Notes under the pieces: generated by a model | Told to the model about the DNA's origin: nothing | The model's database searches: none | The model's input: the letters and a program-made list of their open reading frames with translations, nothing else | Part shown: in pieces, positions 1-64,000 of the stretch | How the letters are laid out: the number at the start of each line of letters is the position of its first letter | Position numbering within the stretch: position 1 is the first letter of the stretch | Position numbers and translations under genes: made by a program | Source of the DNA: a virus | Reading direction: 5' to 3' (one strand) | Virus genome (UHGV): UHGV-0248979 | DNA: 64,000 nt

Positions 1-165
1 ATAGACGCGGACGGGGAAGAAAACCAACTTAAAAATGTACCAATAACTACAAAAGCAGGGTGTAACCAACTAGCCTCCTCAATAGGTGTAGAAGCTTACG
101 AGTACATTCGTCGTGTAGTGATGGCAGAGCGTAATAGAGGGGCGGAAAATGAGTCAAGAAAATAG
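1..165 (+). CDS. 3' end of an upstream ORF truncated by the window edge
   Basis: Frame 1 is open from position 1 to a TAG stop at 163-165, ending 17 nt into the next gene; no start within the window. Confidence 0.3.
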   Translation: MDADGEENQLKNVPITTKAGCNQLASSIGVEAYEYIRRVVMAERNRGAENESRK

Positions 166-1471
166 TTATCCTAAACAACTGACTTATCAAATTGTTACAA
201 ATTTATCGTGTAACTTGGACTGTGAGTATTGTTACGAACGTAAGTATCCCCGTAATAACAAAGCGGCGGATATTGTTGATTTTCTACACGCTTGTTTTGA
301 ACGAGATAAAGATCTGACAAACATCGAGGTCGTTATCGATATCATCGGTGGTGAGCCGTTTATTCAGCCTAAACTATTAAAGGCGGCATTTGAAACCGCA
401 GAAGAGTTATGCGAAAAACATAATCGGCCGTTTATGTTTAGCATCTCTACTAACGGAACGTTGTTAGATAGACCTTTGAATAGAGAAATTATTGAACGTT
501 GGAAAGACAGGCTGTCTATCGGCGTGTCTATTGATGGATTGCCCGAATCGCACGATAAGTACCGGATTTTTACAACAACTCGTGAAGGATCTTACGAGGC
601 CGCTGTGCGGGGCTATAACTACTTAAAAGAAGTCGGTATTGCAGAACTTGGTGTAAAAGCGACCTTTACGTTGGAAACGTTACCGTTCTATGCTGCTGGA
701 ATGAAATCATTAATTGATATTACTGGCGGCGGAACTATTTCTGGCAACGTAACCTTCGAAGACATTATGCCACGGAGCATGGCTACTTCAATCGCATTGC
801 AGATGATGGACGTGGTAGATTATTGGGTTGAGAAGGGCTTACACACCAACCCACGTAACACTTTGTCGCACATCATTCCAGACGGGTTAGATTTTGATAC
901 TATCTGGGAACCAAACTGGCGTGATCAGTTATTGTATAACGATACTGTACGTTTGAATCCAGAACGTTTACGCCCGTTCTGCGGTACGTTAACACACATG
1001 ACCTGCTTAGGATTTGATCGTAAGATCTTCGGTTGTAACCGTTTCATGTCAACCGTAACATCACGTTCTGCCGTATTTGAATTAGTTGGGCGGGAATTCG
1101 TTAGCTTAGATGACGGGAAATTGCTGGAAGAGATTCAGACGCAATACACCAACTATCCTGAAACCTGTTTAGGTTGTCCAATGAAGCACGCTTGTGGTAG
1201 TTGTGCGGCTGCATCTTACGAGAATGGAGAAGGGACGCTAGAAGATCGCAAAGCTTATCACGCTGAACGCCGTCAATGCGGCTGGACAACTGCAAAGTTG
1301 ATGGTTGCGGAATATTGGAAACAGAAAATGGGCACGACGTCAGTGAAAGATTTTCATGACAATAGCATGTGTTATTGCCCTCGTTGCGTACGTGAACGTA
1401 CCCAGAAAGAAAAACAATTGAGAGAAACCAAAGATGAAGCCAATTCTGATCCACAATATTACGAAGCGTAA
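149..1471 (+). CDS. radical SAM enzyme with C-terminal SPASM/twitch-like cysteine cluster
   Basis: CxxxCxxC motif (CNLDCEYC) near the N-terminus; Cys-rich C-terminal segment (CLGCPMKHACGSCAA...CGW...CYCPRC); 440 aa. Confidence 0.8.
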   Translation: MSQENSYPKQLTYQIVTNLSCNLDCEYCYERKYPRNNKAADIVDFLHACFERDKDLTNIEVVIDIIGGEPFIQPKLLKAAFETAEELCEKHNRPFMFSISTNGTLLDRPLNREIIERWKDRLSIGVSIDGLPESHDKYRIFTTTREGSYEAAVRGYNYLKEVGIAELGVKATFTLETLPFYAAGMKSLIDITGGGTISGNVTFEDIMPRSMATSIALQMMDVVDYWVEKGLHTNPRNTLSHIIPDGLDFDTIWEPNWRDQLLYNDTVRLNPERLRPFCGTLTHMTCLGFDRKIFGCNRFMSTVTSRSAVFELVGREFVSLDDGKLLEEIQTQYTNYPETCLGCPMKHACGSCAAASYENGEGTLEDRKAYHAERRQCGWTTAKLMVAEYWKQKMGTTSVKDFHDNSMCYCPRCVRERTQKEKQLRETKDEANSDPQYYEA

Positions 1472-2006
1472 ATTCCGTTTTCTGGAAAAATTTTTAGAAA
1501 CTACAAAATTGTTTGGTTGTTATGTGCAAATTAATGGTGAAGACTTCACTGACGATGTTAAACGATTATTAATTCGCCACGGAGTAACTGTAGTTATCCC
1601 AATGTATTGCACAGAACTCACCGATCTTTCAGTTACAGAAATTGAGAAACGGAATCCTGGGTTTGAACAACGTGTACTAGATTTTCCACGACATAAAATC
1701 GTGCTATTACGCAGGGCCTTGCAAGAACCAAGCGTCGAATCTATAACAGCATTAGGATTATCCTTTCCGGGCATCACGATTTACGCAATGCGGAATCCAG
1801 ATTCTACTATCGATGGATTTTACGAGGAACGTGAAGCGTTCCATGATTTAATTTATCCTGAACTTACCGATGAAGAACGACAAGGATTACACATCGATTG
1901 GGATTCTGGTTTTGATAACAAATTTCGCCAAATCGATTTTGAATTGTTAATTGAGCTAGGTTTAGTTAAAGGAGAAGATGAATGTCTGTTATTGACGAAG
2001 GCTTAA
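1434..2006 (+). CDS. hypothetical protein, co-oriented with the radical SAM gene
   Basis: 190-aa ORF overlapping the upstream gene end by about 38 nt; no recognisable motif. Confidence 0.5.
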   Translation: MKPILIHNITKRKFRFLEKFLETTKLFGCYVQINGEDFTDDVKRLLIRHGVTVVIPMYCTELTDLSVTEIEKRNPGFEQRVLDFPRHKIVLLRRALQEPSVESITALGLSFPGITIYAMRNPDSTIDGFYEEREAFHDLIYPELTDEERQGLHIDWDSGFDNKFRQIDFELLIELGLVKGEDECLLLTKA

Positions 2007-2656
2007 CGAAAGAGGAAATACGTCAACGTTATTTCTCACGAGGGCTTCCAATCGATCGCCACGGTAATTACATGGAACGAATTGGCAACGAGGATCGTGG
2101 TCGTGCGGGTTTTTGTGCGCTTCTACACTACAAATTAATCGATGGGTTGGAAGATAAGGCCGCAATCGAACAGATGCGTAGTTACGATATGTCGGAGATT
2201 GAGGCTAATTTCACTCTACAGAAAGCGAAAGAATTTATCGCTGATGTTCTTGAGATTGATTTAGAAGAAATACGAAACAACGTTCGATCAACTGCACGTT
2301 ATATCTATCAAGATGTTCAGAAAATCATGATAGAGATGGAACGTCTTTATGAGGAACAGCGTTATGCGCCCATTAAGTTAAATGGGTGTTATTTCCAAGC
2401 AGACGACGCATCGCGACAGATGTTAAGTCAGTATATTCAGTCTGAAACCGCCCCGGAATATTGGTTGGATACGTCGAATGCACGAATAGAACCGTTCACG
2501 TTGGAACAATGCAAAGAACTGATGGCAGCGATTGTGAAACGTGATCAGAAATTGCATGGGCAGAAAACCGAGCAGAAAAAAGAGCTTCGGCTTTTAGCCG
2601 AGCGGCGTGATTATGATACCATCCGAGCGTACGCTTTGGAAATGGGGATAAAATAA
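1982..2656 (+). CDS. hypothetical protein, last gene of the plus-strand module
   Basis: 224-aa ORF overlapping the previous gene; followed directly by a hairpin terminator. Confidence 0.55.
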   Translation: MSVIDEGLTKEEIRQRYFSRGLPIDRHGNYMERIGNEDRGRAGFCALLHYKLIDGLEDKAAIEQMRSYDMSEIEANFTLQKAKEFIADVLEIDLEEIRNNVRSTARYIYQDVQKIMIEMERLYEEQRYAPIKLNGCYFQADDASRQMLSQYIQSETAPEYWLDTSNARIEPFTLEQCKELMAAIVKRDQKLHGQKTEQKKELRLLAERRDYDTIRAYALEMGIK

Positions 2657-2658
2657 AA

Positions 2659-2706
2659 AAGTACCTACCTCCGTAAAGGAGGTAGGTAAACTTATTATTT
2701 TTTGTT
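2659..2706 (+). terminator. rho-independent terminator
   Basis: Perfect hairpin tacctacctcc-gtaaa-ggaggtaggta followed by a T-run, preceded by an A-run (could act in both directions). Confidence 0.7.
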
Positions 2707-2725
2707 GTAGTAGTTGACTTAGCGA

Positions 2726-3256
2726 TTAAGCAGTAAAGCCGTCAAGTTCACCGTCGGTGGTGGCCAGGTCAATACGATTATCAACAACTTTCGGCGTAAT
2801 TACGAAAGTTGCCATTACACCCGGTTTATAACGGAGGTTCTTTTCAGTAACGGTACAAGTTACCGTACGCAGAGTGACGCTATCGTGTTCGTCTTTCTGG
2901 TCTTCGGTGGTGTACTCAACGTCACCAGGTGCGATAGAGTCGTCAGGTTTTACTTTATTGATGTAAAACTGTAATCGGTCGCGTAGTTCGTTTTCTCCAG
3001 TCCAGAGAGCCAAATCGTCCGTTACCTCAATGCGTCCGACAACGCCAGGTTCCAGACGATCGTAATGCAGTTCGATTGCGCCTTTAAAATTTTCAGACTC
3101 TGTACGTGCGGTCATGGTAACTTTGGTATTTTTATCGCCCTTTTCAAGAGCGACAGGTTGACCAAAAGTTACCTCTTTATCAGTGACCTGATGCGGTAGC
3201 TCTGTGTTAGCAGCATTATAAAGCGCAACTAACATCATCTGGTTAGTAGCTGCCAT
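2726..3256 (-). CDS. paralog family member P1 (putative tail-associated protein); C-terminus ELDGFTA
   Basis: 176 aa; N-terminal pattern shared with five other ORFs in the window; C-terminus shared with 3324..3890. Confidence 0.6.
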   Translation of the reverse strand: MAATNQMMLVALYNAANTELPHQVTDKEVTFGQPVALEKGDKNTKVTMTARTESENFKGAIELHYDRLEPGVVGRIEVTDDLALWTGENELRDRLQFYINKVKPDDSIAPGDVEYTTEDQKDEHDSVTLRTVTCTVTEKNLRYKPGVMATFVITPKVVDNRIDLATTDGELDGFTA

Positions 3257-3307
3257 TATCTTAAATCCTTAAAATGAAAGTTAAAGAAATATCGGGGGAG
3301 GTTACCA

Positions 3308-3316
3308 CCCCCCCCC
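3308..3316 (-). repeat. homopolymeric G9 tract (C9 on the plus strand), intergenic between P2 and P1
   Basis: Nine consecutive C read directly at 3308-3316. Confidence 0.9.
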
Positions 3317-3323
3317 GAATCAA

Positions 3324-3890
3324 TTACTCTTTAGGCGCTGGTGCGGTGAAGCCATCCAGTTCACCTTCCAAACCGCTCAGTGCTACTTTCTCAATAGCCG
3401 GAGGAGTAACTTTATACGTTGCAACAGTACCTGGCAGGAACTTCAGGTGTCCAGTCACAACAGTTACTACGTAAATGGTTTTGCCTTCTTCTTCACGGGA
3501 AATAGTTTGCAGGTCGTTTTCACCGAACTCGTCATCGGTGTACCCCTTCTCAACCATGGCTGCGTTAACTTTTGCCAGGATTTTCGTTGGTGAATCGAAA
3601 TCGGTAGTAGGTGCAGTTACTTCAACTTCACCAACGATGTCGCAGGAAAGACGAGTATAGTGGAATTCTTTCTCGCCTTTGAAGTTCTGGCTTTCTGCCT
3701 TGGCGGTCAGAGTAATTTTAGTGTTGCGGCCAGCTTCTCCGGTGAAGTCAGCGACAGCACTAAAGTCAACATCAGCTACGGTGAGAGCGGAGCTCAGAGA
3801 GCTGTTTTTAGTGTTAATAAGTTCGATAAGCTGCTGTTGAAAAGTTTTAGCCATTGTTTTTACCTCGTAAGTAGTATGGGTGGTTTGCAT
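3324..3890 (-). CDS. paralog family member P2 (putative tail-associated protein)
   Basis: 188 aa; tandem paralog of P1, same ELDGFTA C-terminal motif plus a PAPKE extension. Confidence 0.6.
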   Translation of the reverse strand: MQTTHTTYEVKTMAKTFQQQLIELINTKNSSLSSALTVADVDFSAVADFTGEAGRNTKITLTAKAESQNFKGEKEFHYTRLSCDIVGEVEVTAPTTDFDSPTKILAKVNAAMVEKGYTDDEFGENDLQTISREEEGKTIYVVTVVTGHLKFLPGTVATYKVTPPAIEKVALSGLEGELDGFTAPAPKE

Positions 3891-3985
3891 AGTATTGTTC
3901 GGATTATAGAAGTGGTGTTAATAGTTATGACAGGCGGCAGAAGGGTTGCTTGTAAAATTAATTAACTTTAACTTTTTTATAAAAG

Positions 3986-4477
3986 GTGAAAAGTATGATA
4001 AAACGTTTTCTTATTGTTATGGTTGGTGTTTTTTCATTGGCAGGATGTGCCTTACAACCGAATGGTGACGGCCAATTCTCGACTGTGCCGGTGGAGCCAC
4101 ATGATATGGTTATTTACACCTGTATGGGTGCAGAGCAAGATTTTGCAAATTACAAACCTGTCGTCAGCTCGACTAATATAATGTTAGGGTCAGTAACTGT
4201 ACTCGATACTGGTGCTAACTGGGTAGCCACTTGGCCAAACGGCAAGATTGAGTCGCCGCAACTTTATAAAGATTTATTAGGTAAAGTTAATGGGAATATT
4301 GATCCTATCACAGGACAACGTTACTATCGTGTAAATGGCTTACTTTCAAAAACGCCAACGTTTGCGTATTCTACTTTAGAATATAAAACGGGTGATGGTA
4401 AAGGCATTACTTTCTTCCACTGTAAAGAAGGTGTAGCGTCTGACACTGGAACAATGCTCCATCCTGCGGAACAATAA
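3986..4477 (+). CDS. putative lipoprotein (candidate superinfection-exclusion or moron gene)
   Basis: Signal peptide with lipobox (FSLAG-C); likely true start is the ATG near 3995 with an AAAGGTG RBS; isolated plus-strand gene with its own terminator. Confidence 0.6.
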   Translation: MKSMIKRFLIVMVGVFSLAGCALQPNGDGQFSTVPVEPHDMVIYTCMGAEQDFANYKPVVSSTNIMLGSVTVLDTGANWVATWPNGKIESPQLYKDLLGKVNGNIDPITGQRYYRVNGLLSKTPTFAYSTLEYKTGDGKGITFFHCKEGVASDTGTMLHPAEQ

Positions 4478-4520
4478 AAACTACCCTACTCCTTATCGGG
4501 AGTAGGGTATATTCATTTTA
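4478..4520 (+). terminator. rho-independent terminator between convergent genes
   Basis: Hairpin ctaccctactcc-ttatcg-ggagtagggta followed by a T-rich stretch. Confidence 0.6.
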
Positions 4521-4592
4521 ACCGCCAAATCGTGCGTAAAACGCATTCTGAGCGTCTTTATACAAAATAAGGTATAAACACCTTAGAAATAG

Positions 4593-5108
4593 TTAAATCT
4601 CGACTAAGGCGCTCCAATCGATTGGTTTTTGCTTAACAACTTTCACAGTACCACGATTTGGTGACCAGAAAGTAATGTTAGGCTGGTTACGAACGTCAAT
4701 GTGCAACCAACTGATGTCACATTCAATAAAGTGAATGAACGGAAACTCGTCAGGGTTAGCAGCGATATAGTCGTGAACCTGTTTTACGGTGCTATCCAAC
4801 AACGTTGCATCAATGGCGTTACCGAATTTGTGTTGACTTCCTGAATCGGCGTAAAGCTGCAACGCACGTTGTTTATAACTACCACCCTTAGGCTTTTCTT
4901 GATTAATAAAGAAATCTAAGGTTCTTAGTCCGCGCTGTTGTGCGGCAGTTGAGTTAATCACCATTCTGCCGAAACGATTACGAATCTGTTGTAGGGAGAT
5001 CATTAACAACGGATTCATAAACCGAATTGCGGAATCGCCGTATTTGGCAATATAGGACTGTGGTACTAACTCTCTGAGTTTAAAGTTACTCGGATTTGGA
5101 TGAAACAT
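4593..5108 (-). CDS. peptidase M15-like cell-wall hydrolase (DUF882/Peptidase_M15_3-like)
   Basis: Motif SQHKFGNAIDA (SxHxxGxAxD) and a later His, typical of zinc D,D-carboxypeptidase-like M15 domains. Confidence 0.6.
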   Translation of the reverse strand: MFHPNPSNFKLRELVPQSYIAKYGDSAIRFMNPLLMISLQQIRNRFGRMVINSTAAQQRGLRTLDFFINQEKPKGGSYKQRALQLYADSGSQHKFGNAIDATLLDSTVKQVHDYIAANPDEFPFIHFIECDISWLHIDVRNQPNITFWSPNRGTVKVVKQKPIDWSALVEI

Positions 5109-5760
5109 CTTCCCTCCCAGACAGAAAAGCCCGTTTGATGTTCAGGTATTTGACATTAACGGGACAATCTGTGGTGATATCAATACGTTCGTGGTCAGGG
5201 ATTGCAGGTTCCTTAAACTCGCGAACGAATAAATAGTTTCGATTGTAATCTAACGTACGAAACGCGTTAGTGCTGTAGGATGGCTTTGCATTAGGATCTA
5301 CGTAGGCATCCCAGCCGAATTCAACAACGGCCTTATAAAATGTTTGGCAGATATAAGGCGAGATTTCCAACGACTGCATAATACGCAGGAAAGTTAAGTC
5401 AGAGAACTCTTTATCGATGAAACGCGAAACGTTACCACCCGGTGTCATGGGATAGCTACGCTCCGTGTTGCATTTTTGATAGAGTAAGTCGTGAATACAG
5501 GCCGCAGGTGCCCACGGTCCGTCAGGATGGAAAATTCCCTGGAGGTGATCAGGAATTGACGCTAAATCGGTAACGAACCCTTTCGGTGCTGTTAACCACA
5601 GTTGCGTGTCAGGCAATACACCCGTTAAATAAACCGCACGGTCTAAGTGTACGTGGTCGTGATAAATCTCGCGTAACGTAAACGGATAATGGTAATCCTC
5701 CGTTAATACAAACCACTTATTGTCTAAACGTTTATATTGAAGCTTCTCCATTACCCACAC
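5086..5760 (-). CDS. DUF1353-like phage protein
   Basis: Motif TDLASIP...HD..Y resembling the DUF1353 signature; 224 aa. Confidence 0.5.
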   Translation of the reverse strand: MWVMEKLQYKRLDNKWFVLTEDYHYPFTLREIYHDHVHLDRAVYLTGVLPDTQLWLTAPKGFVTDLASIPDHLQGIFHPDGPWAPAACIHDLLYQKCNTERSYPMTPGGNVSRFIDKEFSDLTFLRIMQSLEISPYICQTFYKAVVEFGWDAYVDPNAKPSYSTNAFRTLDYNRNYLFVREFKEPAIPDHERIDITTDCPVNVKYLNIKRAFLSGREDVSSKSE

Positions 5761-5867
5761 CTTCCCTTATAGAAACCAGAAAAATTCGTACCCACGCTTT
5801 TCGTCTTTACGTTTCCGTCCAGACGTTAACGCTTTCCACAATAGTGCTAAGAGTTTAGCAAACCAAT

Positions 5868-6458
5868 TCATTTTACTAACCCCGCCTTCACTACATAATC
5901 CGGCATTTCCCTGTACACGCGTCCGTACCAGCCGTAAGCGAATTTTTCATTCTTCTTACGCTTTTCGGAGATTTCCGTGTAGTAGGTTACCTGATGTGAG
6001 ATTAACGCAAAGATTAAGATGCCTAATCCCTCGCCTTTACGGTAATTCAGATAAGCATTCAGAGCACCTAGTGTTTTAGGTCCCATACCACCATCGGTGT
6101 CAATATCTGCGTAAAGTTTCCCTTCGTTATTTAAAACGTTGAGAATACGTTGTAACGATTTCACACAGTTAACACGGCCAGAGTTAATACCAAAATCAAA
6201 CATCCTGTCGGCGAGTATCGGCGAGATAGCGAAAATCTCATCGAGTTTAAGTTTCTTCCACCAACCACGATCGTAAATATCAAACGCTTGCGCACGGGTC
6301 AGATCTTTCATTCTTCCTTTGTACCCGTATTCGCGTGCAGTTGTCAGTGTTACCCCGTGACAGGTTTCCCCACCTTTATCGTCAGGGTCATTGACGTACC
6401 CACCCTCTAAATCTGTTTTTGATTCAATAATACCTTCTTTAGTCCAACGTTCGGCCAT
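5868..6458 (-). CDS. endolysin, glycoside hydrolase family 108-like with peptidoglycan-binding domain
   Basis: N-terminal EGGYVNDPDDKGGETCHGVT signature typical of GH108 lysozymes; C-terminal region consistent with a PG-binding module. Confidence 0.75.
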   Translation of the reverse strand: MAERWTKEGIIESKTDLEGGYVNDPDDKGGETCHGVTLTTAREYGYKGRMKDLTRAQAFDIYDRGWWKKLKLDEIFAISPILADRMFDFGINSGRVNCVKSLQRILNVLNNEGKLYADIDTDGGMGPKTLGALNAYLNYRKGEGLGILIFALISHQVTYYTEISEKRKKNEKFAYGWYGRVYREMPDYVVKAGLVK

Positions 6459-6491
6459 TTTCTTTAACTCCTCTTTTTACACAAAAAAAGA

Positions 6492-6520
6492 AAAGAGGGT
6501 GGGATTACCCCACCCTGTAG
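6492..6520 (-). terminator. rho-independent terminator
   Basis: Hairpin agggtggg-attacc-ccaccct with a T-run on the minus strand. Confidence 0.6.
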
Positions 6521-6997
6521 TTATTTCTTCTTAGCGCGCGATGGCTTAGCTGGCGGTGTCTCGACAGACGGTTTACGCGCAACACGCACTGTAAAACCAC
6601 CGACCCAGGTTAGACACTCGGGGCGGAAGAAAATACCGTGCTCGATTGCACTGCCGTCTAGCGGCAACGCACCAACCTGCTCTACCCACACATCGTCTTC
6701 GGTAAGGGTTAAGCCATACTGCTCGTTAATTACAGGCAGCAAGTCCGCAGTCGTGGTTGCTGTCTCAACTAACAGTTTCGGCAATACGTTGTGGAAATAC
6801 AAACCTGCATCAATGCGGTTATACTGGAACGTTTGCTTATTAACATAACCGAGATTTTTAACCGGCACAACCGTAATTTCGGTGTTGTACGTACCGGTAC
6901 TTACGACGGGCTCACCCAATGTGACTTTGGCGGTGTCGAGCTCGGCGTCTGGGTTAGCCTTTTTAATAAGGTCGAAGATAGTTTCTTGACTGGTCAT
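6521..6997 (-). CDS. paralog family member P3 (putative tail-associated protein)
   Basis: 158 aa; shares the N-terminal pattern of the family. Confidence 0.55.
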   Translation of the reverse strand: MTSQETIFDLIKKANPDAELDTAKVTLGEPVVSTGTYNTEITVVPVKNLGYVNKQTFQYNRIDAGLYFHNVLPKLLVETATTTADLLPVINEQYGLTLTEDDVWVEQVGALPLDGSAIEHGIFFRPECLTWVGGFTVRVARKPSVETPPAKPSRAKKK

Positions 6998-7010
6998 TAC
7001 TGTAATCCTC

Positions 7011-7859
7011 TTAATCTAAGAATCCCGGTAAGACCGAATTAGTCTTGGCTAATTCAATCTTCGACTTCGGACGATCGGTTCCGTTAAAGTGAATTAACAG
7101 TTTACCGGTCAGGTTAGAACACATACCGCTTAGGGCGAGTACCAGCACACGCGTGTACTTCGCATTTGCGCCTTCGAAACCTGCGGTAGGGCCATCGTAG
7201 ATAACCTTAGCACCGAACAAGTTATTAGCAGCGTTCTTAGGTACGCTTACCCATTTCTCATCAACAACGTTAGTCAGTTTAGTAGCTAACTCTACTAAGT
7301 CTACGGTGCCGTTGATGGTAATTGGATCAAGGTAATCTTTTTCTGCGGTGAAGTCAATTGGGTAAGAATAAACCGCAGCGTTACCTTTCTTAGTGGACGG
7401 ATACTCTACCAGGTTTTCTAATTGAGTAACAGGTAGCAATTTAGCCAGATCAATAGGATCGCGTAGCGTAAGCGTCACTTCGCCACACCACTCGTAAGAT
7501 TTCTCGTTAGCGGTAAGTTGGTGGGTTTTACCTTCAACTTTCGCATCAACGATATCCGATGGCAGAATATTTAAATCGTATTTTGCGTTGATTGCGTTAA
7601 GCAAATCTGAGGCGGTTACAACACCGTCGTTACCGAATACCAACTCACCTGTTAGGTATTCGGGCAAATTACGACGATGGTAAGTCACCGTTAAAGTAGT
7701 AGACTCATCGCCTTTGAGTTTAGAAGTCAGAACCACCTGGGTATCAACCCCAGTACCAGTAGGTTCGCCGATATCAACATCACTGAAGGTCAATGGCGGA
7801 ACAATATTGTTTTCAGTGTTGATGAGTTTTAGCAGTTTCTGTTTTGACGTAAGAGACAT
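7011..7859 (-). CDS. paralog family member P4 (putative tail-associated protein)
   Basis: 282 aa; N-terminus LLKLINTENN...FSDVDIGEP matches the family pattern. Confidence 0.6.
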   Translation of the reverse strand: MSLTSKQKLLKLINTENNIVPPLTFSDVDIGEPTGTGVDTQVVLTSKLKGDESTTLTVTYHRRNLPEYLTGELVFGNDGVVTASDLLNAINAKYDLNILPSDIVDAKVEGKTHQLTANEKSYEWCGEVTLTLRDPIDLAKLLPVTQLENLVEYPSTKKGNAAVYSYPIDFTAEKDYLDPITINGTVDLVELATKLTNVVDEKWVSVPKNAANNLFGAKVIYDGPTAGFEGANAKYTRVLVLALSGMCSNLTGKLLIHFNGTDRPKSKIELAKTNSVLPGFLD

Positions 7860-7989
7860 CGCGTTAACTCACAATAAGTAAAAAAGGTTTAAGAGGTCGT
7901 TTTACATCCCTCAGCCAGCATAGGAATAGTCGAGTAGAAGGTAAGTAAAGCAGCGTCAAAATAACAAAAAAAGAAAAGGGAAAGAAAAT

Positions 7990-8022
7990 TAATTCCGCTA
8001 TAGACCGAAGCCTATAGCGGAG
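7990..8022 (-). terminator. rho-independent terminator
   Basis: Hairpin ccgctatag-accgaagc-ctatagcgg flanked by an A/T run. Confidence 0.55.
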
Positions 8023-8027
8023 TAAGG

Positions 8028-8459
8028 TTAGCGAACGTTGTGTGCTAAGTACATCAGCGTACGAGTGTCGATGTCACGAGAAGTTTGTGACATCTGACTC
8101 AGTAACTTGTTGGCAGTAGGGTCATTGTAAACACGACTTAACCATTCGTCAACCATTTCTGGTACAGTGTCGACAAGAAGCGGATAGTTAAGATTTTCCA
8201 GTGTGTATTCAACGAATTCGTGCATCAGATTCTGGTCACGATGCATAGTGTCACCTAACTCACCTACAGGGTACTCTTCGCGAGGACGTTTACCCCAGCT
8301 ACAGATGTGCATGTAGTTAGTATTCACAATTTCCTGATATTCTTCTAACTTAACTAAATCGAAGTCAGTATTTGGACGACAGAAACCTGCTAGAACGCCC
8401 AAAGCAATCGGATTGTTACGAATGTAGTTACGGATTTCATCATTTAATACGAAAAACAT
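8028..8459 (-). CDS. hypothetical protein, paralog of 9320..9748
   Basis: 143 aa; shared N-terminal pattern LN-E-R-YIR--P----VLA; RBS CCTAAAGGAG. Confidence 0.6.
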   Translation of the reverse strand: MFFVLNDEIRNYIRNNPIALGVLAGFCRPNTDFDLVKLEEYQEIVNTNYMHICSWGKRPREEYPVGELGDTMHRDQNLMHEFVEYTLENLNYPLLVDTVPEMVDEWLSRVYNDPTANKLLSQMSQTSRDIDTRTLMYLAHNVR

Positions 8460-8535
8460 TTTAATACTCCTTTAGGTAAATACAATAATAGAGGGGTGGT
8501 AATCCACCCCTTGGTTGAATTTAGAATGTCGTTAA

Positions 8536-9297
8536 TTAACGACGTTTTTGACAATTAGGACAATCGCAATCTTTGTTGTAAATATTAAAAAGCTTTTCGA
8601 GAACCAAGGCACGTGCTTTTTCGATATAAGAATCCGTTGAAACAATTCGCAAAAAGTTCGTTAATGATTTGAAAACCTCAACATCGTTGTCGATCAAAAC
8701 GGTGAGTGTTTCACCTTTGTAAACGGATTGACGAATTTTCTCCTTGTGTTCGTGCACAGCCACACGCATGAGTTCATCAGCGGTATCTTTTCCGATACCG
8801 TGAATCGAAATAAGTCGAACGGCATCGTTATCGATCAGCTCAGCGATAGAACTAATTTCTTCCATGAGATTACGATCGTCTTTCTTCAATCGAACGACGA
8901 TCTTATCGTTATCCGAATAAATGCCTAAATCGTCGGGATAGAGGGTCTCTAACGCTTCTTTAATTTCCTTAATCTTCTTACCTTCGTACCAGAGGACGTG
9001 TGGTTCGTCTTTCTGCTGTTCTTCTACTTTCGGTTGTTCAGTCTCGGTCGTTTCCACCCGAGTGTTCGTGGTACCTTCTGCTGAGTTGAGTAACTCACCG
9101 ATTTCTTTCGCAATAGTGTCGCAAAGATAATCGTTGCAGTGAGTCCAGTAGAATACGATGCTTTCATCGTTGACCTGCTCTACACGGAAATGTACACCTT
9201 TATCCAGGAATATGCGATAAAGTTGATCGAGTAACTGTGCTTCAGGAACCGGACGGATTTCAGTTTTAACGAGCGGGGTAATTTCGATATTAAACAT
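8536..9297 (-). CDS. hypothetical protein with helix-hairpin-helix-like motif
   Basis: 253 aa; segment RLISIHGIGKDTADELM resembles an HhH DNA-binding motif; C-terminal CDCPNC. Confidence 0.5.
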   Translation of the reverse strand: MFNIEITPLVKTEIRPVPEAQLLDQLYRIFLDKGVHFRVEQVNDESIVFYWTHCNDYLCDTIAKEIGELLNSAEGTTNTRVETTETEQPKVEEQQKDEPHVLWYEGKKIKEIKEALETLYPDDLGIYSDNDKIVVRLKKDDRNLMEEISSIAELIDNDAVRLISIHGIGKDTADELMRVAVHEHKEKIRQSVYKGETLTVLIDNDVEVFKSLTNFLRIVSTDSYIEKARALVLEKLFNIYNKDCDCPNCQKRR

Positions 9298-9319
9298 GTC
9301 ATTTTTTCCTTTTGGTAAA

Positions 9320-9748
9320 TTAGCTGTAATTGTGCTTAAAGAACTCTAAAGCACGCTGGTCGTTTGTAATCGCCGTTGTGGACATTCGTTTTAACGCCTG
9401 TCGGCAGTAAGCGTCGCTCAGAATACGTTGCTGCCAAGCGTTGACTATTTCCGTCACTGTTTCCCCTTCTACAGCAGTGTTAAGTTTATCGAGGCAGTGT
9501 CGCCCTAACAGAAACGCAACCGCATAATCTGTAAACATCTCGGTGCCGAAATCCCCGTCGGGATAATCGCAACGTTTACGTACTGACGTTGCGGTAATGG
9601 AGTTATAAGCGGTTTTTATTATCTCGTGGAACTGTTCCACCGTTAAGATGTTAACGTCAGTACCTGAAAGCGTAAGCGACGCCAGTACAGGAATACTGGC
9701 TGGGTACTGACGGATGTAATCACGCAAATCTGAATTGAGCGTTTTCAT
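9320..9748 (-). CDS. hypothetical protein, paralog of 8028..8459
   Basis: 142 aa; shared N-terminal pattern. Confidence 0.6.
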   Translation of the reverse strand: MKTLNSDLRDYIRQYPASIPVLASLTLSGTDVNILTVEQFHEIIKTAYNSITATSVRKRCDYPDGDFGTEMFTDYAVAFLLGRHCLDKLNTAVEGETVTEIVNAWQQRILSDAYCRQALKRMSTTAITNDQRALEFFKHNYS

Positions 9749-10496
9749 TCATGAACCCTTTTGTTTTTATCCAATATAAGCAATTTGCACCAACCTGAAC
9801 TGGCTCGATCCTATCAAGTTCTTCCATCAGAGCCAGATAAGTATGCCAAACAGTTTGACGTTCGAAGAAAAATGATGTTGTGCCATTAGACCTAAGACAT
9901 GCACGTACTAAGTGCTCGGTTTGTGAAAACTGAATATTAACGTTGTTCAGGACACGTTGAATAGTATCAGAATCGTAATGCGCGAATCGATCTTTGTGTA
10001 CCAGAACCATCTCTATAGGCGAGGAATCGTCATTGACTGAAAAAGGTTCGTCAATGCGAATAAGGTTATTCCGGTGAGGTACCCCATCGTAACCGAGCGT
10101 ATAGACATCCATACCTTCCCCCGGGTTACAGTCGAAATACTCCAGAATTTTATCAGCGTTTTTCTCCGCCGAACGTTTAAAGTAAACAATATAAACGGTA
10201 TGACTAATCTTCTCAACTTCGTATACTTTTTCGGAGAACGATCTGAAAATTGCCATGACGTTTAATCTTCCTTTGTCTTTAGCAACGTAACATGCAACTA
10301 AACACGTTGCTTCACCACGAAGAACATCGTCAATGAACTCTTTTGCTCGTTTTAATTCATCCTCGTTAAAACCACCGATAGTGAGCTCATTCCCATAAAT
10401 CTGATAAGCAAGATGTGGAGTAACGTTTTTCAGGAAACTCGTAATGATGTGCGTGTATGCCCAAAGACTACTATTCTTAAACTCGATAGTTTTCAT
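9720..10496 (-). CDS. hypothetical protein
   Basis: 258-aa ORF. Confidence 0.55.
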   Translation of the reverse strand: MKTIEFKNSSLWAYTHIITSFLKNVTPHLAYQIYGNELTIGGFNEDELKRAKEFIDDVLRGEATCLVACYVAKDKGRLNVMAIFRSFSEKVYEVEKISHTVYIVYFKRSAEKNADKILEYFDCNPGEGMDVYTLGYDGVPHRNNLIRIDEPFSVNDDSSPIEMVLVHKDRFAHYDSDTIQRVLNNVNIQFSQTEHLVRACLRSNGTTSFFFERQTVWHTYLALMEELDRIEPVQVGANCLYWIKTKGFMNENAQFRFA

Positions 10497-10540
10497 TTTA
10501 TTTTCCTTTTGGTTTTACAAGCTGAAGCGTTAATTTACGC

Positions 10541-11086
10541 TTAGAGGTGTTTTCCGATAACTTCCGAAACTAATTCGTAAAGGTCATCGTCACTGCACAC
10601 GTCTACGCTAATTCCGATATCGATACTACGACTGCGGAACCCTACTTTGAGCGTTTTACCGAATTCGGTTTGTAGGGCTTTATAGAGTCTATTCTTATCT
10701 TCTTTAAAGAGAGGAACAGGTAGTCTAACAGTGAACTTGTAATGTTCTTTCGAAACAAGTTCGTTAGAATAATTAAAACGTTTAGCCACACGAGTTCCGA
10801 TAATCTGTGTTATCAGCTTAAACATTTCTTCGTCGCTATACGGTGTTGCACCATAACCGATATCAATAGAATTTCTACGGAATCCTGCGCAGAATAATGC
10901 ACCGAATTGCTCACGGAATTCTTTGTGTAGAATATCTTTTTCTACGTCCCACAGCCCGTAACCCAAGTCAATCGTGAATTTGTATTTTTCTTTGTCGACT
11001 AATTCGTTAGTGTAATCAAGTCTAGTGAAGTTCATGGTATATTCTCCTAAAATGGTTTCGTTAAGTGAGAGTAACTGAACTCTCAC
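10541..11086 (-). CDS. hypothetical protein built from two tandem ~85-aa repeats
   Basis: Internal duplication (NELVDKEKYKFT...SIDIGYG vs NELVSKEHYKFT...SIDIGIS); likely true start is the ATG near 11035 (MNFTRLDY) with an AGGAG RBS. Confidence 0.6.
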   Translation of the reverse strand: MRVQLLSLNETILGEYTMNFTRLDYTNELVDKEKYKFTIDLGYGLWDVEKDILHKEFREQFGALFCAGFRRNSIDIGYGATPYSDEEMFKLITQIIGTRVAKRFNYSNELVSKEHYKFTVRLPVPLFKEDKNRLYKALQTEFGKTLKVGFRSRSIDIGISVDVCSDDDLYELVSEVIGKHL

Positions 11087-11106
11087 CTAGGTAATATATA
11101 TCTGAA
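11080..11106 (-). promoter_or_regulatory. conserved phage promoter element, copy 1
   Basis: Minus-strand TTCAGATATATATTACCTAGGTGAGAG followed by an 8-bp-stem hairpin, about 45-70 nt upstream of a start codon. Confidence 0.55.
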
Positions 11107-11116
11107 AATATTTTTA

Positions 11117-11419
11117 TTAAAAACCCGCAATAAAACTGCCTAGCGAGACACGCTGTAGGTATTTGGGCTTACGGGCCAGGTAACAGTTCTTAGGATTACC
11201 TATTGCCATCTGCGCAACTGCACGTTCTAAACGCGGTGCTTCTAAGATGGCGCGATAGTTCCCTTCGTAATGCATTAACCACGCACACTCTTCAACGAAA
11301 CGTTTTGCTTCTCGGTATTCTAACGTACGAATACGTTTCTTACCACGATACAAAACCACATCACCATTACTACGAAATACAACCGTTTCACGCTTCATTA
11401 ATGATCTCCCACATTTCAC
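11117..11419 (-). CDS. hypothetical protein
   Basis: 100-aa ORF in a co-oriented array. Confidence 0.45.
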   Translation of the reverse strand: MKCGRSLMKRETVVFRSNGDVVLYRGKKRIRTLEYREAKRFVEECAWLMHYEGNYRAILEAPRLERAVAQMAIGNPKNCYLARKPKYLQRVSLGSFIAGF

Positions 11420-11600
11420 GTTTCACTTCAAGTTTATATTTTTCTACTTCAGGGCGACAGTGAATCGTTGCCTTCTTGACCAACTCTAACCCACCGTCTT
11501 TCGTTAACACACCTTCACTAATCAGTTCGGTAATAGCACAAAGTTTAAAAACCATTATCGCCACCGTTTGCAATCCAGGTTGCAACACGAACGTGTGCAC
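11388..11600 (-). CDS. hypothetical small protein
   Basis: 70-aa ORF; overlaps neighbours, start uncertain. Confidence 0.4.
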   Translation of the reverse strand: MHTFVLQPGLQTVAIMVFKLCAITELISEGVLTKDGGLELVKKATIHCRPEVEKYKLEVKREMWEIINEA

Positions 11601-11856
11601 TGTGGAAGTTAGAGACTAAAAGTATTACGCCGCCTAACGTACGTGGAACGCGTAAAGCTTCGAAACGTCGGCAGTAAGAGCGTACACAATACTCGGAACC
11701 TAAGATAACGATTTCGCAGTATTCTGAACGAATAGGCAGTAGTTGAGAAACGAGTTTATCGCACGTTTCTTTGTTGTCTTCTAATAACCCGCCACTGAGA
11801 ATATAATTGACAATGTTCTCAGGTGCCGATGTGTTCGCGATTTTATTTTCCATCAT
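11545..11856 (-). CDS. hypothetical protein
   Basis: 103-aa ORF. Confidence 0.45.
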   Translation of the reverse strand: MMENKIANTSAPENIVNYILSGGLLEDNKETCDKLVSQLLPIRSEYCEIVILGSEYCVRSYCRRFEALRVPRTLGGVILLVSNFHSAHVRVATWIANGGDNGF

Positions 11857-12254
11857 TAAACTCCTATTGTGATCTCCGTAATGTGCATTCTTCGCATCTC
11901 ACGGGTCATTCTGTCCATTGCTCGTTGACACTCGAATAAATTGTCGTAGTATTTCTGGGCGGTAACATTGAATAAAACTCGACCATCTTTCAATTGTTTA
12001 GCAGCGACTCTTATAGTTTCCGATTCAAACAACCGACCGCCACCCCTACCAACCTTAACCATAACGTCACGAATAGTAACGTTTATAAGTTCACCGTTAG
12101 GGGAAGTCACAACCTCCGTATACCAGTCGCCTTCTTTAACGACATATTGTACCCTTTTACCGCACAGCCAGTTTTTAACTTTCTCGTTAACAAACAGTTG
12201 GGCTTTTAATGACAAACGCCTTTTTAAGTAAAATAAACGTATCATGTAAATCAC
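11856..12254 (-). CDS. hypothetical protein
   Basis: 132-aa ORF. Confidence 0.5.
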   Translation of the reverse strand: MIYMIRLFYLKRRLSLKAQLFVNEKVKNWLCGKRVQYVVKEGDWYTEVVTSPNGELINVTIRDVMVKVGRGGGRLFESETIRVAAKQLKDGRVLFNVTAQKYYDNLFECQRAMDRMTREMRRMHITEITIGV

Positions 12255-12288
12255 CTTATCTCCCTCGGTGTTCCCGAGGGAGAGCTAA

Positions 12289-12570
12289 TCACAGTTTCTC
12301 TTCTATTGTATCTAATCGAACTAACGCATCGTGACTGACTTTCCGTGCGTGTCCGATTGTTCCACCGAGGGCTTTTGTTGTTGGGTCTAAGGTATTCAGA
12401 CGGTGATACTGATAATCGATATCACGTATACAACGCGCCTGTTGTTTTACCACCCGAATTAATTGTCGTTTGGTTTGACGATTGTTACTAAGCTCCTGCC
12501 GTAATCGCGTGTTTTCTTTATAAAGCTCCTGTTGACGTGAGTTAATTAAACCCAACAACCAATCTAACAT
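12289..12570 (-). CDS. hypothetical protein
   Basis: 93-aa ORF. Confidence 0.5.
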   Translation of the reverse strand: MLDWLLGLINSRQQELYKENTRLRQELSNNRQTKRQLIRVVKQQARCIRDIDYQYHRLNTLDPTTKALGGTIGHARKVSHDALVRLDTIEEKL

Positions 12571-12572
12571 TT

Positions 12573-13088
12573 TTACCCCCGGTGCAAGAAAATACGGTTA
12601 GTGTTTTCGAATTTCGGTTCTGTCCACTCCAGTTCCCAGTAAGCCTGGTTAATATCGCGAGACGTGAGTTTCAAATTCGAAACGCCAGGGATTTCGATCT
12701 GCTGCAGTAAATTAATAATCGTCACCAGCTCTTTACGAGGACGGTTCCAGATAACTTCAAGATATTCTTTCAGACGCTCTGGATAAGCGACAGGTCGAAT
12801 ATAAACTAGTCCAGCGGGATACTCAATTGCTGAGGGTGTTCTAGGCACTAACCAAACCCAGTCTTTTAATAGCGGTCCTGAGTGGTAGTTAGAGAGTTGA
12901 GTAAGCGCGTTTGCGACCGAACAACAACGGAAGTAAGTGATGTCCCAATCGTGTTCATGACAATTTCGCGCAACGATAACTTTTAAACGGTCAATAGGTT
13001 TACCGTCGATAGTCGTAACACCAGGTTGATTCGCCAGAATCTGACGTTCACGTTTAGTATAAAGATTCATGTTAATATTTACTGACAT
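12573..13088 (-). CDS. hypothetical protein
   Basis: 171-aa ORF; RBS CCTAAAGGAG. Confidence 0.55.
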   Translation of the reverse strand: MSVNINMNLYTKRERQILANQPGVTTIDGKPIDRLKVIVARNCHEHDWDITYFRCCSVANALTQLSNYHSGPLLKDWVWLVPRTPSAIEYPAGLVYIRPVAYPERLKEYLEVIWNRPRKELVTIINLLQQIEIPGVSNLKLTSRDINQAYWELEWTEPKFENTNRIFLHRG

Positions 13089-13130
13089 TTAATGCTCCTT
13101 TAGGTAAATGGTGGTGTGATTAAGCCTTCG

Positions 13131-13973
13131 TTATTTGAGATTTCGAATTTCTCTCATCTCGTTACAAAACTTATCAAACAACTGGGCGTATTTGTCAATG
13201 TGATTTTCGAACTCCCCAAAAAGGTGGCGTGAAAGGCGTTCGCTGACTTCTTTCTCGTATTTCTCGAGAACGTGTTTAAAAGATTCACTGTCTCTCTTAA
13301 TTTTCTTCGCATGGGTTTCCAAAGTTTTAAGAAGTCGTGGTTCGTTTTTGATCAGGAGATGCAAGTCACCTTTAAGATATCTGCTTTGATAAATCATTAT
13401 TTCGGCGAGCTTGTATTCACCTTTCACAACACTGATAAGCTCATCAGCACCGGCTTCTGTAATGTTTTCAACGGTAAATAGCAGAATATTTTCGCCCTCT
13501 ATATCTTTCAATAGTTGATTTATAGGAGATCGATAAGCAGTATATTCATAGCTCACTTTAAGCATGTTGTCTTCAATCACATACGTGAATTTATCGCTGA
13601 AAAAATGGTATAGTATTGGTCCAATTTTATCTGCTTGTTTGGGGGTAAGTGGGAACTCCTTTGTGTAGTAAGCGTTGCCTTTCGTAGTTGGCTTGTCCTT
13701 TAGCCCACAAGTCATTTGATCGTGTAATTCTGGATCTTTAGACACCTCAACAGATCGTACTAAAATATCCGTAATCGCACTAATGAGTTTGTTAGGAAAA
13801 TCGACATCACCTTCTACCCAGAAAATGTTAAACGATTCCGATTTAACTTTATAGTAAAAGGTGTACGTTTTTTGTAACTCAGCGATTTCCTTAATTTGTT
13901 CTTCAGTGGGGATAGGGGAGATCTTAAACCTGCTGATGACTTTTTCTTCTTCGGTGAGTTCGAACCGTAACAT
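13131..13973 (-). CDS. hypothetical protein
   Basis: 280-aa ORF. Confidence 0.55.
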   Translation of the reverse strand: MLRFELTEEEKVISRFKISPIPTEEQIKEIAELQKTYTFYYKVKSESFNIFWVEGDVDFPNKLISAITDILVRSVEVSKDPELHDQMTCGLKDKPTTKGNAYYTKEFPLTPKQADKIGPILYHFFSDKFTYVIEDNMLKVSYEYTAYRSPINQLLKDIEGENILLFTVENITEAGADELISVVKGEYKLAEIMIYQSRYLKGDLHLLIKNEPRLLKTLETHAKKIKRDSESFKHVLEKYEKEVSERLSRHLFGEFENHIDKYAQLFDKFCNEMREIRNLK

Positions 13974-13984
13974 GTTATAGTTCC

Positions 13985-14428
13985 TTAAATCATGCCTGGG
14001 AATTCGAAATCGATTTTATCTAAAAGTTTGTAGTCGTCTTTTAGTTGAAGCATTAGTGTATTCTTAAACAGTTCAAGTGAACCGATAAAGTAAGCCGTAT
14101 AGCAGCTACCACGAACAGAAGAGGAAAGACCCAAGTCTCTTAAACACTGTTTCAAGATTTCATGTTCTTCAGCGGTACCGAAAAGTTGGAAATTGATAAC
14201 GGTAATCTGTTTATTAATGATTGCCGATAACCATTCTTTAATTCTTCTCGTGGTTATACGTTCTTTGAAATCACTAGCTTCTGGCAACCAGGTAATGTGA
14301 ACAAACGGTGCATCGTAATCCACGAGAACTTTCTGCTGCCAACGTACTTGCATCAAACCACGAATACGGTTTGCTAACGTTTCAGAATCACAAAGCAACA
14401 TAATGCCATTAGTAGTATTTGGTTTCAT
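13985..14428 (-). CDS. hypothetical protein
   Basis: 147-aa ORF. Confidence 0.55.
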   Translation of the reverse strand: MKPNTTNGIMLLCDSETLANRIRGLMQVRWQQKVLVDYDAPFVHITWLPEASDFKERITTRRIKEWLSAIINKQITVINFQLFGTAEEHEILKQCLRDLGLSSSVRGSCYTAYFIGSLELFKNTLMLQLKDDYKLLDKIDFEFPGMI

Positions 14429-15276
14429 AATTGCCCTTCCTTCTTAATGTAATCTTCAACCAACTTATCAAACACGATTTTTATCTTCTCGCGTTCTTCT
14501 TCACCCAATTCACCAGAACAGGTCAGCCCATTTATCTTCCCGTACCGTAATTCCAACACATATTTCAACCGATGACGTAAGGCTTGATCAAAATGCGTTG
14601 GAATATAAATTGGTTCGAAGTTGTGCAATAAAATAAAATCGTCTTCGGTGTGTTTAGGGGGTTCGAATTTTACTCTATCTAAGATAGTAAGCCAGCGTTG
14701 TCTGTCGACTAGCCGATCGTCCCAATAAACAGGTTTTGTTTTAGAGGGGGTAAGTGTATTGTAGTTACTGGAATCGGAGATACGGAAATTTGCTGTGACG
14801 TAAGTCTTCGTGAGTAACGAGAGAAGACAGATCGTTCCTTCTTCAGAGTAGCTTAAACCCTCCTCGAGTACGTCTTTAGCTTTCTTGAAGTAGTCTTCAA
14901 TATAGTCTTCAGCAATTGGTTGAATCTCTACTTCTATAGCGCTAATTTGGGGCCCGTCTATCCGCAATGGAAATTTTAGCTCAGCGATATATTGCCTATC
15001 CGATGTATAGGCGCGTGTAACAATAGGGTAAGTAACAGGCTTAGCCAAATGACGATATTCATCATCTCTAATGACTGAGTAACGTCCAAACCTACCTTTA
15101 TTCGATTTTGAAAAAGCGTAAAGGTCTTTTAGATACTCTAGATACTGGCCATCTGTCATTTCATCGGTATTAAATTCACGAATATAAAGTCGTTCAACAA
15201 ATCCCTTTGTTTGTTCGTAGTAATAACTGGGGTCCCTATTTGCTAGAATGCGCGGGAGATAATACGGGTGTGACAT
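14425..15276 (-). CDS. hypothetical protein, first gene downstream of promoter copy 2
   Basis: 283-aa ORF; RBS AAGGAGG upstream of the ATG. Confidence 0.6.
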   Translation of the reverse strand: MSHPYYLPRILANRDPSYYYEQTKGFVERLYIREFNTDEMTDGQYLEYLKDLYAFSKSNKGRFGRYSVIRDDEYRHLAKPVTYPIVTRAYTSDRQYIAELKFPLRIDGPQISAIEVEIQPIAEDYIEDYFKKAKDVLEEGLSYSEEGTICLLSLLTKTYVTANFRISDSSNYNTLTPSKTKPVYWDDRLVDRQRWLTILDRVKFEPPKHTEDDFILLHNFEPIYIPTHFDQALRHRLKYVLELRYGKINGLTCSGELGEEEREKIKIVFDKLVEDYIKKEGQL

Positions 15277-15323
15277 CTAATCCTCCTTTTCGGCTATAAC
15301 TAATGGAGTGAACGTAAATTTCA

Positions 15324-15350
15324 CTCTCTCCTAGGTAATATATATCTGAG
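15324..15350 (-). promoter_or_regulatory. conserved phage promoter element, copy 2
   Basis: Minus-strand CTCAGATATATATTACCTAGGAGAGAG plus a downstream hairpin. Confidence 0.55.
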
Positions 15351-15356
15351 AAAAAA

Positions 15357-15392
15357 TATAAAAACCGTAGGATGGACTTAGTCCATCCTACG
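15357..15392 (-). terminator. rho-independent terminator after the tailspike gene
   Basis: Hairpin ccgtaggatggac-ta-gtccatcctacgg followed by a T-run. Confidence 0.7.
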
Positions 15393-15399
15393 GTTTAAA

Positions 15400-17520
15400 T
15401 TAAATAACTACCCAGCTTTTACCATCGGAACCAATCTGCATTAGCGTAATACTTTCACTGGTATCAATGGGTTTGGCAAGACCTTCTGTCCCACTCTTTG
15501 GAGTGATGAGAACGTTTGAATTTTCCGGTTTAACGGTGATCTTACCAGCCTTATTTGCCACGATCTGAATATTTCTGCCCACGCTATATTCTAGATCAGG
15601 AATAGTAAGTTGGCCGCCACGGTTGGTGGGTGGGAAATACACATAAGACGACACATCTTCCTCAGATAACACTATGCTACCAGAATCACGATTGACCGAG
15701 ATCTCAAACTTAGAAATATCGATATCATAGGCAGTAACTTTCGTAATATCCGTCAGAACCAATTCGTTCAAATCGGTCTTAGCTGGACTGTTCGCCAGAT
15801 CAAATGGAGTACCATTCGTACCGTCCAGCACAGGTGTGACTGTGGTTTTATTGGCACCAGGATAAATGATTTCAAGCGTATGCCAGTTATTATCGTACGC
15901 ACCAAAAGTTCCTAATTTCGCATTTTGCTTTTTATGATGCATCAGATTAAGATTCGTAGCGTCGGTCTGTAAGAAAAAAGACATTAGGTACGGGTTCGTC
16001 TCAGCCACACCAGCGTCAGCAAATGTAGTACCAGAAGGTAGGTCGGACGCGGAAATACGCCAATAAAGTCCTAATCCGAAACGATCTGCTGCTAAATCAC
16101 CTTTTAGTCTAAAAGTAACGGTCAGACGTCCACCGTAACGTATCATGTCCGCAGCAGATGTCATTGACTTAGTTACATTCCAAGGTTTCATCTTTACAGC
16201 CTTTCTTAATTCGACGAAATGCCCGTTTCCATCCTCAGAATCTTGCACGGTTACGTTACAATCAACGATATTGTTCCAACCTTGCCCTTTCAGGGAACCA
16301 TCCCCACGACGTCCGTTATAACCCACAGACTCTACTAATGGGGTATAGCTTCTTACCACATTCTTATTGTCTTTGGAGCTCTTAGTGTCGTTCTTCGTCA
16401 GGAACATTGCACCAATCGCTGTTCTTGATAATATCTCGGCAGCTATTCTCTCTGAGATAATACCGCGTCGTGCCCAAGAACTGAAATGGCTATTCCTTGT
16501 TTCAGACGTCCAGTTTTTAACAGTACGGGAGGCAGCACCGTAATAGGCCGCACCAGTGATATCAGGATCGTCAGTGGGATCATTAGTCGGTACACGTTGG
16601 CCATTATCGTCGTACATGAATGGAACAAAAAAGATATTTTTTTGTTCATTGTTACGATAATTACCGTATACGGTTTCATATTGGGCAGGATATTTTTCCT
16701 TCCAATAATAGGTAGTGTCCCCGCAGATCCATGGTACTTCGGCGGTGTCGTACTCGGGCATCTGAGAGAGATGGTCAGAGAGATCAGTTCGGAAACGCTC
16801 TACCATTGCGTTAAATAACGCTGGTTGTTGTGCGTATTGTACTTTAGTCAGATCATACTCTCCCTGCATCCACACTACAGCCAAGAGTTTATTTTTAGGA
16901 TTAACTTCTAGAGCTTTTTTGGTCCGGCTAACTAAATCTTTATAAAGCGGTTTCTCCACCCCCCATAGCATTGACGACTCAGTGGCTCCTGTGGCTTCAT
17001 CGAAGGTACCTTCTGCACCACCCGTGAAAGCAGAACCGCCGCGTGCGCAGGGTACTAGTAAGATACCGGCGTTCTTAGGAATATACGGGAGAAGACGCTT
17101 CGCGATATGTAGACCTTGACCCACACATCCGTATTCACCTTTGCTCAAATTGGCATTGGGATGCGAGTATTTGGACATATCTTGCACGTCGTGCAGACAG
17201 TGATCCGCTGGAATGACGTCGTTATATTTACAATCAGCCCCATTAGGCGTTACCTTCGCACGGCGCGCCATCTGTTTAATTCGCGGATCGGGAGCGTCCA
17301 ACGTCGCCGGTAGAGGCAACCCTTCACCATAACTCATCGCATTAGATTGCCCGGCTATAGGAATCACGAAGTAATACTCCGGCTCCGTCGTGCCCTGAAG
17401 TTTTGCAATATCAATTTTATATTCTTTTTCTTCCTTAGAAAGAAGAACTAACGCACCTTTGAGATCGCCAGAGAAATTGTCGAGTTCATGGATACGTTTC
17501 TTTCCAATTGGCTGACTCAT
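15400..17520 (-). CDS. tailspike/tail fibre protein with SASA/SGNH-type carbohydrate esterase domain
   Basis: 706 aa; N-terminal segment homologous to the 1479-aa fibre N-terminus; GQSNAMSY motif typical of sialate O-acetylesterase-like SGNH hydrolases. Confidence 0.65.
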   Translation of the reverse strand: MSQPIGKKRIHELDNFSGDLKGALVLLSKEEKEYKIDIAKLQGTTEPEYYFVIPIAGQSNAMSYGEGLPLPATLDAPDPRIKQMARRAKVTPNGADCKYNDVIPADHCLHDVQDMSKYSHPNANLSKGEYGCVGQGLHIAKRLLPYIPKNAGILLVPCARGGSAFTGGAEGTFDEATGATESSMLWGVEKPLYKDLVSRTKKALEVNPKNKLLAVVWMQGEYDLTKVQYAQQPALFNAMVERFRTDLSDHLSQMPEYDTAEVPWICGDTTYYWKEKYPAQYETVYGNYRNNEQKNIFFVPFMYDDNGQRVPTNDPTDDPDITGAAYYGAASRTVKNWTSETRNSHFSSWARRGIISERIAAEILSRTAIGAMFLTKNDTKSSKDNKNVVRSYTPLVESVGYNGRRGDGSLKGQGWNNIVDCNVTVQDSEDGNGHFVELRKAVKMKPWNVTKSMTSAADMIRYGGRLTVTFRLKGDLAADRFGLGLYWRISASDLPSGTTFADAGVAETNPYLMSFFLQTDATNLNLMHHKKQNAKLGTFGAYDNNWHTLEIIYPGANKTTVTPVLDGTNGTPFDLANSPAKTDLNELVLTDITKVTAYDIDISKFEISVNRDSGSIVLSEEDVSSYVYFPPTNRGGQLTIPDLEYSVGRNIQIVANKAGKITVKPENSNVLITPKSGTEGLAKPIDTSESITLMQIGSDGKSWVVI

Positions 17521-17523
17521 CTA

Positions 17524-18036
17524 CTACTCTCCAAAAGTTAAGATTTTATTGTCAAACGTCAACACGACAGAATCATCACCGATGCCACACGGTGTTTCAT
17601 CTGGGCCGAAAACCACCACGGAGAACTGTCCTTTATAAGCGATGGAATTCGGAGCGATGCTAAGCGTTACCGCGTCTTTACCTACCGTGAACGACTGGTC
17701 GGTTAAATCGTCGGTTTGTAAGTTAGCACCACAAACGGCATTGACGGATTCGATAAGATCGTGTGCATTAAACCCTTCACCTCTTACTTTTACCAGAATA
17801 GGTTGTTGGTTTAACCACCGCTCTGCGGTTAAACGGTTGTAGTAGATTTGCAACGTTCTGTTTCCAGGACGTTTAATCTTTACAATGGCAGTGGAGTCAC
17901 GATCCATTTCATCACTGGTTTTTACGTCACTGACTTCAACCTCGTTCTCTTGCAAGTCAAGTTGGAGGTCATGGTTAACCAGTGAAATAACCATGTTAAG
18001 TGAAGTTAGTGATAAATCTGGTGTGAATTTTTCCAC
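17524..18036 (-). CDS. paralog family member P5, translationally coupled to the tailspike gene
   Basis: 170 aa; GTG start preceded by an AGGAGG RBS; stop 3 nt before the tailspike ATG. Confidence 0.6.
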   Translation of the reverse strand: MEKFTPDLSLTSLNMVISLVNHDLQLDLQENEVEVSDVKTSDEMDRDSTAIVKIKRPGNRTLQIYYNRLTAERWLNQQPILVKVRGEGFNAHDLIESVNAVCGANLQTDDLTDQSFTVGKDAVTLSIAPNSIAYKGQFSVVVFGPDETPCGIGDDSVVLTFDNKILTFGE

Positions 18037-18090
18037 GTATGTTTACCTCCTACGGTTGGGGGTCATAAAATATTGACTAAAAAACATTCA

Positions 18091-18100
18091 CCCCCCCCCC
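18091..18100 (-). repeat. homopolymeric G10 tract (C10 on the plus strand), 5' of P5
   Basis: Ten consecutive C read directly at 18091-18100. Confidence 0.9.
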
Positions 18101-18103
18101 ACG

Positions 18104-18131
18104 ATTATTTTCAACCGCTTTCAGTTGAAAA
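18104..18131 (-). terminator. hairpin at the 3' end of the adhesin-like gene
   Basis: 12-bp perfect stem attattttcaac/gttgaaaataat with loop cgctttca. Confidence 0.5.
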
Positions 18132-18134
18132 TAA

Positions 18135-18642
18135 TTAGCTAATTCTCAAATCACGCAGTGCGCCTGTCGATTTCATCACGTTTTGGAACGCAGCGCTGAT
18201 GTTATTAGTCCAGTAATAATGCTGTCCGTTAATAACCTGCTGATAGGCCAGCGCGCAGGTGTTACCACCTAAATTTACGGTAATGTTAGAGGCTCTGCCT
18301 CCTTGTAAGTAAACCGCTAAAGTAGGCTTTGCGTTGGCAACTATCGTCGTTAACTGTAACTCAATACCTACTAAAGTTCCCACCCCGCAGTTACCCGCGT
18401 TTTGAATGGTTCCCTGATTTTTCTGGTTTAACGGCCAGCTTGGTCCTACTGCGCCCCATTTCTTACCTAAAGAATCGCTATATGCAGCGGTTGCAATTTT
18501 ACAGCCCATAGATCGTCCCACCATTTGACTCATCATAAAAGGTCTACCCAATCCTAATTTACTACCAGCAGCGCTCATCCATTGTTCGCCCGTTTCGTTC
18601 TTGGCCGAAGAACCGACCCACGAACCGGTTACCCCCCCCCAT
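18135..18642 (-). CDS. adhesin-like tail fibre-associated protein, paralog B; 5' end put out of frame by a G9 tract
   Basis: ORF track gives 18135..18578. The same frame is open upstream (…GSWVGSSAKNETGEQW) and matches paralog A's N-terminus; an ATG with AGGAG RBS at 18642-18640 is +1 out of frame across the G9 run. Confidence 0.6.
18632..18640 (-). repeat. homopolymeric G9 tract overlapping the start codon of adhesin-like paralog B
   Basis: Nine consecutive C at 18632-18640; the minus strand reads AT-GGGGGGGGG-TAACC. Confidence 0.9.
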
Positions 18643-18654
18643 CGCGATCTCCTG

Positions 18655-18885
18655 TTAAGATTTTCTACATGTTATTGAATCGAAAGCACCACGCCCAACC
18701 CAACGCCAATTATAATGATGATCAGCTTTATAAAGTGTGTATCTGCCCTGCTTTTTTACGTCGAAAATATTGATCGTAGTCTCTTCATTACCCAGCTTAG
18801 CTGTGCCGTAACATACAGGTTCGGGTAGTTGTTGACATCCACTTACTGTAAGCAATGCGAAACCCAGTAAAACTTTTCTTAACAT
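18655..18885 (-). CDS. small lipoprotein between the two adhesin-like genes (candidate receptor-masking protein)
   Basis: 76 aa; signal peptide with lipobox (LLTVSG-C); mature part about 59 aa with further Cys. Confidence 0.6.
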   Translation of the reverse strand: MLRKVLLGFALLTVSGCQQLPEPVCYGTAKLGNEETTINIFDVKKQGRYTLYKADHHYNWRWVGRGAFDSITCRKS

Positions 18886-18895
18886 CTTTCTGTCC

Positions 18896-19441
18896 TTAGA
18901 CTACACTTATTGAAATTGTTGCACCGTTCTGATTAAATAACCAGTTGGTTGCCGTCTTAGCCTCATAGCGCCGGACGCCGTTACTGTAGGAGTACGGTAG
19001 AAAAGTAATCTTCGTTCCGTTAAACGAAAGCGTAATATTCTGATTTGGTCCATTGGTTAGGGCCATGTAGATAATACCAGTATTTTGTACTTGGCTAAGA
19101 TGTGTGACGCTACAACCCAAGATCGAACCTGACACCGAACCGGCCGCATTTTGTGTTTGCACACGATTCGATACTGTAGAACCAGCACCCGTTGTTGTAG
19201 AGTTGTTCGAATACCCCCCATACGTATTTGTAATAGGAACCCACTGCGTGTTCGTAGCCTGCACCAAAACAACATAGGTTGATCGGCCTACAACGAGTTT
19301 AAGATCCTCTACGCTACGCCCGACCATCTGCGACATGTTAAATGGCGTGCTCAGTTTAAGCTTATTACCTGCCACACTCATCCACTCCTGACCGGTTACT
19401 GCCTTTGCTGAGCTTCCAACCCAGCCGGATGCTACCCCCAT
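18896..19441 (-). CDS. adhesin-like tail fibre-associated protein, paralog A
   Basis: 181 aa, Gly/Ser/Thr/Asn-rich; ATG with GGAGGA RBS just downstream of the fibre gene terminator. Confidence 0.65.
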   Translation of the reverse strand: MGVASGWVGSSAKAVTGQEWMSVAGNKLKLSTPFNMSQMVGRSVEDLKLVVGRSTYVVLVQATNTQWVPITNTYGGYSNNSTTTGAGSTVSNRVQTQNAAGSVSGSILGCSVTHLSQVQNTGIIYMALTNGPNQNITLSFNGTKITFLPYSYSNGVRRYEAKTATNWLFNQNGATISISVV

Positions 19442-19451
19442 AAATCCTCCA

Positions 19452-19481
19452 AACTAAAATAGGGGGATTACTCCCCCTATC
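19452..19481 (-). terminator. hairpin terminator after the tail fibre gene
   Basis: Hairpin tagggggagtaatccccctat followed by a T-rich run on the minus strand. Confidence 0.6.
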
Positions 19482-19482
19482 T

Positions 19483-22400
19483 TTAATTCCCCTTGAGTTC
19501 TTTAAGCTCTTGGCGAAGAGTTTTCATGCCTTCTACTAACAACGCAATAACACCATTGTAATTTAGACGTAAACGTTTTTCGCCTGAAATGGCATCGTCG
19601 TCCTCGGACACAAGTTCAGGTAACGCTTCTAATGCGTCCTGAGCAATTAGACCTACAGAAGTCTGCCAACCGTCATCAGGATGCTGAATTTCGTACAAAT
19701 AACCGGTTAGTAACTCTAACCGATCCAAAGCTTTATCCAGCTTCACCAGATTACGTTTGTTACGACGGTCAGAACGAATCTGTACGTCGTTAAACGAACC
19801 GTTACCGTTGCCAGTAACGTTATGTCCAAAGTTTACTTGGCCGTTAGAATTATTAAAAGACAACGGGCGTAATCCGTTCCAGGAACCCGCTGCGGCTTGT
19901 CCGGCGTCGGTTACTAAGAAATAGGTATTGGCACCGTCGTTACGTAAAATAAAACCGTAGGTACCGTAAGCGATTCGAAAATCAGGGTATTTAGTGGCCA
20001 ATTTACCATTAACGGTTAAATCACCGCCTACAGTACCGCCCCCTGACGGTAACGCGCCCACTTCCGCAGCAGTTGGCTTGTTTCTCGTATTGTAAGCACG
20101 ACGCCAGCCTGGTGAGTATCCATCGCCGTTAAATACGTAGATAAACTCCGCATTAGTGAGTGCTCCGCCGACGCTCGTCGTTGTGGCGGTCGTTATACGG
20201 ATCGTGTAGTTGTTTGTGCTGTTGCCGTTACTAATGACTTCTATAACGGCCCCAGCTAACGGAATGACACCACAACCCGTCTCGCTGTGAGGTATGGACG
20301 CACTGGCGGCATAAGCCCACGCACAGCGAGCAACCCACGATCTTGTGGTAAATGCGCCGTTATTTTTCAATAACGTCACTAGCTGTGCTGTAGTTATTGC
20401 ACCGCCATTAGCGCCAGTTTCTAACCAACCACTAGGTGATGCCGGACAACCTATTTCGGCTGGCCCTAACGCTATATTTCTAGTGCCATCAAACGCAATA
20501 CCATTGATGGTTCTTGCGGTTTGCAACTTTGTTGCCGTGGCTGCGTTTCCGGTGGTCGACTGATTCCCTGTTTGGTTTACTCCAGGTAAACTGATGTCTT
20601 TAGTACCATCAAAAGCTACGCCACCTATATTTCGAGCAGTCTGTAGCTTAGTCGCTGTCGCCGCATTCCCCGTAGTCGATTGGTTACCGGTTTGGTTTAC
20701 ACCAGGAAGATTAACGTCTTTTGTCCCATCGAACACCACACCGCCGATCTTACGTGCGGTTTGTAACTTAGTAGCGGTCGCTGCATTACCTGTCGTATTC
20801 TGGTTGCCTTGCTGGTTAACGCCCGGTAAATTGATATCACCTGTACCGTCAAAGCTAACGCCTCCGATCCTGCGAGCGGTTTTCAGTTTCGTCGCGGTAG
20901 CGGCGTTGCCGGTAGTATCCTGATTACCTGTGGCATTTACACCAGGAATGCTATCACGGGCAGTATAAACTTGTGCCCAATCTGACCACGGCGCATCAGC
21001 AGTATCACGTCGACTACGAATATAAACGGGTGCGTGCGCACCGCTCGTCCCCGACCATCCGATTAACAGTTCCCCTTCGCCTAGCGCAGCAGAACCGCCC
21101 AAATGCAGTAAGTTACCATAAGCGGTTGGATAACCGTTATTGTAAACTTCGTACATCTGAATACCGGGTGTACCTTTGTTTGATCCAGTCAGTGCAGTAA
21201 CACGTCCACGTCCTACCAACGTGTTGATATTGATGTCTCTAGACCCATCAAATTTCACACCGTTGATGTTTCGAGCCGTTTGTAATTTGGTTGCGGTTCC
21301 CGCGTTCCCAGAGGTGTTTTGATTACCCTGTTGGTTTACACCAGGGAGGCTAATGTCTCCGCTACCGTCGAAACTTACACCGCCGATTAAACGGGCTGTT
21401 TTCAGTTTCGTTGCCGTAGCAGCATTGCCTGTTAACTCACCTGATAACCCTTTTGCAAAGGTCTGTTTTTCTGCCCACGTATGCGCTGCATTCAATACGG
21501 GCATCTGGCGGCTAGTAATAGTACGTTTACCCTTTTCACCAGCGACGCGAACAGCAAAGAAGCGATAGTTAGCAGTAGACACTGTACCACGCCAGACCAA
21601 CATACTCCGGCCAGTACCGGTGTCCTCCGACGCCCCTACAAGAATAGTAACCAAGTTACCGTCGATAACACCCCAATCCATTCCCGCAGGAATGTTTTTC
21701 ATGGTATTCAATGGTGTACTTATCATCTGGCCAGGAACGAAGTCGAAGGTTTGCCAGTCTAACGGATCTACCTTAGCAGCAACCCCACCGATCCCTAAAG
21801 CCAACGGGAGTGAATAGGATGTGAAAATCTCTCGCCATTCGCTCCAGGCATTTCCTGTACGAATTCGTTGGAACTTGCGACCTTTCGAAGTTGCGCCTGT
21901 ACCGTATGTGGTATAATTTTGTTCAACACCTGAACCGTCTAAGCGTAAGGTAACTTCGCAAACGCCTAGCAAGGTTGCGCCAGCAGAGTCTGTTAACGGA
22001 CCGTCTGTAGCCTCGCCGGTAACACTAAAGCGACCCGGTTTAGTTAAGTCGTTAAAGCTACCCTTATAGTAGGCACCGTCTACCTGATACCCAACCTGAA
22101 TCCAATCTTCCCACTGCGGATTAGACGAATCCCAAGTCGCAGTCAAACCACGGACATACATCGTACCACGACGAGTGGTGTAACGTTGTAAACGTCCATA
22201 AAGACCGCCTTCCATGACTTCTAATACGCCTTGCGCATTACCGCCCTCTTCAGGATAATGTCTGTCGAACACCGCTAACGAACTGGACGAGTTACGCCAG
22301 TTACCCATGTGCTCAGCGCCGCCTAAGGAGTTCAGATCGATCGATGTAGATAACGGGCGTACACCTGTAGTTACCATTCTCCACGGTGACCACGGGCCAT

Positions 22401-23922
22401 TAGTTCCGTTCCACGCGGCTGACAACATGCGGTTGTACACGTTACCATTACGGCAGGTAAAACGTTGCGCTCCACTGTAGTTGCCCGCTTTATACACTTC
22501 TAGATAACCTACCGCACCGTCTTCCGGGAAGTGTTTTGCTATTGATGCGTTTGTTGATGTCGACTTGGACCATGTTCCTGTGTAATTGGCATCTGGAGCA
22601 AATGTGTTAATATCAGCATCTGCGGGCATTTCACCACGGAAACGCAGATAGGTATCAGGAGATAGACCAATATTGCGAGCAAAGGTTTCTTTATTGGGGA
22701 TATCAGCACCGTTAGAGTTTTTCTGTAACGCAGAGTTCGCTTTATCTACAGTGGCTTTTAATCCCAAGAAATTGATGATATCCGCAGTTGTCCCTTTTGC
22801 TAACAAGGTTCTGGCGGTTTCTGTAAAGTCAGTTAACCCGACTTTATTAGTGCCAGTGAAATAAGGGAGCTTGTTTGCTGCGGTTGTGACTGCGGCAATA
22901 GCAGTAAGTAGTGGACTGATAGGTTGCTTCTGTGCAAGTTTCTCAGTAATCGTTGTTGCGAAGTTAGGGTCATTACCTAACGCCGTAGCTAATTCCGCTA
23001 AGGTATCTAACGTCTCAGGTGAAGAACCAACCAATTCCGCGATAGCAGCACGCACCCAGGCCGTTGTGGAGATGCTCGTGTCGTTCGAGTCCTTTGGGGG
23101 CGTTGGTGATGTCGGGTTACCCGTAAAATTCGGCGAATGTTTATCGGCTTTTAACTGTAATTCGTCGTTCAGCTGTTTAACCGTGGACGGTGTGGCAGCC
23201 TCCGTCACGGATTCGCTAGTCAGGGTATTGTTAAGTTTAACGATACCTTTACCGGTCGTACTAGCGTCAACTAAACCCTGTGCAGCGATTTTCTCCGCAC
23301 GCAGAGCGGCTGACTCCGAGCGTGTAGCTGCGCCTTCTGAGCTTTCTTTATCTTTCGTAACCTGCGCAGCAACCTTCTCCACCGCGCCCTTACTGGCCTC
23401 AATTGAAGCCGCAGTATTTGCGATACTGGTAGCGGTCTGTTGAACCTGTCCGGCCCGTTGCGTAACCGTTTCTGCTTTCTTAGTTACATCAGCCGCTACA
23501 GCTGTCACAGATTGTTCGCTTGCGGCGACAGCTTGAGCCTTCTCATTTACTGATTGTGAAACAGTATCTACGGCAGTTTTTGCTGCTAAAACTTCAGCGT
23601 GTTTTTTGTTAACCTCCGCAGTTTTAGTGGCGACGGTTCCCGCTTGCTCATTAACTGTGGAAGCTAAAGTGGTGGTCTGTTGCTTCGCTGTTTCTGCTAA
23701 ATCTTTAGCTTTCGTAGCTTCTGTTGCGGACTGTTGTGATTTGGCCGCAGCCGTTTGTGCATCAGCAACCGCACTTCTGACGGTGTCAATGTCCGCAACG
23801 ATCTCGCGGACTGGTAACTTATAATCTTTTTCGTCTTTCGAAAAAAGTAAAACGCCTTCACCGATATCCCCGGTGTACGGATGTAAGTCGTGTAAACGTA
23901 TTTTCTTTACCGCTTTAGCCAT
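19483..23922 (-). CDS. long tail fibre protein with C-terminal intramolecular chaperone (peptidase S74-like) domain
   Basis: 1479 aa; Ala/Thr/Gln-rich N-terminal region; six ~40-aa repeats (GNQxTTGNAATATKLQTAR.IGGV.FDG); C-terminal SDRRNKRNL...LVEGMKTL motif typical of self-cleaving chaperone domains. Confidence 0.85.
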   Translation of the reverse strand: MAKAVKKIRLHDLHPYTGDIGEGVLLFSKDEKDYKLPVREIVADIDTVRSAVADAQTAAAKSQQSATEATKAKDLAETAKQQTTTLASTVNEQAGTVATKTAEVNKKHAEVLAAKTAVDTVSQSVNEKAQAVAASEQSVTAVAADVTKKAETVTQRAGQVQQTATSIANTAASIEASKGAVEKVAAQVTKDKESSEGAATRSESAALRAEKIAAQGLVDASTTGKGIVKLNNTLTSESVTEAATPSTVKQLNDELQLKADKHSPNFTGNPTSPTPPKDSNDTSISTTAWVRAAIAELVGSSPETLDTLAELATALGNDPNFATTITEKLAQKQPISPLLTAIAAVTTAANKLPYFTGTNKVGLTDFTETARTLLAKGTTADIINFLGLKATVDKANSALQKNSNGADIPNKETFARNIGLSPDTYLRFRGEMPADADINTFAPDANYTGTWSKSTSTNASIAKHFPEDGAVGYLEVYKAGNYSGAQRFTCRNGNVYNRMLSAAWNGTNGPWSPWRMVTTGVRPLSTSIDLNSLGGAEHMGNWRNSSSSLAVFDRHYPEEGGNAQGVLEVMEGGLYGRLQRYTTRRGTMYVRGLTATWDSSNPQWEDWIQVGYQVDGAYYKGSFNDLTKPGRFSVTGEATDGPLTDSAGATLLGVCEVTLRLDGSGVEQNYTTYGTGATSKGRKFQRIRTGNAWSEWREIFTSYSLPLALGIGGVAAKVDPLDWQTFDFVPGQMISTPLNTMKNIPAGMDWGVIDGNLVTILVGASEDTGTGRSMLVWRGTVSTANYRFFAVRVAGEKGKRTITSRQMPVLNAAHTWAEKQTFAKGLSGELTGNAATATKLKTARLIGGVSFDGSGDISLPGVNQQGNQNTSGNAGTATKLQTARNINGVKFDGSRDININTLVGRGRVTALTGSNKGTPGIQMYEVYNNGYPTAYGNLLHLGGSAALGEGELLIGWSGTSGAHAPVYIRSRRDTADAPWSDWAQVYTARDSIPGVNATGNQDTTGNAATATKLKTARRIGGVSFDGTGDINLPGVNQQGNQNTTGNAATATKLQTARKIGGVVFDGTKDVNLPGVNQTGNQSTTGNAATATKLQTARNIGGVAFDGTKDISLPGVNQTGNQSTTGNAATATKLQTARTINGIAFDGTRNIALGPAEIGCPASPSGWLETGANGGAITTAQLVTLLKNNGAFTTRSWVARCAWAYAASASIPHSETGCGVIPLAGAVIEVISNGNSTNNYTIRITTATTTSVGGALTNAEFIYVFNGDGYSPGWRRAYNTRNKPTAAEVGALPSGGGTVGGDLTVNGKLATKYPDFRIAYGTYGFILRNDGANTYFLVTDAGQAAAGSWNGLRPLSFNNSNGQVNFGHNVTGNGNGSFNDVQIRSDRRNKRNLVKLDKALDRLELLTGYLYEIQHPDDGWQTSVGLIAQDALEALPELVSEDDDAISGEKRLRLNYNGVIALLVEGMKTLRQELKELKGN
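20470..21450 (-). repeat. tandem ~117-nt coding repeats (phage tail fibre repeat units) inside the fibre gene
   Basis: Near-identical nucleotide units in two blocks (4 + 2 copies) separated by an insert; boundaries approximate. Confidence 0.7.
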
Positions 23923-24127
23923 GATATTTAATTCTCTATCTGGAGCTAAAAGATCTGGGAAGGTAAAACACCTCCCCCAACATTTTTATAAGCGGATTAT
24001 TATACTGGTTTTAATCCATCATCTTCTAACGTGAAAGTGATGCCCAACTCCGCGTTCTCATGATCTGGGTTTACTAAGTCTTGATAAACGTTTGCTTTGG
24101 CCTCCATTACCAGAAAAACCGTCAAGT

Positions 24128-24724
24128 TCATGTAGCCGGGTTTTCTTCAGCGGAGTCTCCATCTGGAACCTCAAATGTAAGAACAGCATCGTCACCAATA
24201 CAGAAGATTGCATCTTCTTCGTTTGCTAATGCCCGTTCAGTTTTATCAAATAACGTCACCATAAACGCATTCACCCACGCTGGAGAATCGTCAGCAACGT
24301 TGACAGCAATAGGATCGTTACCTAAAGTGATATCTGAAGCATGTAAATCCTCGGGTTGTAAGTTCGTTCCGCAGAATTCATTTACAACACCTAAAATGTC
24401 ACGAAGGTTGTCTTCGGTACCATCTAACGAAATCAAAATAGGTTCGGACGCTAACACTTTGTCCGCATCCAAGCGGTCGTAATAAACAACTACAGAAGCA
24501 CCATCAGGTTTCCTGATTTTTGTAATCTCTGTCAGTGTGTTACGACGCGACGTAGTCGGGGACAGGTTTGCCATAGTGTTGCTAATACGAATTTCGCTTA
24601 GAGACAACCGTGAACCGTTATCGTGGTTGATTAAAGCGACCACCAATTCGGCTGAGGACAGACTTAAATCAGGTACGTATGTGGCCACTATAGCCTCCCA
24701 GATCAAAAAAAAAATAAAAAACAT
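24128..24724 (-). CDS. paralog family member P6, upstream of the tail fibre gene
   Basis: N-terminal region (VPDLSLSSAELVVALINHDNG) homologous to P5; true start probably a GTG near 24681 with GGGAGG RBS (the ORF-track N-terminus translates a poly-T run). Confidence 0.55.
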   Translation of the reverse strand: MFFIFFLIWEAIVATYVPDLSLSSAELVVALINHDNGSRLSLSEIRISNTMANLSPTTSRRNTLTEITKIRKPDGASVVVYYDRLDADKVLASEPILISLDGTEDNLRDILGVVNEFCGTNLQPEDLHASDITLGNDPIAVNVADDSPAWVNAFMVTLFDKTERALANEEDAIFCIGDDAVLTFEVPDGDSAEENPAT

Positions 24725-24751
24725 CTACCGCCCATAGAATCGGGCGGTAGA
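24703..24751 (-). terminator. rho-independent terminator
   Basis: Hairpin ctaccgcccgattctatgggcggtag followed by a long T-run on the minus strand. Confidence 0.7.
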
Positions 24752-24777
24752 CAGTCATTTTACAGCTAAATATCAAA

Positions 24778-25152
24778 TCAGACCGTTAGTTCTCCACATA
24801 ACTCAACATCGATACCGAACGTCATTCCCACTTCTTGAAGTTTGTTCGCCAGTAGGTGACGATGACAAAACTTACCTGCAGGACAATAACACATCAAAAC
24901 CAGGTCTTCGTGTCTGAGTAACGACACTAAAACTTCGGCATCGGCATCTAACAGTCGTTCGAGTTTGTACAAATACTTTATCGTGTATTCACGCTCAGCG
25001 GCAGCGTCTTGGGCAGAATTTTTATACGCCATTAGGAAATCCCAGTCGGGGGCGAGTTCCTTTCGCCCTGACTTCACGGTGATATCCACCGCGTGAAATC
25101 CTTTCTGCTTAGCTAACCGCCACTTAGCGAGTTGTAGCGTCCAGATACGCAT
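24778..25152 (-). CDS. hypothetical protein with conserved Cys/His motif
   Basis: 124 aa; motif MCYCPAGKFCHRH. Confidence 0.55.
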   Translation of the reverse strand: MRIWTLQLAKWRLAKQKGFHAVDITVKSGRKELAPDWDFLMAYKNSAQDAAAEREYTIKYLYKLERLLDADAEVLVSLLRHEDLVLMCYCPAGKFCHRHLLANKLQEVGMTFGIDVELCGELTV

Positions 25153-25349
25153 TAGGAACGAGTCTGCGTTTCAGCCATCAACGCACAGCTTCTTACAGCC
25201 TGTGCATGAAGCTCTGTACCTGGAGTATAATCCTTTATACAGTCCTGATACAACTCACGTTTCGTTTCTAAAGTACGGTTGTCTAACTCAGCACTTGCGA
25301 GTGCCCCTGCGATAAGGATAAATACTAGAATCGGTAACCAAATTTTCAT
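25152..25349 (-). CDS. small membrane-anchored protein, tandem paralog of 25346..25558
   Basis: 65 aa; N-terminal hydrophobic helix; conserved Cys pair. Confidence 0.5.
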   Translation of the reverse strand: MKIWLPILVFILIAGALASAELDNRTLETKRELYQDCIKDYTPGTELHAQAVRSCALMAETQTRS

Positions 25350-25558
25350 TTCCCTCCTCCCATTCGATTAGCGTATTCCGTACACGCCATTACTAATTCA
25401 GCGTAACGTGGATTATCTACAGTAGTGCCTGACATACATTCACGATAAAGGGAGTCTCTACGTGATTCGTCAGACGTCTTAACGTAGAACATCAACATCG
25501 CTACAATCAGTGTAGTCGAAACAATTGCTGATATGATATATCCGTCATTTATTTTCAT
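25346..25558 (-). CDS. small membrane-anchored protein, tandem paralog
   Basis: 70 aa; N-terminal hydrophobic helix; pattern LY-EC...C shared with the neighbour. Confidence 0.5.
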   Translation of the reverse strand: MKINDGYIISAIVSTTLIVAMLMFYVKTSDESRRDSLYRECMSGTTVDNPRYAELVMACTEYANRMGGGK

Positions 25559-26075
25559 CTATAAAACACCAAGGTTCTGGATAAAACTCTGTAAGTAAGT
25601 CAACGTAAAAACTATGTAAATTTGTTAGCCTTATAACACACCCTAACAAATCCTGATCAGCGCGATGATAAATCACCACAGAAGTTTTTGATAATCGTTT
25701 AACATGTATAAACCCATCATCTTTTATTCTGCGATACAGCATCTTAAAATCGATTTCACCTACCGTATCAGGTTCACCTACGACGGAAAACCGAATATGT
25801 GGCCGTTCGCTACCTTGGGTTGATAAAAATTCCTCTGTCGTCTTTGCATAAACCTGCCCTAAAAAGGATAGGTGGGGAATTACTTCTTTACGCAACTCGG
25901 TGCTCGAAATCTTAGCAAAAACCTGGCGTTCCGTTAAGTGCATTAACTCGCCTAATCTCCCCAAGTCTTTGTTATATCCCAAAAAAAGAGCCACTTTCTC
26001 GTCATGCGTAATAGGCGGCCATTCGACCGCCTTTGCACGACGTTGCTTAAACCAACTCACAAGTCGCGCTATCAC
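25545..26075 (-). CDS. hypothetical protein
   Basis: 176-aa ORF. Confidence 0.55.
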   Translation of the reverse strand: MIARLVSWFKQRRAKAVEWPPITHDEKVALFLGYNKDLGRLGELMHLTERQVFAKISSTELRKEVIPHLSFLGQVYAKTTEEFLSTQGSERPHIRFSVVGEPDTVGEIDFKMLYRRIKDDGFIHVKRLSKTSVVIYHRADQDLLGCVIRLTNLHSFYVDLLTEFYPEPWCFIDENK

Positions 26076-26077
26076 GT

Positions 26078-26770
26078 TTAGTAATCCTCTTCCTGATTGA
26101 CCACCGATTGAATACGGGTTGCGACTTCGTTAGTGTCCAGATCAGTTTCGTCTACCTTATCCACAAGTTTCTGCACTTTACGTACATGGGATTCGGTAAC
26201 ATCAAAACGACCACGATCGGCTAACAGCAACGTTACCATATCCTTACGCGTAACCATCAGTTCTTCTTCAGGTAGGTGTAGGGATTTGTCTAACAGCCCA
26301 GAATGCATGAAGTTTTCCAGTAAGCGTTCTTCTCCCTGGTCGAAATCATAACGTTCGTTAGGTGCAGCAACAAAAGCATAACCGAAGTAGTTTTCTTCTG
26401 TCTCACGTAGCGATTTAATGATTTTGTCACCATGTTGGCAGAAATCACTTAACGTGTAGTCGTCAAGCGTTGCAACGATGGTTTCTGCTTGTACACCGTT
26501 ATCTGTTTCGTACAGATGCGCAACCCAAAGTTTCCAGTTACGCGGTTCGTCAAACAAACCACCGATTAACATATCAGTCGCTGCCATGCGCATACGCGGT
26601 GACGTTGTAAACTGGAAACCACGGCCCGCGTACGGGCCGATAGGACGAATAGAGCTACCGACGAAAGTAATGCGGTTTAACGCATTTTCAGCAATGGTGT
26701 GCGCGGTACGGTTAGCAGCCGCTTTCGGGTTATACTTTTTGTTACGAGGTTTCTTTTGTTTGGTAGCCAT
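26078..26770 (-). CDS. hypothetical protein with basic N-terminus
   Basis: 230 aa; N-terminal KQKKPRNKK. Confidence 0.55.
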   Translation of the reverse strand: MATKQKKPRNKKYNPKAAANRTAHTIAENALNRITFVGSSIRPIGPYAGRGFQFTTSPRMRMAATDMLIGGLFDEPRNWKLWVAHLYETDNGVQAETIVATLDDYTLSDFCQHGDKIIKSLRETEENYFGYAFVAAPNERYDFDQGEERLLENFMHSGLLDKSLHLPEEELMVTRKDMVTLLLADRGRFDVTESHVRKVQKLVDKVDETDLDTNEVATRIQSVVNQEEDY

Positions 26771-27252
26771 TATTTATTCTCAACTAATACTGTGTGAAAT
26801 GCTTTATAAAGAGCCTGTCGTGCCTCAATTAATACTGGACGATTAATCAAGCACATGTATCCGATTTTCCAAGACCAGTAAGACGTGTCGTCGGTGTTTA
26901 GCCCGTAATCAGGTTCAAGATATACCAAATCCGTGTATGCGTCCGGTATATAAAGACGACACAAACTAAGATTCCAAAAATTAGGTAAATCCGACTTTGC
27001 AAGTTCGGACATAACCTGCATTGGAAGCTGGCTTCCGATACCATCTGTTGCAAAAACAATATGCAAGTTTCCTGGCGATTTAGAATACATACCGTGGCCT
27101 TCACAGCTCCACATTGTCGCCAGATGCGGATGGTCGTTGATTAGTTTACAGGTATCACGAACACCTTTTTCAATATAGCCGTTTTTAACTGCAAACTGAG
27201 CACGGTCTTTAAATGACGCCAATCTTTCTGCGTCAACAGAAAATTGAATCAT
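26770..27252 (-). CDS. hypothetical protein
   Basis: 160-aa ORF. Confidence 0.55.
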   Translation of the reverse strand: MIQFSVDAERLASFKDRAQFAVKNGYIEKGVRDTCKLINDHPHLATMWSCEGHGMYSKSPGNLHIVFATDGIGSQLPMQVMSELAKSDLPNFWNLSLCRLYIPDAYTDLVYLEPDYGLNTDDTSYWSWKIGYMCLINRPVLIEARQALYKAFHTVLVENK

Positions 27253-27713
27253 ATCGGATTCTTCCCTAAAATTATCTCACGCATCTCCAGGTAGGTGTCA
27301 AACGGCACCACGGTGTCTTTGTAACGCAACGTTACATAGGTTACGAAGTGTTGCGGTGCCAGGAAAGCACGTTTCGGCGACCCGTCGTGGTTGTAATACT
27401 GTTTCGGACGATATTTGTTGAAAATGTCTTCCCGTGGGAATAATGATTTCTGAATAACCACTTCCCAACGGTGTGGCGTTTCCAAGAGCCCAATACGGAT
27501 CAGCATAGCATCTACCCACCGGCTCATGTTTTCGGTTAATACGAAACTGACGTGGTGGTGTTGGACTTCTGCTAACGCGACTTCGGGTTCTTTATCCAGT
27601 CGCATTAATACCGCAAACAGAGGACGATAGTCAGAATCGTACAGGTCACGGAAAGCGGTTTTCTCACGCTGCTTAAACAACTCAACAATTTCTTTAGATT
27701 CAAAACATTTCAT
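27249..27713 (-). CDS. hypothetical protein
   Basis: 154-aa ORF. Confidence 0.55.
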   Translation of the reverse strand: MKCFESKEIVELFKQREKTAFRDLYDSDYRPLFAVLMRLDKEPEVALAEVQHHHVSFVLTENMSRWVDAMLIRIGLLETPHRWEVVIQKSLFPREDIFNKYRPKQYYNHDGSPKRAFLAPQHFVTYVTLRYKDTVVPFDTYLEMREIILGKNPI

Positions 27714-27758
27714 TTTCTTTTCTCCTAATCATTAAAATAGCCACAGTTGTAAAAAAGA

Positions 27759-28280
27759 CTACGGGTTAAAAGGTAACGGCTTGCAGTCCCGCTTTTTCAA
27801 CTCCTCTACTAGCTCAGGTAATGTACACCAACGTTTAAATTTGTTGTTGGCTTTAAAGTGACTAAGAATTTCCTCTACACGTTCAATCGACCACTTCCCT
27901 TTACCCACGTTATCTAAATCTTTACGTAGCGAGAGCGTCTCAATGGTAAACGCTAATTCAGAACTGTCCGAGTGGTCGTACAGCAGTCTTACCGGTGCGG
28001 GATGATGTAGCGTAACGCGCCAACCTGACTCCTTAGTCCAGTAGACATCTTTAATTCGGCCACTGGCGTCAATTACGGAACTGATATAAGTCCAATCGGT
28101 ATCCAATTTGTTCTTTTCGGCGGTTAATGCATCTTCTAATCGTAAAGAGTTAGGGGACGGAATCCACCAACCGTACTTACCGTAATAATCGTCTATTACG
28201 GTAATACCTTCGTAATACAAATATTGTGTTTTTGTATTAACAAATAATTCATCGCCGATTAAAACCGCATTTATCTTCAT
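27759..28280 (-). CDS. hypothetical protein
   Basis: 173-aa ORF. Confidence 0.55.
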   Translation of the reverse strand: MKINAVLIGDELFVNTKTQYLYYEGITVIDDYYGKYGWWIPSPNSLRLEDALTAEKNKLDTDWTYISSVIDASGRIKDVYWTKESGWRVTLHHPAPVRLLYDHSDSSELAFTIETLSLRKDLDNVGKGKWSIERVEEILSHFKANNKFKRWCTLPELVEELKKRDCKPLPFNP

Positions 28281-28879
28281 CGTAAACCCTTCCTGTAAAA
28301 CAAGTCGTAAGTGGTCGAGCTAAACGGATCAATAGAACCTACCAATGGCATAATTTTCTTTTCTGATATTCCAGTTGCCCAAGCAGCCCGCGCAAATCCT
28401 CCACCAGAACCCGTTGCCCAAACCGCATTTTTATTTATTACAAACGTTTTAAACTTATCTGCCACTAATGTCAGCCAATGTGTTTCTCTAACCGTAAAAA
28501 TGACTATTTGATCGAATATTCGCTCTTTTTCGAAAAGATCTGCAAGCAAGGGCTCAACTTTCTGACGTTTATCCTCGTCTAAATATTCTTCTATAGCAGC
28601 GGTAATCGATATTTTCCAAAATTCGGTGTCCAGTACAAGTTCTCCCGTGTAGAAAACAAACTTGTTTTTGTGTTTGTGCAGTTTGGGCAATTCTTTAACC
28701 GTGCCACCATAATCCACAAGTCGGTCAGCTAAAATGTAATCGTTTGTTACTAAAACTGTTGTCATCATACACCTCGAAGAAAAATAAAAGTACCCTCTCT
28801 CCGTTAGGAGAGAGGGGCACTGCTTAAATCTTACGACTGCTACCGTAGCAGCCACGACCTGCTGTCGTTTTCGCAGCAC
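28277..28879 (-). CDS. hypothetical protein (true start probably the internal ATG near 28766)
   Basis: An internal MMTTVLVT start with GAGGTG RBS sits just downstream of a terminator hairpin; the annotated 5' extension overlaps the upstream gene. Confidence 0.5.
   Translation of the reverse strand: MLRKRQQVVAATVAVVRFKQCPSLLTERGYFYFSSRCMMTTVLVTNDYILADRLVDYGGTVKELPKLHKHKNKFVFYTGELVLDTEFWKISITAAIEEYLDEDKRQKVEPLLADLFEKERIFDQIVIFTVRETHWLTLVADKFKTFVINKNAVWATGSGGGFARAAWATGISEKKIMPLVGSIDPFSSTTYDLFYRKGLR
28784..28818 (-). terminator. rho-independent terminator
   Basis: Hairpin gcccctctctcc-taac-ggagagagggt followed by a T-run on the minus strand. Confidence 0.65.
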
Positions 28880-29093
28880 TGACAGGTGCTAATGCAACCA
28901 TCGTACCATCGTCCTTAACAATCTGTAAGTTACCTGCGCGAACCAGACCTTTAAAGGTAATCTTCACGCCCTTACGTAAACTCTTCACATTGAAACCGTC
29001 GAGTTTGAGTGTTTTGATTTTCTCAGGTTTACCTTCTTCGTAATAAGAAAGTACATTACCTGCACGTTTTTCAACAATATAGATCTTAGCCAT
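28824..29093 (-). CDS. small basic protein
   Basis: 89 aa, Lys-rich; GGAG RBS; preceded by a degenerate promoter-like element. Confidence 0.5.
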   Translation of the reverse strand: MAKIYIVEKRAGNVLSYYEEGKPEKIKTLKLDGFNVKSLRKGVKITFKGLVRAGNLQIVKDDGTMVALAPVSAAKTTAGRGCYGSSRKI

Positions 29094-29111
29094 TTTAGAT
29101 TACTCCATTTA

Positions 29112-29148
29112 GTTAAGTGAGAATTCTCACATAGATGAAATATATCTT
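29112..29148 (-). promoter_or_regulatory. degenerate copy of the conserved promoter element
   Basis: Minus-strand AAGATATATTTCATCTATGTGAGAATTCTCACTTAAC (GATATAT ... GTGAGA hairpin ... CACTTAAC). Confidence 0.3.
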
Positions 29149-29166
29149 AAATTTTTTAGACAGCCA

Positions 29167-29586
29167 TTAACATAGCGCAATATTAACCGACTTACCAGGC
29201 AGCGGGAAATGCTGAAGTTCTATCGATAGAAGTTTCCTGTCAATAGTCAGTATTTCATCAACGTTGGGTGTAAGGCGGAACACAGTGCGCGGTAACGTGA
29301 AAGGCACGTTCGTTGAGCAGTTTTTTAACAGTAACTGATCCTGAGGATAGTCAATTTCTACCACCCTCCCAATTACCCAACGTTCGTGAACCTCACCACC
29401 TAGCGGTGCAGTTAGTGTCCGTTGCAAGCGCTGTAAATTCGTTTCGTCGGTATTAGTGTGGTTTTGGTTCGACATAGATTTCCCCAAACACGTATGCGGT
29501 TCCGGCTTCATTTGTCGGTTTAGCAACACACCATTTCCATTCTTTAGTTTCAGGGATTTGCCAGGATAACAAAAGAGAACCCTCAC
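29167..29586 (-). CDS. hypothetical protein (likely start at the internal ATG near 29475)
   Basis: ORF overlaps the upstream gene; an internal MSNQNHT start avoids most of the overlap. Confidence 0.45.
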   Translation of the reverse strand: MRVLFCYPGKSLKLKNGNGVLLNRQMKPEPHTCLGKSMSNQNHTNTDETNLQRLQRTLTAPLGGEVHERWVIGRVVEIDYPQDQLLLKNCSTNVPFTLPRTVFRLTPNVDEILTIDRKLLSIELQHFPLPGKSVNIALC

Positions 29587-29770
29587 AGATTTCAGAGGTA
29601 TCGACCTCAGGGTGGAACAACATGAATTCGTTTTCGTTGTCGTCTACTACGACGAATTGACCTTCTTCTACCCTTTCGAACTTAGCAACACCTACTACAG
29701 TTGCTGGTTCCCCAACGGTAAATACCATTTCTTGTTTTGGTAAATCACGGTGAATCGCACTTAACCACAT
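29453..29770 (-). CDS. hypothetical protein
   Basis: 105-aa ORF. Confidence 0.5.
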   Translation of the reverse strand: MWLSAIHRDLPKQEMVFTVGEPATVVGVAKFERVEEGQFVVVDDNENEFMLFHPEVDTSEICEGSLLLSWQIPETKEWKWCVAKPTNEAGTAYVFGEIYVEPKPH

Positions 29771-29825
29771 TTAAGCTGTTCCTCAATTAATTTGTTTACG
29801 TGTGCATAATTAGACGCGGAAGCGT

Positions 29826-29866
29826 AAAAATAAATTCTCCCTCTCTCCAAACGGAGAGAGGGGAAG
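29826..29866 (-). terminator. rho-independent terminator
   Basis: Hairpin ctccctctctcc-aaac-ggagagagggga with an adjacent A/T run. Confidence 0.65.
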
Positions 29867-29867
29867 T

Positions 29868-30374
29868 TTACAGTACGTTTTCTTCGCGATCGTCTACTAA
29901 CACAGAAGTAATCACATAACGCGCTAAGCGATTACGTGCTTCTTCCGTTTCTTCTTCAGAAGGTAACTGTTCGCCCGCAGGCGCACACAACGTTAGCCCA
30001 GACTCACGAAGCTGTTCGGCATAGTCTTCCACGGCTGCGTCGAACGTACCACGAATACCTGCTACCGCATCCATAATTTCGTCGTTCGGAATAATGGATT
30101 CTTTTAGCACAGCGTGAGCATCTGTAGGCTCCACCATTTGCAGGTTCTGTTCTACCAGCAATGCCTGTTTCGCTAAGCTGTCTGTGATAAAGCAAGACAG
30201 AATCTTTTCGAAATCGTCTAACGAGAATTCTGTGTCTTCAGATGCCCCGGTAATCAATTGCCCGTAGCGATTAAAGAATTCTTTACAACGTGTTTCGTAG
30301 TCAGCTTCTAAGTCGCGAACACCGAGATCAAAATCGTGCTGCTCCAGCTGATTAAAATCCAGAGTCTCTTTCAT
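29868..30374 (-). CDS. strongly acidic protein (candidate DNA mimic / anti-restriction)
   Basis: 168 aa with about 39 Asp/Glu against about 14 Lys/Arg, counted by eye. Confidence 0.5.
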   Translation of the reverse strand: MKETLDFNQLEQHDFDLGVRDLEADYETRCKEFFNRYGQLITGASEDTEFSLDDFEKILSCFITDSLAKQALLVEQNLQMVEPTDAHAVLKESIIPNDEIMDAVAGIRGTFDAAVEDYAEQLRESGLTLCAPAGEQLPSEEETEEARNRLARYVITSVLVDDREENVL

Positions 30375-30412
30375 CTCTAAGTCTCCAGTTAAGAGGTCAT
30401 ATTACCTGCTGG

Positions 30413-30640
30413 CTAGAGTACCAACGTTAACCCGGTATGGGTTTGTGCTGAACCAACACCATCACGCGCTTTTGCTTTGGCGATAAGTTTGTCAATCACA
30501 CGTTGATGACTGCGAGTAATATCTTTACCTGGATAACCGATAATCAGCACGTTCTCAGCATTAATAACCGCCGAGAACTCGTTATCACCTGCAACATAAG
30601 CAATCTTTTTGTCTTTGGTTACAATACGTTTGATTTCCAT
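30413..30640 (-). CDS. hypothetical small protein
   Basis: 75-aa ORF. Confidence 0.45.
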   Translation of the reverse strand: MEIKRIVTKDKKIAYVAGDNEFSAVINAENVLIIGYPGKDITRSHQRVIDKLIAKAKARDGVGSAQTHTGLTLVL

Positions 30641-30649
30641 TCAATGTCC

Positions 30650-31423
30650 TTAAAAGATAAAATGACCAGTTAATGCTTCTGCCTCAACACCAGGCATCGA
30701 TGGAGGTGCTGAATATGGAAAAGTAAGACGCACGGTTGCGCCCTTTAAATACGCAATACGGTAGTACGTGGTCAAGAGCGCATTCCCGTAAGTACAATCG
30801 TTATAGAAGAAACCTTCGGTGGCAAACGTCTTTTCGTTGATTTTCGAATAGACTAAGATACCTTCAACTTTACCATCTTTACGGCAGCACAAACCTTCTG
30901 CTGCACCAATCGCTAACAATTCCAGGCAGCGCGTATCCAAGCTGACATTAACCACCTTAGTGATCGTAAACGTTTCTTCTAACGTTAGAGATTCAATATC
31001 ATCTACATCAGGCAAATCGGTGCGAACTTCAGGTTTTTCAGTAAACGTCAGCTCATAATCGATGAACGACGGCTGCATACGCAAGAACGCCATTAACTGA
31101 TCGCGACGTTTTAGGTCATTGGCAGGGTATGTGACATCAAACACCTCCACATCTAACAAACGTTTGAGTTGTGCGAAATTAATTTTCTTCTTCGCAAACA
31201 CAACGATTGCCGACATGTAGAAAATCTTACCATCGGCGCGACCGGAGAAGACACATTGCAGCTGATTCGTGTTCGAAAGAATGATAAAGGTCGGATCTTC
31301 AGATTCGCGAATGATGTCTTTTTCCATCAACCCTTTTCGTAGACGGGTTAGCGAAACTATTCTACCACCCACACCAATTGCTAAATGGTCATTACGATAA
31401 TCGTCAATATCCACTATACGCAT
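30650..31423 (-). CDS. hypothetical protein
   Basis: 257-aa ORF. Confidence 0.55.
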   Translation of the reverse strand: MRIVDIDDYRNDHLAIGVGGRIVSLTRLRKGLMEKDIIRESEDPTFIILSNTNQLQCVFSGRADGKIFYMSAIVVFAKKKINFAQLKRLLDVEVFDVTYPANDLKRRDQLMAFLRMQPSFIDYELTFTEKPEVRTDLPDVDDIESLTLEETFTITKVVNVSLDTRCLELLAIGAAEGLCCRKDGKVEGILVYSKINEKTFATEGFFYNDCTYGNALLTTYYRIAYLKGATVRLTFPYSAPPSMPGVEAEALTGHFIF

Positions 31424-32238
31424 TAGAGCACTCCCAGTAATTCAGTCACCGTTTTCCGAGTAGCGCCAGACGCACCCATATAGCGACCGACCTCAATACT
31501 ACGCCACTTAAAACCGTAATAAATTTCTCGGGTGAGCAGGGTGTCTGCATTTGACAACACGACACTGTTGCCACGTTCCACCTGCTGCTGTAGTAACTTG
31601 GCCAATTCACGATGATCCGTTTGTGAGAATTCTTTACGGTGGTATTGCGCATGTTTCGCAGTATCCGATAACGGAATATACGGAGGATCAGCATAAATCA
31701 CAGCATCCTCAGGTGTCCGTGCTAATACAGAACGAAAGTCCTCACAAACAATTTCCAGATAATCAACTTCCGCACAACGTTTAGCCCAATCCCGAATTTC
31801 TTCTAATGGATAATAAACCCCATTCGGGTAACGTCCAAACGGAACATTGAACCCACCGCTACTGTTATAGCGACACATACCGTTATAACCGTGACGCATT
31901 AAGTATAAAAACATCGCAGCACGCTCAACTTCTGACATCGATTTACCGCTATTAAACAGCTCACGACGCTCCATATACTTTACAGTGGCATTACCGTCTA
32001 AGAACAACGGTTGCGACGCAGCGATCAGTTCTTCAGGCTGTTCACGCGCAACACAAAGTAAGCGTATCAAATCAGGGTTAGAATCCGATAAAATATACCG
32101 GCTGTAATTCGTATTTAGGAAAACAGACCCTGCACCCACAAACGGTTCTACAAAGGTTGTACGTTTAGGCAAGACCTTTTGTAATTCCCCTAAAACACGT
32201 GTTTTCCCACCCATCCACTTAATAATTGGTTTCCGCAT
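31423..32238 (-). CDS. dam: DNA adenine methyltransferase (Dam-like, GATC-type N6-adenine MTase)
   Basis: Near-identical blocks to enterobacterial Dam as recalled (VEPFVGAGSVFLNT, YGYNGMCRYN, catalytic DPPY in IYADPPYIP). Confidence 0.9.
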   Translation of the reverse strand: MRKPIIKWMGGKTRVLGELQKVLPKRTTFVEPFVGAGSVFLNTNYSRYILSDSNPDLIRLLCVAREQPEELIAASQPLFLDGNATVKYMERRELFNSGKSMSEVERAAMFLYLMRHGYNGMCRYNSSGGFNVPFGRYPNGVYYPLEEIRDWAKRCAEVDYLEIVCEDFRSVLARTPEDAVIYADPPYIPLSDTAKHAQYHRKEFSQTDHRELAKLLQQQVERGNSVVLSNADTLLTREIYYGFKWRSIEVGRYMGASGATRKTVTELLGVL

Positions 32239-33217
32239 TATATCCGCCTTGTAACGATGATACTTCGTCGCCTAACACCAGCTCGACACGATTTTTCCGA
32301 CGCTCCCAACTGACGACGTCATCGTCGCGCACTAAAACAAATTCGTACTCGTAGGACCGAAATTTAAATAATTCGACGACCAGGTGTCTAAATGCAGGGT
32401 TGTTATTGAAACACCCTATCTCCAATGGTGCCGCTGTTGTCGATGCAATCTGCAGAGCACGGTATAACAAAGTCCGTCCGATACCACGCCCCCGATGTGT
32501 TTCACTTACCGCAATGGCTTTTAATTCACACTCGTTAAGATTACGCAATTTAACTTGCACCACGCCCACAACATCGTTGCCGTCCATCCAAACGTAGGTG
32601 TGGTGGTTGACGTGACGTACTAACTCCACCAACGTTTCGACTTGTGGCATGATTTGTCGTGAGCGGCCCACAGGGTCAGCGTTGATGTTTTCAACTACGC
32701 TCGCGCCTAAAAGCAACATAAGCTGTTCTCGTTGTGCAGCGGTTAACTCTTTATAAAAATCACCAGAGATGTTCTTCACGTTCGTTGGTAGAGCGATATC
32801 CAATAACGAGCGTGTACCTAAACGGTATGTGGTGTGGGTGTGTCTAAATCCTAAGTCATTAAGCTCAGAGATTTCTTCTACACCACTGGCGATTCGATTA
32901 AGATACGTAAAACCGGTGTAGTCGAGTACCAGTAGTAGGTTCAGTTTGTTCAAACAACCTGGTACAATTTCATGCATATACAAGCAGTGTAACGTTGGAT
33001 CGCCGTAAATGTGTTTTGTGATGATAAACCCTTGAATTGTTTTTCCTTTTTGTAAAGAGAACGTATTCAGTTCACTATTGCACAACGCCTCACGAATCAC
33101 CGCACCGTTAGGGCCAGATAAACAAGCCTGAAGTTGAGGGTTGCGAATATCTCTACGTGCTAACCGACCTACTGTTAAATCCGTGGCGGTACGTTCTATA
33201 GTCTTCCTAAAAGCCAT
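32219..33217 (-). CDS. two-domain protein with C-terminal GNAT acetyltransferase domain
   Basis: 332 aa; C-terminal HRGRGIGRTLL acetyl-CoA-binding motif; N-terminal ~200 aa unrecognised. Confidence 0.65.
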   Translation of the reverse strand: MAFRKTIERTATDLTVGRLARRDIRNPQLQACLSGPNGAVIREALCNSELNTFSLQKGKTIQGFIITKHIYGDPTLHCLYMHEIVPGCLNKLNLLLVLDYTGFTYLNRIASGVEEISELNDLGFRHTHTTYRLGTRSLLDIALPTNVKNISGDFYKELTAAQREQLMLLLGASVVENINADPVGRSRQIMPQVETLVELVRHVNHHTYVWMDGNDVVGVVQVKLRNLNECELKAIAVSETHRGRGIGRTLLYRALQIASTTAAPLEIGCFNNNPAFRHLVVELFKFRSYEYEFVLVRDDDVVSWERRKNRVELVLGDEVSSLQGGYNAETNY

Positions 33218-33267
33218 GTTAATTACTCCTTAAAAGGTCGTCTCAAAACAATACGCTAAAGCTGTAA

Positions 33268-33300
33268 AAACAAAAAAGAAAGGGGAACCGAAGTTCCCCA
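33268..33300 (-). terminator. rho-independent terminator
   Basis: Hairpin ggggaac-cgaa-gttcccc with a T-run on the minus strand. Confidence 0.6.
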
Positions 33301-33311
33301 ATTATTAAACA

Positions 33312-33968
33312 TCACGCAAAAGGGGCAGAGCTTGTGAAAGCAAGATTGGGTGTCATGCCAGCTTTCCCTAATTTTTCATACAGGTAATTGAAAAATCTGA
33401 GATGGACCTCGTAGTGGCCAGTCGCTACTCGCTGGCCGTAAACTTCTACCAAGTCAGGCGAAAACTTAATATGGCAGTTTTGTCTAGAGAACAAAGGTTG
33501 TTGCACCCCACCCTTAATTAAGATGCGATACTTTTTACCATCGTCTGTTACGGCGTGAAGAATATTTGTATTGAAATGGAAATAGATAGAAGGGTTAAAA
33601 CTCAACCAGTCGGCAGCATTGACTAGTAGGTCAGCTAACTTAACACCGATTTTGTCAAGTTCAGGCCCTTCAAACTTATGCATTAACCGCAGGAGAATTT
33701 CAGTAATAACCGTACCTGTAAGTAACTTGTCTCTATTAAGGCCAGGCGCAACCGCCAAAATGTCGCCATTATAAGTGCAGACAAGTGTGAATAAGTTGAA
33801 AGGCTGGTCTTGATAAAAATCGAAAACCAGGTCAGTATACGGATTAAAAGTTAAGAATTTCACCCCAATTATTTCATTAACGCAGGGTAAAAGTTCAACC
33901 TTCGCAGCCGGTTGAACTTCGTTGGCTTTAGTCTCGTTCTTTACAGTTTCTTTAGTTTTCGGTGCCAT
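33312..33968 (-). CDS. hypothetical protein
   Basis: 218-aa ORF. Confidence 0.55.
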   Translation of the reverse strand: MAPKTKETVKNETKANEVQPAAKVELLPCVNEIIGVKFLTFNPYTDLVFDFYQDQPFNLFTLVCTYNGDILAVAPGLNRDKLLTGTVITEILLRLMHKFEGPELDKIGVKLADLLVNAADWLSFNPSIYFHFNTNILHAVTDDGKKYRILIKGGVQQPLFSRQNCHIKFSPDLVEVYGQRVATGHYEVHLRFFNYLYEKLGKAGMTPNLAFTSSAPFA

Positions 33969-33989
33969 GATATTACTCCTTCAGGTTGA

Positions 33990-34349
33990 TTAGTGTGTTA
34001 CAGTGTTAGTGATAAAACGCACATTCTTCTTGGTACGTTTAATGGACGTGTTTGCAACGTAGTCCAATGCGGACTCTACGTGAACGGTTACTGAGCAACG
34101 ACCCTTAACGGAATTAAAACTAATCTGATATTTCAGACGAATCGCATCAGCAACTTTCATCATAATCGGCAAGCTTAAACGTTCTACGCGTTCGTTCTTA
34201 ATAGATGAGATAACGGGTTGTGAAACTTTCGCAAGCTGGGCAAGCTCACGCTGGGTAATGTCTTTCGTGGTCAAATGACAAACTACGTAAGACAAATGAA
34301 GGCCAAATTTACGTTTTGCCAGAACGATGGAATTGTGATTGTAAGCCAC
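33990..34349 (-). CDS. helix-turn-helix (XRE-like) transcriptional regulator
   Basis: 119 aa; HTH segment ITQRELAQLAKVSQPVISSIKN; GTG start with AAAGGAG RBS; first gene after promoter copy 3. Confidence 0.65.
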   Translation of the reverse strand: MAYNHNSIVLAKRKFGLHLSYVVCHLTTKDITQRELAQLAKVSQPVISSIKNERVERLSLPIMMKVADAIRLKYQISFNSVKGRCSVTVHVESALDYVANTSIKRTKKNVRFITNTVTH

Positions 34350-34397
34350 GGTAATACTCCTTTAGGTTAACAAGTCGGTGTAAAGAGTTAATTGTAA

Positions 34398-34424
34398 CTC
34401 TCACCTAAGTAATATATATCTGAG
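34398..34424 (-). promoter_or_regulatory. conserved phage promoter element, copy 3
   Basis: Minus-strand CTCAGATATATATTACTTAGGTGAGAG plus a downstream hairpin. Confidence 0.55.
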
Positions 34425-34468
34425 AAAAAATAAAATATAGGTACCACCGTTGGGTGGTACCTAAGCGG

Positions 34469-35092
34469 TTAGTTTGCTAAAATGTACGTAACAATCTCTG
34501 CGGCTTTCAAACGGTAATCGTCATTCTGCGTTACCGGTAATAACGCGTGAAGACAACCGCCTTCTGTTAAGATGTGGTGCGCGAATCGATAACGGTCACG
34601 TAAACCATCCCAACATTGGTTGTCCTTTAGATACTTAACTGTAAGTACCTCATCATCCCAATTCTTACCTTGTTCTTCTACACGTTTCTTAAATCGTGTT
34701 AACGCTGTTGGGTAATCAACATCTGTCCAAACATAAAGGTCAGGAGTGTGGAAATGACGAGTTAGCTTACGTTGGAAAACCACATCCTTACCATCTGTCC
34801 CCTGATAAACGATCGTTGAAGGACAGAAGCGATCGAAAATAACGACATCGTACTCGTCAACAACATGGTCCAACGTGTGAAGGAAATCATCACACATCGC
34901 TTCAGCAATTTTTGTATTCGAAGCAGACTGTACAACCAAACTGCGTGCACGAATGCCCGCCTCGGTTTCAGATGTCGGATGGTTCCGAACGCAAACTTTT
35001 AATCCGGCGGATTCCAACATCGCTTTTACCATTTTACACAACGTTGATTTCCCAGAAAAGTCAGGACCATCAATAGACACTGTCTTAAGCAT
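34469..35092 (-). CDS. tmk: thymidylate (dTMP) kinase-like nucleoside monophosphate kinase
   Basis: P-loop DGPDFSGKST near the N-terminus; DRF...YQG motif at the expected spacing; 207 aa. Confidence 0.75.
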   Translation of the reverse strand: MLKTVSIDGPDFSGKSTLCKMVKAMLESAGLKVCVRNHPTSETEAGIRARSLVVQSASNTKIAEAMCDDFLHTLDHVVDEYDVVIFDRFCPSTIVYQGTDGKDVVFQRKLTRHFHTPDLYVWTDVDYPTALTRFKKRVEEQGKNWDDEVLTVKYLKDNQCWDGLRDRYRFAHHILTEGGCLHALLPVTQNDDYRLKAAEIVTYILAN

Positions 35093-35115
35093 TATAGTTT
35101 TACCTTTTTACGCAC

Positions 35116-35158
35116 GTTAAGTGAAACTTCTCACAATGAGGGTAACAGTTGTAATAAT
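35116..35158 (-). promoter_or_regulatory. degenerate promoter-like element upstream of the kinase gene
   Basis: Minus-strand TTATTAC...GTGAGAAGTTTCACTTAAC shares TATTAC, the GTGAGA hairpin and CACTTAAC with the conserved element. Confidence 0.3.
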
Positions 35159-35206
35159 TTACAATAAAAAAGAAACCCGCCCCTACCGTTAAGTAGGGGT
35201 AAGGTT

Positions 35207-35812
35207 TTATTGGTGGTCAACAATCGGACCACTCCACACTTCTGACGTTTCCGGTGAGGTGAGGTTAGCAGCCTGTGCAGAAGTTACGCACAGCAAGACT
35301 AACCCTTGTTTAGCAAGATAATGTTGCATTCTTGCTGCCTGCACGGCGGTGTCCACAATAACGAGCTCAGCGTCACGTAGAAGCGTTAGAGCTGCTTGCC
35401 CCTCTTGCGGTGTGGTTAAAGCATCACTGTCGTCCAGAATGCGTTTAAGGCGGTTATACGCCAACCCAGTTACATTACTCCGACCTGCACGAAGATCAAC
35501 GACCATATTGCTGTATTCCCCCACCACTTGTTGCGTCGAGTTTGGATAAAATCGAAACGCAGCACGGCGACGTTTACGTCGCACCTCAGAAATCGCGCGT
35601 TGTAAAACCAGCAATACGTATTTCGGAGCCGCTTCGCTATTCGGTCGACGCATCTTGGCTAAACGTGCAGCTAAATCCAAAATTTTCGTTAAGGGATAGC
35701 GGTGTTTAAACCCGTCACGTTCGATAGTAACGCCACGTTTAGGCAACTTGCCTGTTTTGTTGATATACGATACTGTAATCAATAGTAATGAATCGAGAAT
35801 CATCTCTGACAT
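35207..35812 (-). CDS. hypothetical protein
   Basis: 201-aa ORF. Confidence 0.55.
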   Translation of the reverse strand: MSEMILDSLLLITVSYINKTGKLPKRGVTIERDGFKHRYPLTKILDLAARLAKMRRPNSEAAPKYVLLVLQRAISEVRRKRRRAAFRFYPNSTQQVVGEYSNMVVDLRAGRSNVTGLAYNRLKRILDDSDALTTPQEGQAALTLLRDAELVIVDTAVQAARMQHYLAKQGLVLLCVTSAQAANLTSPETSEVWSGPIVDHQ

Positions 35813-35826
35813 TACAAGGCCCTCTC

Positions 35827-36198
35827 TTAGAACCCCTCAAGAACAGCTTTCACAAATTCGTAAACCGTGCGTCGGTGTTCTTCAAGCGGATAAACAAACT
35901 TAGAATAATCGTTGTTCCAGACAACCGGATAGAGGTCGCCATCACAACTTAAATAGCTCTTACGAACCATGTAATAATCTAAACCTACACGGAAGTTTAA
36001 CGACAGACTACCGTGTTTACTACAAACGTGTAGCTGGAGCGATTTCACACCGTCGTGAGTTGGCGATTCAATCGTTTCCGCATACAATACATCCGAACAC
36101 TGTTCTATAGCGCTAACGACATCTCTGAGGTTGTTGTCTGCATCGATGGTCGCTTTTCGGAGAGCGTCGGTGTATTGCTGAAGTTCTCGATAGAACAT
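35827..36198 (-). CDS. hypothetical protein
   Basis: 123-aa ORF with AGGAG RBS. Confidence 0.55.
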   Translation of the reverse strand: MFYRELQQYTDALRKATIDADNNLRDVVSAIEQCSDVLYAETIESPTHDGVKSLQLHVCSKHGSLSLNFRVGLDYYMVRKSYLSCDGDLYPVVWNNDYSKFVYPLEEHRRTVYEFVKAVLEGF

Positions 36199-36737
36199 CC
36201 TGCTAATCTCCTGTCTCTACCGTAAGGTAGGGGAAATGCTTTGTGTTCATATTCTGCAACGACATACGCAGGATAGAACAAAAGGTATTTATAGAACGTA
36301 GACAACGTAACGTTTTTCTGGGTGGCTAAAAAGTAATTAAGATCGGGGTTGTCTGGAAAAGCAAAATGCAATCCTGTGTATACCTGACCTTTATACTCCC
36401 CATTAAAGGGTGTGACTGCACATCGTGGGTGTGTCGGCTCGACGTGTAACCAACGACTTCTTACGTGATAAACGCCACGGACTGTCGCGTTTCGTGTTTT
36501 ACCCAAATAACGACAACGAATATTCTTTTCCCACGCCGCACGTTGAGTGGGTGAACCCAGAGAAACAAACCGCGTTAAAGCTTCAGGTGTAAAGTAATCA
36601 AAAATGCCGGTCGGTAAACACCAACACGCTTTATCGATTCGTACCACTCTCCAACCAGGACGAAAACCCACAGCGTAACGCTCTACACCAAAAGTATATC
36701 TAGACCCGTCATGAAACGGTACTAATCTTGCAGCCAT
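36105..36737 (-). CDS. hypothetical protein (3' end overlaps the next gene)
   Basis: 210-aa ORF; 94-nt overlap with 35827..36198. Confidence 0.5.
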   Translation of the reverse strand: MAARLVPFHDGSRYTFGVERYAVGFRPGWRVVRIDKACWCLPTGIFDYFTPEALTRFVSLGSPTQRAAWEKNIRCRYLGKTRNATVRGVYHVRSRWLHVEPTHPRCAVTPFNGEYKGQVYTGLHFAFPDNPDLNYFLATQKNVTLSTFYKYLLFYPAYVVAEYEHKAFPLPYGRDRRLAGCSIENFSNTPTLSEKRPSMQTTTSEMSLAL

Positions 36738-36738
36738 T

Positions 36739-37206
36739 TTAGATTTCCTTTATCATTTCCCTGCATTCGGTACGGAATCCCATCTTCTCATACAAGGAGA
36801 TAGCTTTAACGTTGTTGTCTAACACATCCAGACTCATCCAACCACAGCCTTTGGACTTTCCGTATTCACGGACTTTGTCCATAAGCGCACGGCCTACCCC
36901 TTGAGAGCGTGCTTCAGGAACCACATAGTAATTCCCGATGTAAACAAACGTGTCCTTTGAGCAAGAACCCATTGAGAACGTCATAAATCCCAGAAGCTGT
37001 TCGTTGTCGTCCACCGCACACGCACAGAGATAATCTTGAGGCCAAATCTCTTCTAAACGTTCGATGGGGTTGAACGTGTCACGTCCGGTTAACTGACTAA
37101 TACGCACTTTCTCTTCTGCGAACAGCATGTTGTGCAGTTTGAGTACCTGGTCGCCGTATAACTTTCCGTATTTACTGTCGGGTTTGAGAATAATAGTAAT
37201 ACGCAT
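36739..37206 (-). CDS. GNAT family N-acetyltransferase
   Basis: 155 aa; motif VVPEARSQGVGRALM. Confidence 0.75.
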   Translation of the reverse strand: MRITIILKPDSKYGKLYGDQVLKLHNMLFAEEKVRISQLTGRDTFNPIERLEEIWPQDYLCACAVDDNEQLLGFMTFSMGSCSKDTFVYIGNYYVVPEARSQGVGRALMDKVREYGKSKGCGWMSLDVLDNNVKAISLYEKMGFRTECREMIKEI

Positions 37207-38339
37207 TATTTAACCTCAATCAGCGACAACCTGCACCATTCCAGTAAGCCCTCCGCAACACGCACCAACGAAGTAGTAAAGGCATCTTCTAAACGCAGCG
37301 CGTTTTTATACCGGACAGTAGCATCGCGTAACTCACGGCCATCTAACGATTTCAGCTCTTTTTTCATTCGCTGAACTTCATCGTAAATACCGGTATAACC
37401 AACACTACGTCGTTTCGTACCACGCTGACGTAACGCTCGGATAATGTTTCTAACAGCGTCTAGAGCTGAACCGATTTCGTGCAAGTTCAGAGATTTGATT
37501 GTGTGGCCAAAATCACCATCGCGGGCAATCGCCCACTCAATCTTACCGTTGTCGTGTTCAACGACCACCACGTTACCAGGCCACGGATACGCTTTCACCG
37601 TTTTAAACGGATCAATAATACCGAACAGTCCTGCGCTTCGTTTAATCGCCCAGTTCGTCGACCGACCCACTTTCTCCAAACCGCTCTCGGTAACTTTCTT
37701 GCTCTTACCGATAATAGTGCGTGTTTTAACGGTATACTCGTTGACCATCGCATCCATTGCGCTCAGGTTCTTACTGAATTCAATACATGCTTTTACGTTA
37801 GGCTTGTCTTCTAAACAAACTTTGGTTGTCCAACTTCCCGTGTCGCAGTCGACAGGCTTTAACGTGTCCTTGATGCCGAGTAAACTTAGCTTTGCGGTTA
37901 ACTTTTGCAGTTTGCGTTCTAAAGTCGTCGCTTTAGACGTCGCTTCTTTTAATTCCTTTATGACTTCTTTACCGGCGGCTTCCGCGAAGTCGACAAAACG
38001 TAACGCAAGTTGCTTAGAATGCTTACCTGCGAAGTTTCCAGTTGCCTTAGCCCCCGCTACCGCTGCCTTTCCAGCAACACGACTAGCCCCTTTAACCGCT
38101 CTGCCGGTCGCGCGTGCGACCGCTTTACCTACTCCTGCGTAAGGCTCAGTGTCCGCAACAAATTGCGCGCGTTCCATCATCGCTGCAGACTCTAGCGCAA
38201 CCTGCACATCGTCTAAAACCCACCGTTTTCGGATAGCGACAATCGCCGGATAATTGTCTTTAACATTAAGCGACTCTAACGCGACCAATCGATCGTAGTC
38301 ATCGCAAAGGACTTCTAAATCGGAATCTAATGTTGACAT
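37206..38339 (-). CDS. hypothetical protein
   Basis: 377 aa with an Ala/Lys/Gly-rich segment. Confidence 0.55.
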   Translation of the reverse strand: MSTLDSDLEVLCDDYDRLVALESLNVKDNYPAIVAIRKRWVLDDVQVALESAAMMERAQFVADTEPYAGVGKAVARATGRAVKGASRVAGKAAVAGAKATGNFAGKHSKQLALRFVDFAEAAGKEVIKELKEATSKATTLERKLQKLTAKLSLLGIKDTLKPVDCDTGSWTTKVCLEDKPNVKACIEFSKNLSAMDAMVNEYTVKTRTIIGKSKKVTESGLEKVGRSTNWAIKRSAGLFGIIDPFKTVKAYPWPGNVVVVEHDNGKIEWAIARDGDFGHTIKSLNLHEIGSALDAVRNIIRALRQRGTKRRSVGYTGIYDEVQRMKKELKSLDGRELRDATVRYKNALRLEDAFTTSLVRVAEGLLEWCRLSLIEVK

Positions 38340-38389
38340 CCTTTACCCCATTTTAAGCTAAAGCGGGGAGAAGCCCGCCCTGACTAACT

Positions 38390-38938
38390 TCATAATAAGC
38401 GTAGGTCTTCTAACCACTTAGATGCATCCGTAACATGATAATAGCAAGGGATGTTCAGTGACTGCGCATAGCGGACACCCATTGCTGTACCACCTTTTGG
38501 ATTTCCCTTTTTATCGTGTTCAGCGTAATAATAGACCGCATCTACGGGGTTGTCTAAAGCGTCACCGGATACAATATTTAAGTTTCGTCCATGCAAAGCC
38601 CAAGCTATATCCGATAGCTTATCGGGATTAGGGTGAAGCGATGCCACAATCCCACGATAACGAATGTCTTGAGGGATAACGAGAAAGTCAACATTCGGAT
38701 GTAACTTACGTAACCACAACTTACGATCGTCGGGCAAATAGCAAATATGTGGACCTGGTTCAGTACGCGCTAACATAAACTGTAATTGGTCTGGCCCTTT
38801 ATAACAACCACCCGAACGGGTTTCGATTTTGTGCTGTTTATTACGAAGAATTTTGAACCCGCGTTGCAACACGTCCAACATTTCTTGCATCGTGTCTTCG
38901 GGAGTTTCTCGAGAACCAATAATAGCGATTTTATACAT
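38390..38938 (-). CDS. SLOG/DprA/LOG-like Rossmann-fold protein (putative nucleotide-processing enzyme)
   Basis: N-terminal KIAIIGSRETP followed by SGGCYKGPD, resembling the GSR + glycine-loop motifs of DprA/LOG-type domains; weak by-eye call. Confidence 0.4.
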   Translation of the reverse strand: MYKIAIIGSRETPEDTMQEMLDVLQRGFKILRNKQHKIETRSGGCYKGPDQLQFMLARTEPGPHICYLPDDRKLWLRKLHPNVDFLVIPQDIRYRGIVASLHPNPDKLSDIAWALHGRNLNIVSGDALDNPVDAVYYYAEHDKKGNPKGGTAMGVRYAQSLNIPCYYHVTDASKWLEDLRLL

Positions 38939-38967
38939 TTGTCACCTCCATACTGAAGTTGTGAAGT

Positions 38968-39003
38968 GAAAAAAAGAAAGCAGGAGAGAACCCCGAAAAG
39001 GTT
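38968..39003 (-). terminator. rho-independent terminator
   Basis: Hairpin ggagagaacc-ccgaaaa-ggttctctcc with an adjacent T-run. Confidence 0.65.
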
Positions 39004-39023
39004 CTCTCCTATCGTTGACGATA

Positions 39024-39686
39024 TCACTCTTCTAAACTACTTAAAACGGCAGTTTCGAGTAACGCTTTACCCATCCAGACATCCAACTCACCATCTAAGT
39101 CAGCTAAAGGGCGCTTATCCAGTTCGTTGTTGTAGTTAAGTCCGTCAAGGGTTTTATTCGTAATAATTTGCCCAATATGAAGCGGTAGAATAAAACGATT
39201 TCGTGCGCTATAAATAAACGAATCACATTCGTAAACTACCGCATAGCGCTCAAGATCGTCATCATACTCAACATGGCACTGCGAGCCAGTGTCCCATGCA
39301 CGTGACAAAACCATACCACGATCTTGACACATCTTCTCTACTGACGCTTTCGCGGACTTTGCCCATTTATCGTAATTTTTCGGTTGGCCGTTTTCGAAAT
39401 CGAACCAATCCAGATACTTACCGGGAATCTCAAGAAAGTCGTTTAGTTGAAGTTTTGTGTAAGATACCATCACCGCGTCATTAATATCGTTGCGGTTAGT
39501 TAACTTTACCCGATACCGACCTTCCGGTGTGGGTGCACCCATTAAAGAAACATCCACTTTCTCAGCCGAAAGCTTTTTACGTACACTGCCGTTATTACAG
39601 TAGCTGACGAGGTTGAGTAAGTTCTGTCTATGACCAACTTCAAAATCAATTACAAAAGACATACAAACTCCGCGGGGGTTAATCAC
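39024..39686 (-). CDS. hypothetical protein
   Basis: 220-aa ORF. Confidence 0.55.
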   Translation of the reverse strand: MINPRGVCMSFVIDFEVGHRQNLLNLVSYCNNGSVRKKLSAEKVDVSLMGAPTPEGRYRVKLTNRNDINDAVMVSYTKLQLNDFLEIPGKYLDWFDFENGQPKNYDKWAKSAKASVEKMCQDRGMVLSRAWDTGSQCHVEYDDDLERYAVVYECDSFIYSARNRFILPLHIGQIITNKTLDGLNYNNELDKRPLADLDGELDVWMGKALLETAVLSSLEE

Positions 39687-40078
39687 TAATACCCGTATAA
39701 CGGGTAGCGTGCGGTGATCTCATCACCGACATAAAAAGTTAAACGTTGGATTTTAATACTTTTATTTACATAGGGTACAGTTTCTAACGTTACCTTTACA
39801 CCGGCAGAACAGCTTCCAGGATCAACAAACTGATATGTACGTCGTTTGATATTTACCAAATAGTAGCCACCCGCTGGGCACAGTTCGGTTTTGCCATAAT
39901 TTACCGTGGCAAACTCATCGTTTTGAACCGCAACGACTGGTTGGTCGGTAGATTTAAATACGACAGGTTTATCCCCTGGCACCGTAGGTTCAAAACGACT
40001 AATATCGTGCGGTTTAAATTCCGCTATCGCGGAAAATGAAAGTAACGTTAGAAAAAGGGTAATAACAGATCTTTTCAT
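39686..40078 (-). CDS. secreted (periplasmic) protein with signal peptide
   Basis: 130 aa; N-terminal signal sequence MKRSVITLFLTLLSFSAIA; four Cys in the mature part. Confidence 0.6.
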   Translation of the reverse strand: MKRSVITLFLTLLSFSAIAEFKPHDISRFEPTVPGDKPVVFKSTDQPVVAVQNDEFATVNYGKTELCPAGGYYLVNIKRRTYQFVDPGSCSAGVKVTLETVPYVNKSIKIQRLTFYVGDEITARYPLYGY

Positions 40079-40554
40079 CAGTATACCTCATCAAGATGTT
40101 CGCGTAGCCATGGTTTCGACTCTAAGCGCGGAATCATGTTCCGCGTGTTCGGCGAAAACCATAACGCTTCGCGATATTTCTTTTTGAAACGTTCCCAGTG
40201 ATACGAGAATGGCTTGGGTGTAAAACCGCGCTCTTTTAGCACCTCCTCCCAAACCAAGTCTTTAATAAAATCATCCACTAAAATTAATACCAGCGCTTTC
40301 CATTTACTACGTCGGTAGTGCCGTGTAAAAGATTTGCGGAGATCAGAAAAGTCCTCTCGTCGCCGAGAACGTACTACTGGAGTTGCCTTCTCTTTAAATT
40401 GCGAACAAGGATTATGTTCTATTATCGTTACAGGAACACCCCGAACACGACCTGTACGCAAGTCAATCTCGTGAGCGGGGATAACTTCAACGCAACGTAA
40501 CACTTTTGCTTTATTGCCTTCCAAGCACCGCGTCTCATATTCGACACGAATCAT
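40078..40554 (-). CDS. hypothetical basic protein
   Basis: 158 aa, Arg/Lys-rich. Confidence 0.55.
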   Translation of the reverse strand: MIRVEYETRCLEGNKAKVLRCVEVIPAHEIDLRTGRVRGVPVTIIEHNPCSQFKEKATPVVRSRRREDFSDLRKSFTRHYRRSKWKALVLILVDDFIKDLVWEEVLKERGFTPKPFSYHWERFKKKYREALWFSPNTRNMIPRLESKPWLREHLDEVY

Positions 40555-40573
40555 TTTGGGCTCTCAACCATTT

Positions 40574-41050
40574 CTAATAAATCTTATCCGCAACAGAGAG
40601 AAAGATGGGGGTGTTTTCAATAAAATCCACCAAATATCCTTCTTCTGGCGGGGTGTATGACGAATCAATGTTACTGTTCGTCATACGAAAATACCGACGG
40701 GAGTCACTGGCAATAAACCATCGGTCTATTTGGAAGCCTTTTTTGGAAAAGAAACACAGCCCGTCGATGTTTGAGGGATGAACACGACACATCACCATTT
40801 GACGATCTGAATTGAGTTGAACGTATTTCAGTAAAAAGGAACCTACACCACTGCGACGAGAACCCTCGGCCACCACCAGATAAATAAGATTCCCCGGTTC
40901 CCAGATTGCAACCCCATGTGTAATATCGTCTTCAACGGCCAAAGTGATTCTAACCGGCGTTTCACGAATCGAATTTAAGTCTTTCACATATTCGCACAAT
41001 TCAGGAAATTTAGCAGAGATTTTGTCTTCGGTAATATTTAACGGTTGCAT
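40574..41050 (-). CDS. GNAT family N-acetyltransferase
   Basis: 158 aa; motif VVAEGSRRSGVGSFLL. Confidence 0.7.
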   Translation of the reverse strand: MQPLNITEDKISAKFPELCEYVKDLNSIRETPVRITLAVEDDITHGVAIWEPGNLIYLVVAEGSRRSGVGSFLLKYVQLNSDRQMVMCRVHPSNIDGLCFFSKKGFQIDRWFIASDSRRYFRMTNSNIDSSYTPPEEGYLVDFIENTPIFLSVADKIY

Positions 41051-41712
41051 TATTGTTCCCCTATCGATAAAACATTTTTAACAAATTCATCCCACGTGGT
41101 GTTCCCACCAGAAGTAAATAAACTGCTAAGTGGGACGTTTCGATGTTGTGGAATAATTGCATCGAGTTTCGTTACTGGAACTTCGCTCCATAAAGCCCAA
41201 CCGTACAACCCTTCCACCGTTTTTCTCTCACCACGTAGGGTCGGCACCCACCAAGCAAACTGAATGAATCTTTTACCGCGACAGATTTTAAGGGCGGTAG
41301 TAAAACCGTGGTCTAACATCCGAACGTCGTCAAACTTACAATTAATCGAGAAAATACCATAGCGGGTGAGTAATCTCCTTATCTGAAGTCTTAGGTCATT
41401 CTGATACTCGTTCAATTCGACAGCGTCTACAAAAACCTGTCCCTTCCCAACCCCAAACCCTTTCTTTTCTAAGTGCTCCGCTATTAACGCAGACGTACTC
41501 CCCTCCACACCCGGACAATCTAAACTGCCGGATAAAGGCACTGCACGATAATAGCGATGGACCGTCTCTTGAAAAGCGGTCGTAACAATTTTTTCGTCTT
41601 TAACGAAATCAACAATTTCCCCATTAGAGGCGACCAACGGTCCAACCTTCAGCTCCTGAATAGGTATCAGCAACGTTCTGGTCATTAAGCGTAACGGTTC
41701 CACAATTAACAC
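41050..41712 (-). CDS. hypothetical protein
   Basis: 220-aa ORF. Confidence 0.55.
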   Translation of the reverse strand: MLIVEPLRLMTRTLLIPIQELKVGPLVASNGEIVDFVKDEKIVTTAFQETVHRYYRAVPLSGSLDCPGVEGSTSALIAEHLEKKGFGVGKGQVFVDAVELNEYQNDLRLQIRRLLTRYGIFSINCKFDDVRMLDHGFTTALKICRGKRFIQFAWWVPTLRGERKTVEGLYGWALWSEVPVTKLDAIIPQHRNVPLSSLFTSGGNTTWDEFVKNVLSIGEQ

Positions 41713-41754
41713 TCCTTCTTTTAAGTCTCACACTATGTTTAAAAATTGTAAAAA

Positions 41755-41792
41755 TAAAAAGAAGTAACCTCTACCCGAAGGTAGAGGTTAAT
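41755..41792 (-). terminator. rho-independent terminator
   Basis: Hairpin aacctctacc-cgaa-ggtagaggtt with a T-run on the minus strand. Confidence 0.65.
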
Positions 41793-41793
41793 A

Positions 41794-42372
41794 TTATTTC
41801 GTTGTTGGGCTTTCTGTCTTCGACTTAAGCTGGCCTGATTTCTCAAGCTTCTTCTCAACAACTTTTGTGGCTATCTCAAGAGACTTATAAGCCAACGTTT
41901 TAATCGGCCAAGTCGCAAAAACAACCAATGCAAAGAACGGTACCAACGTCACAATCAGAACATCTAGACTGTCTTCTGGAAAATGTTGATGTGTGTCGTA
42001 ACCCAGGAACCCCGTTACAATAACCGTCGCCAACGTCAGAATGGCAATAATGAACTTCTGGGAAGCGGCTAATTTCGGCCATAAGGTTAGCATGGTTTCT
42101 TTACTAACCTCATCCCCGAGAGATTCCACAGCATCAGTTGCCTGCTGATGGAATTGTTCTGATAGTTTGCCTAAATTATCAATTAACGTCGGTCGTAAGT
42201 CGGAAAGAATCTTTGTTCCCGAACGGGTAACGTCAACATCGACTTCATCCCCATACGCCGCTTTCAAGAGTTTCGTTAACTGTTCAGATTGTTCTTTACT
42301 TAACTTTTTGTTTCCAGCTTGAATCAGCAAGTCAAGTATTTCAGTGGGTAGTGCTTGTGTGCTTGGTTCCAT
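41794..42372 (-). CDS. membrane protein (two predicted transmembrane helices)
   Basis: 192 aa; hydrophobic segments FIIAILTLATVIVTGFLGY and LIVTLVPFFALVVFATWPI. Confidence 0.6.
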   Translation of the reverse strand: MEPSTQALPTEILDLLIQAGNKKLSKEQSEQLTKLLKAAYGDEVDVDVTRSGTKILSDLRPTLIDNLGKLSEQFHQQATDAVESLGDEVSKETMLTLWPKLAASQKFIIAILTLATVIVTGFLGYDTHQHFPEDSLDVLIVTLVPFFALVVFATWPIKTLAYKSLEIATKVVEKKLEKSGQLKSKTESPTTK

Positions 42373-43016
42373 TAACGTTTTCTCCGACGCCTTCTCCGCC
42401 TGGAGGTCTTAGTCGACTTTTGTTTAGGCGGTAGCAAGCTATTTAAGTTTAACAGATTTACCCTGACGAAAATATTTCCCACCGCCACAGCATCAATGCT
42501 GTGCTCATCTAACGTTGTAATATCAAACAAAGCATGTTCACGGTAGAGCTTGGTCACGGCCCGAAACATATCGGTTTTATCCGTCCCCTTCGCTTCCACC
42601 CCAACGAATGATTTTACAATGATAGGATTGAAGCCGTGTAAAATTTTCTCCGGGTAAATATCCCACAAAGTACGTCGCAACATTAATTGTAGTTCGACGC
42701 CAGATTCATAAGCGGAGAGTTTTGCTCTCCGCATGAACGGTGTCTCAGTTGCAACGAAAGTTGGGCAGGCAATCCGAAGAAATTCACGGTAACAAGCTTC
42801 GAGCTTAACTAAACGATCGTCACGTTTACCGACACACTCTGCGAACGCATTTGGATGCGTTGGGTCTAATACATGCATGGTATCAGCCCAAACCACTTCG
42901 GCTTGATCGCTGCCGTATTCCCAATCCAATACTGCCATACCAAGATGGCTCGTACCGGGGTCTATTGCCGCGATTCTTACCATCTTATCTGGAAGTCTCG
43001 GCTCGGGTATCAACAT
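42372..43016 (-). CDS. RuvC-like Holliday junction resolvase with poly-Arg C-terminal tail
   Basis: N-terminal RIAAIDPGTSHLGMAVL resembling the RuvC/YqgF catalytic motif; C-terminal SRRRRRRRKR. Confidence 0.6.
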   Translation of the reverse strand: MLIPEPRLPDKMVRIAAIDPGTSHLGMAVLDWEYGSDQAEVVWADTMHVLDPTHPNAFAECVGKRDDRLVKLEACYREFLRIACPTFVATETPFMRRAKLSAYESGVELQLMLRRTLWDIYPEKILHGFNPIIVKSFVGVEAKGTDKTDMFRAVTKLYREHALFDITTLDEHSIDAVAVGNIFVRVNLLNLNSLLPPKQKSTKTSRRRRRRRKR

Positions 43017-43903
43017 CAGTTAGCTGTCCCCAGGAAGAACGGCGCAGGTTGTCCGATGCGAATGGTCAAAGACAGTTTGTCATTCGTCTGTGCCAGGTTG
43101 GTAAACATCGAAATATAGTACAGCGCCTGGACCCCAATCGCCTCGTTATAGCTGAATTTAGACCCAGCTGCAGAATCCCCGGACGCTACCTGGTCTAACC
43201 CAGAACAGAGTGCCAGTTCAGAGATAATTGAACTACGCGGACTACCACGCATAATGCTCGTTACGTTCATGTATTCCTGAACATCAAAGTCTGTCCACGG
43301 AATAACCAGGTCAGCACCAGATTCGACATAACGTCCGTCTGGAATTGCGACAGTACCATCGTCATCGTAATCGTAATCCGGCAATACTTTCGGCACGGGG
43401 TTTAATTCCGTGTCTGTGTACACAAAGTCTTCGACCGTCTCAACGCCGTTCTCACGCTTGATATCGTAGTCTGACGTTTTTACAGCACGCATGTCGATAC
43501 GTTTTAAGTAATACGCCCAATACTGACGTTTATTGATGGTTTCCAGAGTACGGAAGGCGTATTTCTTACGCTGTTCGTCAGACAGATCATTGTCTTTTGT
43601 ACGCAGGACAAACGGAACGCGGGAAAACATCCCGGAAGCAATAGGTTCTTTACCTACAGGTACAACGTCAGCCACCACATCAGAGGTGTCGACCATATGA
43701 CCACGGTTGCCAATTGCCATGTACTGCAAATGAGGACGCGCTTTACCATCCGGCACTGGCGTTTGCATGAGTTTATAGAACTCATTCAGTGTGGATTTTT
43801 GTGGGTATTGCACGTCAGCACCGGTAATTAATGCGGTAGCTAAACGCATCGCATTAAGCGTTACCGTCGAGAGTTTACCGTCGTAAACTTTGACATTAGA
43901 CAT
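43016..43903 (-). CDS. hypothetical protein
   Basis: 295-aa ORF. Confidence 0.6.
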   Translation of the reverse strand: MSNVKVYDGKLSTVTLNAMRLATALITGADVQYPQKSTLNEFYKLMQTPVPDGKARPHLQYMAIGNRGHMVDTSDVVADVVPVGKEPIASGMFSRVPFVLRTKDNDLSDEQRKKYAFRTLETINKRQYWAYYLKRIDMRAVKTSDYDIKRENGVETVEDFVYTDTELNPVPKVLPDYDYDDDGTVAIPDGRYVESGADLVIPWTDFDVQEYMNVTSIMRGSPRSSIISELALCSGLDQVASGDSAAGSKFSYNEAIGVQALYYISMFTNLAQTNDKLSLTIRIGQPAPFFLGTAN

Positions 43904-44423
43904 TGATTAATTCTCCTGGGCGGAACCCATCCAACGCCAATTTCGTCACAAGAGACGCCAATTTGCGTGGAGTGGAATCAGTAAATACGACCGGAATCGT
44001 TCCTTTAAAAGACAAATGATTCGGGACGAGACGAACATCATAAGAATCCAGTTCCTCTGAAATCGGCTCAATCATAATGTCGTCGGCACGCAGGTCGAGC
44101 CCTGTTTGTGCGACGATATAATCAGCCAACTCTTCGCTGGACGTTACTGCGCCTTTCGGTACACTCACCGGTTCATCGGCCAAGAACGTTGCCAAATCAA
44201 CGCGAGTTAAAATGAATTCCTGGTTACCGACAACGCCGTTACGGAAGACGGCAGCAACCTTTGATTCTAGTCCGTAACGTTGACGTTCTGCTAAGGTTAG
44301 CGGTTGAACGCCGTTTGCGTTAAACTCGATGTTATCAGCAGTATAGGATAGACTAAATACGTAGTTAATCCGGTCTACTAAAATTTGTTTAGGTGCTTTC
44401 GTTAAATCGACACGATATGCCAT
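43896..44423 (-). CDS. hypothetical protein
   Basis: 175-aa ORF. Confidence 0.6.
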   Translation of the reverse strand: MAYRVDLTKAPKQILVDRINYVFSLSYTADNIEFNANGVQPLTLAERQRYGLESKVAAVFRNGVVGNQEFILTRVDLATFLADEPVSVPKGAVTSSEELADYIVAQTGLDLRADDIMIEPISEELDSYDVRLVPNHLSFKGTIPVVFTDSTPRKLASLVTKLALDGFRPGELINV

Positions 44424-44430
44424 GGTTTTC

Positions 44431-46626
44431 TCACTTAGGTAGCTGGTCTAACGTAAACCCTTCGAGATCGTTAATTTTCACCTGTTCGCTTAACGACCAG
44501 TCGTCAAGTGAAGACTTGACCTTAACAACCCCGGTGGTCGGTTCATTAATATTCACCACGACTTGCTGATTCACTCTCACACGGATACCCATGTAAATGT
44601 TCATCCGTAGTTTGATGTGTTGCGGCATGGACAGCTCTTTAATCACCGGCGCTGCGGGAAGCACTTTGTCCGTCGTCATGTGTTGATGTCGCGTAACTGA
44701 CTGTACGCCTAAGAGAGGTTCAATGATGGTAACTGTACCCTCCCCACTCATAGGGATATCCCCTAAGATTGGACAAAGCGGGTCCATAACGTCGTAAGAA
44801 TCTGACCCCATCCGCGCAGCAAAATGTACGGTATACGACGAAAGCTTGGTCATCAATCGAACCATCGCACGTTGTATTTCAGATTGCGAAATAGTTGCAC
44901 GCGTTTCGAGGTTTGTTGCGGTGTTCAATGCATCAGTTGCGATATCTTGCCACGTCTCTGCGGAGACCAGTGTGTAGTCTAAACCGAAGGTCTTAAAGAA
45001 CTCATCGTAGTTACGATACTTTAACTTTAAATCACATCGGTAATCGCGATAATGGTAATCGAACAACATTAGGCCCGCTGCACGGTCGGGAATTTTACGG
45101 CGGTTTTGGCTGTAACGCCAACGGCGTCGCTTCTGCAAAATAATTTCATTAACAGTGTCGTAAAGTTCATCGGCACTGAGAATGGTTCCGACTACCTCGG
45201 TGTGGGTGTCGGTGTAGTAGTTAATCAGTGCGTCGAAACGGTGTTCCCAACTCGGGATAAGATGTTGTTCCATTTCATCGAACGAAACCCATCGTTTAAT
45301 CAAAACATCAAAAACGTTAAATACCGGGATTTCTTCAAGAGCGACATCGGAGTAACCTTTGTACGCGGCGTACAAAAACAACGCCAACAGCTCTTTCGAA
45401 CTCATTTTTAACGTGTCGCCGTTGGTCGGGTTAAGAATCTCGTGGTAGATGCTGTATTTTCCCTTCGCGACCAAATGCACCCATTCATTAAAGAGGTTAT
45501 GTGTGTATTCAAAACGCTCAATAGCTTCTGGGTCAACAGCGGTGACTTCTACGAGTTTCGTCGTTAAGTTGGGGTATTGTGTCAGACTCAGTCGGGTGTC
45601 TAAGTCTTCTTGATACTCCGGTTCGTACGCCGGGTTATTATACGCTAACCCCACCTCTTTTTGGATTATGTCCGTAGTGGCAACAATATCCAAATCGCGT
45701 CCAGAGTCTTTCTCTGTGTAGTTTAAAGATTGCTGATAGCCGATAGGTAACGGTGTTAAGGAATTATCATCGTTATCTTTCGGTTCGTGAATCTGCTGTG
45801 CAACATTATACCCAACCGCAGGCATTCCCCAACCTGTCAATAGCGCATCGATTTGCCAATCGAAGATCTCCTCTTTCCCTGAATTGCGTTCCCAGTATCG
45901 GATATTCCGATAAAGAATGAATTTTTGTTTCTGAGTCAGATACGGCATAAACTCATGCAGTTCCTGATGCGAAGCTAAAAATTCGGTAACGAAGAAAGAG
46001 TGCGTTTCTGTCGTATGCTGTAAAGAAGAACGTATATAACCAATTATGCCTGGTAACTGAGGAAACAACATGCAATAGAAAGCTAACACAAACGCATCGT
46101 TGTGGACCTTCCAACCCTCAGCCATGTAACGGACATGTGCCGCACGAATTCTCGCTTCCAGTCGGCTAATCAATGACGTCTCTTGCGATTCTACTAACGA
46201 GCTGTCGTAATACAAAATAGAACAATCGTCTACACGTAAAGCGTATTTTAAATCGATTGGCGTAAAGACGCCGCGAATATAAATCGCGTATTCGGGATAA
46301 CTTGCGATCAACGCCTCGATGTACTCAGCATTCGAACGAAAAACGTTAGAGGTCTTTTTATGACGGGACAGGTTGGCTGTCGTTAATTCTATCTGCTCTT
46401 GCGTGTCGAGCGACGTTATGTAAATGGGTTTATCCATTTCGTGACGTTGTCCTGCTAAATGCAGGTAGTATCGCCACGTACTACGGTTATCGGAAACGAA
46501 ACCGCCGTTCTCGGTTATTGCCAGATTCATCTGTTGTGCGATTGATTCTGATTTAATAATCAGCGATTTCGCCAACGTGATGTTCTGATCACGAAATATG
46601 TTAAATCTCTGCATCGGAGACCCCAA
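44431..46626 (-). CDS. large hypothetical protein (ATG start likely at 46614)
   Basis: 731 aa; no Walker motif or other recognisable signature. Confidence 0.65.
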   Translation of the reverse strand: MGSPMQRFNIFRDQNITLAKSLIIKSESIAQQMNLAITENGGFVSDNRSTWRYYLHLAGQRHEMDKPIYITSLDTQEQIELTTANLSRHKKTSNVFRSNAEYIEALIASYPEYAIYIRGVFTPIDLKYALRVDDCSILYYDSSLVESQETSLISRLEARIRAAHVRYMAEGWKVHNDAFVLAFYCMLFPQLPGIIGYIRSSLQHTTETHSFFVTEFLASHQELHEFMPYLTQKQKFILYRNIRYWERNSGKEEIFDWQIDALLTGWGMPAVGYNVAQQIHEPKDNDDNSLTPLPIGYQQSLNYTEKDSGRDLDIVATTDIIQKEVGLAYNNPAYEPEYQEDLDTRLSLTQYPNLTTKLVEVTAVDPEAIERFEYTHNLFNEWVHLVAKGKYSIYHEILNPTNGDTLKMSSKELLALFLYAAYKGYSDVALEEIPVFNVFDVLIKRWVSFDEMEQHLIPSWEHRFDALINYYTDTHTEVVGTILSADELYDTVNEIILQKRRRWRYSQNRRKIPDRAAGLMLFDYHYRDYRCDLKLKYRNYDEFFKTFGLDYTLVSAETWQDIATDALNTATNLETRATISQSEIQRAMVRLMTKLSSYTVHFAARMGSDSYDVMDPLCPILGDIPMSGEGTVTIIEPLLGVQSVTRHQHMTTDKVLPAAPVIKELSMPQHIKLRMNIYMGIRVRVNQQVVVNINEPTTGVVKVKSSLDDWSLSEQVKINDLEGFTLDQLPK

Positions 46627-49343
46627 TGGACGATATTAGTAAATTAACGGGCGACCCCGCCGTAGCTGCAATTCTTCGTAAAACTACGGGCCCAGCACCC
46701 CAGCAACAACGCGGTACGCGTAGCGAGGGTGGTTCTACGCCAACACGTCAGGAACTTGCAGGAATTGTAAGTTCGCGTATTCGTACTATCAAAAATGCGG
46801 AACGTATCTTTGATGCGTTACCTGAACTCGAAACGATTGTTACCATTGCAACTTCGAGCTTGCTGTCGACAAAAGACTTAATCAACACCACGTTGATTTA
46901 CGACAACATCGCAGACATTCCAATTGACTTACGTAATGACTTACTGACACCAACGCGTGATTATCATGATAACGTACGTCAATTACCTAAGAAATTATAT
47001 CAGTGGATTTACGACGCGTTAAAAACAAAAGGCGCAAGTCCAGTGATGATAATCTCGGACAATGGATTTGACCAGCTGTTCGGTTTAGACACCAAAATCG
47101 CTACCGAATCCATGCGTCGTTCTCAAGCCGCGTATTTCGAAGAACAACTCGGTATTCTCGGCCCAATCAACTCGCAAGATGACGGGCAACGCGTGGGTGT
47201 GGAATCTATTCTGAGTCGTGTCCGTGGACCTGTTAAAGGACCACAATCACTGAAAATCAATTTCAGTAACCATGATAAGATGTTCTCAGATAAGTTCGAA
47301 ATGGACATCTCGATTACCGACAACCCACGTATCACGTTACTGCCCCATGCTTATCGTCGAATCGCGCATGAGAACGCTCGTACTGGTCTCTACGGCCAAT
47401 TAGAGCAAGCCGCATATGAAAAGCCTGCCACACCGACAGGTGCTGCGCCGTATGAAGTTAATCAACAGTTTAACGATCGTCAGCGCGATGCGGCTGAAAA
47501 AGGTTTCATTAACTTAGGTGATCTGAACGAAGCGTACAAAAGTACACCAAAAACTCAGCTTTATGGTAACATCCCGATTATTTCGATGGATGAAAACAAC
47601 CAGATCGACTATTTCGAATGTTTACTCCCTGCTGAGTCTACCGCCCCGTTGGTTATTGGTGACGACGTTCGTAACCCTATTGGGTTTCTGACCATTATTG
47701 ACGATATGGGTAACTTCATCAACTCACGTTCCTCACTTTACGGGGACGCGAACTTTATGAACTACCTTAATAACGACGGCATGACAGACAGTATTATCAA
47801 CCGCTCTAATTTAGGCTTGGGTAATACCTCTCGTATAACGCCTGAAATCGCCAACCGTTTAAGTGCACGTTGCAGCGAGATTGCTGAGAACGAATTTACC
47901 CGCGCTTTAAGCCAGGCGTTGGGTGGTGCCGAAATCAGCATGAAAATTACCGAAACCTTCGGTCGTATTCTACTGGCACGTCACCTCGCAAAACGTCACA
48001 CACAGGTTGTCTATATCCCGGTTAATAACTTATGCTACTTTGCAACCGACTTTAACGAAGATGGTATCGGGGTGTCTATTACCGAACGTTCCTTTATCAT
48101 CTCCACGGTCAGGATGGCGCTGTTGTTCGCAACAATGAACTCTTCAGTGTTGAACTCAGCGCGTCACATGCAATATGACATTGAGCTATCGCCGGACGAT
48201 ATGAACGGTCAGAAAACAGTTGACCAAGTTAAATCGGATATCCTCAACTCCTATAATCGTCGTTTACCGATGTGGGGCGATATCAACGATGCCTGGTCAA
48301 TGGGGGCTAATGCCGGGATTGCATTTAACGTGACGGGTAACGAATACTACGCCAGTCATAAAGTGTCAGTTTCGGACACAACGCCTGAGTATAAAGTGCC
48401 CGATCAGCAAATCGATGAAAACTTACTCCGCCGTACTTGCCACATCGCGTGTGTAGACCCGGATCTTGTTTTGACACCAGAAAACCTGGAATTTGCTTCG
48501 CAGATTTATTCCAAGTCACTGCTGGTGACTCAACAAATCGTGAAGAAACAAGAAATCCTGTCTACGCCGTTAACACGCTACGTGACAAACAGTTTGCAAG
48601 CCTCTCCTAAGTTACAAGCAGAATTGATTCGTATTATCGTTGAGTATATTCGCAATCAAAATCCTAACGTAACAGGTGAAGACTTGACCAAGCAAACGTC
48701 AGAGTATCTGGCGAAGTTCATCAATGGCATGAAAGTCACCTTACCACCACCAGACACATCAGCTTCTTCTTCACAAGCGGATCTGTTCGATAAACGCTAT
48801 GAGTTCATTGAGAAACTGGCGGATCTGGTTGTTACCGACGACATTTCAAATATGCTTCAGAATGAAGGTATCGAAATGCAACCTGATGATCTCAAGACGA
48901 TGATTAAATCGTTCTATACGCGTAACTGGCTACGCAATCAGGGCATCGAAACCGATCTGTTTGATTTGATCTACGACGAAGATAAACGTGGCGAAAACGT
49001 CAAGATGATTTCTGATGAAATTGCATCGGCATCTAAAACGTTGATTCAGTTAGCAAAGCGTGCAACAGGTAAAGTTGAAACCTTAGCAAAAGCGGCTGAT
49101 TTGAATCCTGAGTACGCCAATAACTTCGGCGGGGGTAGCGACTTTGGTGGCGGGTCTGAAGACGACGGCGGCTTAGGTGGCGATGAGGACTTAGGTGGTG
49201 ACGATCTGGGTGGTGATGAAGACATGGACATGTCTGATGAAGAAACGACGGAAACCGATACGACAACGGAAGAAGACGTTTCTGCTGAAGACACGGACGA
49301 GACGGATACCGGTACAGACGACAACACCGACGAAACTCTCTAA
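46626..49343 (+). CDS. large protein with acidic Gly/Asp/Glu/Thr-rich C-terminal tail (possible virion protein)
   Basis: 905 aa; C-terminal ~70 aa low-complexity acidic (GGGSDFGGGSEDDGG...TDETDTGTDDNTDETL). Confidence 0.7.
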   Translation: MDDISKLTGDPAVAAILRKTTGPAPQQQRGTRSEGGSTPTRQELAGIVSSRIRTIKNAERIFDALPELETIVTIATSSLLSTKDLINTTLIYDNIADIPIDLRNDLLTPTRDYHDNVRQLPKKLYQWIYDALKTKGASPVMIISDNGFDQLFGLDTKIATESMRRSQAAYFEEQLGILGPINSQDDGQRVGVESILSRVRGPVKGPQSLKINFSNHDKMFSDKFEMDISITDNPRITLLPHAYRRIAHENARTGLYGQLEQAAYEKPATPTGAAPYEVNQQFNDRQRDAAEKGFINLGDLNEAYKSTPKTQLYGNIPIISMDENNQIDYFECLLPAESTAPLVIGDDVRNPIGFLTIIDDMGNFINSRSSLYGDANFMNYLNNDGMTDSIINRSNLGLGNTSRITPEIANRLSARCSEIAENEFTRALSQALGGAEISMKITETFGRILLARHLAKRHTQVVYIPVNNLCYFATDFNEDGIGVSITERSFIISTVRMALLFATMNSSVLNSARHMQYDIELSPDDMNGQKTVDQVKSDILNSYNRRLPMWGDINDAWSMGANAGIAFNVTGNEYYASHKVSVSDTTPEYKVPDQQIDENLLRRTCHIACVDPDLVLTPENLEFASQIYSKSLLVTQQIVKKQEILSTPLTRYVTNSLQASPKLQAELIRIIVEYIRNQNPNVTGEDLTKQTSEYLAKFINGMKVTLPPPDTSASSSQADLFDKRYEFIEKLADLVVTDDISNMLQNEGIEMQPDDLKTMIKSFYTRNWLRNQGIETDLFDLIYDEDKRGENVKMISDEIASASKTLIQLAKRATGKVETLAKAADLNPEYANNFGGGSDFGGGSEDDGGLGGDEDLGGDDLGGDEDMDMSDEETTETDTTTEEDVSAEDTDETDTGTDDNTDETL

Positions 49344-49354
49344 ATAGCAAAAAA

Positions 49355-49400
49355 AAAATAATTCGAGCTTACTCCGACCCTTCTGGGGTCGGAGTAGCTT
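49355..49400. terminator. bidirectional rho-independent terminator between convergent genes
   Basis: Hairpin gcttactccgaccc-ttct-ggggtcggagtagc flanked by an A-run upstream and a T-run downstream. Confidence 0.75.
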
Positions 49401-49404
49401 TTCT

Positions 49405-49710
49405 TTATTCGGACCATGCTATTTCGTCTTTATTAATAACATGGTCTAACATAATTCCTATCGCTAAAGGATCGTTATCAAACGCCATCAGTTTCGCTAA
49501 CAATTCTTGCTGACCTGATTTCTTGACGGCTTTCAGTAACTCATTACGTGCATTATAGTAGATAAGCCAGTATCTACCGCGATTGACTTTGGTGTTTGAA
49601 TGCTCTAAAAAGTAACGATTAAACTCCATGGTTGCATTGGTTTCAGGTAATTCGAAGCGAAAACGTGGACTACGTTCGTAGTTTACATTAATAACAACAT
49701 ATTTAATCAT
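49405..49710 (-). CDS. hypothetical protein
   Basis: 101-aa ORF. Confidence 0.5.
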   Translation of the reverse strand: MIKYVVINVNYERSPRFRFELPETNATMEFNRYFLEHSNTKVNRGRYWLIYYNARNELLKAVKKSGQQELLAKLMAFDNDPLAIGIMLDHVINKDEIAWSE

Positions 49711-49798
49711 TTCCTCATTCCCTCACTATAGTGGGCGGCTATAATAAATTGGGGAATAAAAATAAAGGAGGAGAGCCGAAGCTCTCCTGTGGGGGCGA

Positions 49799-50047
49799 TT
49801 AAACAATAGCGGCAATGCGTTCTTCTAACAACAATTTCTCTGCGGCCATTACCTCCAGTTCCGCAGTGATCAGTTTCACTTGGCGTTCGTCAATGAAAAT
49901 TGGGCGTTTTTCAATGAGCTGTTCGCGTTCATGTATCCGAACTTGGAGTTGGTATAACTCCAGATTAAGTTGTTGTTTTAAACGTGCGGCGGTATCAATC
50001 TCCTTTAACTCAATTTTTGTTTTACTATAATCAACATAGGCTGCCAT
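49799..50047 (-). CDS. hypothetical coiled-coil protein
   Basis: 82 aa with heptad-like Leu/Glu/Gln-rich sequence. Confidence 0.5.
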   Translation of the reverse strand: MAAYVDYSKTKIELKEIDTAARLKQQLNLELYQLQVRIHEREQLIEKRPIFIDERQVKLITAELEVMAAEKLLLEERIAAIV

Positions 50048-50091
50048 GATACTGTCCTGTGGTGTCTATAGATTAGGGGGCACGAAGCCCC

Positions 50092-51732
50092 TTAGTAACG
50101 CACCGGCGCGGTAATTTCACCATTGCTAAGCAGCGTGTACGATGCCGACGGCGTAGCCAGCTTCACAATAGCTTCAGGTGCGCGTTGGTTAATTGCTTCA
50201 TAGATACCGACGATAGGTTCAAACGCATTACCGAATGAGGAAATCTCTACGATATTGCGTCCTTTCGCAGACGGATAATCCGCAGGCAGCTGAATGGTGT
50301 ACGTTACGCGGCAAATTTCAATAGCATGATCGTTAGATTTCAGACGGAAATGTAGCTTACGAACAGAACGTGCGACCAGCAAGCACAGTTCGCGGAAGAA
50401 ATCCGCAGCCGTGGTTACGCCATTTTCACCGATGGTGCGCGGGAACAGAGTGTCACGGAAATATTCGAGATCGCTTAAGTTGCAATCGAATTGCACAAAT
50501 TTCGTACCTGGGATACCTTTACCGTAGTTTGTCGCAACAGAAATAGCGTTGTGAACCAAAACAGTGAGTGTTGCGTTAAACTGCTGACAGAACTCCACAC
50601 AGCTTTGTTTCAACGTTTCTGGCTCCTCAGCCTGGCTATTGAAATATTGCAGTAGGCATTCAGACATTTTACGGATGTGGAACACCATTTCGATAGTATT
50701 CTTCAGCATCTCTTCCGGATCGTCAATATCGCGAATGTCTTCAATACCATCAATTGCCTGACGGGTGGCGGTATAAAATTCTTGAAGGTAAGTTTTGCTC
50801 GAGTCCGTACTTACCATCGGGAACAATTTATACTCGCTTTCGGTTTTCACCATCACGTCCGCTTCATCATAGACGCAATAATCGATGTCTTTATTATCGA
50901 TGATTTCGTCAACCTTTTCAGACCAATTGCGGTGGCTTGAATACGGTGAATTTTTGATGCGTTCGTTGAGTTCTTTTGGCGTAAGAATGTTTTTCTTAAT
51001 CTGTTCTCTAAGTTCGTGATCTAAATAGTCTTCCACAATTTCTACCCGGAAATGATCGATGATAGGTTTATTGTAACGTTCGACAAGTTCTTCGATGGTT
51101 TTCTCGTCGAGCTCACGCGGCTTGTTAGCTTCCACCATAGAGTGCGAAACAGTCGGTTGTGGCTGTGCCTGTTGCACTGGTTGTTGTGCAGGCTGACCGA
51201 AGTTACCTTGCGGTTGCGCTGTTTGCTTCTGTTCCGCTGTGCGCGGATCGTAAGTTGACATTGGGATAGAACCCCCTTCTACCGCTGTTGCTGGTCGTGG
51301 GCTACCGTGGCCACTGCCTGTAAAGCTAGACGCGGGCATCGCTAAGCTCGGCGAAGCGGGCATTGTTGGGCCAGCGAAAGAGCTCGAATGTCCCATAAGC
51401 TGTTTAGCTTGTACCGCATACTGATTCGCCGTACGGAATTCCTGTTCCAGCTGGCTGTGAATACGCGGGTCCAATGGCTGCATACCACGCCCCAGTAAGT
51501 CACTATACAGCGTCGATTTAAATGTTGCCAGAATCGCCGATGCAGTTTCGTTATCTGGACGACGGTTGTATACAAACCACGTGGCGACGGTAACAGCATT
51601 ATCCATGTATTTGTCGTCATTCATTCCGGCAGCACGTGCTTGATTACAAAGGTATGATAAAAGTTCGTCGCGGCCACTAGAGATTGTGCTATAGATGTGG
51701 TTACGAATTGCGTCTTTATTGACAGTTGCCAT
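50092..51732 (-). CDS. hypothetical protein with Gln/Pro/Ala-rich linker (possible structural or assembly protein)
   Basis: 546 aa; low-complexity segment in the middle. Confidence 0.65.
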   Translation of the reverse strand: MATVNKDAIRNHIYSTISSGRDELLSYLCNQARAAGMNDDKYMDNAVTVATWFVYNRRPDNETASAILATFKSTLYSDLLGRGMQPLDPRIHSQLEQEFRTANQYAVQAKQLMGHSSSFAGPTMPASPSLAMPASSFTGSGHGSPRPATAVEGGSIPMSTYDPRTAEQKQTAQPQGNFGQPAQQPVQQAQPQPTVSHSMVEANKPRELDEKTIEELVERYNKPIIDHFRVEIVEDYLDHELREQIKKNILTPKELNERIKNSPYSSHRNWSEKVDEIIDNKDIDYCVYDEADVMVKTESEYKLFPMVSTDSSKTYLQEFYTATRQAIDGIEDIRDIDDPEEMLKNTIEMVFHIRKMSECLLQYFNSQAEEPETLKQSCVEFCQQFNATLTVLVHNAISVATNYGKGIPGTKFVQFDCNLSDLEYFRDTLFPRTIGENGVTTAADFFRELCLLVARSVRKLHFRLKSNDHAIEICRVTYTIQLPADYPSAKGRNIVEISSFGNAFEPIVGIYEAINQRAPEAIVKLATPSASYTLLSNGEITAPVRY

Positions 51733-51771
51733 TATTATACTCCTGTTACGTCTTTTCTATAATTTAATTCG

Positions 51772-53547
51772 TTAACGGCCAATCTTCGCAATGTCTTCTT
51801 CGGTTGCTTGGATCAAGTCGTTGAGTTTTGGATTACGTACCATCACCAGTTGGGTATTCGTCTTCATATACGGATTGAGAATGCCCGATTTGAACGGTGA
51901 TGATTTCGGAATGTAATACACGTTACCACATTCCAGATGAGATGCAGAGGCATGTTTTGTCCGGTCGTTAAGGTTAACCGTCTTACCGCCCTTGCTGCTA
52001 CGTTTTGATTCTGTTTCTGTCTGGCTGATAGCATGGGTTGAAACCCCCAGCACCATAGACTCTGTAGAAGCGTTGAAATAACTTACACCGCCGTTACCGG
52101 TAATGTTCCGCAATACCAGGCTGGTTACAATGTCTTTATTCAACGCACTGCGTATCATGTTCGCACAAGACTCCGGTGTTCTATTCTCCGTTTGTCCCAA
52201 GTGAAAACGAATCGCAGCAATGGTAGGTGTAAAACCACGCTCACCTAATAACAGGTAATCTGTTACGGTCAGACGTTTTCCATACATTGACGGAATATCG
52301 CCTTGTTTCGTGAGACGCGTTCTCACCATCAACTTCGTCGCGTACCAGAAGAAATCAAACATATCCATATCGTCCGGGATATCGGGATCTGACATCATTA
52401 ACTCGCCACGGAATGTTGAGTTAACGTAGCGTTCACACTCCGTATAGTGTTTCGTCATGCTGTGTGCCAGTTCAATATCAGACGGTTTAAGTCCAACAAT
52501 ACTTCTCCCCAAAATCTCCCGCCAAATTGCGGAGGAATTCAGGTTTACAACATCGTCCTCCATTGCAAGTTCATTAATAGCGGTAAACAACGGCGGTAAA
52601 GGAACAACGTTGCCGTTTTTAATCGCTTGTTTTCCGCAATAATAGTGCGCTGCTTTAAAGAATGCAGAAATCGCTACGAGTAATAAGTGTTCGTTTTGAT
52701 CCCATCCCGCTTTATCGAGATTCGGTAAAGCCTCTGCAGGAACCGTCACTACGTACATAATCGCCCGATTATGCTTAGGTTCACCTGAACCGATTACTAC
52801 TTTTTTATCGAGATCGATTTCAGGTACTTTGAATGCAGGATATATCTCTACATCCACACCAGTATAACGTTTGATGGCTTCCTTAAATCCATAACGTCCG
52901 AATAACCAGTACATTAACGGTTTCTCGTCCGTATCAGGATGTGTGGCGTTTTTGGCTTTAAACAAATTGTTTGTTCCGGGCAAGAACAACTCTTCTTTCT
53001 TCCCATTCACTAAAATACGTACCGGGTGCTTACAGAATTTTAGTGACGCTTTACGTTTAAAGTCAAAATTAACAAACACCCCGCCATGCTCACGACAGAT
53101 ACCCGGCTGATGAATAACAGGCGCAACGTGGTACGTTGTCCCGTAATAGTTCATCAACCCACCACGACGAATGAATGGCAAGTTAATCGGTCTTGAGATC
53201 GGCCTTGAGTCGCCAGGAATACGGAACGACGACATGACCATATACGCATCGGTATTCGCTATAGACATCACCCCACGACGTTTATCCATTCTGCTGCTCT
53301 CTGAGCGAGACAACTTGTAGATAAAAGTTTCGAACGGCGACATTAAACGAACACCCAATACAGCCAAGCCTTCAGGAACACGCGGATTCTCTACAGGATG
53401 GTAATCTAGCTCACGTTTCAAGATACGATGCACACGATCGTGAATACCATCTTTGGCTTGTGTATATCCGACTCCTTCCGCAATCGCGCGGTTAAAGGGT
53501 ACTATTTTACCACTCTCTTTAAGCTTTTTGATTGCATCTTTAAACAC
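51772..53547 (-). CDS. hypothetical large protein (possible structural or assembly protein)
   Basis: 591-aa ORF co-oriented with the putative capsid gene. Confidence 0.65.
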   Translation of the reverse strand: MFKDAIKKLKESGKIVPFNRAIAEGVGYTQAKDGIHDRVHRILKRELDYHPVENPRVPEGLAVLGVRLMSPFETFIYKLSRSESSRMDKRRGVMSIANTDAYMVMSSFRIPGDSRPISRPINLPFIRRGGLMNYYGTTYHVAPVIHQPGICREHGGVFVNFDFKRKASLKFCKHPVRILVNGKKEELFLPGTNNLFKAKNATHPDTDEKPLMYWLFGRYGFKEAIKRYTGVDVEIYPAFKVPEIDLDKKVVIGSGEPKHNRAIMYVVTVPAEALPNLDKAGWDQNEHLLLVAISAFFKAAHYYCGKQAIKNGNVVPLPPLFTAINELAMEDDVVNLNSSAIWREILGRSIVGLKPSDIELAHSMTKHYTECERYVNSTFRGELMMSDPDIPDDMDMFDFFWYATKLMVRTRLTKQGDIPSMYGKRLTVTDYLLLGERGFTPTIAAIRFHLGQTENRTPESCANMIRSALNKDIVTSLVLRNITGNGGVSYFNASTESMVLGVSTHAISQTETESKRSSKGGKTVNLNDRTKHASASHLECGNVYYIPKSSPFKSGILNPYMKTNTQLVMVRNPKLNDLIQATEEDIAKIGR

Positions 53548-53557
53548 GCCATGCTCC

Positions 53558-54568
53558 TTACGTTAGCATCCCTATAAATGCGACACCCGCCGCCAAATAC
53601 GCAGGGACAGATTTAAATAGGTCTGAGCCGTCCTTACGAATGTAAGAACGCGTCTCGTAGAATTCTTTACGCGCCTCAGCCCGTGACTTCGCTTCCAATT
53701 CCTGTTGTTTGAATGCTAAAGTCAATCGCTCCTTTTCTAAAGCCATGCTCTGTAGTTGTTTCTTGTGTTCCAATTCTAGCTTGTCTTTTGCCGAATCCAA
53801 GCTTTCTAATTTTTCTTTGTACTGCTCCTCTAAACGTTGCTTAATCTCAAAGAGACCGGGAACTGCTTCTTGCCATCGAAACGCGTCCGCCGCTGCCTCA
53901 TCCTTAAATAATCTAAATGGTGAAGTAATGTCGTCAAATTCAAAATGAATCATACGACTCCCTTCCACCCTCGTACCACCTCCTATTATCATGTAAACGC
54001 CTGGTTCATAATAGCGAGACGTTATTGGCTCGATTTTCATTTTCGTGCCGTAGAAACGTAGCCACCGATAGTTGTCAGGCTCATCGTAGCGCTGCACAAC
54101 AACAACACCCAATGTAAATTCAGTGCGCTCACCTCCAGGGCGCGTGGTCGGGGGTTTACTATCTAAGCGTATTGGTGTTGTTGAGAAAGCAAAGCCTAAC
54201 TGCTTTAGTACAACCAAATCTCCTCGCAGCAACGCACCAACATCGTTTACTGCATACTCTAACGTCACCTCCCCTTTTTCTTTCAATTGGTCGCAAAAGC
54301 GAGAAAATTGTTTTCCCGGCAACAGTTCAGCAAACCCATTGAGATTCGCACATCTTCCGTACGATTGATACGTCACGTAAACGATAACCCCATGCTCATC
54401 AGCGGGGTTTTTCGAAGCATTTAAAATAAAGCTACCGCCACTGGTTTCAGTGACGTGAATAGGTACGCCAGTGTTATTTTCAAACGTAACGAGTTTCCTC
54501 AATCCAGACGTTTGATACAACGAGCGTTCAGAGATACTGGGCACCACATCGATATCAAGACGTTTCAT
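53558..54568 (-). CDS. hypothetical protein with C-terminal coiled coil and terminal hydrophobic segment
   Basis: 336 aa; C-terminal Lys/Glu/Leu-rich region then AYLAAGVAFIGMLT. Confidence 0.6.
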   Translation of the reverse strand: MKRLDIDVVPSISERSLYQTSGLRKLVTFENNTGVPIHVTETSGGSFILNASKNPADEHGVIVYVTYQSYGRCANLNGFAELLPGKQFSRFCDQLKEKGEVTLEYAVNDVGALLRGDLVVLKQLGFAFSTTPIRLDSKPPTTRPGGERTEFTLGVVVVQRYDEPDNYRWLRFYGTKMKIEPITSRYYEPGVYMIIGGGTRVEGSRMIHFEFDDITSPFRLFKDEAAADAFRWQEAVPGLFEIKQRLEEQYKEKLESLDSAKDKLELEHKKQLQSMALEKERLTLAFKQQELEAKSRAEARKEFYETRSYIRKDGSDLFKSVPAYLAAGVAFIGMLT

Positions 54569-54694
54569 GGGTGACCCAAGCTAAATTTTAATGATGTTAC
54601 ATATCTTTAGTTTAAACTGTATTTTTTCCATACATACTCCTTTAAAGCCAACTGACTGTCTCCCTTTAATAATATCTATCCAAAAAATAATAGA

Positions 54695-54745
54695 AAGAAA
54701 AAAATAAAAGGTCTAAGCCCCGAAGGGCTTAGACTCTTTTTAAGC
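54695..54745. terminator. strong bidirectional rho-independent terminator after the codon-optimised structural gene
   Basis: Hairpin gtctaagccc-cgaa-gggcttagac flanked by an A-run and a T-run. Confidence 0.75.
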
Positions 54746-54749
54746 AAGA

Positions 54750-57044
54750 TTACTTACCGGCAGCAGCTTTGCCTTCGCCAGCAACGTTACCTGCTACACC
54801 ACCTTCGGTTTGTTTCTGACCGTTCTGTTCAACAGAAACATTGTAAGCCAGTTTTTCTTCAACCAGTTTGGTGATGCCTTTAACCCAGATCAGACCAGTG
54901 ATCGGGCAGTGGCAGATGTGCGCGTTACGCGGCTGTACGGCCAGCTCTTTAGAGGTAGAGCCGTTACGCTGAATGTTGATGTTAGTAACCATGATCGGAG
55001 ACCAGAAGTGGTTACCCCAGTTCAGCACGTTGTAGGAACCATCGTCCGCAGTCGGAACTTTCAGGAACCATTGCAGACGACGAGTCCAGGAACCGTCAGC
55101 TGCGTTGTAGATACGCCAGCGGTCATCGTTGGTGGTGATCACTTCGTATTCGTAGCGATCGCCCAGCAGACGTTGGTCGCCCTGTACCAGCAGCAGCATG
55201 GATGCAGTCGGTTCGTCGGTTGCAATAACAACCTTCGGCAGAATGTCCGGATCAGCAGTGTACAGACGCAGCGCAGGAATGAAGCGAGATTCCTGGATAG
55301 CCTGAGTTACCTGATTACCGATACGCTGTACCAGACCCTGACGAGCGTTGATCAGTGCTTCTTTGGTATCCAGGGACTGTACAACTTTATCAACGTTGTA
55401 GTCAGACTCTTTGAACCACGGAGCAACCCAGTGACGGCCCAGACCACGAATGGCCGGTTTGTCCCACGGAGTGATCATGCTTGCAGCAGCGTTACGTACC
55501 GCTTCGGTGTAAGACAGTGTCTGAGTGATAGCCAACTGTTCGTTACGGATGTTAACTGCGGAAATCAGGTCGTCCAGACGCTCGGTATCGTCGTATTCAA
55601 CGCCAACCGGAGACTTGGTCAGAATCGGAGAACCGTATTGCAGCTTGTAGTTTTCTTGTTCCCAGATTGGGTCGAGCAGCAGACCCTGGGTACGACGGTT
55701 TTCGTTGGTACGAGTACCATCGAAACGCCAGCCGATCAGTTCAAGTTTCAGATTTTCCAGGACAGCTTTGCCGGTACCAGTCTTAATATCAACTTTGTTA
55801 CCGGTAGCGTCGTACAGACCTTCGATTTCCAGTTTGTGACCAGCGATGTCAACTTTACCACCGAACTGACCGGTAGTGAACAGAGACATGTTGATGGTGA
55901 TCACATAACGCAGGGTGTAGGAGTTCTGTTCCAGTGTTTTCAGAGCCGGAATAGCTTCGCCTTTCCAGTCGGTAGTTTTCGCGTTCAGAGAGAACGCAGT
56001 ACGACGGAATTGCAGTACCAGCTCACGGCCATCACCTTCAGCAGGGCGCTGGAAGGTTGCGAACTGCATGTCGCGAACGTGCAGTTTAATGAATTTACCT
56101 GCTTTTGCATCTTCAGCCGCTTTACGTACGGAAATCAGCAGGCTGCCCAGAGCACAGCCCGGCGCGATTTCATCAGTTTCGTCGTAACCTTCGATTACGA
56201 TACCCGGATGCGCGGACAGCTGGAACAGGTTCAGAGTGTCTTTAGCAAAGCTCAGGTAGTTAGTCGGGTACGGAGGTACACGACCCAGACGAACAGATTC
56301 GTTCGGTACCAGATCTTCGCTTACGAAGTATTCAGCGTTTTCACCGGTTTCCATTACGTAAGGAACGATGTTGATCGCTTCGTCCTGGAGAACAGTGTGG
56401 TCAGTCAGCGCTTCATGTAAGTTACGACGATGATCTTCAACAACGTCTTTGCTCAGCAGTGCGTTCATTACACCGCGAGAAACGGTGGTCACTTTGGTAC
56501 GTACGGTAATACCAACATCGTTAGTGTCAACAGTGATGGTCGGGAACAGAGTCTCAGCAAAACGAGACTGGGTTTCCAGAGCACGTACGTTCAGCGTCCA
56601 GGTCAGACCCAGGTTTTTGTCGTAGTCTTTGTTGGTGTAGTATTCCTGAGCGACAACCATACGCTCTTTGCCCCAGTCGCCGTTACCAGCTTGGGAGCCA
56701 GGAATCGCAACGTCCAGGTTAAAACGGCTATGGAATTCCGGTTTAGCGTATTCTTGAGCTACTTTTTCTTGCAGGTCCATACCGTGACCAGCAGCACCCA
56801 GAATCATTGCAGAAGCAACTTCCGCAGCGTGGGACATTTTCTTACCGCCAGCAAACGCGTTTGCGTAGTGCTGTGCAGCGTCGTCACGCAGGGTACCAAA
56901 AACTTTAGTGTTGCTACGTACAGATTCACCAGCAACGATGGTGTTCCACATTTCGCCAGCAGTGTTGTTACTAATGACGCTTTGTACCAGCGAGTTACCA
57001 GCTTGTACGAGTTTCTCCAGATTAGAGATTCGGGTATCTTTCAT
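54750..57044 (-). CDS. major virion structural protein, probable major capsid protein
   Basis: 764 aa; codon usage visibly distinct (GC-rich third positions, CTG/CGT/GGT/CAG) as in very highly expressed genes; flanked by strong terminators. Capsid versus sheath not resolved. Confidence 0.45.
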   Translation of the reverse strand: MKDTRISNLEKLVQAGNSLVQSVISNNTAGEMWNTIVAGESVRSNTKVFGTLRDDAAQHYANAFAGGKKMSHAAEVASAMILGAAGHGMDLQEKVAQEYAKPEFHSRFNLDVAIPGSQAGNGDWGKERMVVAQEYYTNKDYDKNLGLTWTLNVRALETQSRFAETLFPTITVDTNDVGITVRTKVTTVSRGVMNALLSKDVVEDHRRNLHEALTDHTVLQDEAINIVPYVMETGENAEYFVSEDLVPNESVRLGRVPPYPTNYLSFAKDTLNLFQLSAHPGIVIEGYDETDEIAPGCALGSLLISVRKAAEDAKAGKFIKLHVRDMQFATFQRPAEGDGRELVLQFRRTAFSLNAKTTDWKGEAIPALKTLEQNSYTLRYVITINMSLFTTGQFGGKVDIAGHKLEIEGLYDATGNKVDIKTGTGKAVLENLKLELIGWRFDGTRTNENRRTQGLLLDPIWEQENYKLQYGSPILTKSPVGVEYDDTERLDDLISAVNIRNEQLAITQTLSYTEAVRNAAASMITPWDKPAIRGLGRHWVAPWFKESDYNVDKVVQSLDTKEALINARQGLVQRIGNQVTQAIQESRFIPALRLYTADPDILPKVVIATDEPTASMLLLVQGDQRLLGDRYEYEVITTNDDRWRIYNAADGSWTRRLQWFLKVPTADDGSYNVLNWGNHFWSPIMVTNINIQRNGSTSKELAVQPRNAHICHCPITGLIWVKGITKLVEEKLAYNVSVEQNGQKQTEGGVAGNVAGEGKAAAGK

Positions 57045-57056
57045 TTGTTTAATACC

Positions 57057-57581
57057 TTAATGAGATAAATGACATGCGTATAATTGCGTCAGCACTTCGT
57101 TAGCGGCAAACTGCGTTGAGGTACTGAAGCAGTCATCCACGACGCGAGTCTTGGTACGCATATATTTAAAAAGTTCTGCGCAGAACATCTTTTTCGCAGC
57201 GTGGTCTTCACCCGAAGAAAAACCCGAACCGGACTTTGCTTCTGCAAATGACGCCACAATCGTATCACCACGTTGAGTAAACACCCAACGTACGCGACAA
57301 GGAATTGTTTCCCCATATAAATCGTCAAGGGAAACCTTTTCGCCTGATTCGACCAGACGTAACACCTGATCATAATATTTACCTGGAAGCACAGGCGGAG
57401 CCATCAGTGCTTTATAAATAGCAGAACGACTTACTTCAGGTAAGATGATAGAACTGAAACCATTCGGACAGTCATATAACCAGTTAAAGAACCCTGCCTG
57501 GAGCAATTCTATACTTTTAACGGCAGCGCCTTTATCTATGTTAGGTTGAACTTCCCACGGTGGACTAAAACGAATTTGCAT
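57057..57581 (-). CDS. hypothetical protein upstream of the putative capsid gene
   Basis: 174-aa ORF, 13 nt from the next gene. Confidence 0.6.
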   Translation of the reverse strand: MQIRFSPPWEVQPNIDKGAAVKSIELLQAGFFNWLYDCPNGFSSIILPEVSRSAIYKALMAPPVLPGKYYDQVLRLVESGEKVSLDDLYGETIPCRVRWVFTQRGDTIVASFAEAKSGSGFSSGEDHAAKKMFCAELFKYMRTKTRVVDDCFSTSTQFAANEVLTQLYACHLSH

Positions 57582-57594
57582 TTAAGGATGCTCC

Positions 57595-59157
57595 ATGAAT
57601 AACAAAATGATGTTGATAACCGCCTTAGCCACATTATACGCTGAAAGTCTTCTGACCGATCCTGAAAAGGACCACGACATCATAAGAAAAGTGCTGTTAG
57701 AGGCTAAGCTTCCTGATTACGCAGAGGAAGGTGACGAACGTGCCGCCCTCGTCGAAATCAAGGATATCATCACATCCATCATAGACGGCGGTATGCCTTA
57801 CGACCACACAAACGTCATGAAACGTTTGAAACTGGCCACTACGCAAATACGTCCTCTATACGATACGATTACCAAATTCCTGGAAGATGATATTCCAGAA
57901 GAACCAGAAGCACGCATCGAGCATCTTAATCGCCAAGTAGCACAATACTACTTTCAGTTACGTCAAGCTATTCAAGGCGTACAACTGAAACAAAAATTGG
58001 GTCGTACGTTAGGCGCACTGAACGGTACCGAAACGCGCGTTGATTTACAAACGGCGCTCAACGACCTTAAGGATACCTTATCCACGTTCAGTGAACGCTC
58101 TCATAATAAGATTCCTTCTCTGGTAGGGGAATTGATTACTGATAATAAAGCACCTTTCGTGCACGTTTTCGACTCTATCAGTAAGAAAGCGGCAGGGAAC
58201 GGGTTGCGTACAGGCTGGAAAGCAATTAACCAGATGCTCGGTTGTAACAAAGGGATCACCGAAGAACTCTGGCTGATGCCTGCTCTCCCCTTTAACTGTA
58301 AGTCATTATTCAGTTTATTGCTCTCTATTAGCATTCCTGTTTTCAACACCCCAGAAAAAGTGATGGCGAATGTTAAAGGTGATCTACAACCGGTTATTCT
58401 AGATTTAAGTTTAGAAAACGAATTGGATGTTAACTTGGCTTACGCGTATCAGGCACTTTACGGACACTTTGAAGGTACAGCCCCGGTGATGGTTGCGCCA
58501 GAAACCGCAACTGACGAAGAAAAAGCGTCACATAATGCACAAATGTCAGACTACCTCTGTAGTAAGATGCGGGCGAACGGTTGGGAGTATATTTTCCAAA
58601 AACACACAAACTCCGATTTTAAAATTCACTATTTGAACGATTTGATTTTAGATTTAAAACGTCGAGGTTATCATGTAGCTGGAATACGCGGAGACTATTT
58701 CGGTACTATCAGCAAAGCAGGGCACGGTAACGGCATTGCGGGTAGCGACATTAAAGAAATTTATCGTATCGCACGAAACATCCAAGTGGTACGTAATCGT
58801 GGTTTCCTGTTAGCACCACACCAAATCTCACCAGAAGGCAAAAAATTAAAAGCACTCGACCCAGCAAGTTTCTGTAAGAACTTACCTGGTCGTGGTCTTT
58901 ACGACAACTGCTCTAGCTTAGACAACGAAGCTGACGGTGAGATGTATTTTAACAAACGTGTCGTCAACGGTCACAGCTATTTAGAAGTACAACGCGGTAA
59001 ACACCGTACCATTATCGATACCAAAGAAGCTTATCATTATACTGTAATACCTTTCCGTGATGTTGGCATTTTGCCATGGGATTGTGATAAAGAAGAAACT
59101 GTAACAGCCTCGTCGATTAACGTATTTACCGGCGGCATGGGTGACGAACTCTTTTGA
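57595..59157 (+). CDS. hypothetical large protein (possible virion or assembly protein)
   Basis: 520-aa ORF diverging from the minus-strand block. Confidence 0.65.
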   Translation: MNNKMMLITALATLYAESLLTDPEKDHDIIRKVLLEAKLPDYAEEGDERAALVEIKDIITSIIDGGMPYDHTNVMKRLKLATTQIRPLYDTITKFLEDDIPEEPEARIEHLNRQVAQYYFQLRQAIQGVQLKQKLGRTLGALNGTETRVDLQTALNDLKDTLSTFSERSHNKIPSLVGELITDNKAPFVHVFDSISKKAAGNGLRTGWKAINQMLGCNKGITEELWLMPALPFNCKSLFSLLLSISIPVFNTPEKVMANVKGDLQPVILDLSLENELDVNLAYAYQALYGHFEGTAPVMVAPETATDEEKASHNAQMSDYLCSKMRANGWEYIFQKHTNSDFKIHYLNDLILDLKRRGYHVAGIRGDYFGTISKAGHGNGIAGSDIKEIYRIARNIQVVRNRGFLLAPHQISPEGKKLKALDPASFCKNLPGRGLYDNCSSLDNEADGEMYFNKRVVNGHSYLEVQRGKHRTIIDTKEAYHYTVIPFRDVGILPWDCDKEETVTASSINVFTGGMGDELF

Positions 59158-59299
59158 GTCTGGGGAGCTTCGGCTCCCCCTATAACCCCTTATGCGTCTC
59201 GAAAAGCAAAAAAAAACAGAAGGCTATTAATTATGAACGGAAAACAACTACCGAACTAAGTAGGGGGTGTTGCTACCACCCCCTTTATTAGTTAGTAAC

Positions 59300-59461
59300 T
59301 TATCTCCTTAGAGGTGGTTGCTGAACATTGTGGTTGTTAACCGTTTTCGGTGCCGCAACGAGGCCGAGACGAACATATTCGTCCATGCGTTGGTTAAACT
59401 GAATTTGTTTTTCACGATTTCGCATCGCGGTATTGAACATCTGTATTTGATATTCGTTCAT
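59300..59461 (-). CDS. small protein sORF-A (53 aa), member of a three-gene tandem family
   Basis: Not in the ORF track (below cutoff); ATG with upstream purine-rich RBS; shares QR..EY..LG...KP pattern with sORF-B and sORF-C. Confidence 0.55.
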   Translation of the reverse strand: MNEYQIQMFNTAMRNREKQIQFNQRMDEYVRLGLVAAPKTVNNHNVQQPPLRR

Positions 59462-59550
59462 TTTTCATTACCTTTCGTAATGTTGTAAAAACGTCAACAA
59501 CTTTATGTGTTGACACCGTACAGCAGAGACTGGCGGAACAGCCTCTGCTG

Positions 59551-59578
59551 CTTTAACTTCTCTTTCGAAAAGTTAAAG
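59551..59578. promoter_or_regulatory. conserved hairpin element, copy 1 (ctttaacttctctttcgaaaagttaaag)
   Basis: 9-bp stem / 10-nt loop, flanked by GC-rich hairpins at 59521-59550 and 59584-59609. Confidence 0.5.
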
Positions 59579-59685
59579 CTATGAAAAGGGGTGGTGGTGC
59601 ACCCCTTTTTATTATACCTACGACCACCATCTCGGCAGGTTACTGTACGAGGAGGAGAGGCGTGTCAGCGCCTCTCCTTTATTTG

Positions 59686-59859
59686 TTAGTAGTGTTCACT
59701 CCTCTTTTCGGTGAATATCTGCGTGAAACGGTTGGTAGACGGTTTTAACCGTTTATCCATGCCGAGCTGACTATACTTGTAGATACGTTGCTGTAAATTG
59801 GTCTTTGCTGCACTCTGTTCTGCAAGCATTTTGTCAGTAAAGTAGTAACCATTGTTCAT
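59686..59859 (-). CDS. small protein sORF-B (57 aa), tandem family member
   Basis: ATG with AGAGGG RBS; C-terminus QIFTEKRSEHY matches sORF-C QIFTERRSNY through synonymous codon changes. Confidence 0.6.
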   Translation of the reverse strand: MNNGYYFTDKMLAEQSAAKTNLQQRIYKYSQLGMDKRLKPSTNRFTQIFTEKRSEHY

Positions 59860-59949
59860 GGTAGGCCCTCTTTGTAGGGTGATTAAAGAAATCCACTACG
59901 GAAACGTAATGGTGTTGTAAAGGGGTGTGACAGCACCCCTTTATTTTAT

Positions 59950-60120
59950 TTAGTAGTTACTTCTCCTTTCGGTGAAGATTTGTACTCGAGGATTATTAGA
60001 AGGTTTAAGCCTTTTATTTAATCCTAGCTGTTGAACTTCTCTTAATCGTTCATTAAACCTCGCTTGTTCTGCATAGCTGTTTGAAATAGAAGTAAAGATA
60101 CGTGAATTGTTGTTAGTCAT
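59950..60120 (-). CDS. small protein sORF-C (56 aa), tandem family member
   Basis: ATG with GAGG RBS; conserved LG(M/L)(D/N)KRLKPS...QIFTE core. Confidence 0.6.
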   Translation of the reverse strand: MTNNNSRIFTSISNSYAEQARFNERLREVQQLGLNKRLKPSNNPRVQIFTERRSNY

Positions 60121-60205
60121 GTTAAAACCTCACACGAGTTGGGGATTAAGCTATTACGTGACTGTAATAGCGACAAGTAGGGACTGCTGGTACAGCCCCT
60201 ACTGC

Positions 60206-60233
60206 TTTATCTTCTCTTTCGAAAAGATAAAGC
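60206..60233. promoter_or_regulatory. conserved hairpin element, copy 2 (ctttatcttctctttcgaaaagataaag)
   Basis: Same loop as copy 1 with a compensatory A/T to T/A change in the stem; flanked by GC-rich hairpins at 60177-60205 and 60235-60267. Confidence 0.5.
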
Positions 60234-60454
60234 GCCTAAGGGGAGTGCGCCAACACACCCCTTTAGGTTGTTACCTTCTTTCAACTATCAACTGGATGTT
60301 TCTTGGGTATGCAACCTTGGGCTACGTTAACGTTGGTCGCGGTATTGCACTAACCCTTCGCTGAAACTCAAGTTGTTTTGTTGACAACTCGTTTAACCGT
60401 CGAAACAGCAGTTCATGTTTCGTGAACTCATCTCCTATGTCGAATTTGCGAAAA

Positions 60455-60502
60455 TAAATAAAGTGTACCCCTAATCCCGAAAAGGATTAGGGGTTGCTTT
60501 TA
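60455..60502. terminator. hairpin terminator
   Basis: Hairpin cccctaatcc-cgaaa-aggattagggg followed by TTGCTTTTATTT. Confidence 0.6.
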
Positions 60503-61315
60503 TTTAGTCGCTACGTATTGAACATGGCCACATTCCTTACATTCCACGTTGGCTTTCGGGATTGTCAGGCCGGTTAAAGGAACACGTATTTGATACTGTG
60601 CTCCACATTCTTCACAAACAAAATCGTATTCTGGATAAACACGACCTTCTAATTTCTCTTCTTTCCTTAGTGTGCCTGCTAAGAACAGCATTGCGCCTAA
60701 CGCTTCATTAATCTGCTGTTCCCATTCTCCGTCTAACGGGTAAGCGAACGCGCGAGTCAACGTTTCCACCATCTCTGGAGTATTACTTACATAAACGTGT
60801 TTCAGTTCAAACTCAACACGTTCTAAACCAAACAATACGCGCGCCGTCACCGTAACATTATCCAACGTTTGTGCAAACACAACGGGATTATCGTCACCGT
60901 GCATTGCGAATAACGCAGCACGTTCGTATTCGATATCACTCCACTCGATTAGTTCTACAGATTTAATCGCTTCCGCAATCTCAGCATTACCGAACGTTTC
61001 GTGTTCCAATAATCCGACGATAACTTCATTCAACGATTTCAATTGCTGTAATCGAATCGTAGGATCGGTATTCACGATAAGTAAACGATGCATTCTGGAT
61101 TTCAACCAGTTAATCGTTCCTTCTACACCGCCCCTAAACGAGCAGATGCTTATCACTTCAGGTTCACGAAGGATAAGAGTAGATTTTCCTGCTGCCGTAC
61201 TCAAGTAGAGTTTAAAAGACTTATCGTTAGACTCTGCAACGATGGCAATGTCTTCAGTTGGAACGAAGTTTTCATTGCTCAGCCCACGCGGAAAATAATC
61301 TTTAATAGTAATCAT
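60500..61315 (-). CDS. hypothetical protein with C-terminal CxxC...CxxC pair
   Basis: 271 aa; C-terminal CEECGAQ...CKECGH zinc-ribbon-like motif. Confidence 0.6.
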   Translation of the reverse strand: MITIKDYFPRGLSNENFVPTEDIAIVAESNDKSFKLYLSTAAGKSTLILREPEVISICSFRGGVEGTINWLKSRMHRLLIVNTDPTIRLQQLKSLNEVIVGLLEHETFGNAEIAEAIKSVELIEWSDIEYERAALFAMHGDDNPVVFAQTLDNVTVTARVLFGLERVEFELKHVYVSNTPEMVETLTRAFAYPLDGEWEQQINEALGAMLFLAGTLRKEEKLEGRVYPEYDFVCEECGAQYQIRVPLTGLTIPKANVECKECGHVQYVATK

Positions 61316-61370
61316 CTTTTATGCTCCAATTAATAAAAAAATTAAGGGCACCCGAAGGTGCCTTATACAT

Positions 61371-61514
61371 TAACCACGACCAGTGCACTGTGCAACGGAA
61401 TTACCGTTGTCGATGCAAGTGTCGTAGCCTTTGTCGATATCCAGGTACAGGCAACCCAGAACAACAGCGATAACAACAGCGAAGATAGCTTTTTTGTGTT
61501 TTACAGAAATCATG
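61371..61514 (-). CDS. small signal-peptide/lipoprotein-like peptide (47 aa), unannotated
   Basis: ATG with AGGAG RBS directly downstream of promoter copy 4; MISVKHKKAIFAVVIAVVLG-C then a Cys-containing ~27-aa mature part; optimal-looking codons. Confidence 0.5.
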
Positions 61515-61559
61515 ATATAACTCCTAATTAGGTATTCGATAAATGAGTATTACGTAAAC

Positions 61560-61587
61560 TCTCACCTAGGTAATATATATCTGAAAT
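61560..61587 (-). promoter_or_regulatory. conserved phage promoter element, copy 4
   Basis: Minus-strand TTCAGATATATATTACCTAGGTGAGAG, about 50 nt upstream of the 47-aa sORF. Confidence 0.55.
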
Positions 61588-61714
61588 CTTTTTGAATCCA
61601 TATACCCTCTAGAACGCTCTAAAACGCATTCTAACGCAATTTTCTTTTTAAAGGGTAATTAGTCGTCTTAATGGAGAAATGACTTCTGTGTGGCGTTTAG
61701 GGATAAATAAAAGG

Positions 61715-61750
61715 TATTCCCGTTACCCACAGAGGTAACGGGAAGTTTTT
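61715..61750 (-). terminator. rho-independent terminator
   Basis: Hairpin ttcccgttaccc-acagag-ggtaacgggaa followed by a T-run on the minus strand. Confidence 0.65.
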
Positions 61751-62555
61751 ACAGACCTTGCATCTTATCCATTACAGCGATTTCAGGATCGCTAATGCCC
61801 GTCTTCGAAGAAATCATAAAGCGCTTATCGCTAATAGCTTCTACGGATTCGCGAATAAACAATGACTTTTCTTCCGCAACAGGAAGAATAGAATCGTTAT
61901 CCTGCGGACCCACAAGCTGGCAACTGAAAGGTACATAGCTGTTGAAGGTCACATAAGGACCTAACTGCAAGACCGGATACACTTCATTGAAGTTATTTGA
62001 TGTGCCACTGTCTGTAGAAATAACAGAATAGCGCACCACCGCACGCACAGCCGTGGTATATTCAGGGTCGCGGGCTTCACCCACTACGGTAAAACGAAAC
62101 GCATTGAAGTCATAGTCTTCCGACTCACTAAAGTGTGAAGGGAGAATACGTTCAATATACTGAGGATAGGTTTCCTGTTGCCCTGGGGTAACCGCTGCAG
62201 CCAATTTCTGAGCATAGAAGTAACAATAAGCAAAGCCGTATTGCGCTTCTAAAGCACCAGACACCACAGCAGTTGTGATCGCGTGCAGGAACAACAAATG
62301 ACCTAACGTCCCTTTTTCTTCGATTGATAATAAGCGACAATTCTGTACACCGTCTACGGTATAGATAACAGAAATCGTTTTGTCAGCACTGGACGCCATG
62401 ATGTAATCCAACTGGCGTTGTTCGCCACCAGGAATAACATTAAGGCAACGTTCTAACAACTTCGACGGTTTCGAAAAATTCTCTTCTTCGAATTTGTCGA
62501 TTTGAATTAACGTTTGACCAGACATTCTGAAAGTAAGTAGATTACTCATTAACAA
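61749..62555 (-). CDS. hypothetical protein
   Basis: 268-aa ORF; RBS CCTAAAGGA. Confidence 0.6.
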   Translation of the reverse strand: MLMSNLLTFRMSGQTLIQIDKFEEENFSKPSKLLERCLNVIPGGEQRQLDYIMASSADKTISVIYTVDGVQNCRLLSIEEKGTLGHLLFLHAITTAVVSGALEAQYGFAYCYFYAQKLAAAVTPGQQETYPQYIERILPSHFSESEDYDFNAFRFTVVGEARDPEYTTAVRAVVRYSVISTDSGTSNNFNEVYPVLQLGPYVTFNSYVPFSCQLVGPQDNDSILPVAEEKSLFIRESVEAISDKRFMISSKTGISDPEIAVMDKMQGL

Positions 62556-62581
62556 ATCCTTTAGGTTACGGACAACATAAT

Positions 62582-63901
62582 TTACGTAGCGGTTGTAAAT
62601 TTTTCATTAGTCAACCACAACGTCAATTGACTAATGGTATTAAATTGTGGGGACGCCATCGAACCGCCATCAACGGCAGCTTGGAAAACTTCACCAACCA
62701 ACGTCCCATAACGAGTGTATACACCGTAATTATTCGCATACAGATATTTTACTGCCATACCCGGCTGTAATAAACCGTACGCCGAACGGTTCCAGGTCGT
62801 TGCGGTAAGTGTCCCTCTAGCGGCAGCCAACTTAGAACGACGGGGTTTATCTGTGTCGCTGAAGTGTTCGTTTGGATCAATAGGCGCATTAACAACACCA
62901 CCAGGGTACTGTGTAGGGTCTGCCGCTGAAACAAACGAATCTGACGTCGTTGCCGAAACATCGCCTGGAGAGAAAGAACTTGCACGTCCATCTAAGGCAC
63001 GGATTGAACCCACACGGTAACCCGTTCCCTGATTTAGCGCAAGGGCGTCTTTGTCTTCGAAGGTGTGAACATCGCCACCACAAATCAGATAAATGACGTC
63101 ACCTGCAATGTGACACGTTTTATCTAAATAGGCAACCTTCTCTCTTGGAAGGTTAATTACCACCAGTTTCTTTTTCGCCGTAGAGAATTTCTTAGAGTCC
63201 CACGGCTGAAAGATATGCCAACGGTGTTTATACAAGAAGACACCTAATCCTTGGCTATACACACCGTAACGGTTCTGAATGAAATCGAAAACCGAAAGAA
63301 AACTTTGCGAATCGGGAATCAAAATGTCACGATAAGGCTGTTGTTCTTCTTCCTCGTATTCCACACCAACCAACTGACCTTCTGGTGCATCCCCAGTAGG
63401 TAACGTATCAGCAAGTAATGCACGAACGACACTTAATCCATCCGTCTCGTGGTAAATCCCTCCTACCTGCCGACAGCGAAGGAACCACATCGATTCGTCC
63501 ATCAGTTCCAGCGTCACCACGCCCAACCCTTTTTGATCAGACTCACCCAAGAACATCGTGGGCGATTCCATATCAGGATCGTGATTGTTAACCACGATTC
63601 CTCGGTAGTTCAGCTGAGCAATGGTTTTCTTGTTCATTGTCCGCATCAGGATTTTAACTGATAAATCCCCTTCTGCCGACGACGTAAGAATACGTTGCTG
63701 GCTCAGTGGAATTACCACACTGAGATGTGTGATAGTCGTTAAATCCTGAGCGAAATTACTGGCATGGATTATCGACATGGTTTTGTAAACGTCGATCGTC
63801 ACCCCACGAACTGTAATAAGGGGTACGTAGTCGATGGCCGGTAATCCCGCCGCTTGTGCAATGTGCACGTTTGCTATGTTCTGTAACCGACCAAACGACA
63901 T
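62582..63901 (-). CDS. hypothetical protein (possible structural component)
   Basis: 439-aa ORF; start codon overlaps the stop of the upstream gene (TAATG). Confidence 0.6.
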   Translation of the reverse strand: MSFGRLQNIANVHIAQAAGLPAIDYVPLITVRGVTIDVYKTMSIIHASNFAQDLTTITHLSVVIPLSQQRILTSSAEGDLSVKILMRTMNKKTIAQLNYRGIVVNNHDPDMESPTMFLGESDQKGLGVVTLELMDESMWFLRCRQVGGIYHETDGLSVVRALLADTLPTGDAPEGQLVGVEYEEEEQQPYRDILIPDSQSFLSVFDFIQNRYGVYSQGLGVFLYKHRWHIFQPWDSKKFSTAKKKLVVINLPREKVAYLDKTCHIAGDVIYLICGGDVHTFEDKDALALNQGTGYRVGSIRALDGRASSFSPGDVSATTSDSFVSAADPTQYPGGVVNAPIDPNEHFSDTDKPRRSKLAAARGTLTATTWNRSAYGLLQPGMAVKYLYANNYGVYTRYGTLVGEVFQAAVDGGSMASPQFNTISQLTLWLTNEKFTTAT

Positions 63902-64000
63902 TACAGAATTCCTCCACGTCTACGGTATATCTGTTCAATACGGTGCATAATCGTATCGTTGAACTGATGCCGTTCTGTTTCCAATCGGACTTCGCCAAAT
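63901..64000 (-). CDS. 3' end of a minus-strand ORF truncated by the window edge
   Basis: Frame open from the window end to a TAA at 63903-63901 (…EQIYRRRGGIL*), overlapping the downstream start. Confidence 0.35.
   Translation of the reverse strand, partial: FGEVRLETERHQFNDTIMHRIEQIYRRRGGIL

What the first reader, a model, noticed from the sequence alone, without database searches (positions are those of the whole stretch)
149..2656. Phage-encoded radical SAM/SPASM enzyme in a three-gene module
A 440-aa protein has the CxxxCxxC radical SAM motif and a Cys-rich C-terminal region of SPASM/twitch type, which usually marks peptide- or protein-modifying maturases. It is followed by two overlapping unknown genes and a terminator. 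The upstream ORF is cut by the window edge, so a substrate peptide or modified-DNA pathway partner may lie just outside. Its role in a virulent phage is unclear.
Basis: partly seen in the sequence, partly recalled or inferred. Interest (0 to 1): 0.55.

Follow-up and report, generated by a model that had tools for sequence, protein, structure and literature searches.

The report
Radical SAM maturases for tail-fibre cysteine repeats
The gene is a real radical SAM enzyme, and its likely target lies just outside the window: small tail-fibre-like phage proteins ending in "cysteine every fourth residue" repeats, which suggests that many phages chemically cross-link the tips of their fibres, a virion modification I could not find described.

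Summary
Window 149-1471 encodes a 440-aa radical SAM enzyme with a CxxxCxxC motif and seven invariant SPASM cysteines. Its closest solved relative is the thioether-forming CteB. It is followed by two translationally coupled genes and a hairpin terminator.

The three genes are the 3' half of a larger module. The ORF cut by the window edge is a second, smaller radical SAM enzyme. About 2.2-2.8 kb upstream, the source contig and all related SPN3US-like jumbo phages carry two or three small genes, mis-annotated in GenBank. These encode a fibre-like N-terminus followed by 13-79 residues of C-[ST]-G-x repeats.

Distant homologues of the enzyme (30-40% identity) sit in tail-fibre modules of P2-like, lambda-like and other phages. 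There the same repeats form the C-terminal end of bona fide tail-fibre proteins. A conserved gp165-like partner and the small radical SAM enzyme lie next to them.

The last window gene carries DUF4376, the domain of tail-fibre assembly chaperones.

Best explanation: a RiPP-like system that post-translationally cross-links, probably by thioethers, the Cys-repeat tips of fibre proteins. The chemistry and the virion location are inferred, not shown. I rate it a new variant of a known kind, with interest 0.7.

The parts
1..165 (+). 3' end (last 54 codons plus stop) of the small radical SAM gene 'rSAM2', the homologue of SPN3US gp164. In the source contig it is 312 aa with a CNLDCSFC motif. The fragment contains the last invariant Cys of a 2-3-Cys twitch-like C-terminal site. 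It overlaps the start of the next gene by 17 nt.
   Evidence: Frame-1 translation matches the C-terminus of JN03/SPN3US 'radical SAM superfamily protein 2'. The full gene is at L006 2363..3301. Pfam Radical_SAM scores 48.4 bits. Invariant Cys are listed in alignment A4.
149..1471 (+). rSAM1, the homologue of SPN3US gp163. It is a 440-aa radical SAM/SPASM maturase with these features: rSAM cluster Cys21/25/28; GGEP at 67-70; SPASM Cys 278, (286), 296, 340, 343, 349, 352, 377; a clade-specific CxCxxC at 408-413; no N-terminal RRE domain.
   Evidence: The best NCBIfam match is TIGR04115 (CXXX-repeat target family) at 118.7 bits over nearly its full length. The PDB HMM search gives CteB 5wgg at E 5e-35. 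Foldseek gives CteB at E 4e-15, TM 0.64. The AF2 model has pLDDT 86.
1434..2006 (+). gp162-like 190-aa protein, found only in SPN3US-like phages. The predicted fold is an alpha/beta partial TIM barrel that most resembles radical SAM cores, but it lacks any cluster motif. Its role is unknown; it may be an accessory or scaffold protein.
1982..2656 (+). gp161-like 224-aa protein with a C-terminal DUF4376 domain (residues 124-206). It is a candidate tail-fibre assembly chaperone.
   Evidence: Pfam PF14301 scores 36.6 bits against a cut-off of 25. phrog_8169 matches, with a weak match to tail-fibre phrog_1141. DUF4376 proteins are shown or proposed tail-fibre chaperones (PMC7289586, PMC10579305, PMC7882524). 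A DUF4376 gene also follows the rSAM pair in the unrelated contig L177.
2662..2688 (.). Bidirectional intrinsic-terminator-like hairpin (11-bp stem, 5-nt loop). It closes the + strand operon and the convergent - strand DUF7941 gene.
   Evidence: sequence.

Best explanation
Window 1-2688 is the 3' half of a tail-fibre maturation module.

Gene order. In the window's own sub-clade (close relative L173) the order is: gp168/gp167 (virion baseplate/fibre proteins), CXXX-A, rSAM2', CXXX-B, CXXX-C, gp165-like, rSAM2, rSAM1, gp162, gp161.

Substrates. The CXXX proteins have a short fibre-like N-terminal part, ending in a motif N-A-x-x-L-x-G...(H/Y)Y-x-C-x-x-CSW-x-C. This is followed to the very C-terminus by C-[ST]-G-[SGT] repeats with 4-21 Cys.

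Proposed mechanism.
- rSAM1 is a SPASM enzyme. It uses its radical SAM cluster to abstract an H atom from the repeat region, and its two auxiliary clusters to bind and oxidise the substrate.
- It works together with the small twitch-like rSAM2, and with the extra paralogue rSAM2' in this sub-clade.
- The result would be covalent cross-links. Cys-S-to-carbon thioethers are most likely, as made by CteB, PapB or QhpD. They would turn the flexible Cys/Ser/Gly tail into a rigid, protease- and reduction-resistant tip.
- The gp165-like protein is proposed to present the substrate, since the enzyme lacks an RRE domain.
- The DUF4376 protein gp161 is proposed to chaperone fibre assembly.

Shown: gene content, motifs, homology, conserved synteny, gene fusions, purifying selection on the repeat frame, and absence of gp161-166 from SPN3US virions.

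Inferred: that the repeats are the substrate, that the products are virion fibre parts, and the thioether chemistry.
For: 1. Enzyme class. Invariant rSAM and 7-Cys SPASM cysteines. Top NCBIfam hits are all peptide maturases, led by the CXXX-repeat target family TIGR04115 and the ranthipeptide maturase PapB. CteB is the best solved relative by both sequence profile and fold.

2. Substrate next door. The source contig encodes a 132-aa and a 68-aa CXXX protein 2.2-2.8 kb upstream of the window. The 132-aa protein passes TIGR04114, the 'Cys-rich repeat' rSAM-target model, at 22.3 bits against a cut-off of 20. SPN3US, JN03, pEa29, pEa6, L093-95 and L173 all carry them.

3. These are real genes. Differences between phages concentrate at third codon positions: 757 against 305 and 191 for type A, and 1236 against 485 and 420 for type B. 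Cys columns are invariant in 20 of 22 (A) and 20 of 20 (B) cases.

4. Co-occurrence. 75 of 80 viral loci with an rSAM1 relative carry a same-strand Cys-repeat ORF. Only 2 of 65 loci with generic rSAM/SPASM genes do (Fisher p 2e-32; the loci are not independent).

5. Tail-fibre link. In homologues at 30-40% identity the repeat is the C-terminus of fibre proteins.
- In a Campylobacter P2-like prophage it ends a PF12571 tail-collar fibre, placed between baseplate J/I and sheath genes.
- In the Deferribacter locus and in L012 it lies downstream of GpJ-like genes.
- L097-99 and L175-177 add further cases.
- The junction motif is the same as in the SPN3US-type small proteins.

6. Conserved partners. 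A gp165-like protein and the small rSAM accompany rSAM1 in at least 9 lineages. Three 50%-identity clusters are rSAM2-rSAM1 fusion proteins.

7. gp161 carries DUF4376, the tail-fibre chaperone domain.

8. SPN3US virion proteomics detected gp160 and gp167-171 but not gp161-166. This fits enzymes and chaperones acting on virion parts (PMC5694885, PMC5105663).
Against: - There is no biochemical evidence for any modification. The chemistry is inferred only from the nearest characterised relatives, at about 19% identity.
- rSAM1 falls far below the curated cut-offs of every named family, for example TIGR04115 at 118.7 against 350.
- The Pfam SPASM model did not report a hit, and the last spacing of the motif is CX2C rather than CX3C.
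- The SPN3US-type substrates are short (68-134 aa). They have never been seen in a virion, but they were absent from the search database, so this is uninformative.
- No Pfam tail-fibre domain is detected in them. The fibre assignment rests on a shared junction motif and on synteny.
- More distant relatives (22-28% identity, 'group B') pair with Cys-repeat proteins whose context is not clearly tail-related.
- The gp165-like family has no recognisable RRE or other known fold by sequence.
Confidence: 0.6

Rival explanations
1. This is a classical RiPP natural-product cluster. The Cys-repeat proteins would be precursor peptides whose leader is removed after the conserved ...C-G-G site. The modified core would then act as a free peptide (bacteriocin, signalling or host-takeover factor) rather than as part of the virion.
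For: The architecture of leader-like N-terminus plus repetitive core plus rSAM/SPASM maturase is the RiPP paradigm, and the best family matches are RiPP maturases. The SPN3US-type substrates are small, at 68-134 aa. Group B relatives are not obviously in tail modules.
Against: - No protease or exporter lies in the module.
- In other lineages the same repeats, with the same junction motif, are fused to 250-570-aa tail-fibre proteins.
- The module sits between virion genes and ends with a tail-fibre-chaperone-type gene.
Confidence: 0.15
2. The substrate is the same but the chemistry differs. The enzymes would not form thioethers. Alternatives are oxidation of Cys/Ser to formylglycine (anSME-like), epimerisation of residues, or C-C/C-O cross-links. 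The repeat could also mainly bind metals, with only a few residues modified.
For: anSME, the cyclophane synthase ChlB, SuiB and TigE are nearly as close in fold as CteB. SPASM enzymes with similar sequences catalyse diverse reactions. Two or three different rSAMs in the module suggest more than one reaction.
Against: - CteB is clearly the best profile match, at E 5e-35 against 5e-16 for anSME.
- The only invariant side chains in the repeats are cysteines, the donor atom for thioethers.
- The anSME recognition motif C/S-x-P/A-x-R is absent.
- There are no aromatic residues for cyclophanes apart from one Trp.
Confidence: 0.2
3. The enzyme is a housekeeping or nucleic-acid-related radical SAM enzyme, such as an NrdG-type activase, QueE/7-deazaguanine synthesis or DNA hypermodification. 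On this view the neighbouring Cys-repeat ORFs are irrelevant.
For: Phages often carry NrdG or QueE. rSAM2 has weak hits to MoaA, QueE and NrdG.
Against: - All those hits are far below cut-off (NrdG2 scores 29.5 against 131).
- rSAM1 has a complete SPASM domain and aligns over its full length with peptide maturases.
- The co-occurrence with Cys repeats is strict across very different phages.
- No NrdD or queuosine genes lie nearby.
Confidence: 0.02

Closest known systems
CXXX-repeat peptide / radical SAM maturase system (NCBIfam TIGR04114 target repeat plus TIGR04115 maturase). To my knowledge it is defined bioinformatically and not characterised biochemically.
   Same: A SPASM radical SAM enzyme without an N-terminal RRE is encoded next to proteins with Cys at every fourth residue. 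TIGR04115 is the best family hit for rSAM1, aligned at 10-371 of 440 aa. The source's 132-aa protein passes TIGR04114.
   Different: rSAM1 scores 118.7 bits against a cut-off of 350, so it is not a member by NCBI's criterion. The phage module adds a second (or third) small rSAM, a gp165-like partner and a DUF4376 chaperone. The target repeat is the C-terminus of tail-fibre(-like) proteins rather than a stand-alone peptide.
CteB (SCIFF/ranthipeptide thioether synthase, PDB 5wgg) and PapB (ranthipeptide maturase acting on CX3D repeats)
   Same: CteB is the closest solved structure by profile (E 5e-35) and by fold (TM 0.64), through the whole SPASM domain. PapB is the second-best NCBIfam hit and acts on a repeated Cys-x3 motif.
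   Different: Identity is only about 19%. CteB has an N-terminal RRE domain that the phage enzyme lacks, since the alignment starts at CteB residue 104. The phage repeats lack the Asp/Glu acceptors of PapB substrates. The last SPASM spacing is CX2C.
QhpD / QhpC (quinohemoprotein amine dehydrogenase maturation)
   Same: This is a precedent, from established knowledge of the family, for a SPASM radical SAM enzyme installing several intramolecular Cys thioethers in a protein subunit that remains part of a larger assembly rather than becoming a secreted peptide. TIGR03906 hits at E 8e-16.
   Different: The score is far below cut-off (57.7 against 453). The substrate, organism and context are unrelated.
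His-Xaa-Ser system (HxsB SPASM rSAM plus HxsC small rSAM acting on a repeat peptide)
   Same: A large SPASM rSAM is paired with a small non-SPASM rSAM next to a short-period repeat substrate. rSAM1 hits HxsB at E 6e-22 and rSAM2 hits HxsC at E 1.6e-10.
   Different: Both scores are far below cut-off. The repeat type differs and there is no phage or tail context.
Tail-fibre assembly chaperones with a C-terminal DUF4376 domain (Alteromonas phage V22 gp27 / A5 gp9, Campylobacter CJIE1 H-fibre chaperone)
   Same: gp161 has DUF4376 above Pfam's threshold and lies downstream of fibre-like genes.
   Different: It is separated from the fibre-like genes by the enzyme genes. Its chaperone activity is untested.

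Membership tests
Radical SAM superfamily (PF04055) | CxxxCxxC cluster motif, GGEP SAM-binding motif, and a score above Pfam's gathering threshold | tested here: met
   C21/C25/C28 and G67-G68-E69 are invariant in 25 homologues; P70 is present in the window protein but is not an invariant column. PF04055 scores 55.8 bits against 29.5.
SPASM subgroup of radical SAM enzymes | C-terminal 7-Cys motif CX9-15GX4C ... CX2CX5CX3C ... C for two auxiliary [4Fe-4S] clusters | tested here: met
   Seven invariant Cys are present (278, 296, 340, 343, 349, 352, 377). The profile aligns through the SPASM domains of CteB and anSME. Deviations: the spacings are C-x9-G-x7-C and CX2CX5CX2C.
SPASM subgroup of radical SAM enzymes | Hit to the Pfam SPASM domain model | tested here: not met
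   No SPASM-domain family is listed among the Pfam hits at E <= 1. Only Radical_SAM and Fer4_12 appear.
TIGR04115 radical SAM peptide maturase, CXXX-repeat target family | Score at or above the curated cut-off (350 bits) | tested here: not met
   118.7 bits, E 3.8e-34, aligned 10-371 of the protein to 3-345 of the 359-position model.
TIGR04115 radical SAM peptide maturase, CXXX-repeat target family | Encoded next to a Cys-every-fourth-residue target (TIGR04114) | tested here: met
   L006 386..784 scores 22.3 bits against a cut-off of 20. Repeat ORFs are present in all SPN3US-like loci and in 75 of 80 viral loci.
PapB-family ranthipeptide maturase (NF047865) | Score at or above 340 bits, and a substrate with Cys-x3-Asp/Glu motifs | tested here: not met
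   115.4 bits. The repeats consist of C, S, G and T with almost no Asp or Glu.
SCIFF maturase / CteB (TIGR03974) | Score at or above 425 bits and an N-terminal RRE (PqqD-like) domain | tested here: not met
   59.6 bits. The protein starts directly with the rSAM core, and the alignment begins at CteB residue 104.
Anaerobic sulfatase maturase (TIGR03942) | Score at or above 349 bits, and a substrate motif C/S-x-P/A-x-R | tested here: not met
   54.7 bits. The motif is absent from the neighbouring repeat proteins.
NrdG-type glycyl-radical activase | Match to the NrdG models and no SPASM domain | tested here: not met
   NrdG is not among the 25 best of rSAM1's 66 listed family matches. rSAM2 scores 29.5 against a cut-off of 131. 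A SPASM domain is present in rSAM1.
DUF4376 tail-fibre assembly chaperones (for gp161, window 1982-2656) | C-terminal DUF4376 domain above the Pfam threshold | tested here: met
   PF14301 scores 36.6 bits against 25, at residues 124-206.
DUF4376 tail-fibre assembly chaperones (for gp161, window 1982-2656) | Required for folding or trimerisation of a cognate fibre | not testable with these tools
   Only literature precedent for other members is available.
Thioether-cross-linked (sacti-/ranthi-) products | Cys-S to carbon bonds in the mature product | not testable with these tools
   This needs mass spectrometry or NMR of the modified protein.

The most novel reading that the evidence does not exclude
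Radical-SAM cross-linked 'cysteine-ladder' tips would be a previously unrecognised class of post-translational modification of phage virions. A four-part cassette would be shared by jumbo chimalliviruses, P2-like myoviruses and lambda-like siphoviruses. The cassette consists of a fibre with a C-terminal C-[ST]-G-x repeat, a gp165-like partner, a small rSAM and a SPASM rSAM. It would make covalently reinforced fibre ends, bringing RiPP chemistry into structural virology.
Probability: 0.45. Interest if true: 0.85.

Novelty: new variant of a known kind. Interest (0 to 1): 0.7.

Why it matters
- It would explain the two 'putative radical SAM superfamily' genes that have been annotated without a function in SPN3US-like jumbo phages since 2011.
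- It reveals three conserved genes that GenBank records mis-annotate.
- It gives the orphan 'CXXX-repeat' rSAM systems a concrete biological setting, namely phage fibres.
- If the fibres are really cross-linked by radical chemistry, this is a new way for viruses to stabilise or diversify host-recognition organelles.
- It would also be a source of enzymes that install many cross-links in a simple repetitive scaffold, which is of interest for peptide engineering.
- The hypothesis can be tested directly in the SPN3US genetic system.

Tried and rejected
- Housekeeping or DNA-modification roles (NrdG, QueE, MoaA, viperin) are rejected. Their scores are far below cut-off, and the full-length match is to SPASM peptide maturases.
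- The GenBank annotation SPN3US_0166 (an Ala/Val-rich ORF) and the minus-strand ORFs annotated in pEa_SNUABM_29 are rejected as wrong frame or strand. The grounds are codon-position statistics and homology.
- gp162 as a degenerate radical SAM paralogue is only a fold-level resemblance. hhalign gives probabilities of 13.5% and 0.7%.
- The gp165-like family matches nothing in Pfam, NCBIfam or the PDB by sequence.
- gp161 and gp162 have no solved relatives by sequence.
- The genome-contig scan was dominated by generic rSAM/SPASM genes, because the back-translated pattern was generic. It served mainly as a negative control.
- The context of 'group B' viral loci (22-28% identity) was probed with PHROGs and is not clearly tail-related.
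- Ten literature searches found no paper linking radical SAM enzymes to tail fibres or to these SPN3US genes. Terms included SPN3US plus radical SAM, CXXX repeat, TIGR04115, jumbo phage plus RiPP, and tail fiber plus radical SAM. Subscription-journal papers were not searchable.
- The odd rSAM2-like fragment at the end of the source contig looked like an assembly artefact. It turned out to be a real third rSAM gene.
Full report
**Observation**

The ORFs are exactly as described.
- 149..1471 (+) encodes 440 aa with CNLDCEYC at residues 21-28.
- 1434..2006 (+) encodes 190 aa and overlaps the first gene by 38 nt.
- 1982..2656 (+) encodes 224 aa and overlaps the second gene by 25 nt.
- A hairpin with an 11-bp stem and T-runs on both sides lies at 2662..2688, between this operon and a convergent gene.

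Pfam Radical_SAM is well above threshold, at 55.8 against 29.5 bits.

**Whose genome is this?**

The window is from an SPN3US-like jumbo phage (Seoulvirus and relatives). DNA identity to known phages is only about 75%, and the protein is about 82% identical to SPN3US gp163. Sixty-odd sequenced Salmonella, Erwinia, Escherichia and Cronobacter jumbo phages carry the gene. Where it is annotated, it is only called 'putative radical SAM superfamily protein 1'.

The exact protein occurs on a 225.7-kb metagenome scaffold, which supplied 3.1 kb of sequence upstream of the window (L006). Window position 1 corresponds to L006 position 3137.

**The enzyme**

I aligned 25 homologues spanning 30-100% identity.
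- The radical SAM cysteines (21, 25, 28) are invariant.
- G67, G68 and E69 of the GGEP motif are invariant; P70 is present in the window protein.
- Seven further cysteines (278, 296, 340, 343, 349, 352, 377) are invariant.

This is the SPASM pattern for two auxiliary clusters, with slightly unusual spacings (CX2CX5CX2C).

All top NCBIfam matches are peptide maturases.
- TIGR04115, 'CXXX-repeat target family', leads at 118.7 bits and aligns over almost the whole protein.
- The ranthipeptide maturase PapB follows.
- None reaches its curated cut-off, so the protein belongs to no named family.

A profile of the alignment finds the thioether synthase CteB (5wgg) at E 5e-35, far ahead of anSME at 5e-16. 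An AlphaFold model (pLDDT 86) gives the same order by Foldseek: CteB, ChlB, anSME, SuiB, TigE. The protein starts directly with the radical SAM core and has no RRE domain.

**The upstream neighbour**

Frame 1 of window 1..165 is the C-terminus of a second radical SAM enzyme (SPN3US gp164, 'rSAM2'). It is complete in L006 at 2363..3301, 312 aa, with CNLDCSFC and Pfam 48.4 bits. It has no SPASM domain, but it has two invariant and one nearly invariant C-terminal Cys, a twitch-like site.

**The substrate**

In SPN3US and pEa_SNUABM_29, the 1.1 kb between gp167 and gp165 contains three tandem + strand ORFs of 130, 134 and 68 aa. Each has a normal N-terminal part followed by Cys at every fourth (sometimes third) residue, for example TCSWTCSNGCSHGCSSCSGSCSASC....

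GenBank annotates this region wrongly. SPN3US_0166 is another frame, and two ORFs in pEa_SNUABM_29 are on the opposite strand.

The Cys frame is the real one.
- Among five or six phages, differences pile up at third codon positions: 757 against 305 and 191 for type A, and 1236 against 485 and 420 for type B.
- Synonymous codon changes outnumber non-synonymous ones.
- Cys columns are invariant in 20 of 22 (A) and 20 of 20 (B) cases.

The source contig has the 132-aa and 68-aa genes at L006 386..784 and 788..994, that is 2.2-2.8 kb before the window. The 132-aa protein passes TIGR04114, the curated 'Cys-rich repeat' target model that partners TIGR04115. So the best enzyme family and the best substrate family point independently to the same system.

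A relative with a 96% identical enzyme (L173) shows the whole module of this sub-clade. The order is: gp168, gp167, CXXX-A, a third radical SAM gene (a paralogue of rSAM2), CXXX-B, CXXX-C, gp165-like, rSAM2, rSAM1, gp162, gp161. This also explains the rSAM2-like fragment at the very end of the source contig.

**Is the association more than chance?**

I scanned all fetched loci for ORFs with at least six Cys spaced two or three residues apart.
- 75 of 80 viral-contig loci holding an rSAM1 relative (22-93% identity) have such an ORF on the same strand, usually within 2 kb.
- 12 of the 15 best bacterial-genome loci have one.
- Only 2 of 65 loci with generic rSAM/SPASM genes do.

Fisher's exact test gives p = 2e-32. 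The loci are related to one another, so this p-value overstates independence.

**The link to tail fibres**

Homologues at 30-40% identity lie in prophages and phage contigs of quite different types. In each case the Cys repeat is the C-terminal end of a fibre protein.
- In a P2-like prophage of Campylobacter pinnipediorum, the repeat ends a 384-aa protein. That protein has a strong PF12571 tail-collar-fibre domain (138.8 bits) and lies between baseplate J/I and the sheath.
- In a Deferribacter abyssi locus and a metagenomic contig, it ends 302-aa and 258-aa fibre-like proteins downstream of GpJ-type central fibre genes.
- Further cases are L097-L099 and L175-L177. They include a 568-aa fibre annotated with PF27846 tSAM_targ_Cxxx_rpt and a locus with T7-tail-like and tail-assembly-chaperone genes.

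The residues just before the repeat form a shared motif...N-A-x-x-L-x-G-x-x-x-x-Y-Y-x-C-x-x-C-S-W-x-C. It is present both in these long fibres and in the short SPN3US-type proteins.

The repeat always runs to within 3-12 residues of the C-terminus. Its consensus is C-[ST]-G-[SGT].

**Conserved partners**

A weakly conserved family of 216-299 aa (SPN3US gp165) and the small rSAM accompany rSAM1 in the SPN3US-like phages and in at least eight other lineages. In the P2-like prophage the gp165-like gene occupies the position of the fibre chaperone gene. In three clusters the small rSAM and rSAM1 are fused into one polypeptide (P0110, P0149, P0137), which argues that they work together.

The family is small. 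Only 46 clusters at 50% identity reach E <= 1e-30 among 1.84 billion representatives.

**The two 'unknown' genes in the window**

gp161 (1982..2656) has a C-terminal DUF4376 domain above Pfam's threshold. Proteins with this domain are experimentally supported tail-fibre chaperones in Alteromonas phages V22 and A5. One is also required for the Campylobacter CJIE1 H-fibre (PMC7289586, PMC10579305, PMC7882524). A DUF4376 gene also follows the rSAM pair in the unrelated contig L177.

**Virion data**

In SPN3US, gp168 is a baseplate/fibre protein (PMC5105663). The published virion proteome lists gp160 and gp167-171 but none of gp161-166 (PMC5694885 and its supplement). That is what one expects if gp161-165 are enzymes and chaperones. 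The CXXX proteins could not have been detected because they were not in the database.

**Mechanism proposed**

rSAM1, together with rSAM2 (and rSAM2' in this sub-clade), modifies the Cys-repeat tails of fibre(-like) proteins. Intramolecular or inter-chain thioether cross-links are most likely, by analogy with CteB, PapB and QhpD. The gp165-like protein would present the substrate, and gp161 would assist fibre assembly.

Shown are the motifs, the homology, the synteny, the fusions and the selection on the repeat frame. Inferred are substrate identity (I estimate about 0.8), virion or fibre location (about 0.65) and thioether chemistry (about 0.45).

**Rivals**

- A free RiPP product rather than a virion part.
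- Different chemistry on the same substrate.
- A housekeeping enzyme (effectively excluded).

**Comparison with what is known, and novelty**

The pairing of Cys-every-fourth repeats with a SPASM maturase exists as a bioinformatic family pair (TIGR04114/TIGR04115). The phage enzyme fails that family's cut-off.

The following were not found in any of ten literature searches:
- the setting on tail-fibre C-termini;
- the second rSAM;
- the gp165-like partner;
- the DUF4376 chaperone.

The library lacks most subscription journals, so prior description cannot be excluded. I rate it a new variant of a known kind.

Noticed in passing
L003 (SPN3US JN641803) 3094-3486, 3497-3901, 3917-4123; L005 (pEa_SNUABM_29) 3130-3522, 3532-3933: Three conserved Cys-repeat genes are missing or mis-annotated in GenBank records. 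SPN3US_0166 is an Ala/Val-rich wrong-frame ORF over the second gene. pEaSNUABM29_00267 and _00268 are on the opposite strand.
   Followed up: yes
L173 6576-7487; L006 1-327: The window's own sub-clade has a third radical SAM gene, a paralogue of rSAM2, inserted between CXXX-A and CXXX-B. Its C-terminal part shares an identical 28-residue stretch (MPKPLSPDHVMNFIYGYFRIQENIERLN) with rSAM2. That repeat may be why the source scaffold (L006) ends inside the paralogue. Four short Logan contigs (L007-L009, L174) also start inside rSAM2, but downstream of that stretch, so their break is not explained by it.
   Followed up: partly
proteins P0110, P0149, P0137: These are natural fusion proteins of about 630-670 aa. 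They join a small rSAM (CNFKCSFC or CNLDCSFC) to an rSAM1-type SPASM enzyme.
   Followed up: partly
window 1370-1387 (rSAM1 residues 408-413): An extra C-x-C-x-x-C motif sits in a low-confidence C-terminal extension. It is conserved in most of the jumbo-phage sequences and absent from most of the other homologues. It may be an additional metal site.
   Followed up: no
L100-L170 (IMG/VR), L013-L016 (Margulisiibacteriota / Termititenax): A large 'group B' of rSAM/SPASM genes (22-28% identity) sits next to proteins of up to 488-672 aa. These proteins consist of hundreds of residues of C-x-x-x repeats behind a different conserved N-terminal domain (...ALKAKVKAEMQRR...). Their genomic context is phage-like but not clearly tail-related.
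   Followed up: partly
window 5086-5760 (-); L011 8068-8433: A DUF1353 protein lies about 3 kb from the rSAM genes in the SPN3US-like phages. One also lies directly after the rSAM pair in the Campylobacter P2-like prophage. This may be a further associated tail component.
   Followed up: no
window 2726-3256 (-) and 3324-3890 (-): Two paralogous DUF7941 genes lie here. The SPN3US counterpart gp160 is reported as a very abundant virion protein, with more than 300 copies (PMC5694885).
   Followed up: no
L006 1165-1455 and L006 970-990: The source contig has an extra 96-aa ORF between CXXX-C and the gp165-like gene that is absent from L173 and SPN3US. It also has a run of 10 G at the 3' end of the CXXX-C gene, which is either a possible slippage site or a sequencing artefact.
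   Followed up: no

What the first reader, a model, noticed from the sequence alone, without database searches (positions are those of the whole stretch)
2726..24724. Six-member paralog family placed next to receptor-binding genes
ORFs at 2726-3256, 3324-3890, 6521-6997, 7011-7859, 17524-18036 and 24128-24724 share an N-terminal pattern (L[IV]xL[IV]NxxN ... DVxFGxP ... T.V.L ... YxRL) and variable C-termini. Two are tandem pairs; P5 is translationally coupled to the tailspike gene and P6 lies just upstream of the fibre gene. This looks like a diversifying family of fibre adaptors, chaperones or small receptor-binding modules. I do not recognise the family.
Basis: partly seen in the sequence, partly recalled or inferred. 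Interest (0 to 1): 0.5.

Follow-up and report, generated by a model that had tools for sequence, protein, structure and literature searches.

The report
Known jumbo-phage virion paralogs (DUF7941)
The six small genes are real relatives of each other, but they belong to a described family of jumbo-phage particle proteins (Pfam DUF7941, SPN3US "paralog family B"), and two of them each sit directly in front of a receptor-binding gene that starts with the same 41-residue attachment peptide.

Summary
All six ORFs exist on the minus strand, and all score above the Pfam cut-off for PF25613 (DUF7941). A seventh member lies at 43896-44423, and a probable eighth at 39024-39686.

The family is known. It is SPN3US "paralog family B" (virion proteins by mass spectrometry). 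Goslar gp22/gp23 belong to it, and so does phiKZ gp127, whose N-terminal domain is modelled in the outer peripheral baseplate (PDB 9xqd). The window is a divergent SPN3US-like chimallivirus.

"Next to receptor-binding genes" is true only for P5 and P6, the SPN3US gp122 type. Each precedes a receptor-binding gene:
- P5 precedes a NanS-p-type sialate O-acetylesterase.
- P6 precedes a 1479-aa fibre.

Both products begin with one conserved ~41-aa anchor. This pairing of a gp122-type gene with an anchor-bearing gene recurs in SPN3US, Asesino and Klebsiella phage Eowyn, but not in the Goslar region examined.

P1-P4 lie beside the endolysin, where SPN3US has a 17-gene array; here only two genes remain.

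Most likely the proteins are modular "socket plus plug" units of baseplate-attached chains, with P5/P6 as fibre adaptors. That role is inferred, not shown. A chaperone role is not excluded, because SPN3US gp122 is barely detected in virions.

The parts
2726..3256 (-). P1, short DUF7941 protein (176 aa). The N-terminal half of the NTD, its own middle region, and a C-terminal ...GELDGFTA plug. A co-ortholog, with P2, of the abundant SPN3US virion protein gp160.
   Evidence: Pfam 36.3 bits; phrog_4862 4.8e-35; 37% identity to SPN3US gp160, 9e-29
3324..3854 (-). It ends ...GELDGFTAPAPKE. It is the closest window relative of SPN3US gp160.
   Evidence: Pfam 44.2 bits; 49% identity to gp160, 2.6e-45; SD GAGGT lies before ATG 3854 and none before 3890
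6521..6997 (-). P3, NTD-only DUF7941 protein (158 aa). It has no LDGF plug and ends in a basic tail, PAKPSRAKKK.
   Evidence: Pfam 105.2 bits; 38% identity to the NTD of SPN3US gp141; alignments
7011..7859 (-). P4, the only full-length DUF7941 protein (282 aa): NTD, linker, CTD, plus an extra C-terminal plug-like tail KIELAKTNSVLPGFLD. Ortholog of SPN3US gp138, the first gene of the 17-gene array.
   Evidence: Pfam 180.3 bits over model positions 5-275; 44% identity to the first gene of the SPN3US array (ACQ60_gp128 = original gp138), 1.3e-71; AF2 pLDDT 83; Foldseek hit to 9xqd_0, E 1.5e-6; the tail is absent from other full-length homologs
17524..18036 (-). P5, gp122-type DUF7941 protein (170 aa, GTG start). 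NTD plus an acidic two-strand tail, DDSVVLTF DNKILTFGE. It is the first gene of the esterase cassette.
   Evidence: Pfam 51.6 bits; 32% identity to SPN3US gp122; junction TAG TAG ATG with the SD inside P5
15400..17520 (-). The 41-aa anchor (nt 17398-17520) is fused directly to the enzyme, which begins at about residue 45.
   Evidence: PDB 3pt5 NanS 3.4e-122 over residues 45-364 and 6yp6 NanS-p 1.7e-38; Pfam SASA + DUF6645; anchor HMM 1e-25
24128..24691 (-). P6, gp122-type DUF7941 protein (187 aa from GTG 24691). Ortholog of SPN3US gp122. It is the first gene after a terminator hairpin and lies upstream of the fibre gene.
   Evidence: Pfam 64.8 bits; 46% identity to gp122, 3.4e-46; start and SD; relatives are called at 186 aa
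24722..24753 (-). Intrinsic-terminator-like hairpin (13 pairs) with a T-run, immediately upstream of P6.
24058..24162 (-). A 34-codon remnant of a gp123-like anchor gene (METPLKKTRLHELDGFSG...). It overlaps the 3' end of P6 in another frame. It is what remains after deletion of the gp123/gp124-like gene pair that relatives still carry.
   Evidence: Anchor HMM E 3.2e-7; translation and comparison with L017; an intact 174-aa anchor gene plus a 1001-aa gene occupy this place in L011, L017 and L018
24000..24131 (-). 43-aa ORF whose ATG overlaps the P6 stop codon (ATGA). It is also called in relatives. Function unknown.
19483..23922 (-). 1479-aa tail fibre. It has the 41-aa anchor at its N-terminus (nt 23800-23922), then a coiled-coil shaft, Phage_fiber_2 repeats, Gp34_trimer and a Peptidase_S74 intramolecular chaperone domain.
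   Evidence: Pfam; PHROG tail-fibre families; anchor HMM 2.7e-27
18135..19441 (-). Two Tfa/gp38_N-type tail-fibre assembly or adhesin genes (18896-19441 and 18135-18578) downstream of the fibre. These are the recognisable chaperones of the cassette.
   Evidence: phrog_1121 6.9e-53 and 2.2e-31; PDB 6f45_D, N-terminal match
43896..44423 (-). Ortholog of the SPN3US virion protein gp83. It overlaps the downstream DUF7208 gene (gp84 ortholog) by 8 nt.
   Evidence: HMM; phrog_2935 2.7e-48; Pfam 51.1 bits; 65% identity to gp83
39024..39686 (-). Probable eighth, very divergent member (220 aa, phrog_10571). Ortholog of the SPN3US virion protein gp91. It has an NTD-like N-terminus and a TLDGLNY plug motif near the C-terminus.
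   Evidence: hhalign against the NTD profile gives E 2e-4, the best non-member among 108 ORFs; linker-motif HMM E 3.7e-4, top hit in the window; 44% identity to gp91, which ends ...KLNGFRYREFV; P2 weakly hits phrog_10571; there is no Pfam hit

Best explanation
The ORFs are DUF7941 proteins (SPN3US 'paralog family B') of a divergent SPN3US-like chimallivirus.

**Shown**
- Each has the ~140-aa N-terminal domain (NTD) whose fold is that of phiKZ gp127. That domain is modelled in the outer peripheral region of the phiKZ baseplate.
- The NTD is followed by different tails:
  - an LDGF-type motif in P1, P2 and P7, and twice in P4;
  - two acidic beta-strand repeats in P5 and P6;
  - only a basic tail in P3.
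- The LDGF motif is a family hallmark. It sits 11-18 residues after the NTD, and in natural tandem-NTD proteins it lies between successive NTDs.

**Inferred**
- The NTD acts as a 'socket' and the tail as a 'plug'. The proteins would then chain head-to-tail into flexible filaments or branches rooted on the peripheral baseplate, as proposed for Goslar gp22/gp23.
- P1/P2 (gp160 type) and P3/P4 (gp141/gp138 type) would be the bulk chain units.
- P5 and P6 (gp122 type) form a distinct subfamily. Each opens a receptor-binding cassette whose receptor-binding protein (RBP) starts with a conserved ~41-aa anchor, K-K-x-R-[IL]-H-[ED]-L-x-x-[FY]...[LV]-L-x-S-K-[DE]-E-K-[DE]-Y-K-[LI]-P.
- Most likely P5 and P6 are adaptors that tether these exchangeable RBPs to the particle. 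The anchor would be the portable attachment peptide.
For: **Family identity**
- Pfam hits lie above cut-off for 7 ORFs.
- A profile of the six reader ORFs finds PHIKZ127 in PDB 9xqd at E 1.7e-6.
- The AF2 model of P4 (pLDDT 83) has a single significant Foldseek match, 9xqd_0, 'outer peripheral region in the phage phiKZ baseplate complex': E 1.5e-6, probability 1.0, TM 0.66.
- Orthologs are gp138, gp141, gp160, gp83 and gp122 of SPN3US.
- gp138-154, gp160 and gp83 are found in CsCl-purified SPN3US particles; gp160 gives 184-264 spectral counts.

**Socket and plug**
- The LDGF-type motif follows 76 of 270 NTDs, against 5.2 +/- 2.3 in shuffles.
- SPN3US gp145, gp148, gp151, gp160 and gp83 end in ...GELDGF or a close variant.
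- In the AF2 model of the natural 2xNTD protein P0083, the internal LDGF linker has pLDDT 91-95. The same kind of motif at the free C-terminus has pLDDT 35-71.
- Proteins with 3 to 8 tandem NTDs exist.
- The Goslar preprint reports gp22 filaments by negative stain and AF3 head-to-tail dimers.

**Adaptor role of P5 and P6**
- The esterase, the fibre, an alternative 206-aa protein in relatives, SPN3US gp123 and the SPAsTU homolog all start with the anchor. No other complete ORF in the window has it; the only further match is the remnant beside P6.
- Every gp122-type gene in the window, 14 related loci, SPN3US and SPAsTU is followed by an anchor gene or by its decayed remnant. None of the P1-P4 or P7 types is.
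- In 24 phage records the anchor lies about 15 nt after, or overlapping, the gp122-type hit.
- In Klebsiella phage Eowyn, four gp122-type genes are interleaved with five fibre genes, all of which bear the anchor.
- In the esterase the anchor is joined directly to an otherwise ordinary prophage NanS-p enzyme at about residue 45. This shows the anchor is a portable module.
- Long family members carry lectin, Ig, SPRY or propeller domains after the NTD.
Against: - No protein-protein contact was tested.
- SPN3US gp122 was not detected in wild-type virions, and gave 0/0/5 spectral counts in three mutant preparations. gp123 and gp124 were detected (PMC5694885).
- The SPN3US authors assign the family to the head, because members persist in a tailless mutant.
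- Gene adjacency can reflect co-inheritance of a cassette rather than binding.
- Some relatives have two anchor-bearing genes after one gp122-type gene, so there is no simple 1:1 gene ratio.
- The Goslar fibres examined (gp25, gp26, gp29) lack the anchor, so the system is not universal.
- The Goslar mass-spectrometry preparation also contained non-virion proteins.
- The pLDDT contrast may partly reflect alignment depth.
Confidence: 0.6

Rival explanations
1. P5 and P6 are non-structural assembly factors (chaperones or attachment catalysts) for the downstream receptor-binding proteins. They would be needed to fold the proteins or to mount them by their anchors, and would then be released.
For: - SPN3US gp122 is almost absent from purified particles (0/0/5 spectral counts), while gp123 and gp124 are present.
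- There is tight translational coupling to the downstream gene.
Against: - They share the NTD fold of structural family members.
- The cassettes already contain recognisable Tfa/gp38-type genes and a Peptidase_S74 intramolecular chaperone, and those lie downstream or inside the fibre gene.
- The Goslar preprint reports all ten Goslar DUF7941 proteins in its virion preparation.
Confidence: 0.2
2. The family consists of head-internal or ejection proteins, as assigned for SPN3US paralog family B. The genomic proximity to fibre genes would then be incidental.
For: - Family B members were found in particles of the tailless mutant 64_112(am27).
- gp141 and gp160 are estimated at >300 copies per capsid.
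Against: - The phiKZ gp127 NTD is modelled in the outer peripheral baseplate.
- According to the Goslar preprint, purified Goslar gp22 forms filaments by itself, so such material could co-purify with heads.
- Relatives carry lectin, Ig or propeller domains.
- The gp122 type is linked to anchor-bearing RBPs across several genera.
Confidence: 0.12
3. The short paralogs are themselves small receptor-binding proteins that diversify to follow host receptors.
For: - P2 (58%) and P5 (65-99%) vary more among close relatives than core genes do.
- The C-termini are variable.
Against: - The short members have no recognisable binding domain. They consist of the NTD plus a 15-30-aa tail.
- Binding domains occur only in long relatives.
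- The variation is no greater than that of neighbouring accessory genes.
Confidence: 0.05

Closest known systems
Pfam PF25613 (DUF7941); Goslar gp22/gp23 and eight further Goslar paralogs (bioRxiv 10.64898/2026.04.21.720040)
   Same: - The same domain family.
- P4 has the gp22 architecture (NTD-linker-CTD).
- P1, P2 and P7 have the gp23 architecture (NTD plus linker only, ending in an LDGF/ADGF motif).
- The same neighbourhood beside the endolysin.
   Different: - Sequence identity to the Goslar proteins is low: P4 matches the Goslar genome at 30%, and P1 and P2 match gp23 at 34-35% over partial alignments.
- The Goslar fibres examined lack the 41-aa anchor, and no gp122-type plus anchor cassette was seen there.
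- Here the receptor-binding domains are on separate anchor-bearing proteins, not fused to DUF7941 as in Goslar gp86, gp92 and gp161.
SPN3US paralog family B (gp83, gp138-154, gp160/161, gp237, possibly gp122; PMC5105663, PMC5694885)
   Same: - One-to-one or co-orthology: P4-gp138, P3-gp141/139, P1/P2-gp160, P5/P6-gp122, P7-gp83.
- The same gene order relative to the major capsid gene, the endolysin and the radical-SAM genes.
   Different: - The 17-gene tandem array is reduced to two genes, P4 and P3.
- gp160 and gp122 are each duplicated.
- The gp123/gp124 pair is deleted, leaving a remnant.
- Identity is 32-65%.
phiKZ gp127 (with gp126), outer peripheral baseplate, PDB 9xqd
   Same: The NTD fold and sequence signature are shared: profile E 1.7e-6, and Foldseek E 1.5e-6 with TM 0.66.
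   Different: - About 19% identity.
- Only the NTD of gp127 is modelled in the deposited structure. The partners of the tails are therefore unknown.
N-terminal anchor or adaptor systems of multi-RBP phages (for example CBA120 tailspikes, G7C gp66/gp63.1, T4 gp12-type N-terminal repeats). This comparison is from my own knowledge, and from 10.64898/2026.05.12.724579 for the general principle.
   Same: The logic is the same: a conserved N-terminal attachment module followed by exchangeable receptor-binding or enzymatic domains, with several RBPs per virion.
   Different: - The anchor here is a short ~41-aa peptide of its own sequence type.
- It is always encoded next to a DUF7941 gp122-type gene.
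- No homology to those systems was looked for beyond Pfam and PHROG, which gave none.

Membership tests
Pfam PF25613 DUF7941 | Whole-protein HMM score above the curated gathering cut-off (27 bits) | tested here: met
   P1 36.3, P2 44.2, P3 105.2, P4 180.3, P5 51.6, P6 64.8 and P7 51.1 bits. The candidate at 39024-39686 has no Pfam hit.
Pfam PF25613 DUF7941 | N-terminal globular domain with the fold of phiKZ gp127 residues 1-150 | tested here: met
   Tested for P4 only. The AF2 model has pLDDT 83. The single significant Foldseek PDB hit is 9xqd_0, E 1.5e-6, TM 0.66. A sequence profile of the six reader ORFs hits the same chain at E 1.7e-6.
Pfam PF25613 DUF7941 | Linker after the NTD carrying the L-[DN]-G-[FL] motif | tested here: inconclusive
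   The motif is enriched in the family: 76 of 270 NTDs against 5.2 in shuffles. It is present in P1, P2 and P7, and in P4 as a degenerate internal copy plus a C-terminal LPGF. P5 and P6 have acidic strand repeats instead. P3 lacks it.
Pfam PF25613 DUF7941 | Head-to-tail self-association into filaments | not testable with these tools
There is only indirect support, from the natural 2xNTD protein: internal linker pLDDT 91-95 against 35-71 for the free tail.
Pfam PF25613 DUF7941 | Encoded by a chimallivirus | tested here: met
   The best relatives are Seoulvirus and Erwinia jumbo phages. The SPN3US-type major head protein, split polymerase and internal head protein are in the window. Seoulvirus is classified in Chimalliviridae. 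Caveat: the domain also occurs in Spiroplasma proteins.
SPN3US paralog family B | Orthology to named members | tested here: met
   P4-gp138 44%, P3-gp141 38%, P2-gp160 49%, P1-gp160 37%, P6-gp122 46%, P5-gp122 32%, P7-gp83 65%.
SPN3US paralog family B | Long tandem array (17 genes, gp138-gp154) upstream of the endolysin | tested here: not met
   Only P4 and P3 occupy this position in the window and in its close relatives.
SPN3US paralog family B | Presence in purified virions | not testable with these tools
   The evidence is by orthology only. SPN3US gp83, gp138-154 and gp160 were detected. gp122 gave 0/0/5 spectral counts.
Tail-fibre assembly chaperones (Tfa / gp38 type) | Homology to Tfa/gp38 families and a position downstream of the fibre gene | tested here: not met
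   No Tfa/gp38 hit for any of P1-P7. P5 and P6 lie upstream of the receptor-binding genes. The true Tfa-type genes are at 18896-19441 and 18135-18578.
Receptor-binding-protein adaptor (functional class) | Conserved pairing with genes for proteins that carry a common attachment module | tested here: met
   Applies to P5 and P6 only. A gp122-type gene is followed by an anchor-bearing gene in the window, 14 related loci, SPN3US, SPAsTU, Asesino and Eowyn.
Receptor-binding-protein adaptor (functional class) | Physical binding to the RBP and to the baseplate | not testable with these tools
   No complex modelling or experiment was available.

The most novel reading that the evidence does not exclude
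A subset of chimalliviruses (SPN3US-like, Erskinevirus, Eowynvirus and this lineage) uses a dedicated plug-and-socket system for receptor-binding proteins. A gp122-type DUF7941 protein would be the socket on the peripheral baseplate or on DUF7941 chains. A portable ~41-aa N-terminal peptide would be the plug. Its first motif, [ED]-L-x-x-[FY], resembles the family's own ELDGF tail. The plug can be grafted onto any horizontally acquired module, even a soluble prophage NanS-p esterase. The same LDGF-type plug also appears at the C-termini of non-family virion proteins (gp82 and gp91 orthologs). That would make DUF7941 NTDs a general docking hub.
Probability: 0.35. Interest if true: 0.55.

Novelty: new member of a known kind. 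Interest (0 to 1): 0.35.

Why it matters
The family itself is not new, so the finding as written is mainly an annotation result. Its value lies in what this genome adds to an open question about chimalliviruses: where the very abundant DUF7941 / family B proteins sit, and what they do. The SPN3US work assigns them to the head. The phiKZ structure and the Goslar preprint place them on the baseplate or in filaments.

This lineage has the family in a stripped-down form, 7-8 genes against 20 or more in SPN3US. It also shows that one subfamily is tied gene-by-gene to receptor-binding proteins that share a portable 41-aa attachment peptide.

If the adaptor reading is right, it gives a simple rule for finding and swapping host-range determinants in these jumbo phages. 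It also gives a direct genetic test, a gp122 amber mutant in SPN3US.

Tried and rejected
- **Chance similarity.** Rejected. All members exceed the Pfam cut-off.
- **AF2 of a P5 + GS-linker + anchor chimera with a paired alignment.** No complex could therefore be modelled.
- **The search for related loci on viral contigs with the gp122-type alignment.** It returned only 9 loci, mostly close relatives. I used tblastn on annotated phages instead.
- **The search for homologous proteins with the 7-member profile.** Near-identical relatives saturated it, and it gave no fusion architectures. The representative search supplied those.
- **Do the RBP anchors match the LDGF linker profile?** Only the remnant scored (E 1.9), and the intact anchors did not. 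Plug mimicry is therefore a hypothesis, not a result.
- **Natural fusions of the NTD with the anchor in 228 family proteins.** None found.
- **The anchor in Goslar fibres.** Absent.
- **Other.** Rfam gave no hits in the window. The 470-aa N-terminal part of the L022 fusion protein had no Pfam or PDB sequence match, but it matches tail-fibre PHROGs.
- The megablast coordinates are relative to the query (add 1999). I first misread the 75% hit as P1; it is the 171-aa gene at 4593-5108.

Full report
**1. Observation**

The six ORFs exist as stated, all on the minus strand.
- A multiple alignment shows the shared N-terminal pattern, with Y and R of YxRL invariant.
- Pairwise BLASTP links only P1-P2 (35% identity, 1e-25) and P5-P6 (34%, 2e-30) strongly.
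- All six nevertheless score above the curated cut-off of Pfam PF25613, DUF7941 (36-180 bits against 27).
- All six hit PHROG 'virion structural protein' families. The similarity is not chance.
- An HMM built from the six finds a seventh member at 43896-44423.
- A profile-profile scan of all 108 ORFs of at least 90 aa places one further ORF, 39024-39686, next after the seven (E 2e-4).
- That ORF is also the top window hit of an independent HMM of the family's linker motif (E 3.7e-4).
- Its SPN3US ortholog gp91 is a virion protein that ends with the same kind of motif. I count it as a probable eighth member.

Two start codons need correction.
The likely start is GTG 24691, behind GGGAGG. Gene callers give 186 aa in relatives.
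- P2 probably starts at ATG 3854, behind GAGGT.

**2. What the window is**

- tblastn of P4 finds Erwinia and Salmonella SPN3US-like jumbo phages at 44-46% identity.
- The window also holds the SPN3US-type major head protein, polymerase, helicase and internal head protein.
- Gene order follows SPN3US from gp75 to about gp163.
- Seoulvirus is in Chimalliviridae.
- No phage in the annotated collection is close at the DNA level.
- Relatives about 90% identical in P4 occur on 221-227 kb contigs in Salmonella, E. coli and Shigella assemblies and in metagenomes.

**3. The family is known**

RefSeq locus tags of SPN3US run opposite to the original gene numbers: ACQ60_gpN equals gp(266-N). This is checked with the major capsid protein gp75, and the mapping reproduces the 17-gene array gp138-gp154.

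| Window ORF | SPN3US relative | Identity |
|---|---|---|
| P4 | gp138 | 44% |
| P3 | NTD of gp141 | 38% |
| P2 | gp160 | 49% |
| P1 | gp160 | 37% |
| P6 | gp122 | 46% |
| P5 | gp122 | 32% |
| P7 | gp83 | 65% |

- These proteins are 'paralog family B' of Thomas et al. 2016 and Ali et al. 2017. The family has 20 members, all found in purified particles, with gp141 and gp160 at more than 300 copies.
- The authors assigned the family to the head, because members persist in a tailless mutant.
- A 2026 preprint on Goslar names the family by its Pfam domain. It reports ten paralogs in virion preparations (gp23 about 2140 copies, gp22 about 580).
- It also reports filaments of purified gp22 by negative stain, AF3 head-to-tail dimers, and a fit of phiKZ gp126-gp127 into the outer peripheral baseplate.
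- My own checks agree on the fold. A profile of the six reader ORFs finds PHIKZ127 in PDB 9xqd (E 1.7e-6).
- An AF2 model of P4 (pLDDT 83, two confident domains) has that chain as its only significant Foldseek match (E 1.5e-6, TM 0.66).
- The family is large: 2480 cluster representatives at E <= 1e-3.

**4. Anatomy**

- Only P4 has the full NTD-linker-CTD architecture. The rest are an NTD plus a tail.
- In 227 family representatives an L-[DN..]-G-[FLY] motif follows 76 of 270 NTDs, peaking 11-18 residues after the domain. Shuffles give 5.2 +/- 2.3.
- P1, P2 and P7 end with this motif (GELDGF, ALDGF).
- P4 has a degenerate internal copy plus an extra C-terminal LPGF tail that other full-length homologs lack.
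- SPN3US gp145, gp148, gp151, gp160 and gp83 also end in GELDGF or a close variant.
- P5, P6, gp122 and four Eowyn proteins instead end in two acidic beta-strand repeats, for example DDSVVLTF-DNKILTF.
- P3 has neither kind of tail.
- Natural proteins with two, three or eight NTDs in tandem exist, and in the two-NTD proteins inspected the motif lies between the two NTDs.
- In an AF2 model of one such 2xNTD protein the internal LDGF linker is confident (pLDDT 91-95). The equivalent motif at the free C-terminus is not (35-71).
- That contrast fits a tail that is ordered only against a following NTD, that is, head-to-tail docking. It is indirect evidence, because no contacts are returned and alignment depth differs between the two regions.

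**5. P5, P6 and the receptor-binding genes**

- The gene after P5 is not a classical tailspike. It is a NanS-p-type 9-O-acetyl sialate esterase (PDB 3pt5 3e-122 over residues 45-364; 6yp6 2e-38).
- The gene after P6 is a 1479-aa fibre with a Peptidase_S74 domain, followed by two Tfa/gp38_N-type genes.
- The two products share their first 41 residues:
  - esterase: MSQPIGKKRIHELDNFSGDLKGALVLLSKEEKEYKIDIAKL
  - fibre: MAKAVKKIRLHDLHPYTGDIGEGVLLFSKDEKDYKLPVREI
- Relatives share the same start in an alternative 206-aa protein that replaces the esterase, and in a 709-aa protein.
- An HMM of this anchor finds no other complete ORF in the window.
- It does find SPN3US gp123 and its SPAsTU homolog, which are the genes directly after gp122.
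- Across the window, 14 related loci, SPN3US and SPAsTU, every gp122-type gene is followed by an anchor-bearing ORF or by its decayed remnant. The two genes overlap or lie within 250 nt. None of the other subtypes has such a neighbour.
- In 24 annotated phage genomes the anchor lies about 15 nt after, or overlapping, the gp122-type match.
- In Klebsiella phage Eowyn, a different genus, four gp122-type genes are interleaved with five fibre genes that all begin with the anchor (E 1.6e-6 to 1.3e-3).
- The Goslar fibres examined lack the anchor.
- In the window a 34-codon remnant (METPLKKTRLHELDGFSG...) overlaps the 3' end of P6 exactly where relatives have an intact gp123-like gene followed by a 1001-aa gene. 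This lineage has therefore deleted that pair.
- P5 ends TAG TAG ATG, with the esterase SD inside its last codons.

**6. Interpretation**

- The identity of the family is secure. The mechanism is inferred.
- The most economical reading is the socket-and-plug chain model of the Goslar preprint. To it I add that gp122-type members are adaptors for RBPs that carry a portable anchor.
- Against the adaptor role: SPN3US gp122 was not detected in wild-type virions, and gave 0/0/5 spectral counts in three mutant preparations, whereas gp123 gave 6-8 and gp124 gave 48-130. A released assembly factor therefore remains a serious rival.
- The head assignment from SPN3US conflicts with the phiKZ structure. 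Self-assembling filaments that co-purify with heads could reconcile the two, but that is speculation.
- P1-P4 are not next to receptor-binding genes. They lie beside the endolysin (GH108 + PG_binding_3), a DUF1353 protein, a DUF4376 protein and radical-SAM genes.

**7. Novelty**

- This is a new lineage's complement of a known family. It has a reduced array and duplicated gp160-type and gp122-type genes.
- The Goslar preprint does not describe the gp122-type plus anchor cassette. A Klebsiella RBP atlas that covers Eowynvirus never mentions DUF7941. I searched only the held library.
- The resemblance between the anchor's [ED]-L-x-x-[FY] motif and the ELDGF plug is suggestive but not statistically supported.

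Noticed in passing
window 15400-17520 (-): The 'tailspike' is a complete prophage-type NanS-p 9-O-acetyl sialate esterase, with the 41-aa virion anchor fused directly at about residue 45 and no shaft between them. It may be a virion-borne sialate de-O-acetylase on a jumbo phage of enterobacteria. Relatives replace it with an unrelated 206-aa anchor-bearing protein.
   Followed up: partly
window 39024-39686 (-): A 220-aa protein (phrog_10571, ortholog of the SPN3US virion protein gp91) with a weak DUF7941-NTD-like N-terminus and a TLDGLNY plug motif. It is a probable eighth, unannotated member. SPN3US did not list gp91 in family B.
   Followed up: partly
window 44431-46626 (-): The 731-aa gp82 ortholog, directly upstream of P7, ends ...INDLEGFTLDQL, and SPN3US gp82 ends ...DMDGFRLDQLPK. 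This is a conserved LDGF-like C-terminal motif on a protein outside the family, which hints that other virion proteins plug into DUF7941 domains. It is weak statistically (E 3.3).
   Followed up: no
window 24000-24162 (-): A remnant of a deleted gp123-like anchor gene overlaps the P6 3' end, and a conserved 43-aa ORF starts at the P6 stop codon (ATGA). Relatives L011, L017 and L018 keep the intact 174-aa and 1001-aa genes here.
   Followed up: yes
window 6521-7859 versus L001 20001-37762 (SPN3US): The 17-gene tandem array of SPN3US and SPAsTU (gp138-gp154) is represented by only two genes here and in all close relatives. Within the SPN3US array, gp145-gp153 look like a triplicated three-gene unit: a long DUF7941 protein ending in GELDGF or GELNGF, followed by two ~300-330-aa proteins ending in ELV/ELI.
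   Followed up: partly
L022 4573-6507: In one related 225-kb contig the P5-type domain is the C-terminal part of a 644-aa ORF. Its first 470 aa match the C-terminal part of tail-fibre PHROGs (1e-181), and there is no start codon at the junction. It is either a natural fusion of a fibre receptor-binding region with the adaptor, or a recombination or assembly artefact.
   Followed up: partly
proteins P0086, P0095, P0081; PMC13375240: The NTD occurs in up to 8-11 tandem copies in single polypeptides. It also occurs outside phages: in Spiroplasma Spaid-like proteins and in a 1496-aa protein with the Mycoplasma domain DUF285. This contradicts the statement that the module is exclusive to chimalliviruses.
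   Followed up: partly
window 11060-11118: An intergenic element, AT-rich with the hairpin GGTGAGAGT...ACTCTCACT, is 87-95% identical to unannotated intergenic DNA of Erwinia jumbo phages (Huxley, Machina and others) although the flanking genes are far more diverged. It could be a conserved promoter or 5' leader. There is no Rfam match.
   Followed up: no
window 18486-18620: A 135-nt stretch at the 5' end of the second Tfa-like gene is 96% identical to Escherichia phage CMS-2020a (109 kb). This indicates recent exchange of fibre-chaperone sequence with an unrelated E. coli phage.
   Followed up: no
whole window; loci L004-L012: The phage has no close relative in the annotated phage collection. 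Relatives 90-99% identical in most genes of this region occur as 221-227 kb contigs inside assemblies labelled Salmonella enterica, E. coli and Shigella flexneri, and in metagenomes. This suggests a common but uncultured or carrier-state jumbo phage lineage.
   Followed up: partly
window 2000-21000 (-): Terminator-like hairpins are about twice as frequent as in shuffles (36 against 15.7 +/- 4.1). They bracket the paralog genes: 8021-7994, 6516-6496, 3318-3292, 2688-2662 and 15396-15362.
   Followed up: no

What the first reader, a model, noticed from the sequence alone, without database searches (positions are those of the whole stretch)
3308..3316. G9 tract between tandem paralogs P2 and P1
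Nine G on the coding strand lie 8 nt after the stop of P2 and about 50 nt before the start of P1. It is the third long G run in the window, again next to a member of a tail-associated paralog family.
Basis: seen in the sequence. Interest (0 to 1): 0.4.

Follow-up and report, generated by a model that had tools for sequence, protein, structure and literature searches.

The report
Poly-G arm of a terminator hairpin
The nine-G run is real and changes length between near-identical phage genomes, but it is one arm of an ordinary terminator-type RNA hairpin between two baseplate-fibre genes, and the hairpin is predicted to fold equally well at every common tract length, so an on/off switch is unlikely.

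Summary
G9 lies on the minus (coding) strand at 3308-3316, 7 nt after the P2 stop and 51 nt before the P1 ATG. Runs of G or C of 9 or more are about 40 times more frequent than expected (3 seen, 0.07 expected).

The tract is the 5' arm of a hairpin, UCGGGGGGGG / GUGGUAA / CCUCCCCCGA, followed by UAUUUCUUU. This is an intrinsic-terminator shape, like the other G-rich terminators in the window. The hairpin and its tail are kept in relatives about 15% diverged in P1, while the loop and flanks change. Cronobacter phage CR5 has an ordinary terminator at the analogous site and no G run.

Tract length does vary: 7 to 11, mode 10, in 21 assemblies. One assembly matches the window over 6.26 kb except for this tract. 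However, all three homopolymers of 9 nt or more in a 20.5-kb control comparison vary too, including a T10. Predicted hairpin energy is flat for eight or more G. No ORF or recognisable promoter spans the tract.

Verdict: a slippage-prone but buffered terminator arm, probably not a switch for P1. A sister tract at 18632-18640 is a true frame switch in a Gp38-like adhesin gene. The host phage is an uncultivated ~225-kb chimallivirus.

The parts
3308..3316 (-). G9 homopolymer (C9 on the + strand). Its length varies between related genomes: 7-11, mode 10.
3309..3318 (-). 5' arm of the hairpin, UCGGGGGGGG. It uses 8 of the 9 G.
   Evidence: RNAfold; terminator scan; coordinates
3302..3308 (-). Loop GUGGUAA. 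The surplus G of the tract sits here. Among relatives the predicted loop is 4-9 nt, and the sequence between the two arms is TGGTAA, TAA or TGA.
3292..3301 (-). 3' arm CCUCCCCCGA. The single U pairs with a G as a G-U wobble, so the stem is complete only in sense-strand RNA. The CCTCCCC core is invariant in all 21 related sequences.
3283..3291 (-). U-rich tail UAUUUCUUU (7 of 9 U) directly after the stem. GATATTTCT[C/T]TAAC is conserved in all relatives that have the hairpin.
3324..3854 (-). P2, upstream DUF7941 paralog (176 aa from ATG 3854; the mechanical ORF runs to 3890). It is highly variable between relatives.
2726..3256 (-). P1, downstream DUF7941 paralog (176 aa). Its Shine-Dalgarno AAGGA is at 3270-3266. 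None of the motifs enriched upstream of other genes, other than Shine-Dalgarno-type ones, lies in the 35-nt stretch between hairpin and ATG.

Best explanation
The G tract is the 5' arm of an intercistronic RNA hairpin that acts as an intrinsic (factor-independent) terminator or attenuator at the end of the P2 transcript. On the sense RNA, eight G pair with CCUCCCCC (7 G-C pairs and 1 G-U pair), closed by the U-A and C-G pairs of the flanking UC and GA. A U-rich tail follows. P1 is probably made from transcripts that read through the hairpin, so the hairpin would set the P2:P1 ratio of two DUF7941 baseplate-fibre proteins. Because the arm is a pure run of 9 or more G, the replicating polymerase slips on it and its length drifts between 7 and 11. 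Only 8 G are needed and surplus G simply enlarge the loop, so the hairpin is buffered against this drift. The length polymorphism is therefore most likely a near-neutral by-product rather than a switch. The run probably arose when an A-to-G change in an arm like GGGGGAGG fused two G runs; that change is tolerated because G-U still pairs. What is shown: the anatomy, the conservation, the length polymorphism and the flat predicted energy. What is inferred: actual termination, read-through expression of P1, the slippage mechanism and the origin.
For: RNAfold gives a 10-bp stem with a 7-nt loop, and the consensus scan ranks it among the best terminator-like sites in the first 20 kb. Other intergenic terminators in the window share the design of a G-rich 5' arm, a TAAT/ATTA-type loop, a C-rich 3' arm and a T run, for example GGGGTGGattaCCACCCC and GGGTGGGGtaatCCCACCC. 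In relatives with P1 at 85-88% amino-acid identity and a much more diverged P2, both arms and the tail are kept while the loop and both flanks change. All tract-length variants fold into the same stem. Energy is flat for n>=8 and falls for n<8. The closest cultured relative, Cronobacter phage CR5, has an ordinary hairpin plus T-run terminator at the analogous position upstream of its P1 homolog, and no G/C run above 6 in 40 kb. The second intergenic tract (18091-18100) is also the 5' arm of a conserved hairpin. One relative there has GGAGGGGG paired with CCCCCU.CC, which is the proposed un-fused state. Chimalliviruses are reported to use many hairpin terminators: 52 of 132 mapped 3' ends in phage 201phi2-1 were classed as intrinsic (PMC11512511). 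All three homopolymers of 9 nt or more in the 20.5-kb comparison vary, including a T10, so variation alone does not indicate a function.
Against: No transcript 3' ends are available for this phage, so termination is untested. The U tract is interrupted (UAUUUCUUU). The folding z-score of the region is modest (-1.9), partly because shuffles keep the G and C runs. The tract is usually 1-3 G longer than pairing requires, and the run is uninterrupted in every relative, which a purely neutral view explains only if slippage outpaces point mutation. Long G/C runs are strongly over-represented in this phage lineage and lie in its host-recognition module. One of them is a true coding switch, so selection for mutability here cannot be excluded. 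A strain-specific C10 tract elsewhere has no hairpin partner.
Confidence: 0.62

Rival explanations
1. Contingency rheostat. The tract is kept because its slippage tunes terminator read-through through loop size or stem register. This would vary the P1 dose, and so the composition of the DUF7941 fibre layer, among progeny.
For: Length differs between near-identical genomes; L005 matches the window over 6.26 kb except for this tract. The same lengths recur on different backgrounds. The predicted loop changes from 4 to 9 nt across variants. G/C runs of 9 or more are about 40-fold over-represented. A sister tract is a real frame switch in an adhesin gene. Hypermutable tracts in phage genes are documented (Sorensen 2021 as cited in PMC12823448; PMC12633550).
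Against: Predicted hairpin energy changes by 0.5 kcal/mol or less over the common range 9-11. The tract is not in an ORF or a promoter spacer. The T10 control tract is just as polymorphic. The length distribution (mode 10) resembles that of the other two tracts despite their different contexts, which suggests a mutational equilibrium.
Confidence: 0.2
2. The hairpin is an RNA element but not a terminator. It could be a 3'-end stabiliser of processed P2 mRNA, an RNase processing site, or a structure that uncouples P1 translation from P2.
For: The conserved stem forms fully only in sense RNA because of the G-U pair. The similar poly-G hairpin at 18037-18104 lacks a U tail and sits just before a Shine-Dalgarno sequence, so such hairpins need not be terminators.
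Against: The conserved U-rich tail directly after the stem fits the terminator pattern of the other intergenic hairpins. CR5 has a canonical terminator at the analogous site.
Confidence: 0.1
3. DNA-level role. The conserved G-rich hairpin region would act as a recombination junction for swapping P2 or P1 alleles, or the G run would form a non-B DNA structure.
For: Identity to the window changes sharply at the hairpin. In L021, P2 is 80-93% identical and P1 76-82% (up to 94% in one window). In L022-L024, most of P2 is 40-70% identical while P1 stays at 74-84% (about 91% in one window).
Against: Only about 35 conserved bases are available. A single G run cannot form an intramolecular quadruplex. 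The invariant T in the 3' arm gives a G-T mismatch in DNA but a legitimate G-U pair in RNA, which points to an RNA function.
Confidence: 0.05
4. Sequencing or assembly artefact. The tract, or its length variation, is not real.
For: Short-read assemblies miscall long homopolymers, and T10 and G tracts all vary by one or two bases.
Against: The tract is present in every one of 21 assemblies from different sources and assemblers. At the sister coding tract the G8 allele exactly restores a 168-aa adhesin ORF, which random miscalls would not favour.
Confidence: 0.03

Closest known systems
Intrinsic (Rho-independent) terminators of chimalliviruses, mapped by ONT-cappable-seq in 201phi2-1 (PMC11512511) and phiKZ (PMC10914365)
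   Same: GC-rich stem-loop followed by a U-rich tract, placed just after a stop codon between same-strand structural genes. The window holds many similar elements, and CR5 has one at the analogous site.
   Different: The 5' arm is a pure homopolymer longer than the stem needs, so its length is polymorphic. Termination has not been measured here.
Hypermutable polyG tracts in receptor-binding protein genes of Campylobacter phages (Sorensen et al. 2021, Cell Rep 35:109214; seen only as a citation in PMC12823448)
   Same: G runs of about 9-10 in the host-recognition module of a lytic phage, varying in length within the phage lineage.
   Different: As I recall that work, its tracts lie inside ORFs and switch the reading frame. 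This one is intergenic and changes no frame. The window's tract at 18632-18640 is the true analogue.
Contingency loci in coliphages T2/T4 (Gomez, Barrick and Waters 2025 preprint, PMC12633550)
   Same: Homopolymers in phage genomes mutate by +/-1 at raised rates, producing population heterogeneity.
   Different: The functionally tested examples in that preprint (agt, rIIA) are coding-sequence repeats causing frameshifts. The present tract has no frame to shift.
Homopolymeric G-repeat in the tlpB leader of Helicobacter pylori, targeted by the C/U-rich loop of sRNA RepG (Pernitzsch et al. 2014; from my own knowledge, not checked here)
   Same: A variable G repeat in non-coding mRNA that base-pairs with a C/U-rich RNA segment. 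This offers a precedent for graded, length-dependent regulation.
   Different: There the pairing is in trans and repeat length changes regulation. Here the pairing is in cis within a terminator stem and is predicted to be insensitive to length.
Promoter-spacer poly-G/C tracts of Neisseria and Bordetella surface-protein genes (from my own knowledge, not checked here)
   Same: An intergenic homopolymer upstream of a surface-structure gene.
   Different: Those tracts sit between promoter elements, so one base changes promoter strength. No promoter elements flank this tract.

Membership tests
Intrinsic (Rho-independent) terminator | GC-rich stem of about 5-14 bp with a short loop (3-8 nt) | tested here: met
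   10-bp stem (7 G-C, 1 C-G, 1 G-U, 1 U-A) with a 7-nt loop. Variants in relatives have 4-9 nt loops.
Intrinsic (Rho-independent) terminator | U-rich tract immediately 3' of the stem | tested here: met
   UAUUUCUUU, 7 of 9 U, at 3291-3283. It is conserved as GATATTTCT[C/T]TAAC in all 21 sequences. It is interrupted by A and C, so weaker than the best examples.
Intrinsic (Rho-independent) terminator | Lies downstream of a stop codon on the transcribed strand | tested here: met
   The stem starts 5 nt after the P2 stop, on the same strand as P2 and P1. The G-U pair makes the stem complete only in sense RNA.
Intrinsic (Rho-independent) terminator | Structure conserved while sequence around it diverges | tested here: met
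   Both arms and the tail are kept, while the loop (TGGTAA/TAA/TGA) and both flanks change. There are no compensatory double changes, so this is conservation rather than covariation.
Intrinsic (Rho-independent) terminator | Transcripts actually end there | not testable with these tools
   No RNA data are available for this uncultivated phage.
Simple-sequence contingency locus (phase variation) | Homopolymer long enough to slip (about 7 or more) | tested here: met
   G9 in the window, 7-11 in relatives.
Simple-sequence contingency locus (phase variation) | Length differs among closely related genomes | tested here: met
   9, 10 and 11 among assemblies with an identical P1. It is the only difference in 6.26 kb between the window and L005. 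T10 varies likewise, so this is not specific evidence of function.
Simple-sequence contingency locus (phase variation) | Placed so that +/-1 repeat changes expression (inside an ORF or between promoter elements) | tested here: not met
   The tract lies after the P2 stop. The only ORF crossing it (antisense, 3274..3474) has a start codon that is lost in the divergent relatives L022-L024. The nearest sigma-70-like match lies downstream and overlaps the P1 ATG. Hairpin energy is flat for n>=8.
Simple-sequence contingency locus (phase variation) | Reversible high-frequency switching with a phenotype in a clonal population | not testable with these tools
   This needs read-level or experimental data.
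G-quadruplex element | Four G runs separated by short loops on one strand | tested here: not met
   There is one run plus a GG dinucleotide.
Known RNA family (Rfam) | Match at gathering score | tested here: not met
   No Rfam match and no tRNA anywhere in the window.

The most novel reading that the evidence does not exclude
The tract is one member of a conserved set of at least three poly-G tracts in the host-recognition module of a gut chimallivirus. Together they would act as a bet-hedging system. One switches a second Gp38-type adhesin on and off by frameshift. The two intergenic ones sit in RNA hairpins next to DUF7941 fibre genes and would stochastically tune how much of each fibre paralog is made, so that a single burst yields virions with different surface coats.
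Probability: 0.15. Interest if true: 0.6.

Novelty: new member of a known kind. Interest (0 to 1): 0.3.

Why it matters
On its own the tract is a terminator hairpin with an unusual slippery arm, a useful caution that a variable homopolymer next to a surface-protein gene is not necessarily a switch. It also shows a route by which long G runs can arise: a G-rich stem tolerates an A-to-G change through G-U pairing, two runs fuse, and slippage takes over. The wider context is more interesting. An uncultivated ~225-kb chimallivirus, found in many metagenome assemblies, carries several conserved poly-G tracts in its host-recognition module, and one of them is a clear frame switch in a second adhesin gene. 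If tract length also tuned the P2:P1 ratio, it would be a non-coding contingency mechanism acting on the newly described DUF7941 fibre layer.

Tried and rejected
- **Near-identical matches in GenBank phages:** none found. A distant DNA search gave only short hits to CR5 and Erwinia jumbo phages, so no annotated record of this locus exists.
- **Exact look-up of the 188-aa P2 ORF:** failed because the real start is probably internal. The P1 look-up worked.
- **Antisense ORF 3274..3474 (+) crossing the tract:** rejected. It has no Shine-Dalgarno sequence, lies inside P2 on the opposite strand, and its ATG is lost in the divergent relatives L022-L024.
- **Sigma-70 promoter using the tract as spacer:** rejected. 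The only nearby match (3284-3255) lies downstream of the tract and its -10 overlaps the P1 ATG. Promoter-like hits are not enriched over shuffles (34 seen, 40 expected).
- **Phage promoter motif:** GTGAGA is enriched upstream of genes and four exact copies of TTACNTAGGNGAGAG exist, but none lies between the hairpin and P1.
- **G-quadruplex:** rejected, because there is only one G run.
- **Rfam and tRNA scans:** nothing found.
- **Sequence search of P1 against solved structures:** nothing significant. Only the 282-aa paralog hits phiKZ gp127.
- **Covariation test on the stem:** not run, because the arms are invariant and there are no double changes to count.
- **Specificity of variation to G tracts:** not upheld, because the T10 control also varies.

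Full report
**Observation**

The + strand carries C9 at 3308-3316, which is G9 on the minus strand. That strand codes for both neighbouring genes.
- The upstream gene P2 ends with TAA at 3326-3324. Seven bases (TTGATTC) separate the stop from the tract.
- The downstream gene P1 starts at ATG 3256-3254, 51 bases after the tract.
- P2 and P1 are 35% identical (E=9e-28), and both match Pfam DUF7941 and phrog_4862.
- The mechanical 188-aa ORF for P2 probably overshoots. Two related assemblies have an A5/A6 indel between the first and the 13th codon, and gene callers chose a 176-aa product starting at ATG 3854.

The run is not a chance event.
- C runs in the window have lengths 1-6 and then 9, 9 and 10, with nothing in between. 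G runs on the + strand stop at 5.
- From the short-run statistics, 0.07 G/C runs of 9 or more are expected and 3 are seen (P about 6e-5).
- Dinucleotide shuffles give a mean of 0.12 G9 matches against 4 overlapping matches observed.

**What kind of genome this is**

There is no close match among GenBank phages. Weak DNA matches and 35-42% protein matches point to Cronobacter phage CR5 (genus Derbicusvirus), Erwinia phages of the phiEaH2 group and Salmonella phage SPN3US.

The P1 protein occurs unchanged on contigs of about 225 kb in several metagenome assemblies. A third paralog is indexed in 192 blocks of the collection, so the phage is common but uncultivated.

DUF7941 has recently been described in a preprint on phage Goslar (10.64898/2026.04.21.720040).
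- It is reported as restricted to chimalliviruses.
- It is very abundant in virions: Goslar gp22 at about 580 copies and gp23 at about 2140 copies.
- It forms head-to-tail filaments and is attached to the peripheral baseplate.

The 282-aa paralog in the window (7011..7859) matches phiKZ gp127 in the solved phiKZ baseplate (PMC13250141).

The window holds at least six DUF7941 paralogs. It also holds a 1479-aa long tail fibre, two Gp38-type adhesin genes, a SASA-esterase protein and lysis genes.

**Anatomy of the tract**

On the sense RNA the tract is the 5' arm of a hairpin.
- 5' arm: UCGGGGGGGG (3318-3309)
- Loop: GUGGUAA (3308-3302)
- 3' arm: CCUCCCCCGA (3301-3292)
- Tail: UAUUUCUUU (3291-3283)

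Eight of the nine G pair with CCUCCCCC, one of them as a G-U wobble, and the ninth G lies in the loop. The consensus scan lists this among the strongest terminator-like sites in the first 20 kb.

Other intergenic hairpins on the same strand share the design of a G-rich 5' arm, a TAAT/ATTA-type loop, a C-rich 3' arm and a T run. Examples are GGGGTGGattaCCACCCC at 8492-8511, GGGTGGGGtaatCCCACCC at 6496-6516 and GGGGGAGtaatCCCCC at 19463-19477. Because of the G-U pair, the stem is complete only in sense-strand RNA. It would be a mismatch in DNA or in antisense RNA.

**Related sequences**

Ten assemblies with an identical P1 show tract lengths of 9 (one, plus the window), 10 (eight) and 11 (one). 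The flanks are otherwise almost unchanged. These genomes differ from the window by 0.02-1.7% over 6.26 kb. L005 differs from the window only at this tract.

Ten more distant relatives have P1 at 85-88% amino-acid identity. P2 is much more diverged in most of them, with most 100-nt windows at 40-70% nucleotide identity in L022-L024. All ten carry the hairpin, with G7 to G11, a loop of TAA or TGA, and the same 3' arm and tail. The short C run of the 3' arm also slips, appearing as C4, C5 or C6. The overall length distribution over the 21 sequences is 7:1, 8:1, 9:4, 10:13, 11:2.

Two relatives with a different upstream gene end lack the hairpin entirely (L025, L034). In CR5 the analogous site upstream of the P1 homolog has an ordinary hairpin, CCGCTATC..GATAGCGG, followed by TTCTTTAATTTCTT. 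That 40-kb CR5 region has no G/C run longer than 6. A terminator at this position therefore looks ancestral, and the poly-G arm is a feature of this lineage.

**Does length matter?**

Folding the region with n = 0 to 15 G gave these energies:

| n (number of G) | Predicted energy (kcal/mol) |
|---|---|
| 3-4 | about -12 |
| 5-6 | about -17 |
| 7 | -20.5 |
| 8 | -24.6 |
| 9-15 | -22.2 to -23.5 |

Extra G only enlarge the loop or shift the pairing register. All natural variants fold into the same stem, with loops of 4-9 nt. Over the common range 9-11 the change is at most 0.5 kcal/mol.

No ORF depends on the tract. The antisense ORF 3274..3474 has a start codon that is lost in the divergent relatives L022-L024. 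No promoter elements flank the tract. Motifs enriched upstream of genes are Shine-Dalgarno-like sequences and GTGAGA. P1 has the first (AAGGA at 3270-3266) but not the second. This suggests, weakly, that P1 is read through from P2.

**Is the variation special?**

In a 20.5-kb alignment of 11 genomes, only 3 of 89 homopolymers of 5-7 nt vary, each with one or two minor-allele genomes. All three homopolymers of 9 nt or more vary at high frequency.

| Tract | Lengths seen |
|---|---|
| T10 at 24705-24714 | 9, 10 |
| G9 at 18632-18640 | 8, 9, 10 |
| G10 at 18091-18100 | 9, 10, 11 |

Instability therefore tracks run length rather than context. By itself the variation is not evidence of a selected switch. 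I cannot separate real slippage from assembler miscalls at the level of single assemblies. However, at the coding tract the G8 allele exactly restores a full adhesin ORF, which argues that at least part of the variation is real.

**The sister tracts**

- **Tract at 18632-18640.** It begins with the G of an ATG. G8 or G11 gives a 168/169-aa Gp38-type adhesin whose N-terminus matches the neighbouring paralog. G9 (the window) and G10 give stops after 26 and 4 codons. Among 11 assemblies, one is in the ON state and ten are OFF. A diverged relative has G8, the ON state. This is a classic contingency switch and deserves its own report.
- **Tract at 18091-18100.** Like the present one, it is the 5' arm of a conserved hairpin. 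This one is a two-tier stem just before the Shine-Dalgarno sequence of another DUF7941 gene, and it has no U tail. One relative has GGAGGGGG paired with CCCCCU.CC in place of the pure run. That pattern shows how such runs can form: a G-rich arm with one A, paired to a U, becomes a pure G run by an A-to-G change that G-U pairing tolerates, and slippage then takes over. The invariant U in the 3' arm of the present hairpin fits the same history. This is an inference.

**Mechanism and rivals**

- **Best explanation, confidence about 0.6.** The hairpin is an intrinsic terminator or attenuator ending the P2 transcript and setting the P2:P1 ratio. Its poly-G arm slips, but the surplus G buffer the structure.
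- **Rheostat, about 0.2.** Loop size or pairing register would tune read-through. This is not excluded, and the enrichment of G runs in the host-recognition module favours it.
- **Hairpin with a different RNA role, about 0.1.** It could be a stabiliser or a processing site.
- **DNA-level role, about 0.05.**
- **Artefact, about 0.03.**

Chimalliviruses are known to use many hairpin terminators (PMC11512511), so the main reading fits known biology.

**Comparison with known systems**

The element meets every testable criterion for an intrinsic terminator. It fails the key positional criterion for a contingency locus, although it shares the hypermutable substrate with the polyG tracts of Campylobacter phages and the homopolymer loci of T2/T4. 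The nearest precedent for a non-coding G repeat acting through RNA pairing is the H. pylori tlpB/RepG case. I recall that from memory and did not check it here.

**Verdict**

The element is a new member of a known kind. Its own interest is modest (0.3). The context, a set of conserved poly-G tracts in a widespread uncultivated chimallivirus, is more interesting.

Noticed in passing
window 18135-18642 (minus strand), tract at 18632-18640: The G9 run starts with the G of an ATG and frameshifts a second Gp38-type adhesin gene. G8 or G11 gives a 168/169-aa protein whose N-terminus matches the paralog at 18896..19441. G9 (the window) and G10 give early stops. Related assemblies: G8 in 1, G9 in 5, G10 in 5. 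A diverged relative (L040) has G8, the ON state. This looks like a true phase-variable adhesin.
   Followed up: yes
window 18037-18104 (minus strand), tract at 18091-18100: The G10 run is the 5' arm of a conserved two-tier hairpin just upstream of the Shine-Dalgarno sequence of DUF7941 paralog 17524..18036, and it has no U tail. Its length is 9-11 in relatives. L041 has GGAGGGGG paired with CCCCCU.CC instead of a pure run.
   Followed up: partly
L011/L016/L017 about 14921 (equivalent to window about 13100, between 13131..13973 and 12573..13088): Some strains carry a C10 or C8 run on the coding strand, about 20 nt upstream of the start of a 171-aa gene, where the window has no run. No complementary G run lies nearby, so not every G/C tract in this lineage is a hairpin arm.
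   Followed up: no
window 11080-11094, 15324-15338, 34398-34412, 61559-61573 (minus strand): There are four exact copies of TTACNTAGGNGAGAG. Three intergenic copies extend to a ~26-nt motif, TCAGATATATATTACCTAGGTGAGAG. It is AT-rich upstream and is probably a phage-specific promoter. A shorter GTGAGA motif is enriched upstream of genes.
   Followed up: partly
window 2726-3256, 3324-3854, 6521-6997, 7011-7859, 17524-18036, 24128-24724: There are at least six DUF7941 paralogs. P1 and P2 share a C-terminal GELDGFTA motif (it ends P1; P2 continues PAPKE). The pair 7011..7859 (282 aa, full domain) and 6521..6997 (158 aa, N-terminal part only) resembles Goslar gp22/gp23. P2 and P1 are far more variable between strains than the flanking genes at 4593-5760.
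   Followed up: partly
window 18655-18885 (minus strand): A 76-aa ORF matching the PHROG family annotated as Cor superinfection-exclusion protein lies between the two Gp38-type adhesin genes. This is an odd place for such a gene in a jumbo phage.
   Followed up: no
window 24705-24714: An A10 run (T10 on the coding strand) varies between 9 and 10 among 11 related assemblies, as often as the G tracts do. It served as a control, but it lies just upstream of the start of DUF7941 paralog 24128..24724 and may itself matter.
   Followed up: partly
window 59158-60106: A 949-nt stretch has no long ORF but several strong GC-rich hairpins with T runs on the + strand. Rfam and tRNA scans found nothing there.
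   Followed up: no
window 149-1471 and upstream: Two adjacent radical-SAM genes lie next to the tail-fibre module. The same arrangement is present in Cronobacter phage CR5 (CR5_153/154).
   Followed up: no
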